Origin: Amoebophrya sp. A120
Taxonomy: Eukaryota > Protista > Dinoflagellata
Assembly: GCA_905178155.1 (NCBI GenBank)
Contig: CAJINV010000007.1
Span: forward strand, 2,213,151 to 2,277,150
DNA: 64,000 nt
Direction: 5' to 3'
The notes under the pieces are model-generated. The model did no database searches. It saw only the letters and a program-made list of their open reading frames with translations, and was not told where the DNA came from. This document shows, piece after piece, positions 1-64,000 of the stretch. Position 1 is the stretch's first letter. Every line of letters starts with the position of its first letter. Both the position numbers and the translations under genes were made by a program.

Positions 1-3000
1 GCCCACTAGTAAAAGGAGCTGGACCTCCCCCTGCTTGTCCCGATGACGTTGCGGCTAGCAGGGAGGTACTCATCTCAGTCACTCCGTTTGCTGTCAACTG
101 CAGTGTTGGCGTCCGAGGCTGCTGATAATTGGAATTCGTCAAGTACTGTGCTGCTGGGCTATGGGGCCTGCTCGTGTTGTTCAACATCAGTTGCTGCGAA
201 CAAATCTGTTGGTTGTGCGTATCCAGGTCCGAAATTGCCTGCCAGAAATCGAACCTGTCCTCCGGCGCGACGGTGTGAACACCAAGTAGAAGACTGTAGT
301 CGATGATGCTGTTTTTCGCCAAGAATTCGCTGTCCGCACGCAGCTGGTCGGTGATGATTTGGTAAGCTTGCTGGGACAGGACGACAGGCACATGAGTAGA
401 CACAGCAGGCTCGTCATGATGTTGTTCCTCACTGTGCTCGTTTTGACCCGCTGCACTCAGTGGTTGGTTCTGATTTCTCTTCGAACGTTGATTATGTGGT
501 GCACTTGAACTAGATGTGGCACCGCCATCAGGTGTAGCACCCGTTCTCTTGAGGGCCAGCGCCGTACTAGACGACGCGGCCGTCGCACTGCTCGATGTTC
601 CTGCCGTGCCGCCGCTACCCCTCGTCGCAGCCGTACTGGTTGCACTCGCGGTCACTTCGTGCAAGAAGTCCATGTCTTTCCTCGCGACTGTTTTGTCTTC
701 CAACAGGGACGCGTTTGTCGTCCGGCCGAACGTGCTGCCCTTCAAGTCGTACCTCGTATGGATCTCGTACGGCGTGTTAAACATGTTTCCCATGACCACA
801 AAGTAGATCTTCTTTTCCCGGATCTTGCTCGACGCACGGAAGGACCCGATGTTGTTGCTCTGTTTCCGCACCCGCAGCGCGTGCAGCCCAAAAAACTTGA
901 TCAGCAGCGAGTCCGGGTACTTCTTCAAATGCAGCCAATACGGCAGCATGATCGTCTGCAGCCACTCCTTCTCCTCCTTGCTAATCGTCTTGATCATGAA
1001 GGATCCGTCGGCGGTGTAGTAGAAAAAAGCCCCGGATTTCCCCTCGGAGGACAGCTCGGAGAGACTGCTGAGGTTGCCGAGAATCATGTTTCCCAGAAGC
1101 TGTTCCGGGCCGACGGACCGGAGATACTGCTCCGGTTTGATGCCTCGCAGTTGTCGGATCTTGCGGAAGACAAAGGGCAGATAATCGACGAAAATCGTGT
1201 AGTTTTGGTTCGCCGCGGCCACACTGTCCATGATGTTCGCGAGGTTGGGCAGGATCGCGAATTTGTCCCGCATTTTGAAATCCAACGATTGCAACCCCCG
1301 GTCACCCTCGGTGCTGCTCCGTCCGACGGCCAGTCGGATGCCAATCATCATGTTCAACACCATGTTCCAATTTTCGTGCCCGAAATGCACCGCCAACCCC
1401 TTCTTCGGTCCGAGGATCTTGTGTTGCTGCTTGTGCACCCGTGACAGAGCTGCGGCCGGGTGGGTCAGATTGACTGCGGTGGCGCCGGTTGGGCGGAGCC
1501 GTGAGTAGCGGCGCGCGTTGGATGTAGTAGAGCCAGGAAGTTGTAGCTGCTGGTGCTGTGCACCTCCTTGCATCGTCGCGACAGATGCCAGCGACGTGCC
1601 AAAACGAGCCGTCGTGGCCACGGAGACGTCGGTCGTGGGCCGGCGCGGATACGCTGGGTCTGGAAGTAAAACTCCTGAGCGGGAATTGGACTGGAGAGTC
1701 TGCTGTGTGATCAAAGAATTCGGGCTTTCGTTATTTTCATGATGGTGGCCGAGATTCAGATTGTGGTCTTGCGCATCATGATTTTCGAGCATGTGAATTT
1801 CATTCCCCCTTGAACTGGCAGGGCTGTCTAGCGGCGGGGGGAACAAAAAAGCACTATCCCCACCCGTTTGAAGTCCACTTCTAGCTGGTCCGCCTGCAGC
1901 TCCATGTCGCAGGTAATAAAACTGCTGCGCGTGGTGATGGTTGACATTCGCGCCGCCGGGGGACCGCACCAGCGACGACGGAGAGATGGGAGAGACGGGC
2001 GATGCTCCGACGTGCATGCCTTGCAAATGTCCACCAGCTGCGAAAGAACCACTAGCGAGAGGCGACGAAGCATAGTCCTGGACACACGAAACGAGGTCAA
2101 AAAGCCTTTCGAGCTTTTGTTGCAGAAGATGCCGTCTAGAAGTGAACAAAGAACCAGCTGGAGTTTTACTTCCCCCAGGTGGAGCCCCTGCTGTCTTGAC
2201 TAAGCTGCCAAAGTAATGGCTCGAAGAAGCTGCGCCAGCATCTTCAAGACGGCCGCCGCCGTCTGGGTTTGGGAGGCTCAGCTGCGGTGGTGGCGACCGG
2301 GAATAAATCAAATTGGAGTGATTCTTGTAATATGGTGCTTGTTCACCCTCGTGGGTAGGTTGCTTTGATGGGGAAGTACTGCTGTTGCCAGCACCACCGC
2401 CGGGTATATTAGGTCGTACATTTTTATTCGCATGTTGCCCCGGCTCGGATGGAACAGTGTCGGTTGGCGGCGACCACCAACTTGTTCCATCGTGGTCCTC
2501 ATCGCTGTTGGCCGCACTTTCTCCTCCGGTAACTCCCTTGTCCCCTGGATTTGCCTCGCTGCGCCGGCTGAAGAGACGGTTGAAGTAGAAGGAAAACATA
2601 TTACCGCCGGCCGCGAGAGGACCTGCCTCTACAGGAGCTGCTGAGGTTTTGCTGTCCGAGGATTCGCGAGCCTCAGAATCGGGATCGCCCACCGTGTCGC
2701 GCGGATTCGGGTTCGGGGCAACCAGATCACTCTGTGAAGATTTCTTGTTGTTGTCCACTGAGATTGACTTCATCTGGTGGTTTGCGCCAACAACTAGATC
2801 CGATGATGAACGGTCGTGATTTATTTCCAGTGCTTGTGTTGAATGCGGTTCCAGCTCAGCGTCAGTGTCTGTTTCAATCGCCATTTTGCTTCCGCTCCCC
2901 CCACCGGCGAAATTATAGTCGTGCTCGCCCTCTCCCTCTACTTCCTGTAGGGCCTGCAACCGTTGCACTTGCTCCCGGAGCTCCAACAACAAAGACCAGA

Positions 3001-5126
3001 ATTCGGTCGGCTGGTGGATTTTCCACACCTGTTCGTTGTGCTGGAATTGCTGGGGTGGCAGAGGCTCGTTCGCGTTCAGCGCAGCCGTGGAGGGGAGTAG
3101 CCCGATCAACTCCAGGAATTCGGGACAGTGCTTGACGGCGTTTTTGTACGCCTCGAGGGAGATCATCGCGGGTTTAGCGCGAAAATCGGGTCGGGACAAA
3201 GAAGTGTGATTATTTGCCATGGTTCCGAAGAAATTTTCATCCGTCTCTTCCCCAGAGGACGTCGCAAGCATCATCGCCGTCGTGTTTGGATTATTTACTC
3301 CTGCTGCTGTAGTTGTACCCGGTATCGGCTGCTGTTGCTCTGCAAGTCCTCCGCCCGGATCGTAGCTTATGCGAGCTTGCGGTTCGTTTTCTTTCCGTGG
3401 CGGGGCGCCACCAGCACTAGAGGTCGTCCCGAGCAGCGCGGAGATCGCCGTGTCCTTGCTTCGGAAATAGATGTTGGAGCCGTCAGTAGAGGTTGGCGAA
3501 GAACGTTTGGAGTAGTAAACCGCAGGGTAGGTAGGAGTTCCCGGGCGGCGCGGGTCGGCGGCCTGATCATGCGTTTGGTTACGGAAGTTGGAGGCATTCA
3601 GGGAGGCGGTCATGTGTTCTTTTACTACTTATTGTATTATAGAGCTAGAATATGAGCACCGACATCACGACAGCGACATTGTGACTACAGGAGTGAGGAC
3701 AAATAATCTTCATCGTGAAAAAATCATCTACCAAAGCGAGCAAACCCCCGCCGTCTCCACCCGCCTGCACCATGGATGTCGACCTCGCCGTCCTGCCGTA
3801 CGGTGCGGCGGAGTACCGCCCTCGTAAGCGCGCCGCATTCCTCGCGGGGAAGTCGTTTGCCGCGATTCTGTAGAACAGTTCCTCAATCGTTTCTTCGGAA
3901 ATCTGTTTCTGGAACGCCGCCGGGAGCAAGGAGTTTGTCGTCTGGTCAATCGCGCGGATTAGCTCGCGAAACTGCGCCAACCGAATCCCGTAGTTTTGCC
4001 CCTGCCGCGCCCCCAGCCGCATCTTTTTTTGCAAGCGCGAAGCGGCACTGCGCATGGGCTTCGACCCTGTGGGGAGAGTAGAGGAGGACGAGGCTGGTAA
4101 CTGCGGCGGTCTCGAGTTTATTTGTGAATCACCTCCATAATGGGCAGATGTTGTCGGGCCTGATGTCGGCGGAGAAGAGTCGCTCTGGCTCGGTGGGGGA
4201 GGCTGCGAAGCTTGTTGTACAGCTCCTGCTTGCTGTAGGGCAGGTTGCCCACTATCCGAGGTATTGGTTCTCTGATCCAGGGCGGTAGTACAACTATCCT
4301 GCTGCGCACCAGCATTTCTATCGGGGGAGCCAAATACAATTCCAGCAGCCCCACCACTGGCTGTGTCAGGCGACAATCCCGCCGACGTTGTCGTCTTGAA
4401 GCTGACTTGCTTCGCCAAAGATGATACAGTCGGCCCACCTGGTACGCCGGTTTTCTTCATGCTAGAACTGCTAGTAGCGTCTGTTCTGCTAATATTTCCG
4501 GTGGCGATCGTCGTAATCGGTTCCTGCTGGTTTGTTTCCAAGAATTGCGACACCAAATTATGTTCTTCCCCGACCACGTGGTCCCCTACGTCAATTCCGT
4601 CGGACGTTAAGGAAAGAGAAAATGACAAAATCAACTTTTCCTCCGTCGTGCCCCGCAGCATTATCGCTAAGTGCTGGATGAACTGGACGTACGTCAACTC
4701 CTCCCCCGTTCCGCCGGTGAACACCCGGTAGAGCGCGTCGGGCAAGTAATTGTTCTGGCTCATCCCCAGTATCCCCAACGTTCCCCGGAACTGCTGGATG
4801 GTCATGGTTTTGTTCGGGCAGGCGACACGCCGGAACCGGGCGTACAAGGCCTCAACTTCCTGCTCCGAGAGATTCGAGGTGGAGGCAAGTTCCTGCTTCT
4901 CTTTTAAATCCATCTTCGCGGGTAGCTCCGACTTGGGTCGGCTCCGCCCGCAGCCGCAGAACTGGGAGGTGGTGCGTCGCTTGCTAGTGCCCGTTCGATC
5001 CGGGTCCAATTCGGCGCTGCTGCCAAAATCGGAGACGGTGGCGGAAGCGATGAGGGGAAGGTCGTGGTGCGGCAAAGACATGCCGGCGGTGGTGCTGCTG
5101 TTGCCAGCCTTAGTTCGGGCGTACAT
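1..5126 (-). CDS. PIP5K: Phosphatidylinositol-4-phosphate 5-kinase with N-terminal neuronal calcium sensor/EF-hand domain (3' end runs off window)
   Basis: Exon ~3745-5126 encodes an NCS/calcineurin-B-like domain (LSEQEVEALYARFRR...YVQFIQHLAIMLRGTTEEKLILSF). The frame starting at 3613 carries the last EF hand (ISLEAYKNAVKHCPEFLELIG) and PIP5K motifs (HFGHENWNMVLNMMIGIR, FYYTADGSFMIKT, YFVVMGNMF, YDLKGS) in the same phase. One probable GT-AG intron at ~3620-3745, exact ends unresolved. Confidence 0.88.
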
Positions 5127-5687
5127 GGTCGTGATCTCTTGCTTTGTGACTGGGGCCTGAGTTGTGCTCGAAGAAAAGAAAAAGATCAAAAACCTTCCAG
5201 AAACAAATGCGTATAGAGACAAGAAGAGTAGTTTCAAGCTAAACTACAAGAGCGGTAGCGGGACAAGAACTAGATTCTACAATAGCAGAAGATGTATTTC
5301 TATTTGTACAGAAAGTTGTGCTCAAGTTCTTCAACTTCGAGGCACACGTCAACCGCGGAGAATGAAGTGTTTTTTTGTCATGCTCAGGCGTACTAAAGAC
5401 CGATACTTTATTTCGAGATTGGAAGAAAAACACACGGAGGCGCAAGATGACACACAAGACGTGACGAGTGTGACCAAAGACACATCACGCCGTTGGCGCT
5501 CCCTCTCGCTCAGTACTTAACGTTAATTGTGTCAAACCAAAAGCGTCAGAGAGAATCAACTCCTGGAAGGTTGAGACGAACAAACTTTTTGAAGCGACTC
5601 ACTGCAAGAACTCAAACGTTGCAAAGAGTTTTCTTGTCCCGGCAGGCATGCTTTCTTTCTACCTTTTGAGGTCCTCGACGAGGACCA

Positions 5688-8600
5688 CTAAGGCCACACA
5701 ACTAGGTCGCCACCAATGGTGCCTGCGACAGCGACATTATCGAGTACAACTCCCACGTCGTCCAACAGGTCAAAGTCTGTTCTGGCTTGCAGCGCCGTCA
5801 GGGGACAGTCTAAGACCGGCATGACCGGGTCCCACAGTCTGTGGAGCTTGTCGAGCTTCTTCGTTTCCTCCTCACTACGCATGTACCGCCAGGTGCCGCC
5901 CGGGTACTTCACGACCTTAAAGGCGGGTGCTGCCGGGTCTTCGTGTGAGGTGTGGAGATGTTGATGATGATCATCATCTTTTCGCTGTGCTGGCGCGTTT
6001 TCACCGGACGTTGTCGTGCCGGAATCTTCGGATGACTTGCGATCCCGATCCGCTATGACCACCTCCTCTTTCCTGACGAGCCCGCCGGCGCAGGCAGAGC
6101 GAGGCAGCAGGGTGCAGGAGAACGATTTCTTGTCAGTGCTGTCGCGATTTTCGTTTATCGTCGTGACCTGCCAGCAGTGGAACCCATCGTGGACTTTTCG
6201 GACGCACTGGTTTGCACAAGCGACCACTGCTTGCTGCAGTGGATTCCTTTTGCCCTTCGTTGAGGACGTAGTTCTTGCAGCAGTGGGCGTGGTCGTGGTT
6301 TCAGCAACGTCGATTTTCCTGACCTGTGCGCGTGGGTCGTTTTGTGCATTTTTCCAAACACAGTCCGTGGCCAGCACCGTGTCCAGTTCCAGCTTTTGGG
6401 TAATTTCGTCGGTTTGTATAGCAAGACCAAGAGCTTGATGTTTGTTGTGCTGCGGATTTGCCCCTCCTGTCTGTGCCGGTTCTTCTGTATCAGCTGCGGT
6501 TGCAATGCTCAAACTTCTGGACGGCAACTTCTGAGGCGTCTCTAGCATGAGCTTGTCAAACGTGGAAATCCGTGTGAAGGATTGTCCATCTGGACTCATG
6601 ACGACGTGTTCAGAATTCTGTCCCACCGTGTTGTCAAACATCTCCTCGTAAATTCCGAAGTCTTCTATCGCATTCGCAACATGATCTTGCTTTTGCATGG
6701 CAACTTCGACACCAACTTTCCCTTCCTCCCTCACCGCCTCGCGCCGTAAGGCACCATCATCATCTTCAGCGGATCTTCCTGAGACCGCACTGAGCGCTTG
6801 AAAAAAGCGATCTGTCTGGACTCCCGGGTCCCGCTGGCGCTTCACTTGCGCATTCAGAACATTGTGCTCGACGAAAAGGACCGGCTTGTTTTTCGCAAGA
6901 AACTTTCTCGCCCCTTCCAGGACCTCGGTGTCGTGGCCTTCTGTGTCGATTTTTAGCAGGCGGAAGATCGGCGGCCTGTGACGGTCAGCAGGCTGTCGTA
7001 TTAAACCTTGATCTACACGATCATGTGCAACTCCACTATGTGCTCCTGCTCCTTCTGCTGCTGTTGAATTATCACCATGACCATCAGCTGGAGCTGCAGC
7101 TGTTGCGCACAATTTCTCGGCTTTTCTGGTCCTCTCATCTTCAGCCAGCACCGTTTCTACCACCTCGTCCAGACGACGCACGGCTAGAGATGAGGTAGTT
7201 CGATTACGGCTCGAAGCTGCTGCACCAGAGGGTGCTTCTCCAGCGGTGTGGTTGCCCTCAGAGACGGCGGAGGTCCCCCTTTCATCTGCTTCTCCTGCGA
7301 GCAACAAGCTATGCACCTTGAGGGGTCGTTGAAACGGGTTCAGTGATTCTCGCTCACCGCTGTCAAACTCGGCCACCACCTTTTCGGCTTCTTCCCGCGA
7401 CAGAGGCTTCCCACCGAACACTGCTTGATCCAAGTCCTCAACCGTCCACCGCTTGACCCTGCGGTAAACATCCTGCTGCGCGTCGTAAGTGACGTTGGTA
7501 AGGAATTTTTCGTGCAAGGCTTTGTCCACCAGTACGCCGATACCCGGGTCCTTGGGGTCTTCGAGGAAAACAAAAGGTGGATCATCTTCATCTTCCTTGG
7601 AAGACATTTTTTCTCTAGTTGTGCCGCCTTGTCTTGTTACAGCTCCACCTGAAGCATTCGAAGATGACAACGCCGCCTGCACGACTTTCACGCGGTCCTC
7701 CAGTCGGTTTGCCGCCAGGCTGGCCTTTAGATAAGCCACGTTTGAGGGAAGCGGCTCAACGGCGATCACGTGGTAGCCCCGGGCAGCGAAATAGAGGGCG
7801 ACAGACCCGATGTTGGCGCCGACGTCGATGATGTAGTCAATCAGTTCGTCCGCTTCATCTGACGTGCGTAATTCTTGTGATTCTGATCCTGCCGGAGCGG
7901 CTGCGCTGCATTTCTGCAGAAGAGGACTCGTGGTCTCACCTGCTGCTCGAGAGCGAGAGTTTGTAGTCATCCGCAATGCTCGTTGCCTCTGGTGTCTGTG
8001 CATGCTCTGCTCGAGAAACTTGTCTAGGTCAGGTAAGGTTTTTTGTTTTTGCTCTCCGATCCAGCTGCTGTTATTTTCACCGTATTCTTGAAACCGGTGT
8101 TTTTCCGCGAGCGCATACAATGCTCTGTTGTCCGGCCACGACGCTAGATGAACCCAGTGGTGCCCCACCATGGACGGACTCGCGTCGATCTGCGGGATGC
8201 ATAGCAGAAACTCGGCGTTGGGGTCTGCGGACTTGGACGGGTGGATAAAGCCCTCTGCCGGCACCAAATGCCCATATGTCGGGCAGGGCCCCTTGAAGAA
8301 GAGCAGAAATTCGATTCTGGCAAGCAGGTGGAGGAGGTGCAACTTTGTCATCTTGTTCGCGGTAACGACTGCTGATGGAGGGCCGTGTCTGTGCGCATCA
8401 GGAGTAGCATGGTCTTCACCAACTGAGGACACAGAAGCACGACCTCCTGAGGGGGTGAACCAGCTGAAAAATTCAAAAGGGTTTTTGTCAGAAGAAAACG
8501 GCGACCAGCGAGCAGGTTGCTCTTGTTCCTTGAGATCGTGGGACAGTTTCCGCAAATTATCCACCGTTTTCTTAATCGCACGCATAATTTTCTCCGGGAG

Positions 8601-10397
8601 CCGATACCCGGGGTCCAGAACTCGCGCCCAGGGCTGCGCCTCGAGAGCATCCACCTCGTGTTGCAATGGGGAGAGTGCTTTGACGCAAGTTGACGCGCAG
8701 AATTTCCGTAACCAGTGTGCGTTTGCGGTTTTCGAAAGCGAGGCCGCGTTCCAGGGAGCGAAGTTCAAAACCCCGAAAACTGGCCAGAAGCTCTCCATCA
8801 GAGACTGAATCAGCACAGTAATCTTGTTGGCTGCATCCATTGTGGGATGGCTCACTGCGCTTGCGGCTGGTCCCGGTGCAGCTGCTGGGGCGCCTCTACT
8901 ACTTGTTTCTTCTGTACTAGCGGTCTTGAAGTTGTGAAACACGCTTTCCAAAAACCTCTCCGCCCGCCGATCCATCTCGAGAAACATATCGTTCAGCCAG
9001 TCCGGCGGATTATTTTTCCAATTCTCTACCTCCTCCAACGAAAACCCCTTCGTCAAGCCTCGGCCGCTGTTCACTGCGAGAAAGTAGTAACTAAGGAGTT
9101 CCAGGGGAAAATTCGGTGTCTCCGGCACACTATTTTCCTTCCATTCTCGATGTCCATCCCCACCCGCGTCATTCCAAACGAAACTCGCGAGCAGCTCGAT
9201 CTTGTTCGCGGTGCTTGTTGTAGTGCTTGTTTCTTGCCCTGCGGTGCTCGCGGAGTCATTCGGACCTTTTTGTGCTTGGTCAATATCGTCGTGAAGCAAA
9301 TGCTGTACTTCGCGATCTGCTTCCTGACCAGCCTGTCTTTGTTGCACGACGAAGTCCACAGTAGGTAGATTTTTCTCCCGGTAGTCCGCATCTTCGTCGA
9401 ATCCCGGCGGCAGCTCGACGTTGTACCGGAACGCGATTTCGTGCTGCAGAACGCGGTCAAGTGTCCGGGTCACGAGGCCTGTTGATATTATATTTTTTTC
9501 CTTTGATTTTTCATCAATCTACGTGCGTCTAATCAGGCATGGAAAAGAATTCTTCTGTAGTTTGATTGTGAAAGAAAAAAAAACGTAAGTTACTTGCCTT
9601 CAGTTTCTGGCGGTCGACAAGATCTGGATGGTGCTCCCCAATCTTCTTCTTCGTTGCTGGTGTACTACTACACGACAACCCAGCAGGCTTTTTAGTTCTC
9701 TCCTCGCCAAAAAACCAGGCCGGTGAGACGGAAACCAGCAGTCCCATCAGGTTGTTGACCCACGCCGGAGCGTTATCCTGAGTAAAAACGTACCCACACC
9801 AGAGTTGTAATGCAGATTTGCAAAAACAGGAAGACTTGTAATGCGCATCCCCATGACAACCATTTCCAATCGTGTTTTGGAATTTGTGATGCTGTGAACA
9901 GGATGAGCAGATGAATCTGTGATGCGGCTGCACTTGCTAACCTGCACTACACTGCATAGTGCGACTTGTCATGCGTGACTCGCAAAACTCCTAGGTTTGT
10001 GTTGCAAAATCCCCATCCTGACTCTGGTGTGGGTACGTTTTTACTCAGGATAAGCGTCGTACTGGGTCCACCGCTTTTCCAGAGAGTTCGGCACCCCCGG
10101 TCGGAAGTGCAAGTGCGTCCACATGCGCAGCTTGAGTTGCCGGGTCGTGTACGAGTCCAGCGCGGTGGTCCACCCGGTGTCTTTGTCGTAGTGAGAGTTC
10201 AATAGGTTGGGAGGAACATCATCGTGGTGTCCTCCTCCAACGGAACACTTATGAGCATGTCGTCCTTCTGAATGCTGCTCCGCGTCGTGGGCCTGCGCGG
10301 CGGGGACAACCTCTCCTGCAGCAACGGGAAAGGCAATGCTAGAGAGGAATAAAAAGCCGCTGAAGGCTACGAGAGGAAGAGCGAGGAAGCGCAACAT
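5688..10397 (-). CDS. Large secreted or membrane-anchored FkbM-family SAM-dependent methyltransferase (~1436 aa, 3 exons)
   Basis: Signal peptide MLRFLALPLVAFSGFLFLSSIAFPVAA; FkbM motifs IIDVGANIG...HVIAVEP and LLKIDTEGHDTEVLEGA. Frame is joined by removing introner 9774-10052 plus one TSD (..QYDA|PAWVNN..) and GT-AG intron 9479-9593. Confidence 0.8.
9774..10052. mobile_element. Introner (TIR element acting as non-canonical intron), 279 bp
   Basis: Perfect 32-bp TIR TATCCTGAGTAAAAACGTACCCACACCAGAGT; TSD AGCGT at 9769-9773 and 10053-10057; removal restores the frame. Confidence 0.93.
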
Positions 10398-10822
10398 CTT
10401 CAGCGTTATCCTACTCAATTCGTGATCTCAACGCGGCTGAAAGAACATGTGAAATTGCAAGGGTTGATGGTGATAATTTTTTTTTTATTTAAACAGTGCT
10501 CGAACAATTTAATGTAGAAGATGGCCGTCCTCAGAACCTTGTTTTCTTCGTTTGTCTTTGTTTATTTTGGAACACTGCTAATCAAAGGGCAGAGGGAAAG
10601 CGAAAGGTCCCATGTCTGTAGGCATATGAATGCAACGCCTAACACACGTCGCCCGCAGCCCTATTCTTTTCTTGTCGCTTTTGGAAGATTCTTTCGTTTT
10701 TGTACACAGTAGTTTGCGTCATCTCGTCTAGGTAGAACTACAGCATCTCCTGCAAGTCTAGTTTTAAACCACGGCGGCAGGTGCAAAAAAATTATTTTTC
10801 CTCAATAATTCTGGTTCTGCTA

Positions 10823-12262
10823 CTATTTACCAGCATAGTTGTCGTCTGCTTCCACCTCTGAGAGTAGGTCGACGCTCTCTTTGAAAAGGTGGGATGAAGA
10901 TCTTCCTCGTGGTAAAACCGATACTATGCGACGTCCAAGATGTTGCTGAGTTGTTGTCCGTCTTGTTTGTCGACGAATCGGGCAGCCATAATACCCGAAC
11001 AGCCTCCGAGGTCGCATACAGACCTTCATCGTCTTAATGTGTTCGACGTTTGAAGTACATGAAAGTTCCGATTTTGTTTGGTGGTTGCTCGAGCTGCAGG
11101 CCCCGCGAACGGTTGAATGGCAACTCCCTGCTCTCGTTGTGCTGGAAGATGTAGTTGTGACGGAAGGGGTAGATGAAGAGATTTTTTCACTGCTAACGCA
11201 ATCCAAAACTTGCGCAGCTTTTCGTCTAGAGGTAGGAGGTTTTCGTCGTGCAGTATTTCTAGCCGGATAATTTCCTGTATGTTTTGGCTCCACGAAAACT
11301 GCTCTGCCTCTGCCGGATGAAACAGCAGTCTGTACAGCATCGTCCTGACAAGTTGAAGGAGCGCCACAAGACTGCTCTTCCTCAAAAAGCGTCTGCAAGG
11401 GTGAGTAAAGATCAGACCGGAGGCTTTTGCAGGTCTGCGACAGTGTCAACAATTCTGCCACGGTTAGAAAAGTGCTGACTTTGTTGACCACTTCGAACGG
11501 CAGCTGCTCCAACCCAGACTTTTCCTCTCTCGCCGCGAGCTCCGCACGCTTCAACTTCTCGCTGTGGCACTTCATGCAAAAGTCGTTCGCGAGCGTGAGC
11601 ACGATGAAGGTCCGGTATTGCTCGCACAATTTCGGCTTGAAGAATTTCAGCAAACTGGCCTCCGCACGGACGTACCGGAGAAACGTGCTGCGCTCGATCA
11701 AGTGCGACGCCTTCTCGGAGCAAATTTTTCCCCGGAACCCCCCCGGGGCTTTGTTCGCGGCAAACTCAGCCTTTTCCCTCTCGTAGCACTTGCAGTGCAC
11801 GTCCGGCGTGGCGAGGCCGTGGCTTCGGGCCTGCAGGTAGTCGCCGATGCTGTCCGCCGGGCCGCAAAGGCTGCAAAGGTAATCAGCATTCAATATCACA
11901 TACTGTTTGAGTTTTTGCCGCCGTTGATTCTCGCCGCGTAGGTTTTCTGGCCGAAAAGTTGGATTTATCCCCTCTGCGGACAAAATCCTCCCGTTGCTGC
12001 CGTCGATTTGAAAGGGTGGCGGAGTGATCCCGCGCGCAGCAAAGGCCTTTTGCCTCACCAGCCTCGCAGCTTCGGACCGCTCGCGCAGTAAGGAAGAGAG
12101 GTCTCGGGGTCGGGCGAAGTCGTCACTTTCATCGTCCGAAAAAATGGAGGATGCACTCGTCTCTTGCGATGGACTACTTCTGCACGAACCTCGCGACAAT
12201 GGCCAAGGCGAGACTTCATCCTCTCTCGCCGGAGTTGGAGTAGATGTTGTAGCTGCTATCAT
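10823..12262 (-). CDS. F-box domain protein with Cys-rich central region
   Basis: F-box-like LEQLPFEVVNKVSTFLTVAELLTLSQTCKSLR; paralogous to the reconstructed gene at 15069-18876. Confidence 0.75.
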   Translation of the reverse strand: MIAATTSTPTPAREDEVSPWPLSRGSCRSSPSQETSASSIFSDDESDDFARPRDLSSLLRERSEAARLVRQKAFAARGITPPPFQIDGSNGRILSAEGINPTFRPENLRGENQRRQKLKQYVILNADYLCSLCGPADSIGDYLQARSHGLATPDVHCKCYEREKAEFAANKAPGGFRGKICSEKASHLIERSTFLRYVRAEASLLKFFKPKLCEQYRTFIVLTLANDFCMKCHSEKLKRAELAAREEKSGLEQLPFEVVNKVSTFLTVAELLTLSQTCKSLRSDLYSPLQTLFEEEQSCGAPSTCQDDAVQTAVSSGRGRAVFVEPKHTGNYPARNTARRKPPTSRRKAAQVLDCVSSEKISSSTPSVTTTSSSTTRAGSCHSTVRGACSSSNHQTKSELSCTSNVEHIKTMKVCMRPRRLFGYYGCPIRRQTRRTTTQQHLGRRIVSVLPRGRSSSHLFKESVDLLSEVEADDNYAGK

Positions 12263-12859
12263 GACAATTTTTTCTTTTTAACCAGCGCCGATCAGAGATT
12301 ATTCAGTCTGCACCAAAACGGCGGGTTGCACTAACTTAATCCGTTTCACGAACTGTTTAGCTACTAATTTAAACTTCAACTTCTAACTTTCTCTTCTCAA
12401 GCAGGAAGGAAGTACTTGCTAATATGAATCTCATGTTTCTGTTTGGCGCGCCGTCGACGCAATTACTTTATCTTCACTGCATCCGACAAAAAAAAATTGG
12501 CGACACCATTCGACCTTTTGATTGCTCACCTTTGCGATAGCACGACCCGGAAAGAAAGTTGCACAAAAATTTGAATCGAGATCTTCCCTTCGTGTTTCGA
12601 GCGATTGTGTTTGAACACATCAACATCTTAAGCTTGCAGCTTCATACCTAAGTCTAGAGCACGCTCCTCGTACACCTTATGACGTTAGTACATGCTTTTC
12701 AAGCATTCACGATAGATTTCACGTCCGTGCGGCCCTGTCCCTGTTCATTCCGACTTCGAAGTCAGAATTATCATGAGCACAACAGCCTCCTGCCGCAGGG
12801 AACAGAAAGTTGTGTTGTGTCGCTGCCTGCAATTATCAAGCAGTGCCAGTGCACGGTGT

Positions 12860-14610
12860 TCAAAAAATTGACGACAGGGAGAGACTGGAGTGGCCAGCTT
12901 GTGGAGCGGAGCTTTGCTGTTGCTTGTCTCCTCCTCCTACTGGTGTGCGTCCTCTAGCAACAGAACCAGCCTGCTTCGTCTGCAACTCTTCTCTAACCGC
13001 ATCGATTTCGCGCAACAAATCCCGCACATCGGTCGCCACGTTGGCAGCGGTCGGGGTGATTTCGGGTTGAGGATCTACTTCCTGATGTTGACCTTCTAGG
13101 ACCTGCTCCTTTTGTTCAAGGCCACCACCGTCCGTTCTTTGTAGCCTGTCGGGACGACGAACAGCAAAATCTAAATCATTTTGGTCGTCGTGGTCTAGCA
13201 AGTCATTTGCAATCGCCGGGGAAATAGAGAGCGACAGCGCACTCGGCGGCAACAGATCGTCGTCAATCAGCAGAAGTTGTTGTTGCGGGGGGGAGGTGGA
13301 GCACTGCCGTGCGGACTGCTCTTGGGGACGAGATGCTACACAGCTGGCGACGGCGGGGTTTCTATTTGCGTTCTTTTCTGCTTCCAGGTGTCCTCGCTCA
13401 ATATGACCGTTGTTGTTCTGGTGCTCGACGCTGCAGCTTTTTGCGTCGTGTGGGTCCGCCTCCGGACGTCGTTGACAGGTTTCACTCTCCTCTTCACCAA
13501 AGTCGATCTCGTCGTACCAATTCGCGCTTGCATTATCGCCACACCTGAAAGAAAAAAAAATCTTTCGGTTCATGATAACTGCATTGGAATCACCAAAAAT
13601 GCTGCATTAGCATTGTTCTCTTCCGAATAAGGTGCATCTGATTCTTTATTCACTTTTCCCCGTCAAATTTTGCTTCTCTCAGACATCAGCACAAGAGTGA
13701 CGTACCTTTTCTCGTCGTACACGACCGTCGGTGACTCGTACTGTGCCGAGTAGCTAACAGCACCTGCTGCTGCTCCACACTGCTTCACCGAAGGCCCTAA
13801 AGACTTCTCCTTCGCTTCACCAACTTGAAGCTGCGGACTCGTCCTCTCGCTTCGCAATTCCACGTTCTTGATGATGTCTAGCGGCTGCTGCTGCTGCTGC
13901 CGCAGCTGCTCTTCCCGACGATAATTGGAATTCTTTCGCGCGGTGGAAGATTTGTAGGACATGGGTTCGCTCCCGCTCTCACTGTAAATCCGGTACCGCT
14001 CCACGTTCTGGTGATTTTTGCTGATGTTCGCTCCCGCGTAGGTGACCGCATCAGTTCCAGATACCAGGTCGATTTTCAGAGGAGTTTTGCGGGACGAGTT
14101 CGAGGCTGCTGTAGTCGACGTCACCCACGTGGAGCTCCTGCTGGGAAAGGCCGTGGGAACAAAACTCCTCTCCTTGATGGCCGTCTGCAAATGTTTATCT
14201 TCGGACTGGTAACGGTAAGTAGAAGTTGGATAATTATCTCCGCGGCTATTAAATGCCTCTTGCGCCGCTTGAAGAGCGTTGCATGATATTTGGCGCGGAT
14301 TCAAAAAGGCATTTCTCAGCTCGGAGGACCTTGAGGGGATCGAAGAAGACGAGGAGGAAGAGGTGGAGCCTCCGACTTCTAGAGGTGGAACAGCAGCTGC
14401 AGCGCCACGCGGTCCTGGTCCCTCACCAGGAACACAATTATCCCCCGATGATTCATCTTCCCCCAAGTAGAGCAAAATCTTGGACTTCAAACGGTCACAG
14501 GCATCGCTGAACTCGTGCTGGACATTCTGCGAAGGCGGTCTATTGGGCCACGAACAGAGGCGTGAGGTCGCGAGTCTGCGGGGCGGGTGGGTGGGCTCGA
14601 TAGAGGGCAT
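12860..14610 (-). CDS. Hypothetical low-complexity protein, at least 2 exons
   Basis: ORFs 13663-14640 and 12860-13573 join in frame through GT-AG intron 13545-13705 (..YDEKR|CGDNA..). No recognisable domain. Confidence 0.6.
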
Positions 14611-15564
14611 TTTGTACTTGTGGATGAGGTTCTTGTTCAAAATATTTGATGCCGTGTACTTTCGGATTTTATGGGATGTTGTTCGTCAAACTTTGGCTTT
14701 TTTACTTTTTCGAAATTCAAATTTTGAATGGCTTGAATTCTAGTGTGGCGATCAAACGAACCGCCTCAGTTCCTACCTTTCTGCTTCCGGATTGCAGTCT
14801 TTTTACACTTTGAAAACAAGCCACTCAAGAAATAGACAAGAGACGGTTTCTAGGGACAGTCAGTGAAAAGACAGCAACGCTTTATTTCATGTGTATGTGC
14901 CGTGGCAGAGGTGCCGTGGCAGAACGCGACGCGAGGCACTAACTGCGAAGATGAAGAATCGACGCAGGCGACTTCTTTTCACATTGGAAATTCGACACGA
15001 GGCGCGAGGCCCCGCTCACCTAGCGGCTTATTTCTTGCTGAGTTTTTTTGCTCGTTCTCAGTCCTACACTAATTCTTTTTCCAAATTTGCATTTCAGCTG
15101 CCTCATCGTCCTCCTTTTTCTGCTTGTCACAAATCAGCTTCCACGGCGCACGTAAGTCTGCTCGCAGAGCTTTGCACACCATGGAAAGCTTGTGATGGCC
15201 CGAGAGCGGAAGATAGCTACTGACTTTGTTGATAAGCTCCACAGGCAACTTCAGGAGCGGAAGCGGTGGGTTGATTACGCGATATTCTCGTTCGCATGTC
15301 CAACAGAAATCGTTGTACAACGTCAGCACTTTAAAACTCATCGCAGGCGCGGTTGGATTAAAGAACTCGAAGAGCTTCCGGTTGGCTTTGGCGTACTGCA
15401 TAACAGACATACGGTCGGCCCAATGCGTCCCTTTTCTCGGACAAATCCATTGACGTCGCCAAAAATGCGTACTTCCAGGCGGTACGACGTGCTTGCAGAG
15501 GACGTCAGGTTCCGACCCTGCTAGGGCCTTCGGATTGCAGAGTTGAAAGTTCTCGCCGATCTCG

Positions 15565-15606
15565 ACAGAGGTATAAAAAGTTCGGAGGTAGTTCTCATCG
15601 AGGACA
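15565..15606. repeat. Host target duplication, copy 3
   Basis: 15565-15596 is identical to 18479-18510 (32 bp) and extends with mismatches to 15606. Confidence 0.9.
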
Positions 15607-16708
15607 CAAGCAAGACCAACCGTTTTCCCGCGTAGAGCCGCCGCAGGTGCGGCTTCAGTTTCTTGTGGAGCTCAAACTCCTCCGCCTCGGTCTCAATAGC
15701 CATCTGGAGGAGGGTGTTGACCACTTGCTGATTCTTCCGCAGAATCTCAGCATCTGGCGTCCGCTTCAGATAGTCCACCACATCGACCCGAGGGGCATAG
15801 CTTACTCCGTTACCCATGGGCTGGGAAAGACCAATAAAACGGGCGACAGAGCGGAGAAGCGGGTCAGGACCCTCGACCCTTCCAACACACCAACAGTGCG
15901 CGTACTGAAGTCAAGCCCACCATGACGGGCCAAAGAGCCCGAAAACAGCAGTGAGAGGGAGCTATCCAGTGCGAATAAATCCGACTCAACAGATATAGAC
16001 CGTAAACGGCAAGCAACTGTCGAGGCCGTCAAAAATCGGAAAAAGTCCACAAAAACAAGCACATCAAGGTAAGTGGCCAAACCCAAATCAATGGATATAG
16101 ACCGTAAACGGGCCTCAACCTCATGGACCTAGGCCGAAAGGGAAAGGCCCGAGCGTTAGGAGAAAAAACCGGAACTGGAACAAATTCAGCTCAAGAACTG
16201 AGCGCGCTGATGTTCAAAGTATCACGGTGAGAAACACGGGCGCTTCTTTAACAAACTTCGCACCTCCAGGTTCGAGGCCAAAAGCAGGTAGTTAAAGAAC
16301 ATCCCAATGCCCGAAAACCAACCGGCGCAAGAACTGCGCCTGTTGAAAGACAGAGTGATGGAATCTTATCGCAAGATAAAAGCGCGATAAGAACCAGAAG
16401 CACAAACTCTTCCAGCACCAATAGGCGCGTACTGTAGTTAGTGCAAGAAAAACATCCATTTCCTCCCTCACCATTCCCCCAGCTTGCAAGAAGTAGCAAG
16501 AAAGGAAAGAAGAAGAAAGAGAAAGTAGGAAGGAAGAGTGGCTGATAGAAGTCCACAGAAACAGAGCCTCAGGAGGGTGGAGTCGGTGGCAGATGCCATT
16601 CTCCTCACAGAAAAGCCAAGCAATGCGCTCTAGATAGAGAGCGCAAAAGAATAGGCTTAACTGTTCCTTACCCGTTTTCAGATACTCATCGATTATCGTA
16701 ACAATGCC
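15607..16708 (-). mobile_element. Insert B: unidentified ~1.1-kb foreign fragment (long leader plus start of an ORF, MGNGVSYAP... at 15817, cut at the junction)
   Basis: Lies between two copies of the host target; internal direct repeat GATATAGACCGTAAACGG at ~15993 and ~16094. TE origin is inferred from context only. Confidence 0.5.
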
Positions 16709-16770
16709 TATAAAAAGTTCGGAGGTAGTTCTCGTGGAGGACAACAACACTCCTCTCGGCGTCCTTCCTG
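16709..16770. repeat. Host target duplication, copy 2 (62 bp)
   Basis: 61/62 identical to 18486-18547. Confidence 0.92.
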
Positions 16771-18478
16771 CATTGTCTGCTTTCCGCAGCTCCTCTATCT
16801 TGCCTGCCACCCATGCCCGCTTGTCCTCCTTGATGCACGCGCGTATTTTTCTCCCAATCTGGTTCAGCTTCATTTTGTTCACACCCTTTGCTGCCCACTT
16901 CTTCCTCGTCTCGATCCGCTCCCAAGTTTCCTGGCTTATCCATGGCTTCCGGGGCCCCGCCTTCACGGCGCCCTTGCTCAATTTCTCTATTGCCATTCGT
17001 AACCCAGCCTCAAAATCGTCCCACCACTCGCTTCCATTTTTTCCGCTATTTGTCATGCGCTCCTCGACTGTTGCCGGATCGTATTTTGCCTGCAGCTCCT
17101 TATCTAAGGCTTCAGCAGCCTCCTTCGTCCGTACCCATCTATTCGCTACCGCGTTCTTCTTTTTCTTCCTCGGCACCTTGACGTCCACTTCAACCACGAC
17201 CAGCCTGTGGTCGCTTGCAAGATACGTGTCTGCATAGACCCGGAAGCCCCGCAGTAGCCCGCGGTGCTTCCACGATATTAGTGCCCTGTCGTACTCGCGC
17301 CGCGCTCTAGATGTTGTCGAAGACCAGTTTCCTGTGAAAGTGAACCGCTTGGACCACTTCCTCTGGTAGAGTGATGACACATCCAGCAGTTCCGCCGTGG
17401 CGGCGAACTGCTGGAGTCTCCGGCCGTTGTCGGACCGGTGCACGAAATCCGGCGTAAGGCCGCACGGGCCTACCGCGTACGGTAGGCTCGCGCGCATGAG
17501 CTCCCACTGCGGTTCTCCCATCTCCGCGTTGTAGTCGCCCACCACCATTACTATGTCTCGCGCGGGGTGGTCGGAAATTTTCTTAGCTGTCTTCGTCCAG
17601 AATTTGTCTTTTTCGTCTCCGTCCGCAGCGTCGGTGGGTGCGTAGATTCCGTGAAGATGCATCTTGCGCCCGCAGCGCGTAGCAAGGGTTATCCGGGCGT
17701 GCCGGCCCCACTGTTCCGCGTCTACATCTTGCACCTCTATTCCATCGCGGACTAGAAATAGCACCCCACCGACTGGTGTCCCACTGCTGTTTTTCCACGC
17801 CCCGCCGCCGTAAAGCTTGTATCCATCTGCTTTCTCGCCATGTATCCACTCAACCACCCTGCTCTCCTGCGTTGCCAGCACATCCAGCCTCCGCTCTTTT
17901 GCATCCCGTATCAAACATTCCATCTGCGCAGTTCGTTCTCCTGAGCCCGTGTCTCTTGACCCGAGTGTCAAGACATTGAACGTGCCGATGCGTAGTGGTT
18001 TGCCCGAGGTCGCCGTTCGCCGGTCGCGGGCGGACTCCTTCCACCCGGCAGTATTACTGCTGCCGCCTGCCGCCGGCCTTCTTCCAACGCCAGGGGGCTC
18101 CGGCCTCTGGGTGCGCTGTGCTGAGGGTGGGTTCATGGTGCTGCTCCCTATGTTTGTTCTTTCTTGAGCCAAAAAACTTATATTGGTGACGCCGCTAGCT
18201 ACTATCTTCGTTTCTTGTTTTCCGACTGCTGGTTTTTTACTTCTGCGAATTAGAATCTCGCCACAAAATGCGACTTGATGTTTGCAAGGGTTGTTCTTCG
18301 TGAAAAAACACAATTACGCCTACAGTTACGGCCTGCAGTTGGCAGCTGCAGGCCGGGCCAGGTTTCTTAACCTGTAATCAACGAGATAGCGATGGCTCCG
18401 AGTACACCTACCCGGCCCCGAGCGGGTTGTCTTCGGTTATCTTCGTCTTCTTTCCTTTCTAATCTTCTTTCCTTTCTA
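16771..18478 (-). mobile_element. Insert A: 5' part of an RTE-like non-LTR retrotransposon (leader plus APE endonuclease; RT domain missing)
   Basis: ORF from ATG 18136 has the APE motifs RIGTFNV, DVLATQE, GGVLFLV, IYAPT, VVGDYNA, DNGRRL, YDRAL and SDHRLV, then the linker KPWISQETW...IKEDKRAW. It ends at the host repeat before the RT domain. Confidence 0.88.
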
Positions 18479-19456
18479 ACAGAGGTATAAAAAGTTCGGA
18501 GGTAGTTCTCGCGGAGGACAACAACACTCCTCTCGGCGTCCTTCCTGGCAAGGTCCTGCTCGAAGTCGTCGAGATGCTCGAGCAAACCAGGTGGTGGCTG
18601 CGGCTTGACCACTTCTCCAGCGATAATGTAATGTCCCTTAAGCGGTTTTGCGTTTTTCATGACTACTTTAGCTGCGTCTTCAGAGCGTTCTTTCAGAAGC
18701 CGTGCGAGTTCGCGAGCGCGAGAAAATTCTAGATTTGAGTTGTCTGTAGAAGACTGGTTCTTCTCAGCGACTGAAAATGCGTCGGACGGTGCTTCATTTC
18801 CCTGTAACAAAGGTCGCGGGTGTACAGGCTCCTCGGCGGCGGGCGCCCCGTTCTCTGTGTCCGTCTCGTTGGCCATTTTTAGTTGCGCTTTTTTTTGAAT
18901 GATGATATACTGAGTAGTACGACTCAAAATAGTTGTTCTTGGGGTTCTGGCTCCCAAACTACAGCTGTGTTGAAGCCGAGCAAATGAAATTCTGACTCCG
19001 CCCATTTTCGATTGTTCGCTCACGGTCCTTTTTGATTTTGTAGTTTATTTTGTTGCAATCACTACTTGGACATCTCATACTAGGCCAACGTATTAACACG
19101 CAAACACGATTCCTCGCTCACAATCGCAACTAGTACGAGCGGACGATACAACTCAGTGGACAGGTGTACACTCAAAAGCTGACTGATTTCGAGATCCCGA
19201 ATGAACACCGTTTTGGTTTTTCCGGTCGCGGTACTACCATCCACAGTTGTTGCCAATCCTAAAGTCAGAGGACAACAACCGCGTGCACGTGGTTTTCAAT
19301 GACAATGTCAATCGGTTTCGGTTCTACTCGTGGTTCTGCCGAATAAAGACAATGTCGTCCAGGGAAGTGAAAGGCTGTAGTTGCGGGAGCCATCTTGTTC
19401 CTCTTTATCCGTAGTTTTGCCGTGACATCGACTGTGCGAGGACATCATCGAGACCT

Positions 19457-22400
19457 CTACAACTGCGCATCCATGCCCCTCGGCAGGAACGCCACGTCAA
19501 AGACGTAGTGGCTCACCCGCGGCGCGTACGACTTCACTCGCTGAATATGCTCTACCTTCACCTCGAAGTCGCAGTAACTTTCGTCAGAACCATACTCGTT
19601 CTCGCGAGTTTCCTTCTGCAAGACCAAGAAGTCCTGGCAGATTTTCGAAGAATAAGCAGCAAAATCTGTGTCTTCCCGTAAGTTTTGGTGGATGTGCAGT
19701 TTCTTGACTCTGGTTTTCTCCTCCCAGTTCAAACACTCGGCCGCGGTTCGTCGAAACTTCTCCGTGTCGGGCAACAGACCGAGGATGACCCGGTCTGCGA
19801 CGGTTTTCGGCGCGACGACCGTGCAGTCGCCCTGGAGAATCGTTAGCCTCTGTTTAATATTCCTATTCGTCGAGGACGAGGAGCTGCTCTTCGCTTGTTC
19901 CGCCGGGAAATTCATCGCATACCCGCGTCTCAGCCCCTCCACTGATGCTGGGTTCCACTCGCAGGCGTAGACCTTCCCCTTCTCGCCTAACTCTTTCAGG
20001 ATCGGCAGGGTCCAGTACCCGATCCCAGCGAACAGGTCCACGACGGTCTCGTCTGGATGGATGCTGTACCCATGAGCATGTTGTTGATCTACTCCGTTCG
20101 AACAAGCAAAAATAACATTTTCATCCCTCGAAGATACGCTTCTTTGTTTGCTCCTAACTCGGATTTTCTCCGAGATATTTCCCTTGCAGAACATGGTCTT
20201 CAGCACATTCCAGGTGTAGTGGACGCCGTTTTCGCTGACTCTGTTCCAGACGTGCGGACGACAGAGTTCTGGTTTTCTTTCGGTTGATGATATCGCTGAT
20301 GATGTTGTACCACCTTTATTCTGTAGTAGAACTTTCCTGCCCGCCGGGTTGAAGCAGACTTCCAACGTGTTCAAGTTGTACCCTAGCCCGGCCCCACGAG
20401 GGTCGTGGTGAACTGTAGAACTCACGGCACAAAACAGCTGGATTCCCTTCGGGCTACGAAAATCGTCATCCGCCACTTCGCCCAGCACCCCGATCACCTC
20501 CACCTGTGGGTGTCTGCGCACCAGAAACGCATACCAAGTGAGCCAGAACGTCTTGCTGGGGGCGAGAACCCGCTGGAGCAGGTCCAGGGGAATGTTCTCG
20601 ATGAACGCAAATTTCCCCTGCACCTGGTAGGTTAACTGCGGTGGTGGAGTAGACCGCCGCGCAGTAGAGGTCGTCGTAATATGTTCATCTTCGTATGAAG
20701 ATGGCGGGGACAGCTCGGAGTACCAAGCAGGCAGTTCGGGCACGAAGACCGCAGGTGGGGACGTCGATGGTTGTAGTTCTTCTCGTCTGTCCCTGTCTTG
20801 ATGTAGTTCATCTGGGGATAATGAATAGAGTTTGGCTCTACTTACCCTTTGCTGTAAAACGCACCAGAGAAACTGGCAGATTGTCTGCGTAGCCGGCTGA
20901 AAGGTGATTCTCGCGGACAGCAGGTAGTCCAGAAATTCGACCGGGCAAAACTTGTCGCCGGAACTCTCGTATGGATTGCAAAAGTGTCTGGGTCTGGAAG
21001 ATTGCCAGATTTGTCATGCAGGTTTTCGATAACCAATGAGGTCTGGTATGTAGGACATAGCATGACAGATTCTGCGAAACCTTTCCAATGCCTATCCTGC
21101 ATAAGAAACTGCCTCGCGATTAGGTCAAAAGTGCACAAGAACTTTTGCCAATCATGCAATACAGTTTTTTGCCTGATTCAGATTTAGCATGACAAGTTGC
21201 ATTCTTCCAGACCCAGACATTTTTACATTTGATATCTCGCTGAGCTTCTCCCAACTTTCGTCCGTCCACTCGTACCGGTCGGGGGCGGCGCGTCGTGAAG
21301 AACTCGCCCGGCACCAGAGTTGCTGGTTACTGTCGTGCGTTACCGCGCTCTGTAAAGCGTCGACCTTCTGGGTGTGTGCAGGAGCTCCTTCGTCTTCAAC
21401 GACATCATTTACCGTCGTCGACCCCGCATTCTTACAGATGCTGGCAGTGGCACCACTAGTATGATTTCTTGCCTTTACTAACCCGCTGTCGACCTCCTTG
21501 ACCGCAGCTCGTAGTTCGGTCGCATCCATGACGTAGAAGTCGATTTCTTTCTCTGCTTCGTCGAAATAAACTAGAGCGTGATGTGCTTCGCCACCAACTC
21601 TGTGTGCTTCCGCAATCTCTGCTCTTCGACTACTTCGTGCCGCGCTAAGAAACTTCTTCATCTGCTCCACACCCTCCGGTGTGAGCCCCACGAGCATCTT
21701 GTTTTCGCCGGTTGTTGTATAATCTTGCAGATTTTGATGAACTACATCGAGCTCGACGCACTTGACACCGAATTTCTTGTCAAAAAGCCCTTTTTCCTGC
21801 ACGGTATCCTTCCAATATTTTGCGCGGGACTTTTCGCACACCAACGCACCCCCGGACCGGCTGATGAGGTCGAGGACTGCGGGTGGGAGTCTTGATGATG
21901 ATTTTGTGTTCAACGATTTTGCAGCGCCAGTTGTTGCCTTCACAGGAGCAGACGCAGGCGCCGCTGGAGCAGCTGCTCCAAATGAAGATGGGCTGCTTAG
22001 TCTTGTACTTGTTCCGTGCAGATCTTCTTCTGCGATTCGAGACGCTCTACAAGAAGTTTCCTGACCCTGATCGCGTTCAAACCCGGCGTGTTTTAGCATG
22101 TCAAAGAACTTTTCCGTTCGCGCTTTGTTCTTCGCGAAGCGCTCCATCGCGGAGGAGAGCCAGAAGGACATCAAGTCCTTCGCGTTTTCCTCCTCCTCCA
22201 TTTTCCCGCGCAGCACATTGTTGACGCGGCCGCCCGCCCAGCCGGCGGAAAACGCCAGATCCGACACGCGGCACGGGACCGTCATTCCGAACGCGTTTGT
22301 GCGGACCTGCACCATGCAGCGGCTCTTCCCCGAAACGCACATCCCGCTCTCCCGGTACCCGCACTGCAGCGCGAGGGTGAGGAATTTCTGCGCGGAGGCA

Positions 22401-23017
22401 ATGTCCCGCGCCTCGACGTGCAGCACGAAGCTTTCGAAGAGAAAATCGATGTGGGTGTCCTCGTCCAGCTGCCGCAGTTTTCGCCGGATTACGGAGGAGA
22501 GCGTAAACAGGTCCGTCTGGTTCGGCTCGTGATCTACGAACACCCAACTTCCCCCCTTATCCGCGTTGTTCGCCGTGGTACGGTGCTGCGTGACCAGGTC
22601 GGCCACGGGGTCGTCTGAAGACGGGACTGTAGTGGTGGTAAGAGCGTTCTCTCCTGCCGAACGGGCATTTTGTTCTGCGTCAGCTGGCGGTGAAGAGCAA
22701 GTTGCAGGTGTTCTTTCGGCTGAAGATGTTCTCGCAGTTCTCATTTCATCTTCTCCCGCTGCCGCAGCGGAGCTTTTCTTTTTCTCGACTCTTCTGGTAC
22801 TTTTACTACTAAACACGCTTTTTCCACCACTCCTCGTTGGTTCCTTTCTGTTGTGCTGAAACACCGCGATACGACCGGAGCAGCTGCTGGTCGTGCAATA
22901 GTTTGGTAAAGAGTTGATGTAGCTCAACAGGTCCAGAATTGGGGCATCAAAACTTCCCTTTGGCGACTTGTCGATCGCCAAAAGCGTTTTCGCTTTCCGC
23001 TCGTCGAAGGTGGCCAT
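19457..23017 (-). CDS. TYW3/TYW2: tRNA wybutosine-synthesis TYW3-TYW2 fusion protein (~1096 aa)
   Basis: TYW3: DKSPKGSFDAPILDLLSYINSLPNYCTTSSCSGRI. TYW2: ENGVHYTWNVLKTMFCKGNISEK, VVDLFAGIGYWTLP, CEWNP, ADRVILGLLP, VKSYAP. Removing 20970-21239 gives a continuous frame ..WEKLSE|SSGDKFCPVEFLDYLL..VFVPELPAWY. Confidence 0.88.
20970..21234. mobile_element. Introner, family A (TGTCTGGGTCTGGAAG TIR core), 265 bp
   Basis: TIR 26/31; TSD TCTCG at 20965-20969 and 21235-21239; removal restores the frame. Confidence 0.92.
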
Positions 23018-23984
23018 TCTGTGTCGATGTTTGCCGACGAAGGCGGTTTATTTTCGACGGGAGAACTTCTACACGTGTTGCTTCGATAAAGAGTTGTGGT
23101 CCGCCGTACTAGATGAAAAATGAAAATGATGGAGGTGTTAGAAAAATATTACAACCATCTAACAATCGCTGAGTTCCTTCGCCTGTGTTGAGCAGTCGGA
23201 ATAAAAAGCCGAGTTTATTGCATTCGTCAGAGGAACTGGCACTGGACCTACAGACGGTGGACCAGGAAGAGGCGGCAAATCGATCAGGAATCGGATCCGG
23301 GCGAGGGAGGTGCTGTCGCACTGAGTTTGCTTGCGATATTTTCATGTTGTCGGTCATCTGTTGAACTTGAATTTCTGTACTTGCATAGTAAGTGATGATC
23401 TTGATCATAGTGCTGGAGATCGATCAGGATCGATCTGTTGTCCAGGGTAGACCAACCTGAATTCGGATCGTTCACGTTCTCCGTCTCTCGGACAAAATTT
23501 GCCCGGATCCAACTTTTCAATTTGAACCAGCAGGCGAGGCCTTTCCAAGAACGAAATTTCTACACCCGTGCGAATAGATCAGTTCAACAGGAGGAACAAT
23601 GTATTTTACGAATTATTTCGTACTAGTATCTGAATCTGTGTGAGGCAACAAGAGGAACAACATAAGTGCTTCAAATACTTCCTCATGTTGATCATGGACA
23701 CAATATACGCCCCAAGCTTCCTTTATCGGAAGTGTGCTTATTCTTCTCGTATCGAACTACTAGAGACAGTATCAACGTTGATACTGAAATTTAAACCTCA
23801 TTCTCATCGTGTCTTTGTCGTCGGCGGGAACGTTTTTACAGTATTGCGAAAGGGGCAGAGACAGGATAGAATTGTCGCCAAGGAAATTAATATGCGTTTT
23901 GAAAGTAGCTGTAGGGGTAGATGAAATCCAAATCGAAATTTTCTAAGTACTTGTGACACTCCAAAACGAGCGCGTGCTTCAATA

Positions 23985-24587
23985 TCAGTAAAACGGATTC
24001 CCGAGCGCGCCCCTGGGTTTTGGCGCCGGCTTGCTGCCGCACAGGCTGGGACAGCAGCAGCGCCCGCAGCTGCCGAATATGTTGTCGAGTATCCTCTGCC
24101 CGCCGGGGATGTAGGAGAAGAGGAAGTAGAGTAAGGAGATGAACTGGGTGATTATCGCGACTAACGCAAACAAGTAGCTGGGTGCGATCATCGTGTAATA
24201 CAAGGTTGCGGCCAGCGTTACCAGGTAGCACACCGTCGTCTTTTTGGCGGTCCCAAACGCGTGTGTCCTGAACCGGTCCCAGCCGCGCAAACTGATGAAG
24301 CTGAGCAGGCAGAAAAAGCTCCCGAGTGTGAAGAGCGACGCGAACTTGGTCGGCGCCACGACCAGAAACGGGAGCGCCAGACTGGAGAGGAACAGAAAAA
24401 GCAATCCCAAACCGAGAAAGACCGCGAACTGGATCCAGGTGGAGGTGGGGATGGTAAAGTCGTCGTAAAATTGGCTCGCTGAATTCAACCGTCCTGATAT
24501 GCTCGCCATCAGCCCAGTCTCCTCGTCCTCGTAGGTGGAGCCGACGGACCCCGGCTCTCGCATCCACCCGAAATAATCGGAAGCCAT
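23985..24587 (-). CDS. SFT2: Got1/SFT2-family vesicle transport membrane protein
   Basis: 200 aa, four hydrophobic segments, PTKFASLFTLGS and YFLFSYIPGG motifs. Confidence 0.85.
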   Translation of the reverse strand: MASDYFGWMREPGSVGSTYEDEETGLMASISGRLNSASQFYDDFTIPTSTWIQFAVFLGLGLLFLFLSSLALPFLVVAPTKFASLFTLGSFFCLLSFISLRGWDRFRTHAFGTAKKTTVCYLVTLAATLYYTMIAPSYLFALVAIITQFISLLYFLFSYIPGGQRILDNIFGSCGRCCCPSLCGSKPAPKPRGALGNPFY

Positions 24588-25623
24588 GGTTTATGATCTG
24601 CTTGGGAGGAATGCCAAAGTAGTAGATGAGAGACAGAGATCAACAAAGTGTGATGTTTCACCTGTCTGGACGCCGGAATATTTTCGCTATTTGTTTATTT
24701 CCACCAGAACACATCAGAAACGGACCATGCTACTTACTTGCGCGGCCCTCAAGTAGTTCCCACCATTGACATACTAGTTCTGAAAAAAAACATTTTTTGT
24801 CTGAATCAATTGTAAGAAGTGCCTAGGTATGTTTAACATGACACGTTTAGGCACGACGTTTTTCTGGAAAAGATGGAAAAAAATGCTCGAGGCGTGCTGC
24901 GGTATACTTGCTAAAAAGACACTGTCTCTTCACGAGTTGTGGTCGCTGAAGAAGAAATTTCCATGAGTCAATGTCATGTGGTTCTGTTTGGCATTGAGTA
25001 TCGTATCATTAGCCTCATACACCATTTCCGCCTCTTCGATCTAGCCTAATTTGGCCTGCTTTTGTGTACAATTGCTACTTCGTAGATTATCGGAAAACAC
25101 ATCAACAAGGGCCACAATTTCCTTCGTAGTAGCGTGGTTGCTGTGATTCAAGGAAATTACAACAGTTCGCTCTCGTGCGGCATCTCATGAAACAGCAGCA
25201 CCTCCTTTTACAGCTTCACTCAGGAACATGCCATGCCCATGTGTTTTCATCGTCTCCTAATCCTTCTGCTCGTGCTCCATAATGAACATGAAGTGGGAAG
25301 ATCATGGCGCACAGAGTAGATGTCCGAATTTTATTACCTCGGACCTGCCAACTACTTCTGGAAATTCTCTATGTCGTTTCTGAATCTGATTCTGATTAAT
25401 GTCGTGAATACAATAAGACTGTTCGGTTTACTCTTAGCCAAAAAAGCCCGTTTGGTTTTTGATTTTGTGTCTCAGAAAAAAATGCTTCTTTGACCAACAT
25501 TCAAAAACAAAAGTCTAGTGTATTTGAAAATGCTCGTCGTGACTTCAACTCCACCATGCGAAAAGACGTGATTGCTGGACCAGCATTAAAGTTGAGCCAG
25601 GAGTTCTTGTTTTTGCTCCAGAT

Positions 25624-28600
25624 TCACGAAGACTGAGATTCATCCGAGCCCGAGGAGGAGCTGAAGCCGCGCATCTTGTTTTTCTTCTTTCTTTGCGCAG
25701 TCGTTCCTTTTTCTACTTTTTCCTGCTCCTCTTCGCCCACATCCTTATTCCTGCCACGTCGCCGATCCCGGCGCTTTTCTTCCGGCCGGAACATTTCCAC
25801 TCGACTGTCTCTACGGTGGGCGGGCGACGCGTTTCTCTTGAAATTGTCTCTTCGGTCCTGTCGCCGCTCCTGCGATCGATTCTGCCGCCGCTCCTTCAGG
25901 ATCACCTGGATTTTCTCGTTGGGATGCTCCTTCTTGTTCTTCGCGACTCCTGACAGCTCTGGCTTCTTTTTCTCCGCGCCGTCTTTGGTAGTGGTTTTGA
26001 TGTCTTTGTCAGCAGCTTTCTTGTCGTTCGCCTTCTGTTCTTGGTCTTTTGACGCCGCCGTGGGGGTTTTCGCCTTCGCCGAGTTCTTCTTTTCTTTCAA
26101 CGCGATTTTCTTTTCGTCTTCGTCGCTGCTCTCCGTGTCGTCCACGCCTTTGCGGTCTGCCTTTATCTTCTTACCGGCACGATCTTTATTGTCTTTATCT
26201 TGTTGCCTAGAGGTCGTGGCGTCTTTGACTTTGCCTTTCTCCTCTCCGCCACGACGCGCTGCTGTATCTCTATCTTTCTTGTCCACGACGACTTCCTTCT
26301 TGTCCTCTTTGTTATGCCTTCTCGCACCACGACTCCTACTGCGATCTCGATCGGTTCGTGTTTTCTTTCTCTTTTTCTTGTCCTTCTTAGCAGCGTCCTC
26401 GATGTAATCAAGGGACGCAGAATCTTCGTTGACGTCCTGGTTGATATTCGTTTTCATCTCCGCAGGCGCGTTGCTCACTTCTGCTGGAGGTGGCGGGGGC
26501 GGGACTGCTATTTTTTCTGCGGGTCGTTTATTTGACGCAGACCTCGACCGAGAGGACCCGGAAGATTTGCTGGACAAGCTTCTCCTCCGTTTCTTGTCGC
26601 TCTTCGTTTTCCTCCTGCGGGAATCGACACGATTTCTGTTTTTATTGTTGGCATCGTCTTTGCTCCTGACGTCTTTCTTGTCAACATGCTTGGTCGATGA
26701 CGTCGCGCCGCCAGCTTTGTCTTTAGTTGTATGATCCCGACCTGCTACTCGCTCTGCTTTCTTCTCCGCAAGAACTACAGCGGGCTTCCTATTTCTATTC
26801 TGCTCCTTGTGGTCCTCCTCGCTGGAAGACGATGAAGATCGGCTGCGCGACCTTCGACGGCCGCGACGATTTTCTACTCTACTTCGTGGCTGCTCTTTCT
26901 TCTGTTCGATGATCTGTTTCTTGTTGGAGGGTTTAGAAGCATCCTTGTTTTGTTCCCTTTCAGCAGCAGCAGTTGTCGTTCCCTTTCTTGAGCCGCCACC
27001 GCGAGCTGGCAGAGGACTTGCCCCCCTCTTCGCTTTTTTATCCTCCCTCGTCCCAGCAGCTGGCGACTTCGACCGCGAGCGAGAGGAATCTTTAGACGCA
27101 GGCCGGCTCGGAATAGACTTTGAAGACTCGGAAGAGGAATCAGAAGCCGAAGCGTGTCTTTTTCTATAATTGCTCGACGTTTTTAGCACAACCGGCTTGA
27201 CTGCTGGTTTGGGTTTTCGTTCTTCATTTTTATTTCTAGAAGTTGTACCACCTGCGGCAGCGACATGCTGATCATTCCTCCGCTTCTTTTCCTGCTGGCG
27301 TTGGTCTACAGAGGAGCTCGACTTCCTTCTTCTCTTCGCTGCGCCAGCAGCTCCTGCCTTCTTCGTGTCGCCTGTAGTGGTCCTGTTCCGTTGATCGCGT
27401 GTAGTCTGCTCTTCCTTTTTCGCCGGAGAGCCTGGCTTATTTTTACTGCTCGGCCCGTCTAGAAGTTTATTCGAAGATTTAGTAGTCGCACCAGTCGCGT
27501 AGTCTTTCTTGTTTCTAAGCATGGCATTCTTCTCCGAAGCTGCCGAGGAAAAATCTGACTTGCTGTCTTCTGATGAATCGGTATTATCATGATCCGGCTT
27601 GTTTTTCTTCATCTTCTTGCTGTTTAGCCGTTCTACTTCCTGCTCCTTCCTGATTTTGTCCAGTTCCACTTCACTCGCAGACCGTCCCCGTCGCTGCTCG
27701 CGTTCCTCCGTCTTCAACTTAATCTGGATCGTCCTTGGCGCCGGCTTCTGATTCCGATTGGTCGTGGTTACACTGGCGCTGCCGGGAGGTACTTGACCTT
27801 GTGGTCTCCCGCTCTGTGGGATGTTCACGCGAAGAGACGAAGCAGTATTCCTCGGCTGGTCGTGGCTTTGCTCTTCTTCTTGGTTTTTCTTTGAATCGGT
27901 GTTCTTTTCTTTGTCGGGATGACCTTTACTTTCTGCCGGGTCGCTGGATGATTCCACTTTTACGGTCTTGTGAAAAGCGCGGGAAGCTGGTTTATTTCGA
28001 CTGTAGGGATCCTTTCGTCCGTCGGGTGCATCTTCGACGTTTTTGTTCCCGGTGTCGTTGCCTCTTGAGAGAGAACTTGACTTTTTGCCTCCTCGAGATC
28101 TTCTCGGAGAGGACAAAGAGCGGCTGCGACTGCTGCTCCGGCTCTGTCGGGCGCGCTTCTTTTTGTCGGTGTCCTTCGCAGCGGGTGAAGCTGCGGCTGG
28201 TCGCTTATTTTCTTGACTCTTTTTCCTCTTCTTGTTTTCGCCGTCCGAACTTAAATCTTCAGGCGTCAGCGTGCCCGCGGGCCTGTTGTCTTCCTTCTTG
28301 ACTTTCTCTACCATCTCCTCGTCAACCGCGCTGACACCGCTGTTGATTCTACCGCGAAGATGAGAAGCAATCTTTTTCTTGTTGTCAACATCCCGCTCCG
28401 GCGAGTCGGAGTGTTTGTCTTTCTTTCTGCTTCGGCTCCGAAACTTTTCGTGCGACTTCGACCTACTGTTGGACATCTTGGACGCTTTCCTGTTCCGACT
28501 TCCCGATCGTGATCTGGATCTTTTCCTACTGCCGGACTTCGACCTCTTCCTAGTATCCCCACGTCGACCGCCGTCGTCTTCGTCGAGCGAGAAAGTCCTA

Positions 28601-31292
28601 CGGTTGCCGCCGCCGGCGCGACGGGCCGGGGGCTGCCGCTCGCGCGATCGGCGCGTGTTACGGTCGCGGCGGTCCCTGGGAGTGCTGCTTCTGCGCCGGG
28701 TGCCACCTCCACCTGATGTTGTAGTTTTGTTTTGCCGTCTTCCTCGTGAGAGTTCTATCACTGATTTCTGCGTCAATCGGTCTAGTGAAAGTTGTAAAAA
28801 TCGAGGACGAAACTAAACGTACACATCAACCCAGCCAAAAAATAAAAATTGAAAAAAGCGAATAAGCAGCACTTTTGCCACCTCAAGCAAAAAATCATAG
28901 GATACCTCCGCGTCCTCCGCCAGGTCTTGTAGTTCGCGGGGCAAGCCGTCCATCTCTCCGTGCACCGTAGCCGCCTGCTCGACCTCGGTCTGCACTACGG
29001 CGATCGCCTCTTCTACCACCGGCGCCGCCCCGCCGGTCTCGGCTGTCGTTCCTGGTGCCCCTGGTATAATTCCCTCCGTTGCCGCCTCCTCGCCGATCAT
29101 GATTACCACGGCCGCGCAAGCCGCCGCGTCCCCGCCGACTGTGGCTGCGCCGCCGCGTGCTCCGCCGGCGACCGCCACTGCGGTTGTTATAATTGCGCGC
29201 GCCACGATTACGGCTACGGCTCCGTCGGTTCGCGCCGCGAGGGGCTGTGATGATGAATATGGCGCAGTTATGTGTAATTTGGTCAATATTGTCTTTTTAC
29301 CGTAGGCCAGTACAACTCGTCAGTCCTGCTGCACGTGCGCAACATGCCGATATACAACCAACCTCAGACATCAAACAAATTTTTGATGTGAAGGAAACCA
29401 TCTTGTTCAAAATAGCAAAAATAGAAATACTCGATCTCCTGCCGGCACTGCCGCCGCGTCTTCTGGCAGGACCCCGCCTCCGCGGGCTTTTTCCCGCCGA
29501 TCTCGACCGGCTGCGACTGGAGCTCCCGCTGCTTCTGCTGCGACTGCTACTCCCACTCCGGGACTTGGATCCGCTCTTGCTGTTTGAGTGGGACCGTTTC
29601 TTCAAATCGTTGTGCCGCCCGGTCAACTGCAAATCCTTGTCCGGGTTGCCGTTTTTCGCCGTTTTCAACATTTCCTCTGTGTCGTGTGCGACGTCTTTCA
29701 AAAGCACACTGGTGGGCGACTTGATGTTCTTGTCGTCTATGGCCTGCTGCTGATTACTCGTGGCCAACATCTTCGCAGGTTTACTGGTGTCGTTGTTTCC
29801 GACAGAAGAGATCCCGGTCGTAGTATTGACGTTTTCATTGTCTTTGTCGCCCCCCTTGCTGGCCGCGTCGGTGGATTTTCCGTCCTCTCCTGCATTCGCC
29901 GCGGCAAATGACGCACCGAAACTCAGCTTGCCGAAAGCGGCGCGGACCTGATGGGGGATTGAGATTTCAAATTCAATATTTCCGGCTTACGATTGCTGCG
30001 CCACAAATAGGCAGAATCTTCAACATGGCGGAAGAACAGTTCATGATAGTCATGATGATGAAGAATAAACTTCTACTTGAAATAAAACTAACAACTGTAG
30101 TACCTGGTCCACTTTCCGGTTATCCTTCAGACTGCCTGGGTCCATTTTGGGAATCACGATTTGGTCGTTCACCTTTCCCACCACATCCTTGGCCTTTTCC
30201 ACCCCGACTTCCAGGCCCCCGATGACCTGCTTTTTGGTCTCCAGCAGAGTCTCCGCCGCTTCGGCCGTGGCAAATTCCACGAGACCAAACTTGATTTGCT
30301 CCAGGTCCGTGTCAATCCGCTGGTCCTTCACGACGCCAAAGGCCTGGCAGAAAATCAGCAAGTGACCCAAATCAATCGAGTCGGGGAGCGGGCGGAGACA
30401 GACGGTTTTCTCCAGTTTCCGTTCCCGTTCTGACCCTAATTCCTGCAGCTGTTCCTGCAACTGCGCCAGGGAAATCTGCCCGGCCACGGTGGGGTTGTTC
30501 ACATTGGCCTGTTTATTTTTCATGTCAAGTCAAAGCGTGAAGATGAAGATCGTCATCACATAGTCAATATCACTAAAGTGAATCTAAAAGGAGCGAATGA
30601 AAGCTTAAGTTTTTGCTCTGCAAAAAAACTGCATAAAACATCGTGAAGATGATGAAGGCAAACTACACAACCCATGATAGTACCATCTGCGCAGCTCCTA
30701 CGGTAGAAGCCGTTCCAGGTGCAGGAACGCCGGTGGTTCCAATTGGTAACTTCGCGTTTAGGTCCATTTGTCCAGGCGGCTGCAGCCCGCTCGACTGCAC
30801 GCTCCCCTTCACCGGATCCAGAATGTCGACCCTGATGTAGCATTTTGTTTGCCATATTTCAACATCGAGAAAAATCATCTCAAGGTGCAAACAGCAGGCA
30901 GTAAGAACAACCACGACGTATGTTGACCTCCCTTGTTTGAGCGTGACAGGCATCATCTACATATTATCACTCAAGGGCGCTCTACGTACTGTTGCATATG
31001 AAGCATACTAAACCTTCACCCAGAATGAAAATCATGTCAACAAAATGCGAAAAAAAAAGTAGACATACATGATCGGCACGCCCAGAAAGAGTTTCCCGTT
31101 CAGGTTATTGATCGCGCTGGTGACGCCCTTGCTGCTCGCGAACTGCACTTCCACGTACACGTTATTGGTCCCCGGGAAGACGTTGAACTTGATCGCCTCC
31201 ACGGTGTCGCACTCCGAGAAGTGCTGCCGCAAATTTGACTCCGTCGCCTCATTGCTCAGGTTCCGCACGAAGATGGAGTTGGTTGCTGACAT
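25624..31292 (-). CDS. Two-RRM, RS/lysine-rich splicing-factor-like protein (SREK1/SRSF11-like architecture), 6 exons
   Basis: RRM1 SIFVRNLS...YVEVQF; RRM2 KTVCLRPLP...FGLVEF; long RS tail. Five GT-AG introns join in frame (30832-31068, ~30510-30683, ~29948-30103, ~29245-29430, ~28782-28905). Confidence 0.8.
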
Positions 31293-33548
31293 CTTAAATT
31301 GATGAGTAGTGGGGAAACAAAATCTTGATCTTCACTAAATCCTAAACCGTTCACTGTGAACTTCTACTTATCTTCGCTAAAAATGTCTATGTCGAAAATT
31401 GATCTCCTACTTTCTTCATGAAACTGCGAATAAAGCATGAGTGTTTTTTGTTTCTGTAGTCGCAGCAGATATCGCAGGATGGTAGTTTTGCGCTTCATCT
31501 TGCTCTTAATCGTCCGATAGCAGGATGATGTTGAGGACACTTCCAGTACTAGTAACTTGGCGTGTTCTTACAACCACGTTCAAAATTTGTGTGATAATTT
31601 CAAAGGAACAAAAAACGGACGCTGTAAAATCGGCGATGCGCCGCAGGACGGCGGATTCTGACGCTGGTGGTGGTGACGCAGACGCTGTAGGGGCAGAAGA
31701 GTTGTCGGCCGGCGATCAATCTTTGCTCTTCTATCTCGCCCAAAAAGCTTCTTGGGTTCATCCTGCTGCCAAGCAGTCAAGTCGGGATCGCGTGGCACAC
31801 CTCAGCACTTTGCACAGCAGCTACTTTTTCATTCTTGCTGGGCCACAGGCATGACAGGTTTCTTGTCTCTTCCCAACAGGGCGAAGATTTGTGCTGAGGT
31901 AATCAGAGTTGGGAAAAAGAAGCAGAGCTCTAATTCGCATTGGCTCAGCGTTGACTACTTCGTACCAACTTGTTGAGCGAATGCATCGTGCATGATGTAG
32001 AAGTAGAAGCAGAAGGACAAGGAGGAATACAAAATCAATCACATCAACGCTCGTTGCTCGTTTCGTTTTCAACTTTATTTCCACGGTTTGGTCATGGATC
32101 TCTATGTCTATCTCACATTTACCTAGAAGCTGCGTGATCAGTTGCAGGTCCGCCACCTATGTTGCCTGCTGCTGCTCGCGTTGATAATCGTCAGGAACTC
32201 GCCCTCGCCGGATCCGGAATCAAGCTGGAACTCCTGGCGGCTCCGCGGTGGCAGGGAGGCAAAACTTGATGCTCGGCGCTCGCGGATCTAAAAAATTTGG
32301 CTTTTCTCACAACTGCAAAGAGGAAGCAGTAGTGGGTACCTTCGTCAATAAATTTGTTGGAAAAAAAAAATTCGGTGTCATCAACAGCGTCTCAATCTCA
32401 TCAACCATTTGGATTTTCATCAAGAGCAACATGTTGGAACCATATTTGGATTCGCGCTCGCTCTACGACTGTGTTGTTCATTTACGTCTACTTTGGATCC
32501 TCTTCATTTTCGAATTTTCACCATTTGCAAAAGATCGTCTGGCAGCCATCTGCTGTTTATTCGCAATCACAAAAATCGCTTGATTTGCGACTCCCGGCTC
32601 CTGCTCTATCAGAGTTATGCTAATGTTGACGTGACCGTTCTTTGTTTTCTGCTCCAAAAGGATTAAAATTAAATCAGAAATTTACAGCATGGTCTTGCTC
32701 GAGTTTCAGTTTGCCTTTCGAAGCCAAGTATCATGCAATGAATTGACACGACCAACGACCTGGGGCAACAAGGCTCGGTGGCTTTTGCTTTTATTTCTTG
32801 ATGGCACTGATTCTACATCATAAATGTGACTCAACATCGGGCACATTCTACTGTTATTTACGATTACGGCACCAGCAGCAACACCGCTTTGGCAAATGGC
32901 CATTTGAGAAGGTTGCGCAAAAGGAAAAGCAACATCAGAAAGCAAAAACGCGGCACCTCATGCTCATCAACAAGAAACGTCGATCGTACATAAAATAATT
33001 TGTGCGGCCACTGCCAGTGCCAGAGGCGAGGCCGATTTTCATGGGAATACGTAAAGGCTAGGAACAATCTTTTGCGCTTCAGCATTTTCATCGCGTTGCA
33101 AGAAACGCTCTCGTGGGACCATCTCTTCGGATGTTGCAGCGCTTGTACATGATTGTAGTGGTGGCGCGACCGGTTTGACATTTGATCATGTTTCATTCGG
33201 AGAGAAGATAACAGCAGGTAAGAAGTTGATTTTTTTAGGTTTCAGGCAGAAATTGTTGGTTACTTCTAATCCATAGAGTTCTCAGACGATGCGCATGATG
33301 CGTGATAAAGAACCAGTACAAACACACTGCTTGTCCTTGTACTTGTGAAGACGTGATGACAAAAATATCACAGCTCTTATCGTACACAAAAATTCAGGCT
33401 GCGTGAAGATACCTACGTCAGCCTTTGTCGTTCTACGGGGTAGAAGTTTGGGAACAGGAGAAGGCGCCGGCACCTTCTGGAAGATGTTCTTGAGGGAAAT
33501 AAGGATCTACAGAACCAAAAATGGTGCGTCCGCAACATTAGATGAAAC

Positions 33549-36500
33549 TCAGTGCCAGCCGGTTCTATTTCGAAATTCCGCGATTTCGCTCTTTAGACTC
33601 TCGTCGATCTGTAGGGAGTCCGCCGTGAACGTCTCCCCTGTCACTGGGCAAACGTCCCCCTTAATGGCACTCCACTGCTGTAGGTTCAATAACTCGTAAT
33701 TCACAAAATAGCCTCCGCTGCACATAAACCGCACCGGAGTTTGCATCAACGTCCCGTCGATCCCACAGCGGTACTCCTCCGGTATCCTCGTCGGTTGCGG
33801 GATGCCGTTGATGAAGGTGATGCCATTGACGGACCCTTGATTATGTTGTCCCATAGGGTCCATCCCCCCAAACATGTCTATGCTCCGCGCCTTGTTCGGA
33901 TCGTTGATATTCTCCCCGCCCGAGAAGCTTCTCTCCTCGTCAAACCTCTCCCAGCGCGCGTCAGCGAGTTGCGATGGGGTCGGAGTCAAAGGCACGTCCG
34001 GCTCTATCTGTATTTCCTGCGGAAGTGGTGCTAGCGGGTCCTCATTGATCGTGTAAATTCGCGGCAAAGGGCCGTTCAGGAGCAGGCTCTGTTGGTCTTC
34101 TTGTTCGGCGGCGTTCCCCATTTGTAGTTCCTGGTCTTGTTTATAATTTGCAGCTGTCATTTCCTTCATTTTCATCTTCTCCCGCCTGTAGTAGCCTTCC
34201 TGAATCTCGGAGTAGTAAAACATCTGTTGCAGCAGCAGTATGCTACTTTTCTGGACAATCAGCCCACTGGAGCCTATTTCTATCGGGAAAAACTTCCCGA
34301 ACTCCGCATTCTCGTCTCGAAAGGCCTCGTTGCTCAGCCGCACGTCCTGCCAAAAGGGGTCGTGGACCGATTCTCCATCGCACCAAACGAAATACGTGCG
34401 AATCGCCCGCTATGGATGTGTCAGGATCGAAATCGACAAAATCGAAAAACTTGTAATGCATAAAATGTAGGCCAAGTAAGGCCTGTGTTGGGGAGCAGGC
34501 AAATGAGACCGATTGCAAGCCTGTTTAGGGGTATGCAATGTGCTGCCAGAGTAGCATGACAGGAGCAGTTTTCTTTGTCCAAACAGCATGACAGACTGGA
34601 TTTGGGTGCTCCCGAAATTTGTCATGTGCCACTTGGGAACTGAGGCTCCCAATGGTATCCTCGATTTCATGCATCACAAATTTTTCGACTTTGTCAATTT
34701 CGATTCTGACGCTTCCATACCCGCCAGAACCGCTGCAGGTGAAACGGCAATTCCTGCAAGTGCGCCTCCGAAAGTTCCTCGCGCGGCGCCTGCAGCTCTT
34801 GCGCGGCGAAAGTCGCCGCTTGTTCGAAGCAATTGCACCGGGTTGGCAGGTTGAAGTCCGGTTCGTCCGTATCGTAAGGAAAAATCCCCCCTCCCCATAT
34901 CAAAACGGGATTTCTTATGCTGGATTTGTGTACACCAATCAGCTTTGTATTGCAGAAAGGCACTGCGACCAGATCCGCAGACTGGGCAGGGGCGTATGGG
35001 TCTAGTTGCTCAGCATGGCAAACCGCTCCCCTTTAGGCCCAACAGCATGACAAATCGCTGCCATAATGGGGCGGAAGCTTCTGCCCTTGTCTTCCTGCAA
35101 GACAAATGCGATTTGTGACCTCAAATCAGCAACGCAAATTTTCGGAAACATACCTTTTCGATATGGGGAGGGGGGATTTTTCCTTTTGATAGTCCGGTAG
35201 ATTTACCAAAAACACCTTCGCGGCAACCGCACCGTACAACATGTAATCCCGCGGGACCGCCCAGGGCAGGTTCTCGTCGAAGGAGAACTGGGACAGGCAT
35301 TTCAGCTGCAACAGCATGTCCAACACCGCCTGGCAGAGCGAGGCCTGCAGCGTCCCCGCGGTGTCGCCAATCGCGGTCAAGTATTCCCGCCACTCCAGGC
35401 ACAGCGGCCTCGCGCGGCTGCTGTACAGCACGCCCCCGACGGCGACGGCCGCCTCGTCCACCATATCGGGCACCGGGTGGTTCTCGAAAAAGAGCAGTGC
35501 GTCGGTCGGGGGTAACACGCACTTCCGCACGAAGCGCTCGATTTCTTGCCGCCGCAGGGCCAAGTGGCGGACTAAGCGCATGACGACGTTCGCGACTTTC
35601 CTGGATATCAAATCGACGTCGTTGGAGCTGTAGTGTTTGTCGTCGAAGCACACTGTAGCCATCTCGGACACGATTCGGGTAAGGGCGATCACCAATAAAG
35701 TTGCGCGACTAGTCAGCTGCATCCTGCTTTTCGTGATTTGCTGCTGCGGGTCGAGCGGGTAGTTAGGATCGGTATAAGAATTGTAGTTTTGCATCGCCAC
35801 TACATCATCAGAATTGTTAAAATTCCCCGACAGCGTCCGCTCGCCGACATGGAGTTGCGAATCGGAAATACTCTGCTCGTTTAGCAGGGACTGCTCTATC
35901 ATGTTCCTTTTTCCACCGCTACTAGTTGTCCCTGATGAACCGCCGCCCGCGGTTGGGGAAATGGAGAGTTGGCTCACCATCTCCTCCAGTCGGGCCAGTT
36001 GCAGCTGTTCGTTGTGCCTCGCCTGATAGGGGTCGTGCGCGGACGCGGTGCCCGGGCTATTCGAGAGACCCAGCACCACCCGGGTCTGCCCCTCCTGGTC
36101 TAGCTGCTGCAGAAAGTTCGCATTCGCATCACCGGCACGAACAGTACTAGGGGATAGATTGTTCTCATTGGCGTTCATATAATTTCCACCGCCGTCAGCA
36201 GTTGGTGCAGCAGCGGTACTAGTAGCAGCTGTTGCTGCAGCACTACTACTGGCAGCTCCAATGACGACCGCCCCGTGGTTTTGCCCGCCCGATCCGCCGC
36301 CGAGCAGCAGCTTTTCGCAGCGCCGCAGCAACAGGGTGAGAACGTCATTGTCGATGAAGCAAAACGCGAGCCGTTTCCGGTACTCGAACACGTCCAACAC
36401 GGATAATTCTTGTGTTGCGGCATTGACGCCTCCAACGTCTAGTACTCCGTCTACGTGCGGTTGTTCCTGAAAAACCCCAGTTACCATTTCCTTCACCTGC

Positions 36501-37588
36501 CGCATCGTCTCCCGGACGGCCTTGTGCGCTTGCGAGCTGTCCCACATCTGACACAAGGGGACGGCAATCAGAGGCTCTACGTCCAGAAGGAGGACTGCGA
36601 GTTTCACGGCCAACTCCACGTCGTTATTACACAGCTCCAGGAAGATCTCGACGGAGGGGAAAGAGGTGCTAGAAGTCGTGTTCTCCTCACCATTTTCAAT
36701 GTTTCCTTCCCCCTGTAGTTCCACTGCTTGTTGTGCGACCTGCGCTAGAGAAACTAAGTTGGAAAAACACCGCCAAAGCAGCTGCGCCAGGCGCTTCTTC
36801 TCGGCCATACGCTTTATGCTGGCACTCACCATCCACTGCTCCCCCTCGTCGTCAAAAAGTTGCTCTCGCTCCAGCTTCCGGCACTTCTCCAGTTCCCTTG
36901 CGTGGCCGAACACGAAAATACGGAGTAAGTCGTCAAACTTGCTACCCATCTGGAGCAGAAAGTACTCCGCCAGCGAGGTCGCCTCGTCCACTTGCACTCC
37001 CACTAACTCCGGCCCGGCGCCGGCTATCGCGAGAAACTCCTCCGGTTTCAGAAAAAACTGCAACGCGCAGGACCCGATGGAGGGTCGTTTGGAAGGTTTG
37101 CTTGTAGTTGCAGCTGGTGCACCATTTGGACTAATATCATGTTCTTGCTGCGCAACAACATTTGAAGAAGGAGGTGCGCCTATCTTCAAGCAGAACACTG
37201 CTTGCACCGCCTCCAGCGCGTATCTCAGGCCCCGGTCGTGCGCCTCCCGGTATCTTTCTCTCTTTCCGAAATGGGTCAGCGCATCGAGGAGCCCGATAAT
37301 CAAATCTCCGATGAAGAGCAGCTGCTCGCCCGTGCGGTTACTTTGTGCTAAATCCACTTCCGAGGAAATACTGATCACCTGTTCCGGGTTCATGGCGACC
37401 TGCAGCACCTCGGCTGCGTTCACGTGGCATTGGGCGAGTCTGGGCAGCGACGGGTCAATCGTGCAGTCGTCGGTCGTTTGGGAGGTCAACGAAAGGGAAA
37501 GGGTTTTCGTCCGGTTTGCCTCCTGGAGCACCTGCTCGACCGCCCGAACGACAAAGCGGACAAGATCTGGGTCGGGATGGAGCGCCAT
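33549..37588 (-). CDS. U-box domain protein, probable E3 ubiquitin ligase (~1132 aa, 3 exons)
   Basis: C-terminal U-box IPEEYRCGIDGTLMQTPV...CPVTGETF...LKSEIAEF. Two introner removals join ..NLPD|EPDFNL..RFWR|AIRTYF..DVRLSNEAF. Confidence 0.85.
34411..34719. mobile_element. Introner, 309 bp
   Basis: TIR 44/51 (TATGGATGTGTCAGGATCGAAATCGACAAA...); TSD CCCGC at 34406-34410 and 34720-34724; removal restores the frame. Confidence 0.92.
34870..35191. mobile_element. Introner, 322 bp
   Basis: TIR 35/39 (TATCGTAAGGAAAAATCCCCCCTCCCCATATC...); TSD GTCCG at 34865-34869 and 35192-35196; removal restores the frame. Confidence 0.92.
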
Positions 37589-40166
37589 GACTATTCAGTC
37601 TGCGCTGCACGGATTTGGAAGGAGTGAAAGAGAGAAGAGCAAGAGGGGCTTTTGTTGCTCTACTGGAGGAGGTGAAAAAGTTGTAAAGCAATCCATAGCG
37701 AGAGAAAGGGATATCACTGCCACTGGTGACTTCTAATCTTCAATGTGTGAATGTAAAAATGGACTTCAACTGTCAAGAAAATACTTCTACGGGGGAAAAG
37801 CACCAGTTTTACGATACAGGTCGGGGTAGAACTAGAGCCTGTGATTTCGAATCAGCATCAACCTATGTACAAGATGAGCTTGGAAGATAATGTCAAACAA
37901 TAGGGAACAACACCGACCAGTTGTACACCTCGTCGAAACGGAGGGAACAATTACAACGGAGTTACCGACAACTTCTTTCAACGTCTACCTCACGAGGAAA
38001 AGGGCCGGGGCGACCGATCGGTAACGGGAAATACTCAGACTTCAATGCGTTTTTCTGTTTTCTCGGCAATGAAAAAATAAAAGAAATGAGAGAATCTCAC
38101 CGATTTTTTACTAACCAAACATACGGAATCGATAAAAAATGCCGTTCGCGTTCGGTGAGGACCTAAACCGATACAAAACAGAATCATTTGAAAAATACCG
38201 AGGGCAGTTCTACTCTACTTGATTTTTCCATCCATCTTCTATTCTTTTTGTTTTTGACGATGACGAAGCTGTAGCTCTAGCTGTGCAAAAAAGTGAATTA
38301 CTCAGCCACAGAGATTATGATTAACTAAGCCAATAGACCATGAGGATATGAAAATACCGAAAAAACTAAAACTAACCTCCACACACATTTTCTACCGCAT
38401 CGCGATTGCGAAGGGGGAGGATATGTTTCTTTCCTGGTTCTTGCTGCCTGTTCCACAAGCTTGCTCGCCCACTTCAAATTCAACTTCGATGAATGCGACA
38501 TGACAGAGATTTTTCTTTTTTTCATTCTTTTGCAGCTATTTGTATTTTCACTACGAAAAAGAAAAAATCAAAATCCAACAACCCTCAGAAATTTTCAATT
38601 CAAATTCTTTGAGGTTAGTTTGCTACTGGTACTGCTTGCGGACGCGGACCTCCTTGACGATAATGATAAATTCGGTTGTACCATGCCTCATCTTTATCTA
38701 CATTTCATACTTACATGTAGGAAAAATACGAAAAGTGAAAATCTTGATTCTTTGGGGGTTTCCAGAACAAATTTTTGCGAAATATTTTTTCTACTCTTAT
38801 GCTATTCGATACAACGAACTCAACATGCGCCGGTGGAGAGTCAGGATTGAATTTCGTTTGTATCAACAGATAAAGAGAAAGAGCGTAATAGATGCTCTGC
38901 CAAGTAGATTTCCAAAGAAAAGATCACATTTTTATCGGCATACATAGTTTTTGTCGTGTTTTTCCTGTGCTAGTGGATAGGGTTCGGGACGCTTCGTGAT
39001 AGCTGTGACCAGCACCCCTAAAACAAAGCGGCCGATCTGAATCAATGTTGTTGAGAAGTCGGATTACTCGGACGACCAGGCATATACTTCATAAATCTTC
39101 TACTACGACGACCTAGTATCGCACATCAAAAAAAAGAAATCCTGCCAAATTTATTCTATCTTGTCGCTCGCTCGTGGTTGCCAATACTGAAGACGCGATA
39201 ATGAGTAGACATCAAGAAGAACGAAGGAATATAACTACTTGTACTTTCATAAATTACTCTTTATTTCGCCTTCGTAGTATTACGCCTGGAATTTTACTGG
39301 TACGAGCTCTTTCTTATTTTCATCCAGCTGCTTTTTCACAAGTTACAGTTAGCAGACGAAGAATTCTTGTCATCTGCCAACACTTTTTGCCACCGGTCCA
39401 ACTAGTGAAATGAAATCGACTCGTCTAAATGGGATCTAATTCAAGTCGCAATGCGTTGTATGCGACGCTGCTGGAAAATGAAAGTGACAAACTGCTGATG
39501 GCTGAGCAGTATAATCGGGCTATCGGAGTATTTCTCAGAGAAACGATCATGGGAAGACGAGCGGGCCCCATCTACGCTCGTCTAGTAGTGCTAAATATTC
39601 TTTAGGGTCAGACCAAACTGCTGTAGGTTGTCTGAGAACGACCTAAATGCTTTTGCTTGCTGCCTTCAAAACTTTGCTCTCTGAAAAAAGTACTTACGTT
39701 CATACTCCTTCTTTATTCGGTTGCGCTTGCGAGCATCGTGATTCCGCAGAGGTATCTCTGGGCCCCTCGCGAAATAAAAGTGTGCGCTGGAAACGTTGCA
39801 CAGTAACCAAAAGAAACTATTGGATCATGTGCAGAATCTACTCTCCTGCATAGCGTGACTACATGGTAGCAGACAACTATGCCATCAACCACTCGTAGAT
39901 GCCGCTGCGCGGTAACAAAAACTTTTTCCGCCGTTCAAACTAGGAAAAAAACTTATGCTGCAGCCCCGATGGCAAAATAAGATGAAACGATGATATAAAC
40001 GCCCATTGCAAAATCTTGTCCTCATAGTTGAAGAAAACGAATGCAAAACTACACTTGTCCACACGATAATAGACTTCAGGCCGCGAAATCCAATCTGAGG
40101 TGTTTCTCAGGTTAATTATAGCACCACTCGCAGTCCCCGCCAACTCCCCGCTCGCCAGAGAGGACC

Positions 40167-43100
40167 TTACGGAGCAACATTTTCCATAGGCGCAGGAGCT
40201 GCTCTGCCCGTGCCCCTGGCCCTCGCCGGTCCCGCCCCTGCAGCTTTTTTCGGCACTAGTGCTTTTCTGCGGCCTGGACTCAGCGACCGAGCCCTTGCCG
40301 TCTCGCTCTGATTTGGCGACCGATCAGGCTCCATTTCCGGTAGTTCCGTACGACACTGCAAAAACGGAAAACACCCGAGAAAGTGTCCTTCTTGGAAGGC
40401 CCAGGAGGCAATTTTCATGTTCTTCTTCTTGCACGAACGCTGCGGAGGACGTTCTTTTGTTCGCAACCCAGATGAGTCGTCTTTTTTGGCGGGAGCAGCG
40501 GCAGTTCGTCGGGCGTCGCAGGCGTTATTCATTTTAGGTGAACCTTCAACCTCCTGCAAGGTCGCATCGTCACTAGAAGCAGCACGCGGCCTAGTCGGCG
40601 ATGCACTCCTCGACCTCGAAGGAGCTGGTGATGGTGAGCAACCGCTTTCAGCACCGCTGCAAATACTGCTTCCCCCGCTGCTGCACTGCCGGACAAAGTC
40701 GCCTTGATTCTCCCAGTGATACTTGCCAAACCCCATCCTTTCCGAGAATCCCTGCGCTCTATCCAACAGCTTTCCCTTTACCCTCCGAACCGCTTTCCTG
40801 CAGTCAGCCCACGTTTTTGCCGTCGGCTGGAAGCACGCGGTCAGGATGGTATCGAGGGGCACGCGAATGCAATTTTCATTCAGACACGCGCTTACCGTTC
40901 CATTGTGGGCCGCGATGATTACGTCTTTCCCGCAATCCCCGGGCAGGCAATTGACGGACAGACACGCGGCAGCGTCTTTCAGCTTTGTGGCACAGGAAGT
41001 TTCTTGATGTTGCGACGACGTCTGAGCACAGGGCTTTTGTTCAATCACGTGGTCCAACAGCGTCTTGCCGGTCGGAGATGACGGATAAATTGTTGCAGTA
41101 CTTGCTATTTTTTGTTCTTCTCTACCTCTATCTTCCTGTTGACCACAACATGATCTAGGCTCCTGCTGCTGGTTTGGATTTATTTCGTGTCGCCGCTGAT
41201 GTTCTTCTTCTTGCACCAACGGTTCAGCAGTTTCATCGCGGCGTGCAGGAACAGGACCTCCTAAACCACTCGGCAACTGGTATGACTCCTGTTCGAGGAC
41301 CTTAATCGTGTGCAGCTTTGCCTCTCGTTCGTCTCGCTCTCGTCTACAACTCAGCACTCCTTTCGTGGCGCTTCCTGCAGCATGGTCGTCTTGCTCATTG
41401 TCGCGCTGAGGTTCTTCCAACTGCAGATCTTGCAGTTTTCTCGTAATATCATCGCAGATGGGCTCCTGCAAAGGTCCCGAGACATCAACTGCAGGATTTT
41501 TATATCGCCCTACAACACAGCGACCGTAATGCCTCTCGACCTCAGCTTCGCTCGTCCCGAGGGATGAAGTGCAGTGCTGCGACCACGTGCTACCCGTCGT
41601 ATTTCCGCTTCCTTGCCTCGAAAATTCGTTGTCGTCTTCATCACGAACAAGTATGTTACCCTCGCACTCGTCGCACAACTGCTCCTGGACAGCCATGGCG
41701 GCGGATAACAGCGGCCTCGTTTTGATGTCAACGGTAATGTTATTCGATGCACCGCAACTTCTAGTATCTGGTACGTCGAGTGCCCCCGGTTCATGTGCTG
41801 CCGCAGGTGATGAAGAACAAAAAGACGAAAGTTCGTTCCGCCCAACTTCTAGCACGCTTTCGCATTGGCATTGCTCGAGGTCGACGCCACCAGTACGTGC
41901 AACTTCCTCTCCTGCATTGTGACAATCATCATGCACGAGCGTCATTGCCTCGGGCTCGGCAACCATCCTGTTCGCCCCCTCATTCGAGGCCCCATGTGAG
42001 GACTGGGGGTCGACGGGACGAGATGCACCAGCTGAGCCGAGATCCTTGGTAGGCTCGTGCCTTTGTTTATTTTCTCTCGGTGCTGCTGGCGCTGGTGGCG
42101 ACATAATCATTTTCAGTGGCAGGGAATCGGAGGAAAATTGGAACGGGTGGGACGCCGATGCCGATGTTGCGAATGTATGAACAAACGCGCGCGACAGTGT
42201 CTGTGGTCCATCGGTGCCGTCATCGTGCAGTTTGTCAGCACTTTCACCACTCATGATCTTCCAAGTCCTCTCTCTTTCCTCCCTTTCCACGTGCTCCTCC
42301 AGTAGTTGCGCGCACAGAGGAGGTGGACGAGGCGCAATGACTTCTGGGCATTGTGGCTGCTGTTGCTGTTTCGTTTCCCTTACCCTTTCCGGTCGCTTTT
42401 GCGCATGTGATACTCCGCCGGACAACGAAAGAACTAGTGCTGGCGTGATGCTAGAGGTGGAGCACTCGTCGCTTCCTTGACTGCGCTGCTGCTGCTGCTG
42501 CTGCTTTGAATTTGATGTCGAAGGTATGAATGTATTTGCTTTCCTCGATGCGACATCAGCCGACATGTCGGTAGCGGTATTCGCATTTGACCCTTCTCCC
42601 TTCGTCAGTGTCCACCGCTGGGTGGTCGTGCCGCCCAGAGTAGCACTGTCGGATCTAGAAATCGAGGACCTTCGGGACGCGCGCCCCCGGCTGAGACCAC
42701 GCTCGGAGTTGTGAAGCAGGAGTGGGCTCGACGACATCTCGGCGGCGTCGGATCTAAGATCTTGATGTTGCGCCCCCGGCGATCCAGAAATAGTAGGCGC
42801 CGCATTTATCCCGGCGTCACTTTTTTGCTGGAATGCAAATAACGGATGATGACCTACTACTTCGTTGTTCAGAGTCGTGGTAAAAGTTGCTTCTTGTTCT
42901 TCCTGTGCCGCAAAGCAGGTCTTGTTCGCCTTCGCGCCCTCGGCCGTGATCTGCCTGCTGGCAGGTGGCGATCCATCACAGCTGAAATGCTCCTCCGCTG
43001 CCTCGCTTGCGATGGTACTCAAGTTTGTGCCACTCATGTATTTCGTTTTGCTTTTCCTCGTGTTCCTACTTGTCAACACGTTCTTCATACGTACCAGATC

Positions 43101-46100
43101 ATCAGTAGCCAGAGATAGAGAAGAGGATGAAAAAGTTGTTGTTCTCGAGTTGCCGCAGCCGCCCCCCCGACCTGCCCCTCTGTGAAAAGCCGCTCCCCCT
43201 GCAGGTACAGCTTCTAGATGTCGCGGCTCACAACCTTCTTCATCCAGCTGTGGCGGCAGTAGAGGCGTTCCGAATGTCGGAGGGCTCAACTGGCGGCTCA
43301 GTCGGTGCCGAGGACGAGGACTCGTGAGCTGGTGGTCTTTTGTGATAGGTACGACTCTGGGACAATTGGAGGAGGAAGAAGACGCGGCCCCGAGGCTGGT
43401 GCGTGACCACTGCCGTGGTCCCAGTCTGCTCAGCGGCGTGTGCTCGCGACTGCTGGTCGTGTCCGCTGCACTGTCTAAGCGAAAAGATTGCAGCGACTGC
43501 ATGTCATCCCAGCTGATGCCGCCTTCGTCCCCCGCCAGCAAAGAGGGCGAAGTCTTCGGCATGGTGGAAGGCGTGCGAGTCAGCGGCGTAATAGGCGTTT
43601 GTATTAACAGCTCCTGACTCTGATGTCTGCGGTCGCAAACAACATTTTTCTTGTTGAACATAAGGGGCTCTCTTTTCTTCTTCAACATCGTCTTGTGCGC
43701 ATCGCAGGAAGGTCTACTTGTTCTTGCGCCAGTTGTTTCTCGTCCCGATGAGGCTGTAGTTGTATGCATTGCAAAAGTATCGTTCGCCTGGCGTCCTAAT
43801 TGCGGCGCTTCACTTTTTGCATGACCGAACAGAAGAGCTGCTTCTTCAGATATGCATGACAGATTTACTTTCTGTTCTAGTTCTTGAAGAAAAAAATTGG
43901 CATGCGAAATCCAGGAGTAGAAGAACGTCGATACTTTTTTGCTGCATACCCTGCTGCACAGTCAGCTTCTCCACCCCCGTCCGGAAACGACGGCACGATC
44001 ATTGCGTTCAGGATGGGTCTTGTGTCCAAGTCCGAATCGATTGTGGGAGTGATTTCTGAAGAACCGTCGAAGTGGTCCTCTTCCGACACGATCACTGGAG
44101 CAGGCGGTCCCGCACTCGGAGAGGCGGAGGTACTGCTACTGCTCACGTCACCGGTCGTGGGACTGTCTCTACTTTCCACCGCCGGCGAAAAGACTTCCTC
44201 GCCGCTCGTCGCGCTGGTTCCCCAAGACCGGCATTTCCGCTTCGCACTGGCGACCTTGCCGTAAATGTCTCCATTTATTTCCTGCTCGGGTTCGGGTTGG
44301 TGATGGACCTTGAACATGTTCTTCCCTCCAGGTAGATGAGCAACCGGCTGGTTGTGTGGGTGCTCGCTGTTCATGAAGACTTCTTCCTCGTATGCTCCTG
44401 CTGCTCCCGTCGTATAGAAGAACTGGCGTTCATCTAGATGAAGTGCGTCGTCTTTCTGACCAGAGGAGGCCCCGAAGCGAATCGATGCGTAGGCGCCCTG
44501 GAGAGGCATCGAGAGATGCTCCACGCCGAGCGAGCGAGGCACAGGAGGATGATGAACTACACCTCCTCCAGGGCGCTCTGTCTCGCGCCGTTGTTGTTCC
44601 CCATGATCCTTTTCAAATGCTTCCTGCTCAGAGGCGATGGAAGTGCTAGGAACCTGAGGTTTTACGAAGATTTTTTTTGTTCAACAAGTAGAGGTCTATG
44701 AGCGGTCATTTCCTTCTGCTGACAAGATTTTTTGCTCAGATGAAATAGCAAACAACAATTCATCATAGGCTGGTGAACCTCACCAAACAACAACTCATTC
44801 CTACGAACTTCTCACCAGGGGACTTTCCTGGTCGTCTTTTTGCCTCATCCCAACACGAAAGCCGCGCGGGGCGAACGAGGACACTCCGGCGGACGACGCT
44901 TCAACACCGCGGGAAGGGAAATCGTTGATCCAGCTGCTCTCTCTACCGCGAGAGAACGGCTGCCGGAGGCCCGGACTCGGCGTCCGGCTTCGAGCAGGGT
45001 CGTCAACAACGTGGGAGCGCGTCGCAGCATCAAGGTCAGTAGTAAAAGTTCTACTTTCGGGCGGTTCTACTGTGTTGAAGACTGGAACACCAACCTCTTC
45101 TGCCTCAACACCGCCTGCGCCAGAGCTTGTCCCTCCCCGTGGATGATGCTTTCCGAGACGATGGACCAGCACAGCGGCCGTGGGCGGAGACAGTCCGGGC
45201 ATTAGGTCCTCGTAATGGTCCTCGTTCCATGCAGCTCCGTCGTCGAACAGAGGAGAAGGAGATGGTATGAACACCTCTGCAGGATGATGGTACAGCAGAG
45301 GCGTCTGTTCGTAGTTGGTGATAGTACTAGTAGAAGGCCTCGTCGTGATATCCCCTGCTCGTCCTGTGGGGGACAAGGAGGACGAACGGCTAGCAGACAA
45401 CGAATTTCTCGGTAAAAAAGCTGGCGCAGCAAAATCATCTTGTTCATCGGAAGCTCGGGGCGATCGGTGTGTGGTAGTGGTTCTGGCTTCCAACATCGAA
45501 GTAGATAGGGGCGGCTCACGAGGAATTGTATGTGTATCTACTCGCACAGTAATATCACTTTTAAACCGTCTCCGCGTCGACGGCGAAGTCGTTGATGACG
45601 GCGTAGTTGTTGAAATAACAACGGCCACCGATGGACACGCATCGCTGGACGTGGCAGCCGGGTGTGATGAGGATGACGCAGACGCGCTGTTGCTGCTCTC
45701 AAAAATTTGCTGGGCTCTACTTGTTGCCGCTTGTAGCGGGCGGGTGATTCCACCGTGTCGAGCGGTTGCAGCAGCTGCCCAGGTGGAAGAAGTACTAGAC
45801 CGTTGATTGGAGATATCAAAATGCTGGTTGTCATCAACTACAACAGCAGGAGATGACGCGGCAACTGCCGCAGCTCCCCGGGGGCGCCCGCTTCTGCGAT
45901 CGGCGTTTCGCATCTCAAAACGTCGTCGAGTTGGTGCGCCGCCGGAGTAAGTCTCATAGCGTGCTGGACGTCCAACAAGCAGATCGTCGGTCTCACGAGG
46001 AGTGGGTCTAAGCTCCTGATGGTGGTCATCATGAAAACGCTCTTCGCTCGACGCGTTACTACGAAAATCAAAGCTGTTGTGCGTCGGCGTGGGTGGTGAC

Positions 46101-46732
46101 GGGGGAATTTCGCTGTACAGGTCGGCCAGCTGGTGCTGCGGTGCCTGGTGCTGATCCTGCTGTACTAATTGCCCTCCCACCCGAGGGGGCTGCGTAAGTA
46201 GCTGCATATGCGGGCCACGGATTGGCACGTGGTCTTCATCTTCGTCAAGATGAACTGAAGGCCCGCCGCCAGCACTGACTTTTGGCGTCGGGATATTGTT
46301 CTCGCTGTCCATAGCAGCTGCGTTCGCGTTGCTAGTACGGCCCATCAACATGCCGCGCCGGCCCATTCGAGTTCCGTCCGCGAAAGAGTAGCTCGAGAAC
46401 TCCGTTGGGAAAAGAAGAGAAAGGGTGGCCAAGTAGAACATGAGACGACCGGCCATGGTAAAAACGTGTGTTCTAGCGGCTGATGAAAAAATTCGGTTCA
46501 TCGCTACCATTGAGAAGTTGAATTTCTGTTTTGCTTTTTCAGTACCGGCGGAGGTTTTTTGGATCATGTTGTCGCCGTCAAATGTGGCGCGAATATCTCC
46601 GCACTTGCTGTTCTGATCTGGAATAATGTCGTGTCGAACTGCTCCAGGTGGCCCAATAAAATCTGCGTCTTCCCTGGAATGAAAATACGGACCACACAAC
46701 GATGTTGACACAGCGTTGTTCATTGATGCCAT
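40167..46732 (-). CDS. Very large S/T/P-rich hypothetical protein (~2070 aa, probably 3 exons) with an N-proximal hydrophobic segment
   Basis: Three ORFs join in frame through GT-AG intron 44654-44815 and decayed introner 43763-43948 (+5 nt). No recognisable domain. Confidence 0.6.
43763..43948. mobile_element. Decayed introner, 186 bp
   Basis: TIR 16/20 (TATGCATTGCAAAAGTATCG vs TATGCAGCAAAAAAGTATCG); two internal GCATGAC motifs; TSD only 2/5 (AGTTG/CCCTG); removing element plus 5 nt restores the frame. Confidence 0.65.
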
Positions 46733-49499
46733 CTTTGTCAAGTTGTCACGAAGAAGAAGATCACATTGGAAATTATACTGTCGCTTATTTAGTGCGCTTG
46801 GAGTATTTTCTTCAGTAAGTCTAGTGCTTTATTTGGAGGCTTTCTTATCAATCTTCTCTTTGCTAAAGTCGACGAAATGAAGTGTACGGAAAATTTTAAA
46901 ACTATTTTTTTTTTCTTCATATAGCTATACAAATCACAAAACTAAAACAGCGATAGAGTTCGGCAATGACATCAGATCGGAAATGGCGTTGATCCAGGTC
47001 GTTTGTCATCACAGATCGGTCGCGGTTCTTGCTTGCGGCTCATTTATTTATTTATCATAAATGAAGACTAACACGAAAAAAAATCAAAAAAATTATGAAA
47101 GGAAAAGGAATCTTTCCACTATGCTATCTAAATTCAATGTCCTCGCGATCTTTCAGTTGTGCGGCCAAATTAAGATGAAGAAAACTATTCAGACTAGCTC
47201 GCCCCCTAGTCCTACTAAGACGCAAAATGAAAGCACCACTACAACATCACTTAGTCACGTCAATGCAACCGTCGGAAAGCGTTGCACTGTTTGTAAGCTA
47301 AAAAATATCTTTCCAGAAGAGGAAAAAATGTGAAATTAAGAGCCACGTTGTATTTGAGTTTGCTCTTCAACTGAAGAGCGTCGTCGATGCCGGCAAAAGA
47401 TGGAAATGAAAAGCAATACACAAATAGCGTAACCGACACCAAATCCAAATCTAAGTCTATCCAAAAAAAAATCAAGTGAGCCAATATTCGATGCGTGTCG
47501 GCAAGTCGGAAGATTTCCGTCCAAAATATTGAAGTAAAAGCGTTTAGAAAAAAGTCTAGAAAAATAATTCTCACGCCAAGAAAATTTGATATGGCTGTCA
47601 AAACTTAAACCATCACGTACGAGCTGTTTCTACAAAATACAGTAAGGAGTCATGTGACCACAACTCGCCTCACTGCCGAACCACTCGAGTACTTCTATAA
47701 GGGTTTTCTGCTCTTCAGATGTATGATCATAGTAACTCTACTGTCACTGTCAGAGTCTCTTTCTTTTAGAATGCGGTATGTATTACTGCTTGTTGTGGTT
47801 TCCTGGTCGATCTGTGTGCTGTTCTTGATGGTACCATCAATGTAATGAATGCGGAACTCGACGACCACAGATAGACTGCTCCACTTCCAGCGAGGCTATC
47901 TATGCTTGTCGCGTCAGTTTGTCTGCCTTAAAGTCAGTGGTTACAATAATGTTGTGAAGCTCAGTACGAGTAGGCCCGTCCCTCCTGTCACGTAAAGGTG
48001 TTGGACAAGCTTCTCGTTCTACTACGAATCATGTCACAAGATCAAGACGCGGCTCCGACCGAAGGAAGACGGCCTTGGCCGGAGACACGATCCCGATAGT
48101 CTCCAGTTCTAACGCTCCTGCTGTGCCGGCCTTGGACCTGCGTTGCTTTGCCGTGCTACTTGCAGGAGTCTTTGCAAATATCAAAAATCAGAGATGGAGA
48201 TGAAAGTGAAAGCGAACTATTAAAAAAAAAATCAGTAGCAGCACAGGAGCCGTGCGAGGCAACAACACCAGGAAATAGGAGATCTCACGCGCACCTTGAT
48301 TGGAAGGCTAAAATGCGTCAGGTCTTTGTGAAGATATCAGGCGATATCGCATTGCAACTAACTAGGTGTTTATTGTTGTCTCTACAGCTAGCTTGTTCGA
48401 CAAAATAGTATAATGAACAATACCTACGCACCACTTCTAGTGTGAAACAACGTCTAGAAGTTGAAGCGACGTCAGTGCTTTATTTCTTTTGTGAATCTTC
48501 AACGTCTATAACTGGTGCCTCTTCAAATTTTATAGCTGTTCTAAAAAAAAAAATGTAAACAAATCTTCATCAAAATACTTTTCAACAAGCTTTTCCGAAG
48601 TCTTCTTTTTGTTGCAAACCAGTATCTTCATTCACCTTTTCATGTCTCTCCGCACTATTTCCTGCGAAACGGGAGCACAGAGAAACTACTTGCGAAGAAT
48701 ACCAAATTTGCACTGTGAGGATTGATATTTGGTTTGAATGCGGATTCAGAAGCGAGCGACGCACAACAAACTATAACTGCCACGAAAATTAGAAATTGAA
48801 ACTGCTCAAAAAAAAGGCCTTTGCTTCAACATCATTTTGACAAAAGCACCTGTCGCCGATGGTTACTTATCCTTAGCGTTACTCTTACAACTTCTACTTC
48901 TAATAGATGCTATAAAGTCGATTACCATCACCACAATGAACTCTTACTCTAGAAAAAGATCCACGTCGCCTGGCTACATTGGCGTCAAAATCCAGAGTAT
49001 AAGATCGAAGTCAAACGCTGCGAAAAGTGCGACTGTGAGTAGTGCCGCTTTGGGCAGAAGCAAGATCTTTTACTTCTTCCTGATAGCATGCGAGATCTTC
49101 AGTGTTAAGGCCAAAAAAAATCCCGTTCGTTCCTGCGAAACGCTAGATTTTCGGTATTACAACCCGTTCCTGCGCATGCGAAGCTTGTGCTATTTGATAG
49201 ATGTTGTTCGGAAATGTAAGCATTGTGTATTGATGACGAGTTTAGTGGCGGTCTATAGTCATAGATCTTTATCTCGTCACAAATGCATTCGACGTGCCAC
49301 CCACCTAGTACTTTCTGGAACACTATCAGACCCAGCATCATTATTTTGCGAAAACGACTGCTTTGCTTTCTAGTCCTGTTTTTATTGGCACAGTTAGTAA
49401 AAGTAAATTGTAATTCAGCCGCAACTGCATCAAAAAGTGTATCGCGATCAGAATGAAAAAAGTCCGCTGCACATCATCATGTTAATATGATTAATTGCG

Positions 49500-52400
49500 T
49501 CACTTCGCCTGAATGTTGTTCTTTTTCGGGCCCTTCAGTTTGGTATAGTACGTGGTCATGGCCCCGTTGCAGAAGGGGCGCACGAGCAGGTGCGGGTGCA
49601 ACTTCGGATCCACTTCGCCGCCCATCAAGTACGCCGGGTAGGGGCGCTTTTTGTACTTCTTCCGCCGCCGCTGGCGGTCCGTGTCCTCGACCACCTGATA
49701 GGTAAATTTCTGCTGCGCGAAATCCCACATTAGCGCGTCCTCGCTGGCGGTGTGGTCCTGGCCAGTCGCTCGGGTCAAGTAGTGCAGCGGGTTCCGCTCG
49801 TCTCGCCGCGGCTCCGGACCTATCCAAAGAAAAAAACCCATCTTTCCCCATCCATTTTTTACATGACAAACGCAGGACTTCAAGCATGTTTTGCGTGACA
49901 AATTGGATAGAGATGGGTTTTTTTCTGTGGATAGGACCGCGACGCAGAATATACTGGCCGCTCCGGTAGCGGATCGCGGGGTGACTGTCCGTCTTGCGAA
50001 TGTAGTCGAGCATTTGGGTGCTCAGATACGGGGTGCTCTCTATGGTAGGGAAAATCTGGTGCTGCACCAACTACATCGCCCTCAAAAAGGAAAAATGTAA
50101 GAACGTCTCGTGGAACAGGTAAAATAATGCTCAAGGTCAACAAACGCAAACTCTAACTCATGCAAAAAAGGCATGACAACTTGAGGTGGATGTTAAGTGA
50201 TGCTCTCTGTCATTTCGGATACGCTCGCGGACGGCAGAGGTGAGGCGAAAGGGTGTAGTGGTGCGCAATGATCGCGTTGAGCCATTCTCCCGAGAGAGAT
50301 CATGAACTCCGTCAGGGTCGTTGTTGAGAAAAGCGCTCAGTTGTGCGTCGAGGTCGTCGAAATAAGAAGTCTGCTGGTCTTGTTCATCTTGTTCATCAAC
50401 TACATCTCCCTTACTGTCATAATAATCACCGGTCCGCCGGTAGCGGTTCTCGCCTGTCGTATGCAGATGCGATTTTTTCTCCTGTCGCTCTACTGCAACA
50501 TCCAGGTCCCTTTCTCGTCCTGCAACTCGGTCGCGGGTCTCCTGGGAAGTAGATGAAGAGGCCAACAAATCATCCAGCCGAAGTTCTTGCCTGGTCGGAA
50601 TTTCGTTCTGGTTCTTATGAGCAGCAGCGGGCGACGAGCCTGTGGCGGTTGTGGTTCTTGTGAGCGGAGTTACGACAGTGGCCGCTGCGCTATTCGACGC
50701 GGTCGATGCTGCTACACGGTCCAATAACTGCTCGAGGCTCTCGCTCTGGCTCATCCCTTGGTGAAGCAATGATCCGCCAGAAGATGGTGGGAACGTAGTA
50801 GAAGACTTCTTGTTCTCATCGCGATTTCCTTGCACAGCTGCCGCGTGTTGTTCCTCGTTAAGATCCCCATCTCTTGACAGTACTGGAATGGGATTCCCGT
50901 CATCGAATGACATATTACGAGAATTATCCCTGTTGGTTATCTTCATCTCGCAGGCATTCGTATTCTTTCCTGCAGCAACACTCGATAAAAGTTTCCTACT
51001 CGTGGACCACCTCTCCTGACGAAGATGGCGACGCCCGCACCCGGTCGTGTAGTTCTTTGAGTACTTCTCCTGATCGTTGCGCGCCAAGTGGTTCCAGTCA
51101 GAAGAGGCCACGAAGTGACTTAATTCAGGCCGACTCTGCCCATTGCGGTCAATGCTGCGGACGGATGAAGCTGCGAGGGTTTGTTCTGGCGAAGGAACTC
51201 GCGGCCCCCGTACTACTTCTACACCAGGATAAAGAGCGCCGCCAGCAGGATCTAGTTGTACTTTGGCAGGAGCTGCTTCTACTAGTTTTTTCAATTTCTT
51301 CACCCTCTCACCCGTCGCCGAATCCACCAGCGGGTCGTCCTGTTTCCAGTAGTTCCGCCCCTTTCTGTAGTCAATAGGCCGCTTCTTCAGGTGCGTCTGC
51401 TGTCTGCCGCCCTTGCTCGCCAAAAAGTTTCGGATCGCCAGCGCGCACAGCTGGGTGGCGGAACGAGTACTGTGGTTGCTGGTGGTCCTAATAGTACTAG
51501 CAGGAGTTGGTGTATTCCTTGTCAAACCTCCACCAGCAAGACCGAGATTGGCCGCGGCAGAAGAAAACGAAGCACGGATGGTGTCTGTTAACCTTTCGCC
51601 AACATCATTTGACACTTGCTGTGGGTCATCAGGTTCTTGTGCAACAACTGTTGAACAATTGTGCCAAACAAAACTTTTACACTTGTTCACGAATTTCTTT
51701 GCGGGGTTCGGGGTTCTGCCCATGGTCTGCATTGGTTTCGCCGTCAGCGGGTCCGGTGTGGACTGCTGTGTTGAATTTATTTTCATTTGCTCCGCAGCCT
51801 GAGGTGTACGTGTAGGTGTACCCACTTGATGCCGCGCCTGCTGATGATCATGATCTTCTTCAGCATGAAGATGCAGAGACACACATGTCGTTCGCGCCGT
51901 CACGACAAGCTGTGCCTCGGCTTCCTGCGCGATCCTTTGCAAAAAAATAAGATCCCGACTGGTTGGTCGTCTGTTTTTGTTTGACAAGGTGTCCTATCAA
52001 ATGTAAAAATGTCTGGGTCTGGAAGAGTCATGCTGTTTCTGCATGACACAGAAGGTCTTGCATGGAAGCTCTAGCATCACAGGTTTCGAGAAGCTTTCGA
52101 AATACCGAATCCGCATGACAAGTCCCCCATTTTGGGGACAGAAAGCGAGCAGCTTTTGCTGCCTATGCATCAGAGATTTTTGTGTGTTCTGAAATGCGCA
52201 TCACAAGTTACATCCTTCCAGACCCAGACATTTTTGCACTTGATATGTCCGGCCGGTACGAGGCGTCGTGTGCCCACTGGCTGAATATCCCACAGAAAAA
52301 AGCTGGCAGGGCATGTTTGTAATGCAGAAATAAATAGACAATAGACACCCAAAATAGCTCGTAGAACCCTGTCAACTTCCACCAAGTGAAACATCACTGG

Positions 52401-54463
52401 TGAGGTGAGCCCAGGGCCCCTGGAGGTGAGAAACGAGGGTGGCACCTATAGTCGACCATACCAACTGGTCAACCAGGAAATGAGGAAGTGGGTAAGGAGC
52501 ACAAATGTCCCGGGATAACAAAAACTGAATATCCCGCACAACCTCTGCCAACCACTGCCCTCGAATTCACAAATGAAAAGGCAATGAGCCAATTCAACTC
52601 CGGCTACTCATCCCGAAGCAAGCTCAACCACCTCCCACCAAGAGCGAGCAACGGGGCAAATACACAGAGCAACGGGGCAATGCAGAAATAAATACACAGA
52701 AAAATCTGTCACGGGCGGCCTCATAGCATGCTGTTTAGGATACGCAATGCAGATTTTGATTTTTTTGTGTATTTATTTTTGCATTACAAATGTGATCTGC
52801 CAGCTTTTTTCTGTGGGATACTGAAGGCTCTGAGAACGTGACTACAGGTCGTGGTTTTCTCATCGTTTTTGTCGTTTGGGTTCATCGTGTAAGAACTCGT
52901 CCTGTCAGCTGCCGTATAAAGTAGCCCTCCTCTGCCTTGTGCATACAACATACGCAGCACCGCCATGGGGTGGGCGAAACAGTCCACGTCCTCCGTATCG
53001 CGGACTTCGGTGCCTAAACGGGCTTCGAATTCCGTCCAGAGTAACTCTTCAAACTTCTTCGAGCTGAACGCCATCTCCGGAAACTTACAGAGACACTCGT
53101 AGATCTCTTCCAAAGTGAGACAGGAAGCCTCGTAGAGAGCCCGTTTTTCCAAAATTTCCGGAACTTTGGAAGATTGTAGGAACATCTTTTCGGCTCCTGC
53201 TCTAGAACTCGAAGTACCACTTCTGGCCGGCTGTGCTGAACGGTCGTCTTCCGATTGTTGCGTCGACGCCGGAGGTGTGGAAGTTCTTGCAACGTTTTGT
53301 CCCCAACTCATCCGCGACGCACTGGTGGTAGTTGTGCGATTCAAAATCGTCAAGCAGCATTGCAAACTGCAGAGGTGCAAAAACCGAAACTCCCGCTCGT
53401 GGTGAAGTACGTACGTCATGATTTCCGACTGGAGCTGATCGTTCTGGAGATTCAGCCTCGCCAACACCTGCACCGCTTGCACCAGCTCCTCCGCATACAT
53501 GGCCGGCATCAGGCGAATCAAGTGGTGAAACAGTTCCACGTACAAAACCCGCGGCCGCAGCTCGAGCCGCTCGCAGACTTCCAACGTCTGCAAGATGTGC
53601 GGGACGGCCAACCGGCTCGCTTGGGAGCAAATGTCGTCGAAAAGCTTCTGAAACAGATCGTGCTCCGCTGGTTGGATTTTTGGAAGACACTGAAGATCTT
53701 GTTGGTGATCATCTGCTGCTGTATCAAGAAAATCTCGTCCCGAAGTTGTTGTTGACGATGATGCTCCTACTGCTCCTGCTGCTGAGGTGCAGCTCCTCGT
53801 CGTTGACGACACAGCGCCAGAACTACCCTCCCGCGCTTGATCATGCTCCTGCAGCAGCTGCAAGAAAACCGTGTAGGCCTTGAGAATTCCGATTGCGTCA
53901 AAGTACAAAATGTTATCCATGGAGGAGAGCCTGCTCAGAGCGGCATTCCACAGTCGGGCGTCCACACATTCGTTCGACGCGGCAGCCAGTAACACATTCC
54001 TCACCTGGGTCGGCGACATGCGGGAAACTTCCCGGATCTGAGCGTTTGAGGCCGCGGAGGTGGGAGGTCGTTTTGCTGTAGGTTTGATTATTTTCATCAT
54101 TCCAGGAGCCGCCTCTGTGATAGTGATGTCCCCAGTCCTAGCACCGATTTTACAACTTGCCCTGCGCCCATCCTGCTGCGTCGGCGCCAGGCTGGTCGCG
54201 TCTTCATCTCCAGTTGCAGTTGTGCTCGGGAGAGCCACATCGTGTGCCGTACCTTCTACAAGCTTTTTTGTATCTTTGCTAGTGCCCGACCTTTTACCAG
54301 TGGACGTCGACGGGGCGATTGCGAAGGGCGCAACTCCACCTTCTGCATGGGGTATCGGATGATCCGAGGTAGAGGCCTTGAAAATGCGCACGCCTTTGGT
54401 TTTAACTTTCCGACCCCAGGAGAATGGCCGCTGGGCAAGACGGACGGAAAGCAATTGCCGCAT
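49500..54463 (-). CDS. Helical-repeat (HPR/OPR/FASTK-like) putative organellar RNA-binding protein (~1287 aa, 5 exons)
   Basis: Basic N-terminus MRQLLSVRLAQRPFSWGRK, resembling a mitochondrial presequence; Leu-rich ~37-aa helical repeats (LAVPHILQTLEVCERLELRPRVLYVELF..MYAEELVQAVQVLARLNLQNDQL). Four introner removals give a continuous frame. Family assignment is by eye. Confidence 0.65.
49821..49933. mobile_element. Minimal introner, 113 bp
   Basis: TIR 22/23 (TATCCAAAGAAAAAAACCCATCT); TSD GGACC at 49816-49820 and 49934-49938; joins ..LRRGP|EPRRDE.. Confidence 0.92.
50041..50221. mobile_element. Decayed introner, 181 bp
   Basis: TAT-N7-AAAA left end, ATA right end, TSD 4/5 (CTCTC/CGCTC), GCATGACAA ~40-50 nt from the right end; TIR pairing lost; removal joins ..SAVRER|TPYLSTQM.. 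Confidence 0.6.
51995..52245. mobile_element. Introner, family A, 251 bp
   Basis: TIR 29/31; TSD TGTCC at 51990-51994 and 52246-52250; joins ..YRPD|TLSNKNRR.. Confidence 0.93.
52286..52820. mobile_element. Introner, 535 bp, with internal cargo
   Basis: 24-bp perfect TIR TATCCCACAGAAAAAAGCTGGCAG, extending imperfectly to ~55 bp; TSD CTGAA at 52281-52285 and 52821-52825; joins ..LRAFS|QWAHDA.. Confidence 0.93.
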
Positions 54464-55575
54464 CTTGGACTCCTGGTGAGAACGACCTTGTGGGCAGAAA
54501 TGCTGTAACAAACAACTTTGGGAAGATGAGTTTTCTCTTTGTACAAGGAATCCGTATAAACTTTGTTCCAAGGGTGTTTCTTTTGGTTCACCCTAAAATA
54601 AAACATCACGACCGCGAATCAAAAAAGCCATGGGAACAAAGATGTTTGAGTTTATAATTGCATGCACAGACACTACAAAAGTACAACCGAACAAGTAGAG
54701 GGGCAACACAGACAGACAAGCACAATTCGTCTTTTTTCCTCCGACTTCCTAAGCGGGCTATTACAACCGAAATTCGCATTCCTTTTCCTTTCTGCAAAGA
54801 AATGCACTTGCAAGCAACATCAGGCATCAAGCGGAAGAGGTGAAACCTGAATGCCTGGCCACGACGAGAACAAAGATTCCTCTCCAAGCGCAACATGAGT
54901 GCGATCTGCAGGAGGCGCTGGCTCCTCGCCGCTAAGCAGCAGCCGGCTGTCAAAGTGGTCTATCTAAACAACTGATCACTCACAACATGTGCTTAGATGT
55001 ACCGTCCAAGAGTTGTTAATCATGACTCTTCAAACTAGGATACACTTGTTTCGGGAATACTTTCGTGCCTGTCTCCATGATTCAAGTTCAACATTGTACA
55101 AGGGGCTATTAAAGAACTTCTACAACCGATCATATCGATTACAACACCCACAGCGGAAGCTGAATTTTTCCAAAATTTTTTGCACTTTGCTTTTGCATTT
55201 GCGCTCAGCTCTGGTAAGTGCGTTAATCATGCTTTTGCAGCGAAGAAGGCTCGCTTCATACTAGATGAAAGTGGCCGTATGTATACAAGTTCTTTTTCCA
55301 TATGATTTTTCTACCATCATGAAGGTAGTACTTACAACTACTTACTCCGAATCCGATCCGAAACCCGAGGACTCCTTTTCCGTCGTTTCCAATCCATACT
55401 TGAGCCAGGCTGGCACTTCTAGCCCCGGGTTCTGCGAGTTCCACTCATCCGACAGTTTGCAACTGGCTGCAATGTTCACTGCAGGAAAGTTTTCAAAAAG
55501 AGCAATGAAATTTGTAGTGCTGCTGACGCAAGAAGTTTGAGTAAAAGTAATGGCATTGGTGTCATGCACATGTTG

Positions 55576-56561
55576 CTATAAATATTCAACCAATTCATTA
55601 ATACGAGAATCTATGTATACTTCTGGATTGCATATTAAAGCACTAGTACCAGACGCGGTGACCACGACCTCGTCTTCGCTGAAAGACACTTGCTTCTGCG
55701 TGTTTTTTATCAAATGCTAAAATGTCTGGGTCTGGAAGAATGAATGTTTGTCATGCTTGTCTGGCATGACCCTTAATTTTGTCATGCACGTCACCCAAGA
55801 GCCCCATTTTTCTGTCATGCAGAAAAGCAGTTTGTCACGCAGAATAGGCAACACCTAGAAGCTCAGAAACTTGTCATGCTGATCCAGCACTTGTGGCCTC
55901 CTCACGATACGCCACCAAGCATCACAAGTTTCCAGACCCAGACATATTTGCATTTGATATTTTTCTTCTTCTCCGAGGCCTTCTCGCTCGTTGTCACCTC
56001 GTCGGCTTGTTGTTCTCTTGCTGAAGTGCCCTCGGTTTTATTTTTCGTGGCATCTTCTATTTCTGTTGATGCTCCACCATCACCGGCTAGAAGTGCGGTT
56101 GGCAGCTCCTCGTCTCTATCTGGTTGCCCGCTAGTTTTCTGCTGGTTATTTCTTCTCGACGTTGTCTGCGCTCCGGAGTTCTTGCAGCCTGGATTATTTA
56201 TACATGAAGATGTGATTTCGATTTTTTTCATTCGATTCTCCTTTCAGGTGCCGATAGCAGCGCTATGCTCCTGCTTCGTATAAATATAGAATCTCACCAC
56301 GTCGTGGAAGAAAACAAGAATAGTACGCGCGGCGCGGCACCCAAGTTGTGCAAGAAATGAAAACTAGACATAACTACCTTCTTTTGCTGACGTAGCAGCT
56401 CCGGCCTTGTTCAGTGCCACCGGGGTGACCACGTTCTGGGTCACAGAGGGACGGCAACAACGAAACATTTTGTAGGCTCTGAGGAGATTGGTGCGGCGCG
56501 GTTCTGTATACGCAGTGGAGAAATAATCGTGAAACGGGTTTGTTAATCGAGCTAAGTACAC
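55576..56561 (-). CDS. Fragmentary multi-exon hypothetical gene (ends uncertain)
   Basis: Exon 55960-~56250 continues across the introner as ..EKKK|NTQKQVSFSEDEVVV..; an upstream exon candidate lies at 56380-56560. It may belong to a larger neighbouring gene. Confidence 0.35.
55708..55959. mobile_element. Introner, family A, 252 bp
   Basis: TIR 28/30; TSD TTTTT at 55703-55707 and 55960-55964; about seven internal TGTCA(T/C)GC-type motifs. Confidence 0.9.
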
Positions 56562-57118
56562 GACTCACAGGATAATTGTGAAGGCCCAAGAAAAAGCATA
56601 TTTGTGAAATCCGATGCGGCCACAGGCACAGCGCAGGAACAAAACAACTACTAGCGCACAAGAAGACAAAGAACGACATCTCTCAGTATCTGTGTCGCAC
56701 GCAGAACTGCACCAGGCGCACTTGGTCTTTCGTCTAGAGTAAGGAAAGGGTGTCGCCAGTCCAACTCTGTCAGTACCCAATATCACTCGAAAAACCATAG
56801 AAAAACTCTGCCTCGTGTACTTCAGTGAACACTCTTTCAAGTTGAGCAGCAGCTAAAAACTACAGCAACGAACTGCGACTGCGGACTACTTGCAGCGCTG
56901 TGTGTGGTTCAACACACATTTTTGTCTCTTCGTAGTTGGAGCTTCTTGATGTCCCGATATGAATCAAAGACGGTGTTCAACATCGCGACGAGGATGAAGA
57001 GCGTAAGGCTACTACGCGCCGCACGCTTGAGCGGAAGAAAAAGGAAAAGCAAGCGGAGGCGGACCGTTGTTATAAACGAAATTCTCCTGGCAAACGAGGA
57101 AGATCAGACGAAGTTTCA

Positions 57119-60100
57119 TCACTGCACCTTGCAGTCTTTGTCTTGCTGCTCACCATGTGTCTTTAAGGGGCTCGTCGAGGATGTCGTCGCCACGGGGTTT
57201 TTGTTTTTTGGCTTCATGATTATGAATGTTTTGTCACTGAGATCCCTTACCGGCCGCGGGGATGAAGTTTGTTCATCTATTCCCTGTACAACCTCTTCTC
57301 CCAGCGCCGAATTCGGAACCGTTGCCCCAACACCGGATTTCACCCTTCGAAACGCGTCGGGATCGTTCTTCTTCAGATTTTCTCTCTCCTGTTCCGTACA
57401 CTCCGCGTACACAACCTTCTTCACAGGTCGCATGTTTCTCCTTCTCGTCCGCTTGTTGTCTTTATCCAGGTTGTAGTTCCGGTGTGACGTCACCACCTTT
57501 GGGAAGCACCAAACCGAGCCCTGGATAATCACTTGCTCGGATTGTTCCTCCAGGCCTTGCTTCGATTTCTCCTCCTGGGAAGCGCTGCGGTTCTGCTTCT
57601 GCTTCTTGACATTGCTGGCATTTATTTGTACATCAATCTCTTGCGCACCGTCGTCAACATAATTGCCCCGACTTCTGGCAGTGATGCTGCGTTTATTCTT
57701 CTTAGTAGAGCTTCTGGCTTTATCCTCGGCAGAAATTCTGTTTTTCGAGGCCCATTTGGACTTCTTCGCCCGTTTCGCTTCTTTCGCTACCGCAGCGTCC
57801 TTTTTGTGCTGCTCGTTTTCGACTGTGACGCTTGTGAAGCCCCCAAGGAGATTGATAGTCTTCTTCGAAGAGGTGGTGGAGTCATTCTCATTGTGCGGAC
57901 CATCAAGCTGCTGATGTTCTTGAGAACCATTGTCCTTTCCCTCCTCCCCCGTGGCTGCTGGTCGTTTTTTCGATTTGAAGCGGATCTTCTCGAACTCCTC
58001 TTTCCTTCTTTTCCTCCTTTCCCGGCGTTTCCTCGCGATTGCCTCTTGTTCCTCTTGGTACGTCGGCGGCCGCCGGAATTTGTCTTGCAGTTTGTGCCAC
58101 ACTGCCGCGCGCTTCAGCAGCGCCTCCTCGCGTCTTTGTTGCAGCCGCTCAATCATTTGCTCCGCGATCTCGTGGTCGTCGGTATTGTCCAGAAAGTTCT
58201 TGACCAATTTTGCTCGTTGCTCTTTCGTCAATCTTGGAGGGGAGCAACGGTGCGGTTTCATGTTGTCGGAATAAGCCGCATTCGCATCGCCGGGCTCTTG
58301 CTGTGCTTCTGCAGCTTGCTGTGGTGCCACTGAGAGATTATTTGATTGACCCGCTATCTCATCTACTTCCATAGCGTGAATAGAACTTCTGCCAGCTTCT
58401 GGTTTCGTATTCGCGACTGCAGCATCTCCTGCAGCGGCCTGAGCAATTGTGCCCGTCTTGTCAGCAGCAGGAGCTGGGGCCGCTCCAGAAGAAGCACTTG
58501 CACTGGAGGTCGCACGACCACCAGCTGAGCTCGAAGGCGCTACGGCACCTCCTCCAGACCCGCTCGAAGACGATTTCGGGTCGCTCCCGCCCCGCAAAAT
58601 CTCGTTGAAATTCGGCTTTACGTTCTCAAACAAACCCTTGGCACCGAAAAGGAAGTCTTCCAGGTTGTTAATGTTTCCAGGGTTGATGTTCTCATCGCCT
58701 GTTGCTCCACCGGCCGTCGCGGCTTGCATCTCAGCAAGAAGTTTTTTCTCCGCTTCCGCAGCGGATATCCCCGCACCTCCGCTGGATAAGCTATCACTCT
58801 TGCCGTACTCTTCTTCAAAGCGCTTGAAGATCGCCCCGAGCCCCTTTTCCGCCATTTCTTTCTCCTTATTTTCAGACGGATTTGTTTCGGCAGGCGCGGG
58901 ATCTGATGGCTCGATTTTATCTTGATTTTTAGCGCTGTCAGGTGCTTTACTATTCAGCCCTACAACTTCCGGGTGCAGTTGCTTGTCCAAATCTTTGCTC
59001 AAGAAATCAAACCACTGCCCAAGCTGCTTGCCGAAGCTGTCTTCTTGGTCGTCATTCTTTCCGCTTGTGTTCGTGTTAGTTCCGTCTTTATCCTTCTCAT
59101 TTAAGTCTTCTCCAAATAACCCGCCAGAAAAGATCTGCTGAAATTGCTCCCGATCTTCCTTGGTCAGAAACTGCTGCCCCAAATCGCCGCACGACTGCTT
59201 GTACATTCTTAGAAAGTGGTCGAATTCACTGTTCCCCGGTTTCGGCAGCAGGTCCTCAAAACTGATGTTCGGCTTCGTTGTTGTACTGTCGCAGCTGCGA
59301 TTAATCGTCGTTTTGTTGAACCCGATTTTCGTGCCGTCTGCTTCGTCCTCTTCTTCGATGTCTTCCTCGTCCACCATCACTATGTCGCCGTCCTTATCTC
59401 GTCCTTTCATCGTCCCTGTTGTAGTAGTACTCATCGTCTTTTCAAACTCTACTTGTTCCCTTCTTTCCCTTTTCTGTTCCAAATCCGCCAGAACGTTGTT
59501 TTTGTGCTGCAAAACCGGGTTATTCTGGATGCGCTTCTCCGTGTACTTATCTAACAACTCCTCCGCTAGTAGCTTGTCCCTCTCTGCTTCCGTCTTTTTC
59601 CCTTCCTCCGATTGATGTCTTTTCACATCTACGAACTCGCTCTTCTCGTTCGCCACAAATGCCCGCTGCGCTGCGAACCCTCTTTCGTGTATCATGTTCA
59701 TCACTTCGCTCGGTAGTTGCCCCAGTTGCTCCAGCTTCGCCATCAGCAGGTCGACCCTTTTCTGCTCCTCCTGCTTCAGCGGGTGCTTCTTCTCTTTCTG
59801 CAGCTGCTCCCGGTAGTCCAGCAATTCGTCGACCGGCAGCTCACTTTGCCACCACTCCCGCCACCACATGTCGTGTTTCGGGACTTTGGGGTTCTTCTTC
59901 TGCTGCTTGATTTTCTCTTTTTTCTGCAAATAGTCCTCCACCTCCACCCACTTCACGATTTTCACGTTTTTCTCCTCGCGAATTTTTTTGAAGTCCGCCC
60001 TCTGCCGCAGGTCCCTTAATCTCATCGCGCGCTTGAACTTGTTGCGGTACCAGTTGCTCGTGTGGATATTCGGGTAGTTTTCGTCGTCGGGGTCGGATTC

Positions 60101-63100
60101 AATTTTCGGGAATTTTCGGTCGTATTCGAACTCATCGGCATCTTCGGAATCAGATGCGGTCAGATCGTTTTCGGAGAGCGTGTAGTACATGTACTTGCTG
60201 GGTTTTGGTTGTCGTTCTCGTCGTCCAGGATCATTTTTATTTTCATCGCTGGCCTTCTCCTTTTTCTTTTCGTCTCTTGTTCCAGTCTTCTTGTCAGGAT
60301 CGGCGTCGGAACGCTCGTCTGAAGAAGCACTAGAGCAGCTGTCGGAAAAATCTTCTGAATCTGATCCACTGCTGTCGTCTGAAGAATAGTCCTCCTGCTC
60401 GCGGCTATCCTGGCTATCGTGGTCGTACAAGGATCCCTCGTCTGATAAATCTGTATCATCCGGATCGGGTCTGCTGTAGCCCTCCCGTCGGTCCAACCAC
60501 TTCTCTTCCTTGCACGAATACAGTTTAACATCTTCCTTCCTGCCCTCGTAATCGCGTGCGGGTTTGGAGCCCTCCAAAGGCGCGGGCGGAAGCTTCTCGT
60601 ATTGAAGTTGGACCACCTTCAAAAGCTCCGGGTCTTCTATTTTTGCTATTGCGGCCCGTTGTTTTTCGGTCAAGTCCTTGCGGTTCTTTCTCACGATGTT
60701 TCCTTCGTCATCCACAACAGAGACCTGGTCATCCTCATCGTTGTCGTTATTTCTACGAACTACACTCCTGCCACCCAGGGGGGAGTCAGAATCTGACTCC
60801 GAAGACGAGGACATCGAATCGTCGTCCGAGCTGCTACTACTAGTAGAGCCAAAATCTTCTCGATCCTCCGAGTCTTCGTCGAGAATACTGTCCCCGGACA
60901 CGTAGTCCGAATCGTAGTCCAGACCGTGTTTTAACGCGACTTTTTTCCGCACGTTGATCTCTTTCAGCTTCCCGTTTTTCAGAATTCGATACGATTTATT
61001 CCGCAAATTTTCCGTGAAGTACATCTGTTCCTCTTGATACCTCTGTCTGCAGTACCGGTCGATGTCCTTCCACACGTACTCCTCCTCGACCCACTTCCGA
61101 TACGCGGCATGTTGCTCCGGCGTGATTTTGTGCCGCGGTTGCGACAGAATCACCGTGACCTCCTTGTAGCACTTCAGCATCTTCTGGTAGCGGTTGTAGT
61201 CCGCGTCTGTGTAGGTGGGATTCGTCTTCCGGTTCTCGTAAAACTCGTTCAACCACGGCTCCAGGCAAATCGCGCAGTTCGTGCAGGCCTCCTGAATCAC
61301 GTCCGTTCCTAACATGGAGGTAAGTAGCTTCTCGAAATCGTGGGCAAGCGCGGGATCATCGGCAACCATTCTGTATGTCGTTGACGAATGAATAAGTTTG
61401 AATTTCATCATCTACGAAGAAGTGCTCCTGCGCATCACGATCAGAAAATTTTTGAACTTGAATAAACTGAAACTGATGATGGAGAAAGTTATCGATGCAT
61501 GATAGATTCGTACTCATTTTCGAATTTCATTGCATGCGGCTCCCAAGAGGAACCTCCAACTCGTACAACTAGCAAAACAAATTTTATAGTACTCCTGCAG
61601 GTCATCCAGGGTTTTGTCGTAGACATTTTTGTTGAAGGCCTTTTGTGCCGCGGTGATGCCGAGTCTGTCTTTCCCGTGCCTTCTCGGATCTTCCAAATGA
61701 ACCTTCGAGAGCGGCCCGCCCCTAGGCTGTTTTCCTTTTGCTCCACTAGCTGTACCGAGTGGGCCCTTCTTCTTCCCGTGGTCTTTATTTCCCTTACCGG
61801 AACCAACAGTGCCTACTTTGGATGCTGAAGATGTGCTGCTGCTTGTTCCTGCTTGTCCGGTTTTATTAACAGCTGGCGAGTTGTCGTTCTCTGCAGAGTC
61901 GTAGTCGACCATCAAGCCATCTTGCTTGTTGTCCTGCTCCTGCTGCTGCAGCACTGTTGTACCATTTTGCGCTGCTGTGTAACCTTTTGCAGTAGCCCCT
62001 ACTTTTTCAGCCGAAGCTTTCCCTTTTCCCTTCGACAGGGGACCAGGAACGGTGGCCAGTCGCTGGACCGCTTTCTGCATGTTCTGCTTGATTTTCCAAT
62101 TGGCGAGTTCGTTCTCCGGATCTTTGTCTCTTTCCAGCCTCTCGAGCGCTTGTGCCTTCAACGCAGCCAGCTCCTCCGGGGAGAGCAAGGCCTTTTGCTC
62201 TTCTTCGGACAGTCGCGGCTTTCCCTTCTTCTCGCCCTTCTTGCCGTTCCCTTTGTCAAAAAGGACGCCATCGTCCTCGCCGGGATGAAACACACCTTTG
62301 CCTTTGATGCCCTTTACATCAAACATTGCGTCTTCCTCTTCGTCTTCCGACTCGGAGTCCATGGGACCTCTCCCAGATGAGCCTTTTTCGAAAGAATCAG
62401 CGAAGTCTTTTCCCTTGGGCCCACCTTTTCCAGGGCCTAAAAAGAAGTCCTTACCTGATTTATTTCCAAAGAACAAGTCCTTGCCTTTCTTTCCTTTTGC
62501 TTTTTTACAACTACCTTTCATCAGTAGCAGCTCCTCGTGGGTTGGTGGTGGAGGACGTGCGTATTCCTCGAGCAAAGCGTCGAAAGCTGGTTTTGCAGGG
62601 CGAGGCTCGGGATCTACAGCTTCAGAAGGTCGTGCGGCGCTGGCTGCGTCTTTCATCTCGACGTCAACATCTTCTGTACCGACAGCATTGCTAGGCGCGC
62701 TTAAGGCTTCTCCTGATTCACCAGTTGCAGCAGGTGGCGTAGTGCCGGAAGCAGGTGGAAGTGAAGCGACAGCCACAGCAGCAGGCTTTGAAGAAGAAGA
62801 GGATGAGGAGCCAGCAGAAGCCGTCACTGAAGCTGGAGGTGCGGCTGATGCTGTCCCTCCTTCTGCTCCTACTCCTGCTTCTCCTCGTGGCGCAGAAGTT
62901 GCAATTTTCTCCGCGCTCAGTTTCCTTGCCTTGTTCCCACCACCAGCCGCGTTGTTCAGAAATCCCTTTTTGACGGCGGGGTCCTTCTTCGCCGACGTGT
63001 TGAAGAAGCCCTTTTTCACAGCGGGCTGCGATGATTGTGGCTTCTGCTCTTGCAACTTGTCTCCAGTAGCAGTAGCACCCGCAGCTGCTGAACCACTTGG

Positions 63101-64000
63101 GGAAACACCACCTGGTGGCAGCACGTTCGATGACGTCTTCGGTTGTAAGCTCTGCTCCACCACTCCGAGAATGTCCTCAGTGTTCATCTTTCCGACGTCT
63201 TCCTTTTTCACTTTTGGCTTCGGCTTCGCTTGCTGGGCGGCGGGCTTGGCAGCTTTTGCACTTTTTGACGAACTACTTGAGGATTTGTTGTTGTTTCCCC
63301 CGCCTCCATTAAGGTTCAACACACTGTCGAATTGCTCCATCATTTCCTTGAAAAGCGGGTCCTGATAGAAAAAAATAGATCGCACATGATGTGGTTAAAG
63401 TTCTTGTGTACTTTTTGCTTCACAAATGCCAATATGCCCCGACGCAAGACAAGTTCCGCATTCATCTTAATATGACGATTCACAGAAGTAAGTTTTTAGT
63501 TTTACGTATTTATACCTGCATGATTTCTGTCATTTCCTGCATGCCTTCCATCTCATTCATTTCCCCACCTTGCACCTGCTTCATCCAATTCGAGAAATCT
63601 GACATCAGATCTGCGTCCCCAAGCGTTTCCTGGATCGTTTTCTCGAAATCGTTAACATCCTGTGACTTCGACGTCGCGCTACTCTGCTTGCTCTGGTCCT
63701 CGGCGGCCTTCGGCTTCTTGGCTGCTGGAGCGGCTCCTTCCCCCGTGGAAGCAGAAGCGGCTGCTTTTGCACCAGCTGCAGTGCCTGCACTGGACAACGT
63801 GGAACAGGAGGCATCAGTAGTAGGCGCAGCTTTAATACTGCTCTGGGGACCTCCTGTTTGCGCAGGCTCTACAGTGATCGTCTTCGGGTCCTCAGCAACA
63901 TCAGGACCTCCCTGAGGAGCTGCACCAGCATCGAAGTTTTTCCTGACCGGCGTCGGCCCAAGATGCCAATCTCCCTTCAGTGCCGGGTCGACTTCGAGTA
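57119..64000 (-). CDS. Very large acidic/lysine-rich hypothetical protein (5' end outside window; possibly two genes)
   Basis: Open frames at >64000-63515, 63363-~61555 and ~61370-57119. Clear GT-AG intron ~63362-63515 (EIMQ|DPLFK); the second junction is plausible but unconfirmed. No domain recognised. Confidence 0.6.

Follow-up and report, generated by a model that had tools for sequence, protein, structure and literature searches.

A repeated short motif shared by introner families of Amoebophrya A120 and its probable role as a site on double-stranded DNA

Introners of Amoebophrya A120 have been described as introns of about 250 nt that lie in co-oriented genes and use non-canonical splice sites, with inverted repeats that start with TAT, seven variable bases and at least three A, and with direct repeats of 3-5 nt (Farhat et al. 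2021, PMC7789003). That paper counts about 29,850 introns derived from introners, which fall into 1,954 families; in the parts of that paper drawn on here, no clear splice signature is reported for A120 introns, U1 snRNA is undetected in A25 and A120, no transposase was found in A120, and the movement and splicing of the introners are left open (PMC7789003). The 'Ginger'-like family 38 of A120 is a TIR introner of about 810 bp with a 5-bp TSD, TA/TA termini, coding remnants and integrase-like homology (Gozashti et al. 2025, PMC12130899; 40 of its 58 A120 rows). Beyond the TIR, elements of the hAT group (Hermes, Ac, Tol2) carry many short sites that lie in either orientation and are arranged asymmetrically between the two ends, and these subterminal repeats are bound by a multimeric transposase; the Hermes sites are 4-mers (AAGT), for which the sections of the article used here report no 31-33 bp period (Lannes et al. 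2023, PMC10368747). IS3EU and GingerRoot elements have TA..TA termini (TAYGG..CCRTA), an integrase-type DDE enzyme and a TSD that is usually 6 bp (PMC10045372, PMC12730594). The Stowaway MITE Ost35 is an orphan that is cross-mobilised by the distantly related Osmar14, and its internal sequence enhances transposition (PMC3660474).

The window analysed here, a stretch of 64,000 nucleotides of A120 DNA (contig CAJINV010000007.1), contains ten TAT..ATA elements in which a nine-base motif recurs. The elements, with two example copies of the motif, are as follows.

9774..10052, introner of the 280-bp family F4, TSD AGCGT; exact motif at 9805, 9836, 9884, 9917 and 9966, all on the plus strand and antisense to the transcript, with a degenerate copy at 9997 and no reverse copy
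9805..9813, plus strand, motif copy TTGTAATGC, 31 nt from the element end and first of a pair 31 bp apart
20970..21234, introner of the 250-270-bp family F1, TSD TCTCG; motif at 21011 (plus), 21060 (minus), 21187 (minus)
34411..34719, introner of family F10, related to F3, TSD CCCGC; motif at 34451 (plus), 34554, 34586, 34671 (minus)
34870..35191, introner of the 320-bp family F3, TSD GTCCG; exact motif at 35045 (minus) beside five degenerate copies, three pairs 32-33 bp apart, no exact subterminal copy
43763..43948, decayed introner that matches the 150-bp family F2 weakly; motif at 43854-43862 (minus), central
49821..49933, 113-bp introner with F8-like ends, TSD GGACC; one-mismatch copies at 49861, 49893 (minus), 32 bp apart
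50041..50221, decayed introner with an eroded TIR; motif at 50171-50179 (minus), 42 nt from the right end
51995..52245, introner of family F1, TSD TGTCC; motif at 52074, 52113, 52198 (minus), degenerate copy at 52167, and on the antisense side no copy that reaches a matrix score of 8
52286..52820, 535-bp introner of family F8, TSD CTGAA, with a 56-nt imperfect TIR; motif at 52317 (plus) and 52781 (minus), each 31 nt from an end
55708..55959, introner of family F1, TSD TTTTT, outside the long minus-strand ORFs; motif at 55748, 55779, 55812, 55871 (plus), 55919 (minus)
55919..55927, minus strand, motif copy TTGTGATGC in reverse form, 32 nt away from the right end

With the A120 introners as published, these elements have in common the TAT, seven variable nucleotides and A run, the direct repeats and the non-canonical RNA ends, and by such sequence features they match them. 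The available text of the published description gives terminal inverted and direct repeats only, with no internal common motif (PMC7789003); the internal motif array, a TSD of 5 bp throughout and an N|TAT register that is likely fixed go beyond it. Family 38 and the present elements, compared by description only, both have a 5-bp TSD, TA/TA termini and TIRs. The window elements are repeated in many copies and contain no transposase, the longest frame within the 535-bp element being 91 codons; summed DNA contig depth, a rough measure, was 882,122 at 52210 compared to about 45 in the flanks. Removing 9774..10052 together with 5 nt restores a 204-codon minus-strand ORF (9532-10427), removing 20970..21234 yields a 1106-codon ORF whose two parts bear TYW3 and TRM5/TYW2 domains, and joint removal of 34411..34719 and 34870..35191 yields a 1134-codon ORF with a U-box.

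In contig sets from one sample that are presumed to be RNA, five of the seven elements between 33100 and 52950 were skipped as the element plus 5 nt, and the five RNA-supported elements were cut to the base. This length was skipped in all four sets for 49821..49933, 51995..52245 and 52286..52820, and 186 nt were skipped in all four for 50041..50221 (register 0+5 or 1+4). The decayed introner 43763..43948 was excised as 43759-43949 in two of the four sets, with a joint free of ambiguity, so that the excised GT..AC transcript segment equals 1 nt, the element and 4 nt. No joint for 34411 or 34870 was among the joints listed, where flank cover was almost nil, and the raw-read RNA runs X9 and X10 cover just 2 of 30 bins, a TIR only. 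Splicing of 55708..55959 was not seen in a joint table that repeat joints of the DNA run had filled. The cut sites appear to be fixed by the element ends, which likely set the splice register N|TAT...ATA+4. If so, a simple rule would replace 'no clear splice signature' and gene models would improve.

The original prediction gave the motif as TTGT[CAG]ATGC, which occurs 20 times in the window; YTGTVATGC is a better form, with 28 copies compared to a shuffle mean of 3.19 (28 reached in 0 of 100 shuffles). Twenty-five of the 28 fall inside the ten elements (2,693 bp; 9.3/kb), one lies in the 45,534 bp of long minus-strand ORFs (0.02/kb), and two lie in the remaining 15,773 bp (0.13/kb), in which canonical introns are pooled rather than individually annotated; the rarity noted earlier for the GT-AG introns was borne out to this extent. 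All 11 copies cited earlier are present, the plus-strand ones exactly placed and the reverse ones (21187, 34671, 52198, 52781, 55919 and 50171) within 1-3 bases. The count of about seven in 55708-55959 was too high (five exact, six by weight matrix), and the persistence of the motif noted earlier was seen as one exact copy in each decayed element but only as two one-mismatch copies in the 113-bp element. Similar enrichment was found in six metagenome-collection loci outside the set that defined the motif, and loci L001-L005 hold 197 motifs in 19,116 bp of elements compared to 6 in 38,579 bp outside. Element calling made no use of the motif and gave no false calls in 378,824 shuffled bases; 71 of the 76 elements contain an exact copy and five do not, giving 201 exact copies in total and a matrix-site density of about 18 per kb. 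The motif is real. It was not reported in the text of the open-access literature and supplements searched, and Rfam gave no matches in 126,295 bases. Neither the F1 TIR pattern nor a generic tip-plus-two-motifs pattern found a locus in viral contigs. The sole generic-pattern locus in prokaryote genomes, L007, was rejected as a short tandem repeat that has inverted arms of its own, at about the chance expectation. A possible resemblance of the motif to Sox-Oct composite sites and the apicomplexan TGCATGCA box was set aside.

The TIRs of the window elements had been called unrelated, which does not hold as stated: 20970, 51995 and 55708 belong to one family with an identical TIR, and all families have a TAT-S-N6-AAA tip in common. 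Between families, end identity is 0.88 at nt 1-4 and 0.60 at nt 11-15, compared to 0.31 at nt 5-10 and 16-30, and on each side 67-73 of 76 ends have A at positions 11-13. The TAT was required by the element caller, and 12 copies found by HMM mostly keep it. The 5-nt direct repeat is perfect in 61 of the 76 elements, has one mismatch in 14 and three mismatches in one, the caller having demanded a match of at least 4 of 5. The TA..TA termini, some of which read TATGG, resemble those of IS3EU/GingerRoot; unlike those elements, the window elements and loci have a 5-bp TSD, the RNA skip is the element plus 5 nt, and no transposase is seen here.

Within families, the seven fixed bases of the motif have a pairwise identity of 0.88-0.97 compared to 0.55-0.73 for other interior bases (seven of seven aligned families). 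Base 5 has an identity of only 0.22-0.75, yet it is A, C or G in 0.97-1.00 and T in just 4 of 205. Avoidance of T as a guard against a cryptic TATG end was rejected, since the depletion of TATG in interiors is mild (0.80) and insufficient to explain it. DNA contigs on two F1 copies list 24 variable positions, of which none breaks a fixed base (P about 0.01), two fall at base 5, one falls at base 1 and one restores the motif. When the motif is masked, nearly all between-family similarity is lost, with z>3 retained by only 2 of 45 family pairs; masking strips up to 47% of a consensus, and shared ancestry may therefore be hidden. The noted conservation of the motif while TIR interiors and bodies diverge was thus upheld, and since the families have no other detectable similarity, a sequence-specific reader is likely. 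The array could instead be a functionless, neutral relic of one ancestral element, as might be suggested by the common tip consensus and TSD length, the common layouts of F3/F10 and of F6/F9, and the weak cross-matches of family models. However, descent alone does not hold seven bases at 88-97% beside neighbours at 55-73% with a three-lettered base 5; the relic reading is largely refuted by this within-family constraint, and we regard it as the least credible of those considered.

An inward-facing, subterminal placement had been proposed, and this is true of part of the copies: 127 of 201 point inward but 74 outward, and an inward copy at 28-50 nt is found in 71 of 152 ends but at both ends in only 21 of 76 elements. 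In the 150-bp family F2 the copies nearest the ends point outward. Each element end has a motif-free zone of 30 bp, and sites are phased to the ends at 31-32 nt in F1, F4, F5 and F8. Twelve same-strand pairs 31-33 bp apart occur in six of seven families compared to 1.5 expected, which 0 of 20,000 shuffles match even when the best window is taken. Spacers of these pairs have an identity of 0.27 compared to 0.25, which argues that they are not recent tandem copies, and tandem duplication as the origin of the 31-bp period is unsupported. Opposite-strand copies recur 15-17 bp apart. With regard to the transcript, for which the host strand was assigned per locus through restored ORFs (weakly for 20 of the 76 elements), 110 copies are sense and 91 antisense (p=0.20), and the check for transcript-strand bias proposed earlier therefore found no significant bias. 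The majority is sense in 33 elements, antisense in 22 and tied in 21; F5 is inserted in the sense-rich direction in 8 of 9. A sense site is absent in 5 of 76 elements and an antisense site in 7, so that 12 have matrix sites on a single strand.

These results bear on whether the motif is read as DNA or as RNA. The suggested resemblance to an RBFOX (U)GCAUG element was rejected, with GCAUG in the transcript in only 32 of 201 copies (UGCAUG in 12), base 5 free among A, C and G, and no strand bias. More generally, a protein or small RNA could bind UUGUVAUGC or its complement and recruit the spliceosome in place of the reportedly missing U1, with both-strand copies allowing splicing in either orientation. 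All five RNA-verified introns contain a sense copy and four contain sense copies only, including the two decayed elements and the 113-bp element, where only sense copies remain; there is also the mild, non-significant sense excess, and U1 is undetected in A25 and A120 in the text available (PMC7789003). Such a signal is nevertheless hard to reconcile with four F4 copies whose six (or four) sites are all antisense, three of these F4 copies lying in ORFs restored by excision. Sense and antisense sites decay alike (mismatch difference -0.065, null sd 0.086, p=0.47, 324 site copies), in a test of limited power that detects only post-insertion decay. No fixed distance from motif to either splice site was found in the elements, the motif is near background outside them, and a spacing held at 31-33 bp across spacers of unrelated sequence would be difficult to account for on single-stranded RNA. 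We consider an RNA splicing signal unlikely.

A further RNA reading has opposite-strand copies pairing, folding the intron and bringing its ends together. Copies 15-17 nt apart would form a 9-bp stem with a 7-nt loop, and in predicted folds motif bases are paired at 0.77 compared to 0.59, with 64 of 199 sites pairing with another exact site. Pairing needs complementarity only, however, and would not call for the same sequence in every family; at base 5, end partners are complementary at the chance level (7 of 21 compared to 7.1 expected, no covariation), and in 12 of the 76 elements all matrix sites lie on a single strand. Hairpins are therefore very improbable as the explanation.

The reading we prefer, at a probability of roughly 0.6, is that the mobilising protein of the TAT..ATA introners, a transposase or its partner, reads the motif on double-stranded DNA as a conserved and repeated site, one that many families with no other alignable sequence have in common. 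DNA is preferred because there is no significant strand bias, the 31-33 bp spacing is kept over unrelated spacers and some elements have their sites on a single strand; for the same reasons a DNA-binding site is the better fit of the two options originally offered, and a signal for an excision factor is less well supported since the cut sites are apparently set by the element ends. By analogy, we infer that the array resembles hAT subterminal repeats as DNA sites for a shared transposition protein, in that multiple short repeats of either orientation lie inside the TIR. The hAT TSD is typically 8 bp. Here the TSD is 5 bp, and unlike in Hermes the site spans 9-13 bp, is common to families with unrelated TIR interiors, and lies in elements that are also introns. 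A multimeric protein would bind several sites on the same helix face (31.5 bp being three turns), while its catalytic part would recognise the common TAT-N7-AAA tip and cut with a 5-bp stagger. TIR positions 5-10 and 16-30 and the interiors would be free to change, whereas the array would have to stay for copying, so that a single enzyme could amplify many families. Splicing would depend mainly on the ends, with one cut 1 nt upstream of TAT and the other 4 nt downstream of ATA, which would remove the element plus 5 nt and restore the target. The enzyme is most likely integrase-type (Ginger or IS3EU-like), an assignment drawn from termini and TSD only, and family 38, with its integrase-like homology, would be the best lead to it. 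Against this reading, the analysis turned up neither a binding protein nor an autonomous element, and the paper supplements searched contained no cognate integrase-type DDE transposase with these ends.

A host chromatin or transcription factor could also bind the array on DNA while the transposase reads the tips only, the elements exploiting this binding through DNA bending, silencing avoidance or intron marking during transcription. The DNA-level data would be identical, a transposase is unreported in A120 in the text consulted (PMC7789003), and internal MITE sequence can boost transposition apart from terminal binding (PMC3660474). Yet the motif is nearly absent in host non-coding DNA (the 2 copies in 15,773 bp and 6 in 38,579 bp given above), which is not what one would expect of a general host factor, and the sites are phased to the element ends; this makes a host factor distinctly improbable. 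Ost35 differs from the present elements in its TA target, mariner enzyme and non-intron nature, and the parts of its report seen here describe no cross-family repeated motif (PMC3660474). Unlikely as well is a dual use of the array, in which one element-derived protein copies hundreds of unrelated introner families and also marks the copies for a U1-less spliceosome, on DNA during transcription or on RNA, with the cut at the tip-set register N|TAT ... ATA+4. If true, a transposition factor would have taken over the definition of most introns in a eukaryote.

That a single conserved, phased site is common across families suggests one factor serving most of these. The array could be used as bait for pull-downs and as a filter in searches for the autonomous element, and mutating the motif would separate mobility from splicing. 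Some observations run against the preferred reading: sense copies are slightly ahead and occur in each of the five RNA-verified introns, F4 has a weak sense site that is conserved, pairing in predicted RNA folds is more frequent for motif bases, and a 385-bp family with ends like the others has just one degenerate motif copy. Asymmetry between 5' and 3' ends in transcript orientation was nominal at position 4 only (p=0.03 among 13 tests), and motif-site density had no significant relation to age proxies. In the F1 element at 55708..55959, the motif copy at 55832 carries C at 55838 as a private variant, where other family copies have T (depth 320,286 of 320,375).

The nine-base motif YTGTVATGC occurs 28 times in the window against 3.19 expected. 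Introner elements (transposon-like introns with TAT..ATA ends) make up 2,693 bp and contain 25 of these copies; the long ORFs (45,534 bp) have one and the other 15,773 bp have two. The copies cited in the original prediction are present in the window sequence; three of the elements it had credited with unrelated terminal inverted repeats (TIRs) belong to one family, so the window alone offers few independent cases. A metagenome collection was scanned with the family TIR, without using the motif, which yielded six loci totalling 62 kb (contigs JACKZZ01) that share only element copies with the window (81-96%) and no unique sequence. A motif-blind caller returned 78 elements (8 in the window and 70 in the loci), and made no false call on 378,824 bases of shuffled sequence. 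To these were added two decayed elements of the window, delimited from RNA, and three duplicates, arising from a 1,384-bp overlap between L002 and L006, and one 818-nt composite were removed; an exact motif copy is found in 71 of the resulting 76 elements. Across loci L001-L005, elements (including degenerate ones found by HMM) span 19,116 bp and contain 197 copies, versus 6 in the 38,579 bp outside them. Weight-matrix sites reach a density of 18.5 per kb within elements, compared with 0.33 after shuffling and 0.49 elsewhere in the window. The extended consensus is approximately AAAY-YTGTVATGC-W, with variants including TTCTCATGC and TTGTCTTGC. Loose ends in a raw-read RNA run with the same species label show the family TIR and then the motif at 39-41 nt, as do those in contigs of runs X1 and X3. 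An exception to the array rule is a 385-bp family (L002 4592-4976), which has the usual tips and target-site duplication (TSD) and a single degenerate motif copy. A repeat in a prokaryotic MAG (L007 3001-3134) was judged unrelated; it consists of three tandem units with CTGTCATGC lying inside 23-nt inverted arms.

Ten inserts in the window have TIRs starting with TAT and are flanked, unless decayed, by a 5-nt duplication; every long ORF is on the minus strand. Insert ends in the window and loci conform to TAT-S-N6-AAA, which is the published A120 introner signature (PMC7789003); from these features the source organism is probably an A120-type Amoebophrya. Deleting the element plus 5 nt reopens ORFs of 204, 1106, 1134, 1440 and 1330 codons, two of which carry TYW3/TRM5 and U-box domains, and contigs from four runs of one sample, guessed to be RNA, skip exactly the element plus 5 nt at 5/7 elements within 33100-52950. 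The window inserts are therefore real introns with the anatomy of non-autonomous DNA transposons. At 19460-23047, a single ORF unites TYW3 and TRM5/TYW2 methyltransferase domains across an introner. One gene stretch (L005 4461-12623) holds 14 introners and has 1161 open codons once they are removed; within this restored ORF lies an F4 (280-bp family) element with a nested insert of ~870 bp (L005 7265-8412). An F2 (150-bp family) element has a nested insert of ~670 bp (L004 11360-12177), and neither insert contains a long frame. Summed DNA contig depth over the F1 (250-270 bp family) TIR is ~20,000 times that of the flanks (51995-52245 and 55708-55959), a rough measure which suggests a copy number in the order of ten thousand. 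The 535-bp element has an internal copy, CTGAATATCCC (52524-52534), of its left junction (TSD and first six TIR bases), which may be chance. The 3' end of one transcribed region has an AT-rich segment (38719-38966) that contains an imperfect inverted repeat of 16 nt and has neither TAT ends nor the motif.

Alignments of seven families show the fixed motif bases (seven per site) to be 0.88-0.97 identical between members, compared to 0.55-0.73 for other interior bases. Identity at base 5 is only 0.22-0.75, yet A, C or G occupies it in 0.97-1.00; the base there is T 4 times versus 53, 84 and 64 times for the other three bases. When a DNA run was aligned to the two F1 copies (90% likeness required; 40 of 52 table rows listed), none of the 24 listed variable positions broke a fixed base; two fell at base 5, one at base 1, and one restored the motif at a change private to the window copy. 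Identity between families is no higher than chance at TIR positions 5-10 and 16-30 (0.31), and with the sites masked only 2/45 family pairs (F3-F10 and F9-F10) kept z>3. Old common ancestry would be compatible with this comparison, since masking costs power, but descent alone does not produce the motif column pattern.

The terminal 30 nt of the elements are free of copies at both ends. The first site falls at 30-35 nt in F4, F5, F8 and one end of F1, and at 38-45 nt in F1, F3, F9 and F10, while in short elements copies are distributed over the entire length. The predicted inward orientation holds for 127 copies; 74 face outward, and the subterminal pair as described is found in only 21/76 elements. 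Spacing was measured on consensus maps for seven families, with F6, F10 and F7 omitted as related to others or motif-poor; same-strand pairs 31-33 bp apart number 12 versus 1.5 expected and occur in 6/7 families, a count matched by 0/20,000 random maps in any 3-nt window. Opposite-strand pairs at 15-17 bp number 8 versus 1.9 expected (best-window P=0.01), and the spacers are mutually unrelated (0.27 vs 0.25). Three turns of B-DNA span 31.5 bp, and thus same-strand sites would share one helix face.

In favour of a role at the RNA level, with the host strand of each element assigned from restored ORFs, sense-majority elements outnumber antisense-majority ones (33 vs 22), 8/9 F5 elements are inserted in the sense-rich direction, all five RNA-verified introns have a sense site (four have sense sites only), and motif bases are more often paired in predicted folds (0.77 vs 0.59). 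However, sense copies (UUGUVAUGC in the transcript) number 110 and antisense ones (its complement) 91, p=0.20; the 56 elements with the best support give 82:64. Decay of conserved sites is similar in the two orientations (a difference of -0.065 mismatches against a null sd of 0.086, p=0.47), five elements lack a sense site and seven an antisense site, and end-partner sites do not covary (7/21 vs 7.1). The suggested RBFOX resemblance is limited to 32/201 copies with the GCAUG-type word. On balance, an RNA role is less likely than DNA binding.

For the observed array, constraint, spacing, 5-bp TSD and exact excision, we propose that a multimeric transposition protein would bind the array on DNA and bring the common TAT-N7-AAA tips to a catalytic centre that inserts with a 5-bp stagger; the need to be copied would select for retention of the sites while the remaining sequence drifts. 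No mobilising enzyme was found in the window and loci. The arrays parallel the subterminal repeats in hAT transposons, to which the Hermes octamer binds (PMC10368747), although these introners are not hATs. The TA..TA termini resemble those of IS3EU/GingerRoot elements, which usually make 6-bp TSDs, whereas A120 family 38 (PMC12130899) is listed with a matching 5-bp TSD and TA/TA termini and with integrase-like homology. Introners themselves are already known; no report of the motif common to their interiors, or of its spacing, was found in the open-access text and supplements searched. The array would belong with the internal binding repeats already known from transposons, and it renders open questions of introner mobility and splicing testable.

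At 43759-43949, where the duplication has decayed, only one joint is possible: in the transcript the intron comprises the element with 1 nt before it and 4 nt after it, and its ends are GT..AC. Two registers, 0+5 and 1+4, are compatible with 50036-50222, and every register fits the remaining three RNA-skipped elements; both decayed introns have G at +1. The TSD base at the cut position is G in 23/76 elements, with no strong G requirement, and T is the second base in all nine of the non-canonical pairs most frequent in A120 (GT, CT, AT, TT; Table S4, PMC7789003), in agreement with the N|TAT prediction. From the single unambiguous joint and the published table, the T and A of the TIR likely act as intron +2 and +3. 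Since 50041-50221 is exactly excised despite barely complementary ends, splicing appears not to need a long terminal hairpin. Among four HMM-found degenerate copies (L004 13321-13608, L004 13670-13939, L005 9618-9938 and L001 3135-3385), the transcript 3' ATA has become ATG in three and the 5' TAT has become TAG in one; all four retain the 5' TA and an A located 7 nt upstream of the predicted 3' cut, which in these four cases would fit a branch A at -7.
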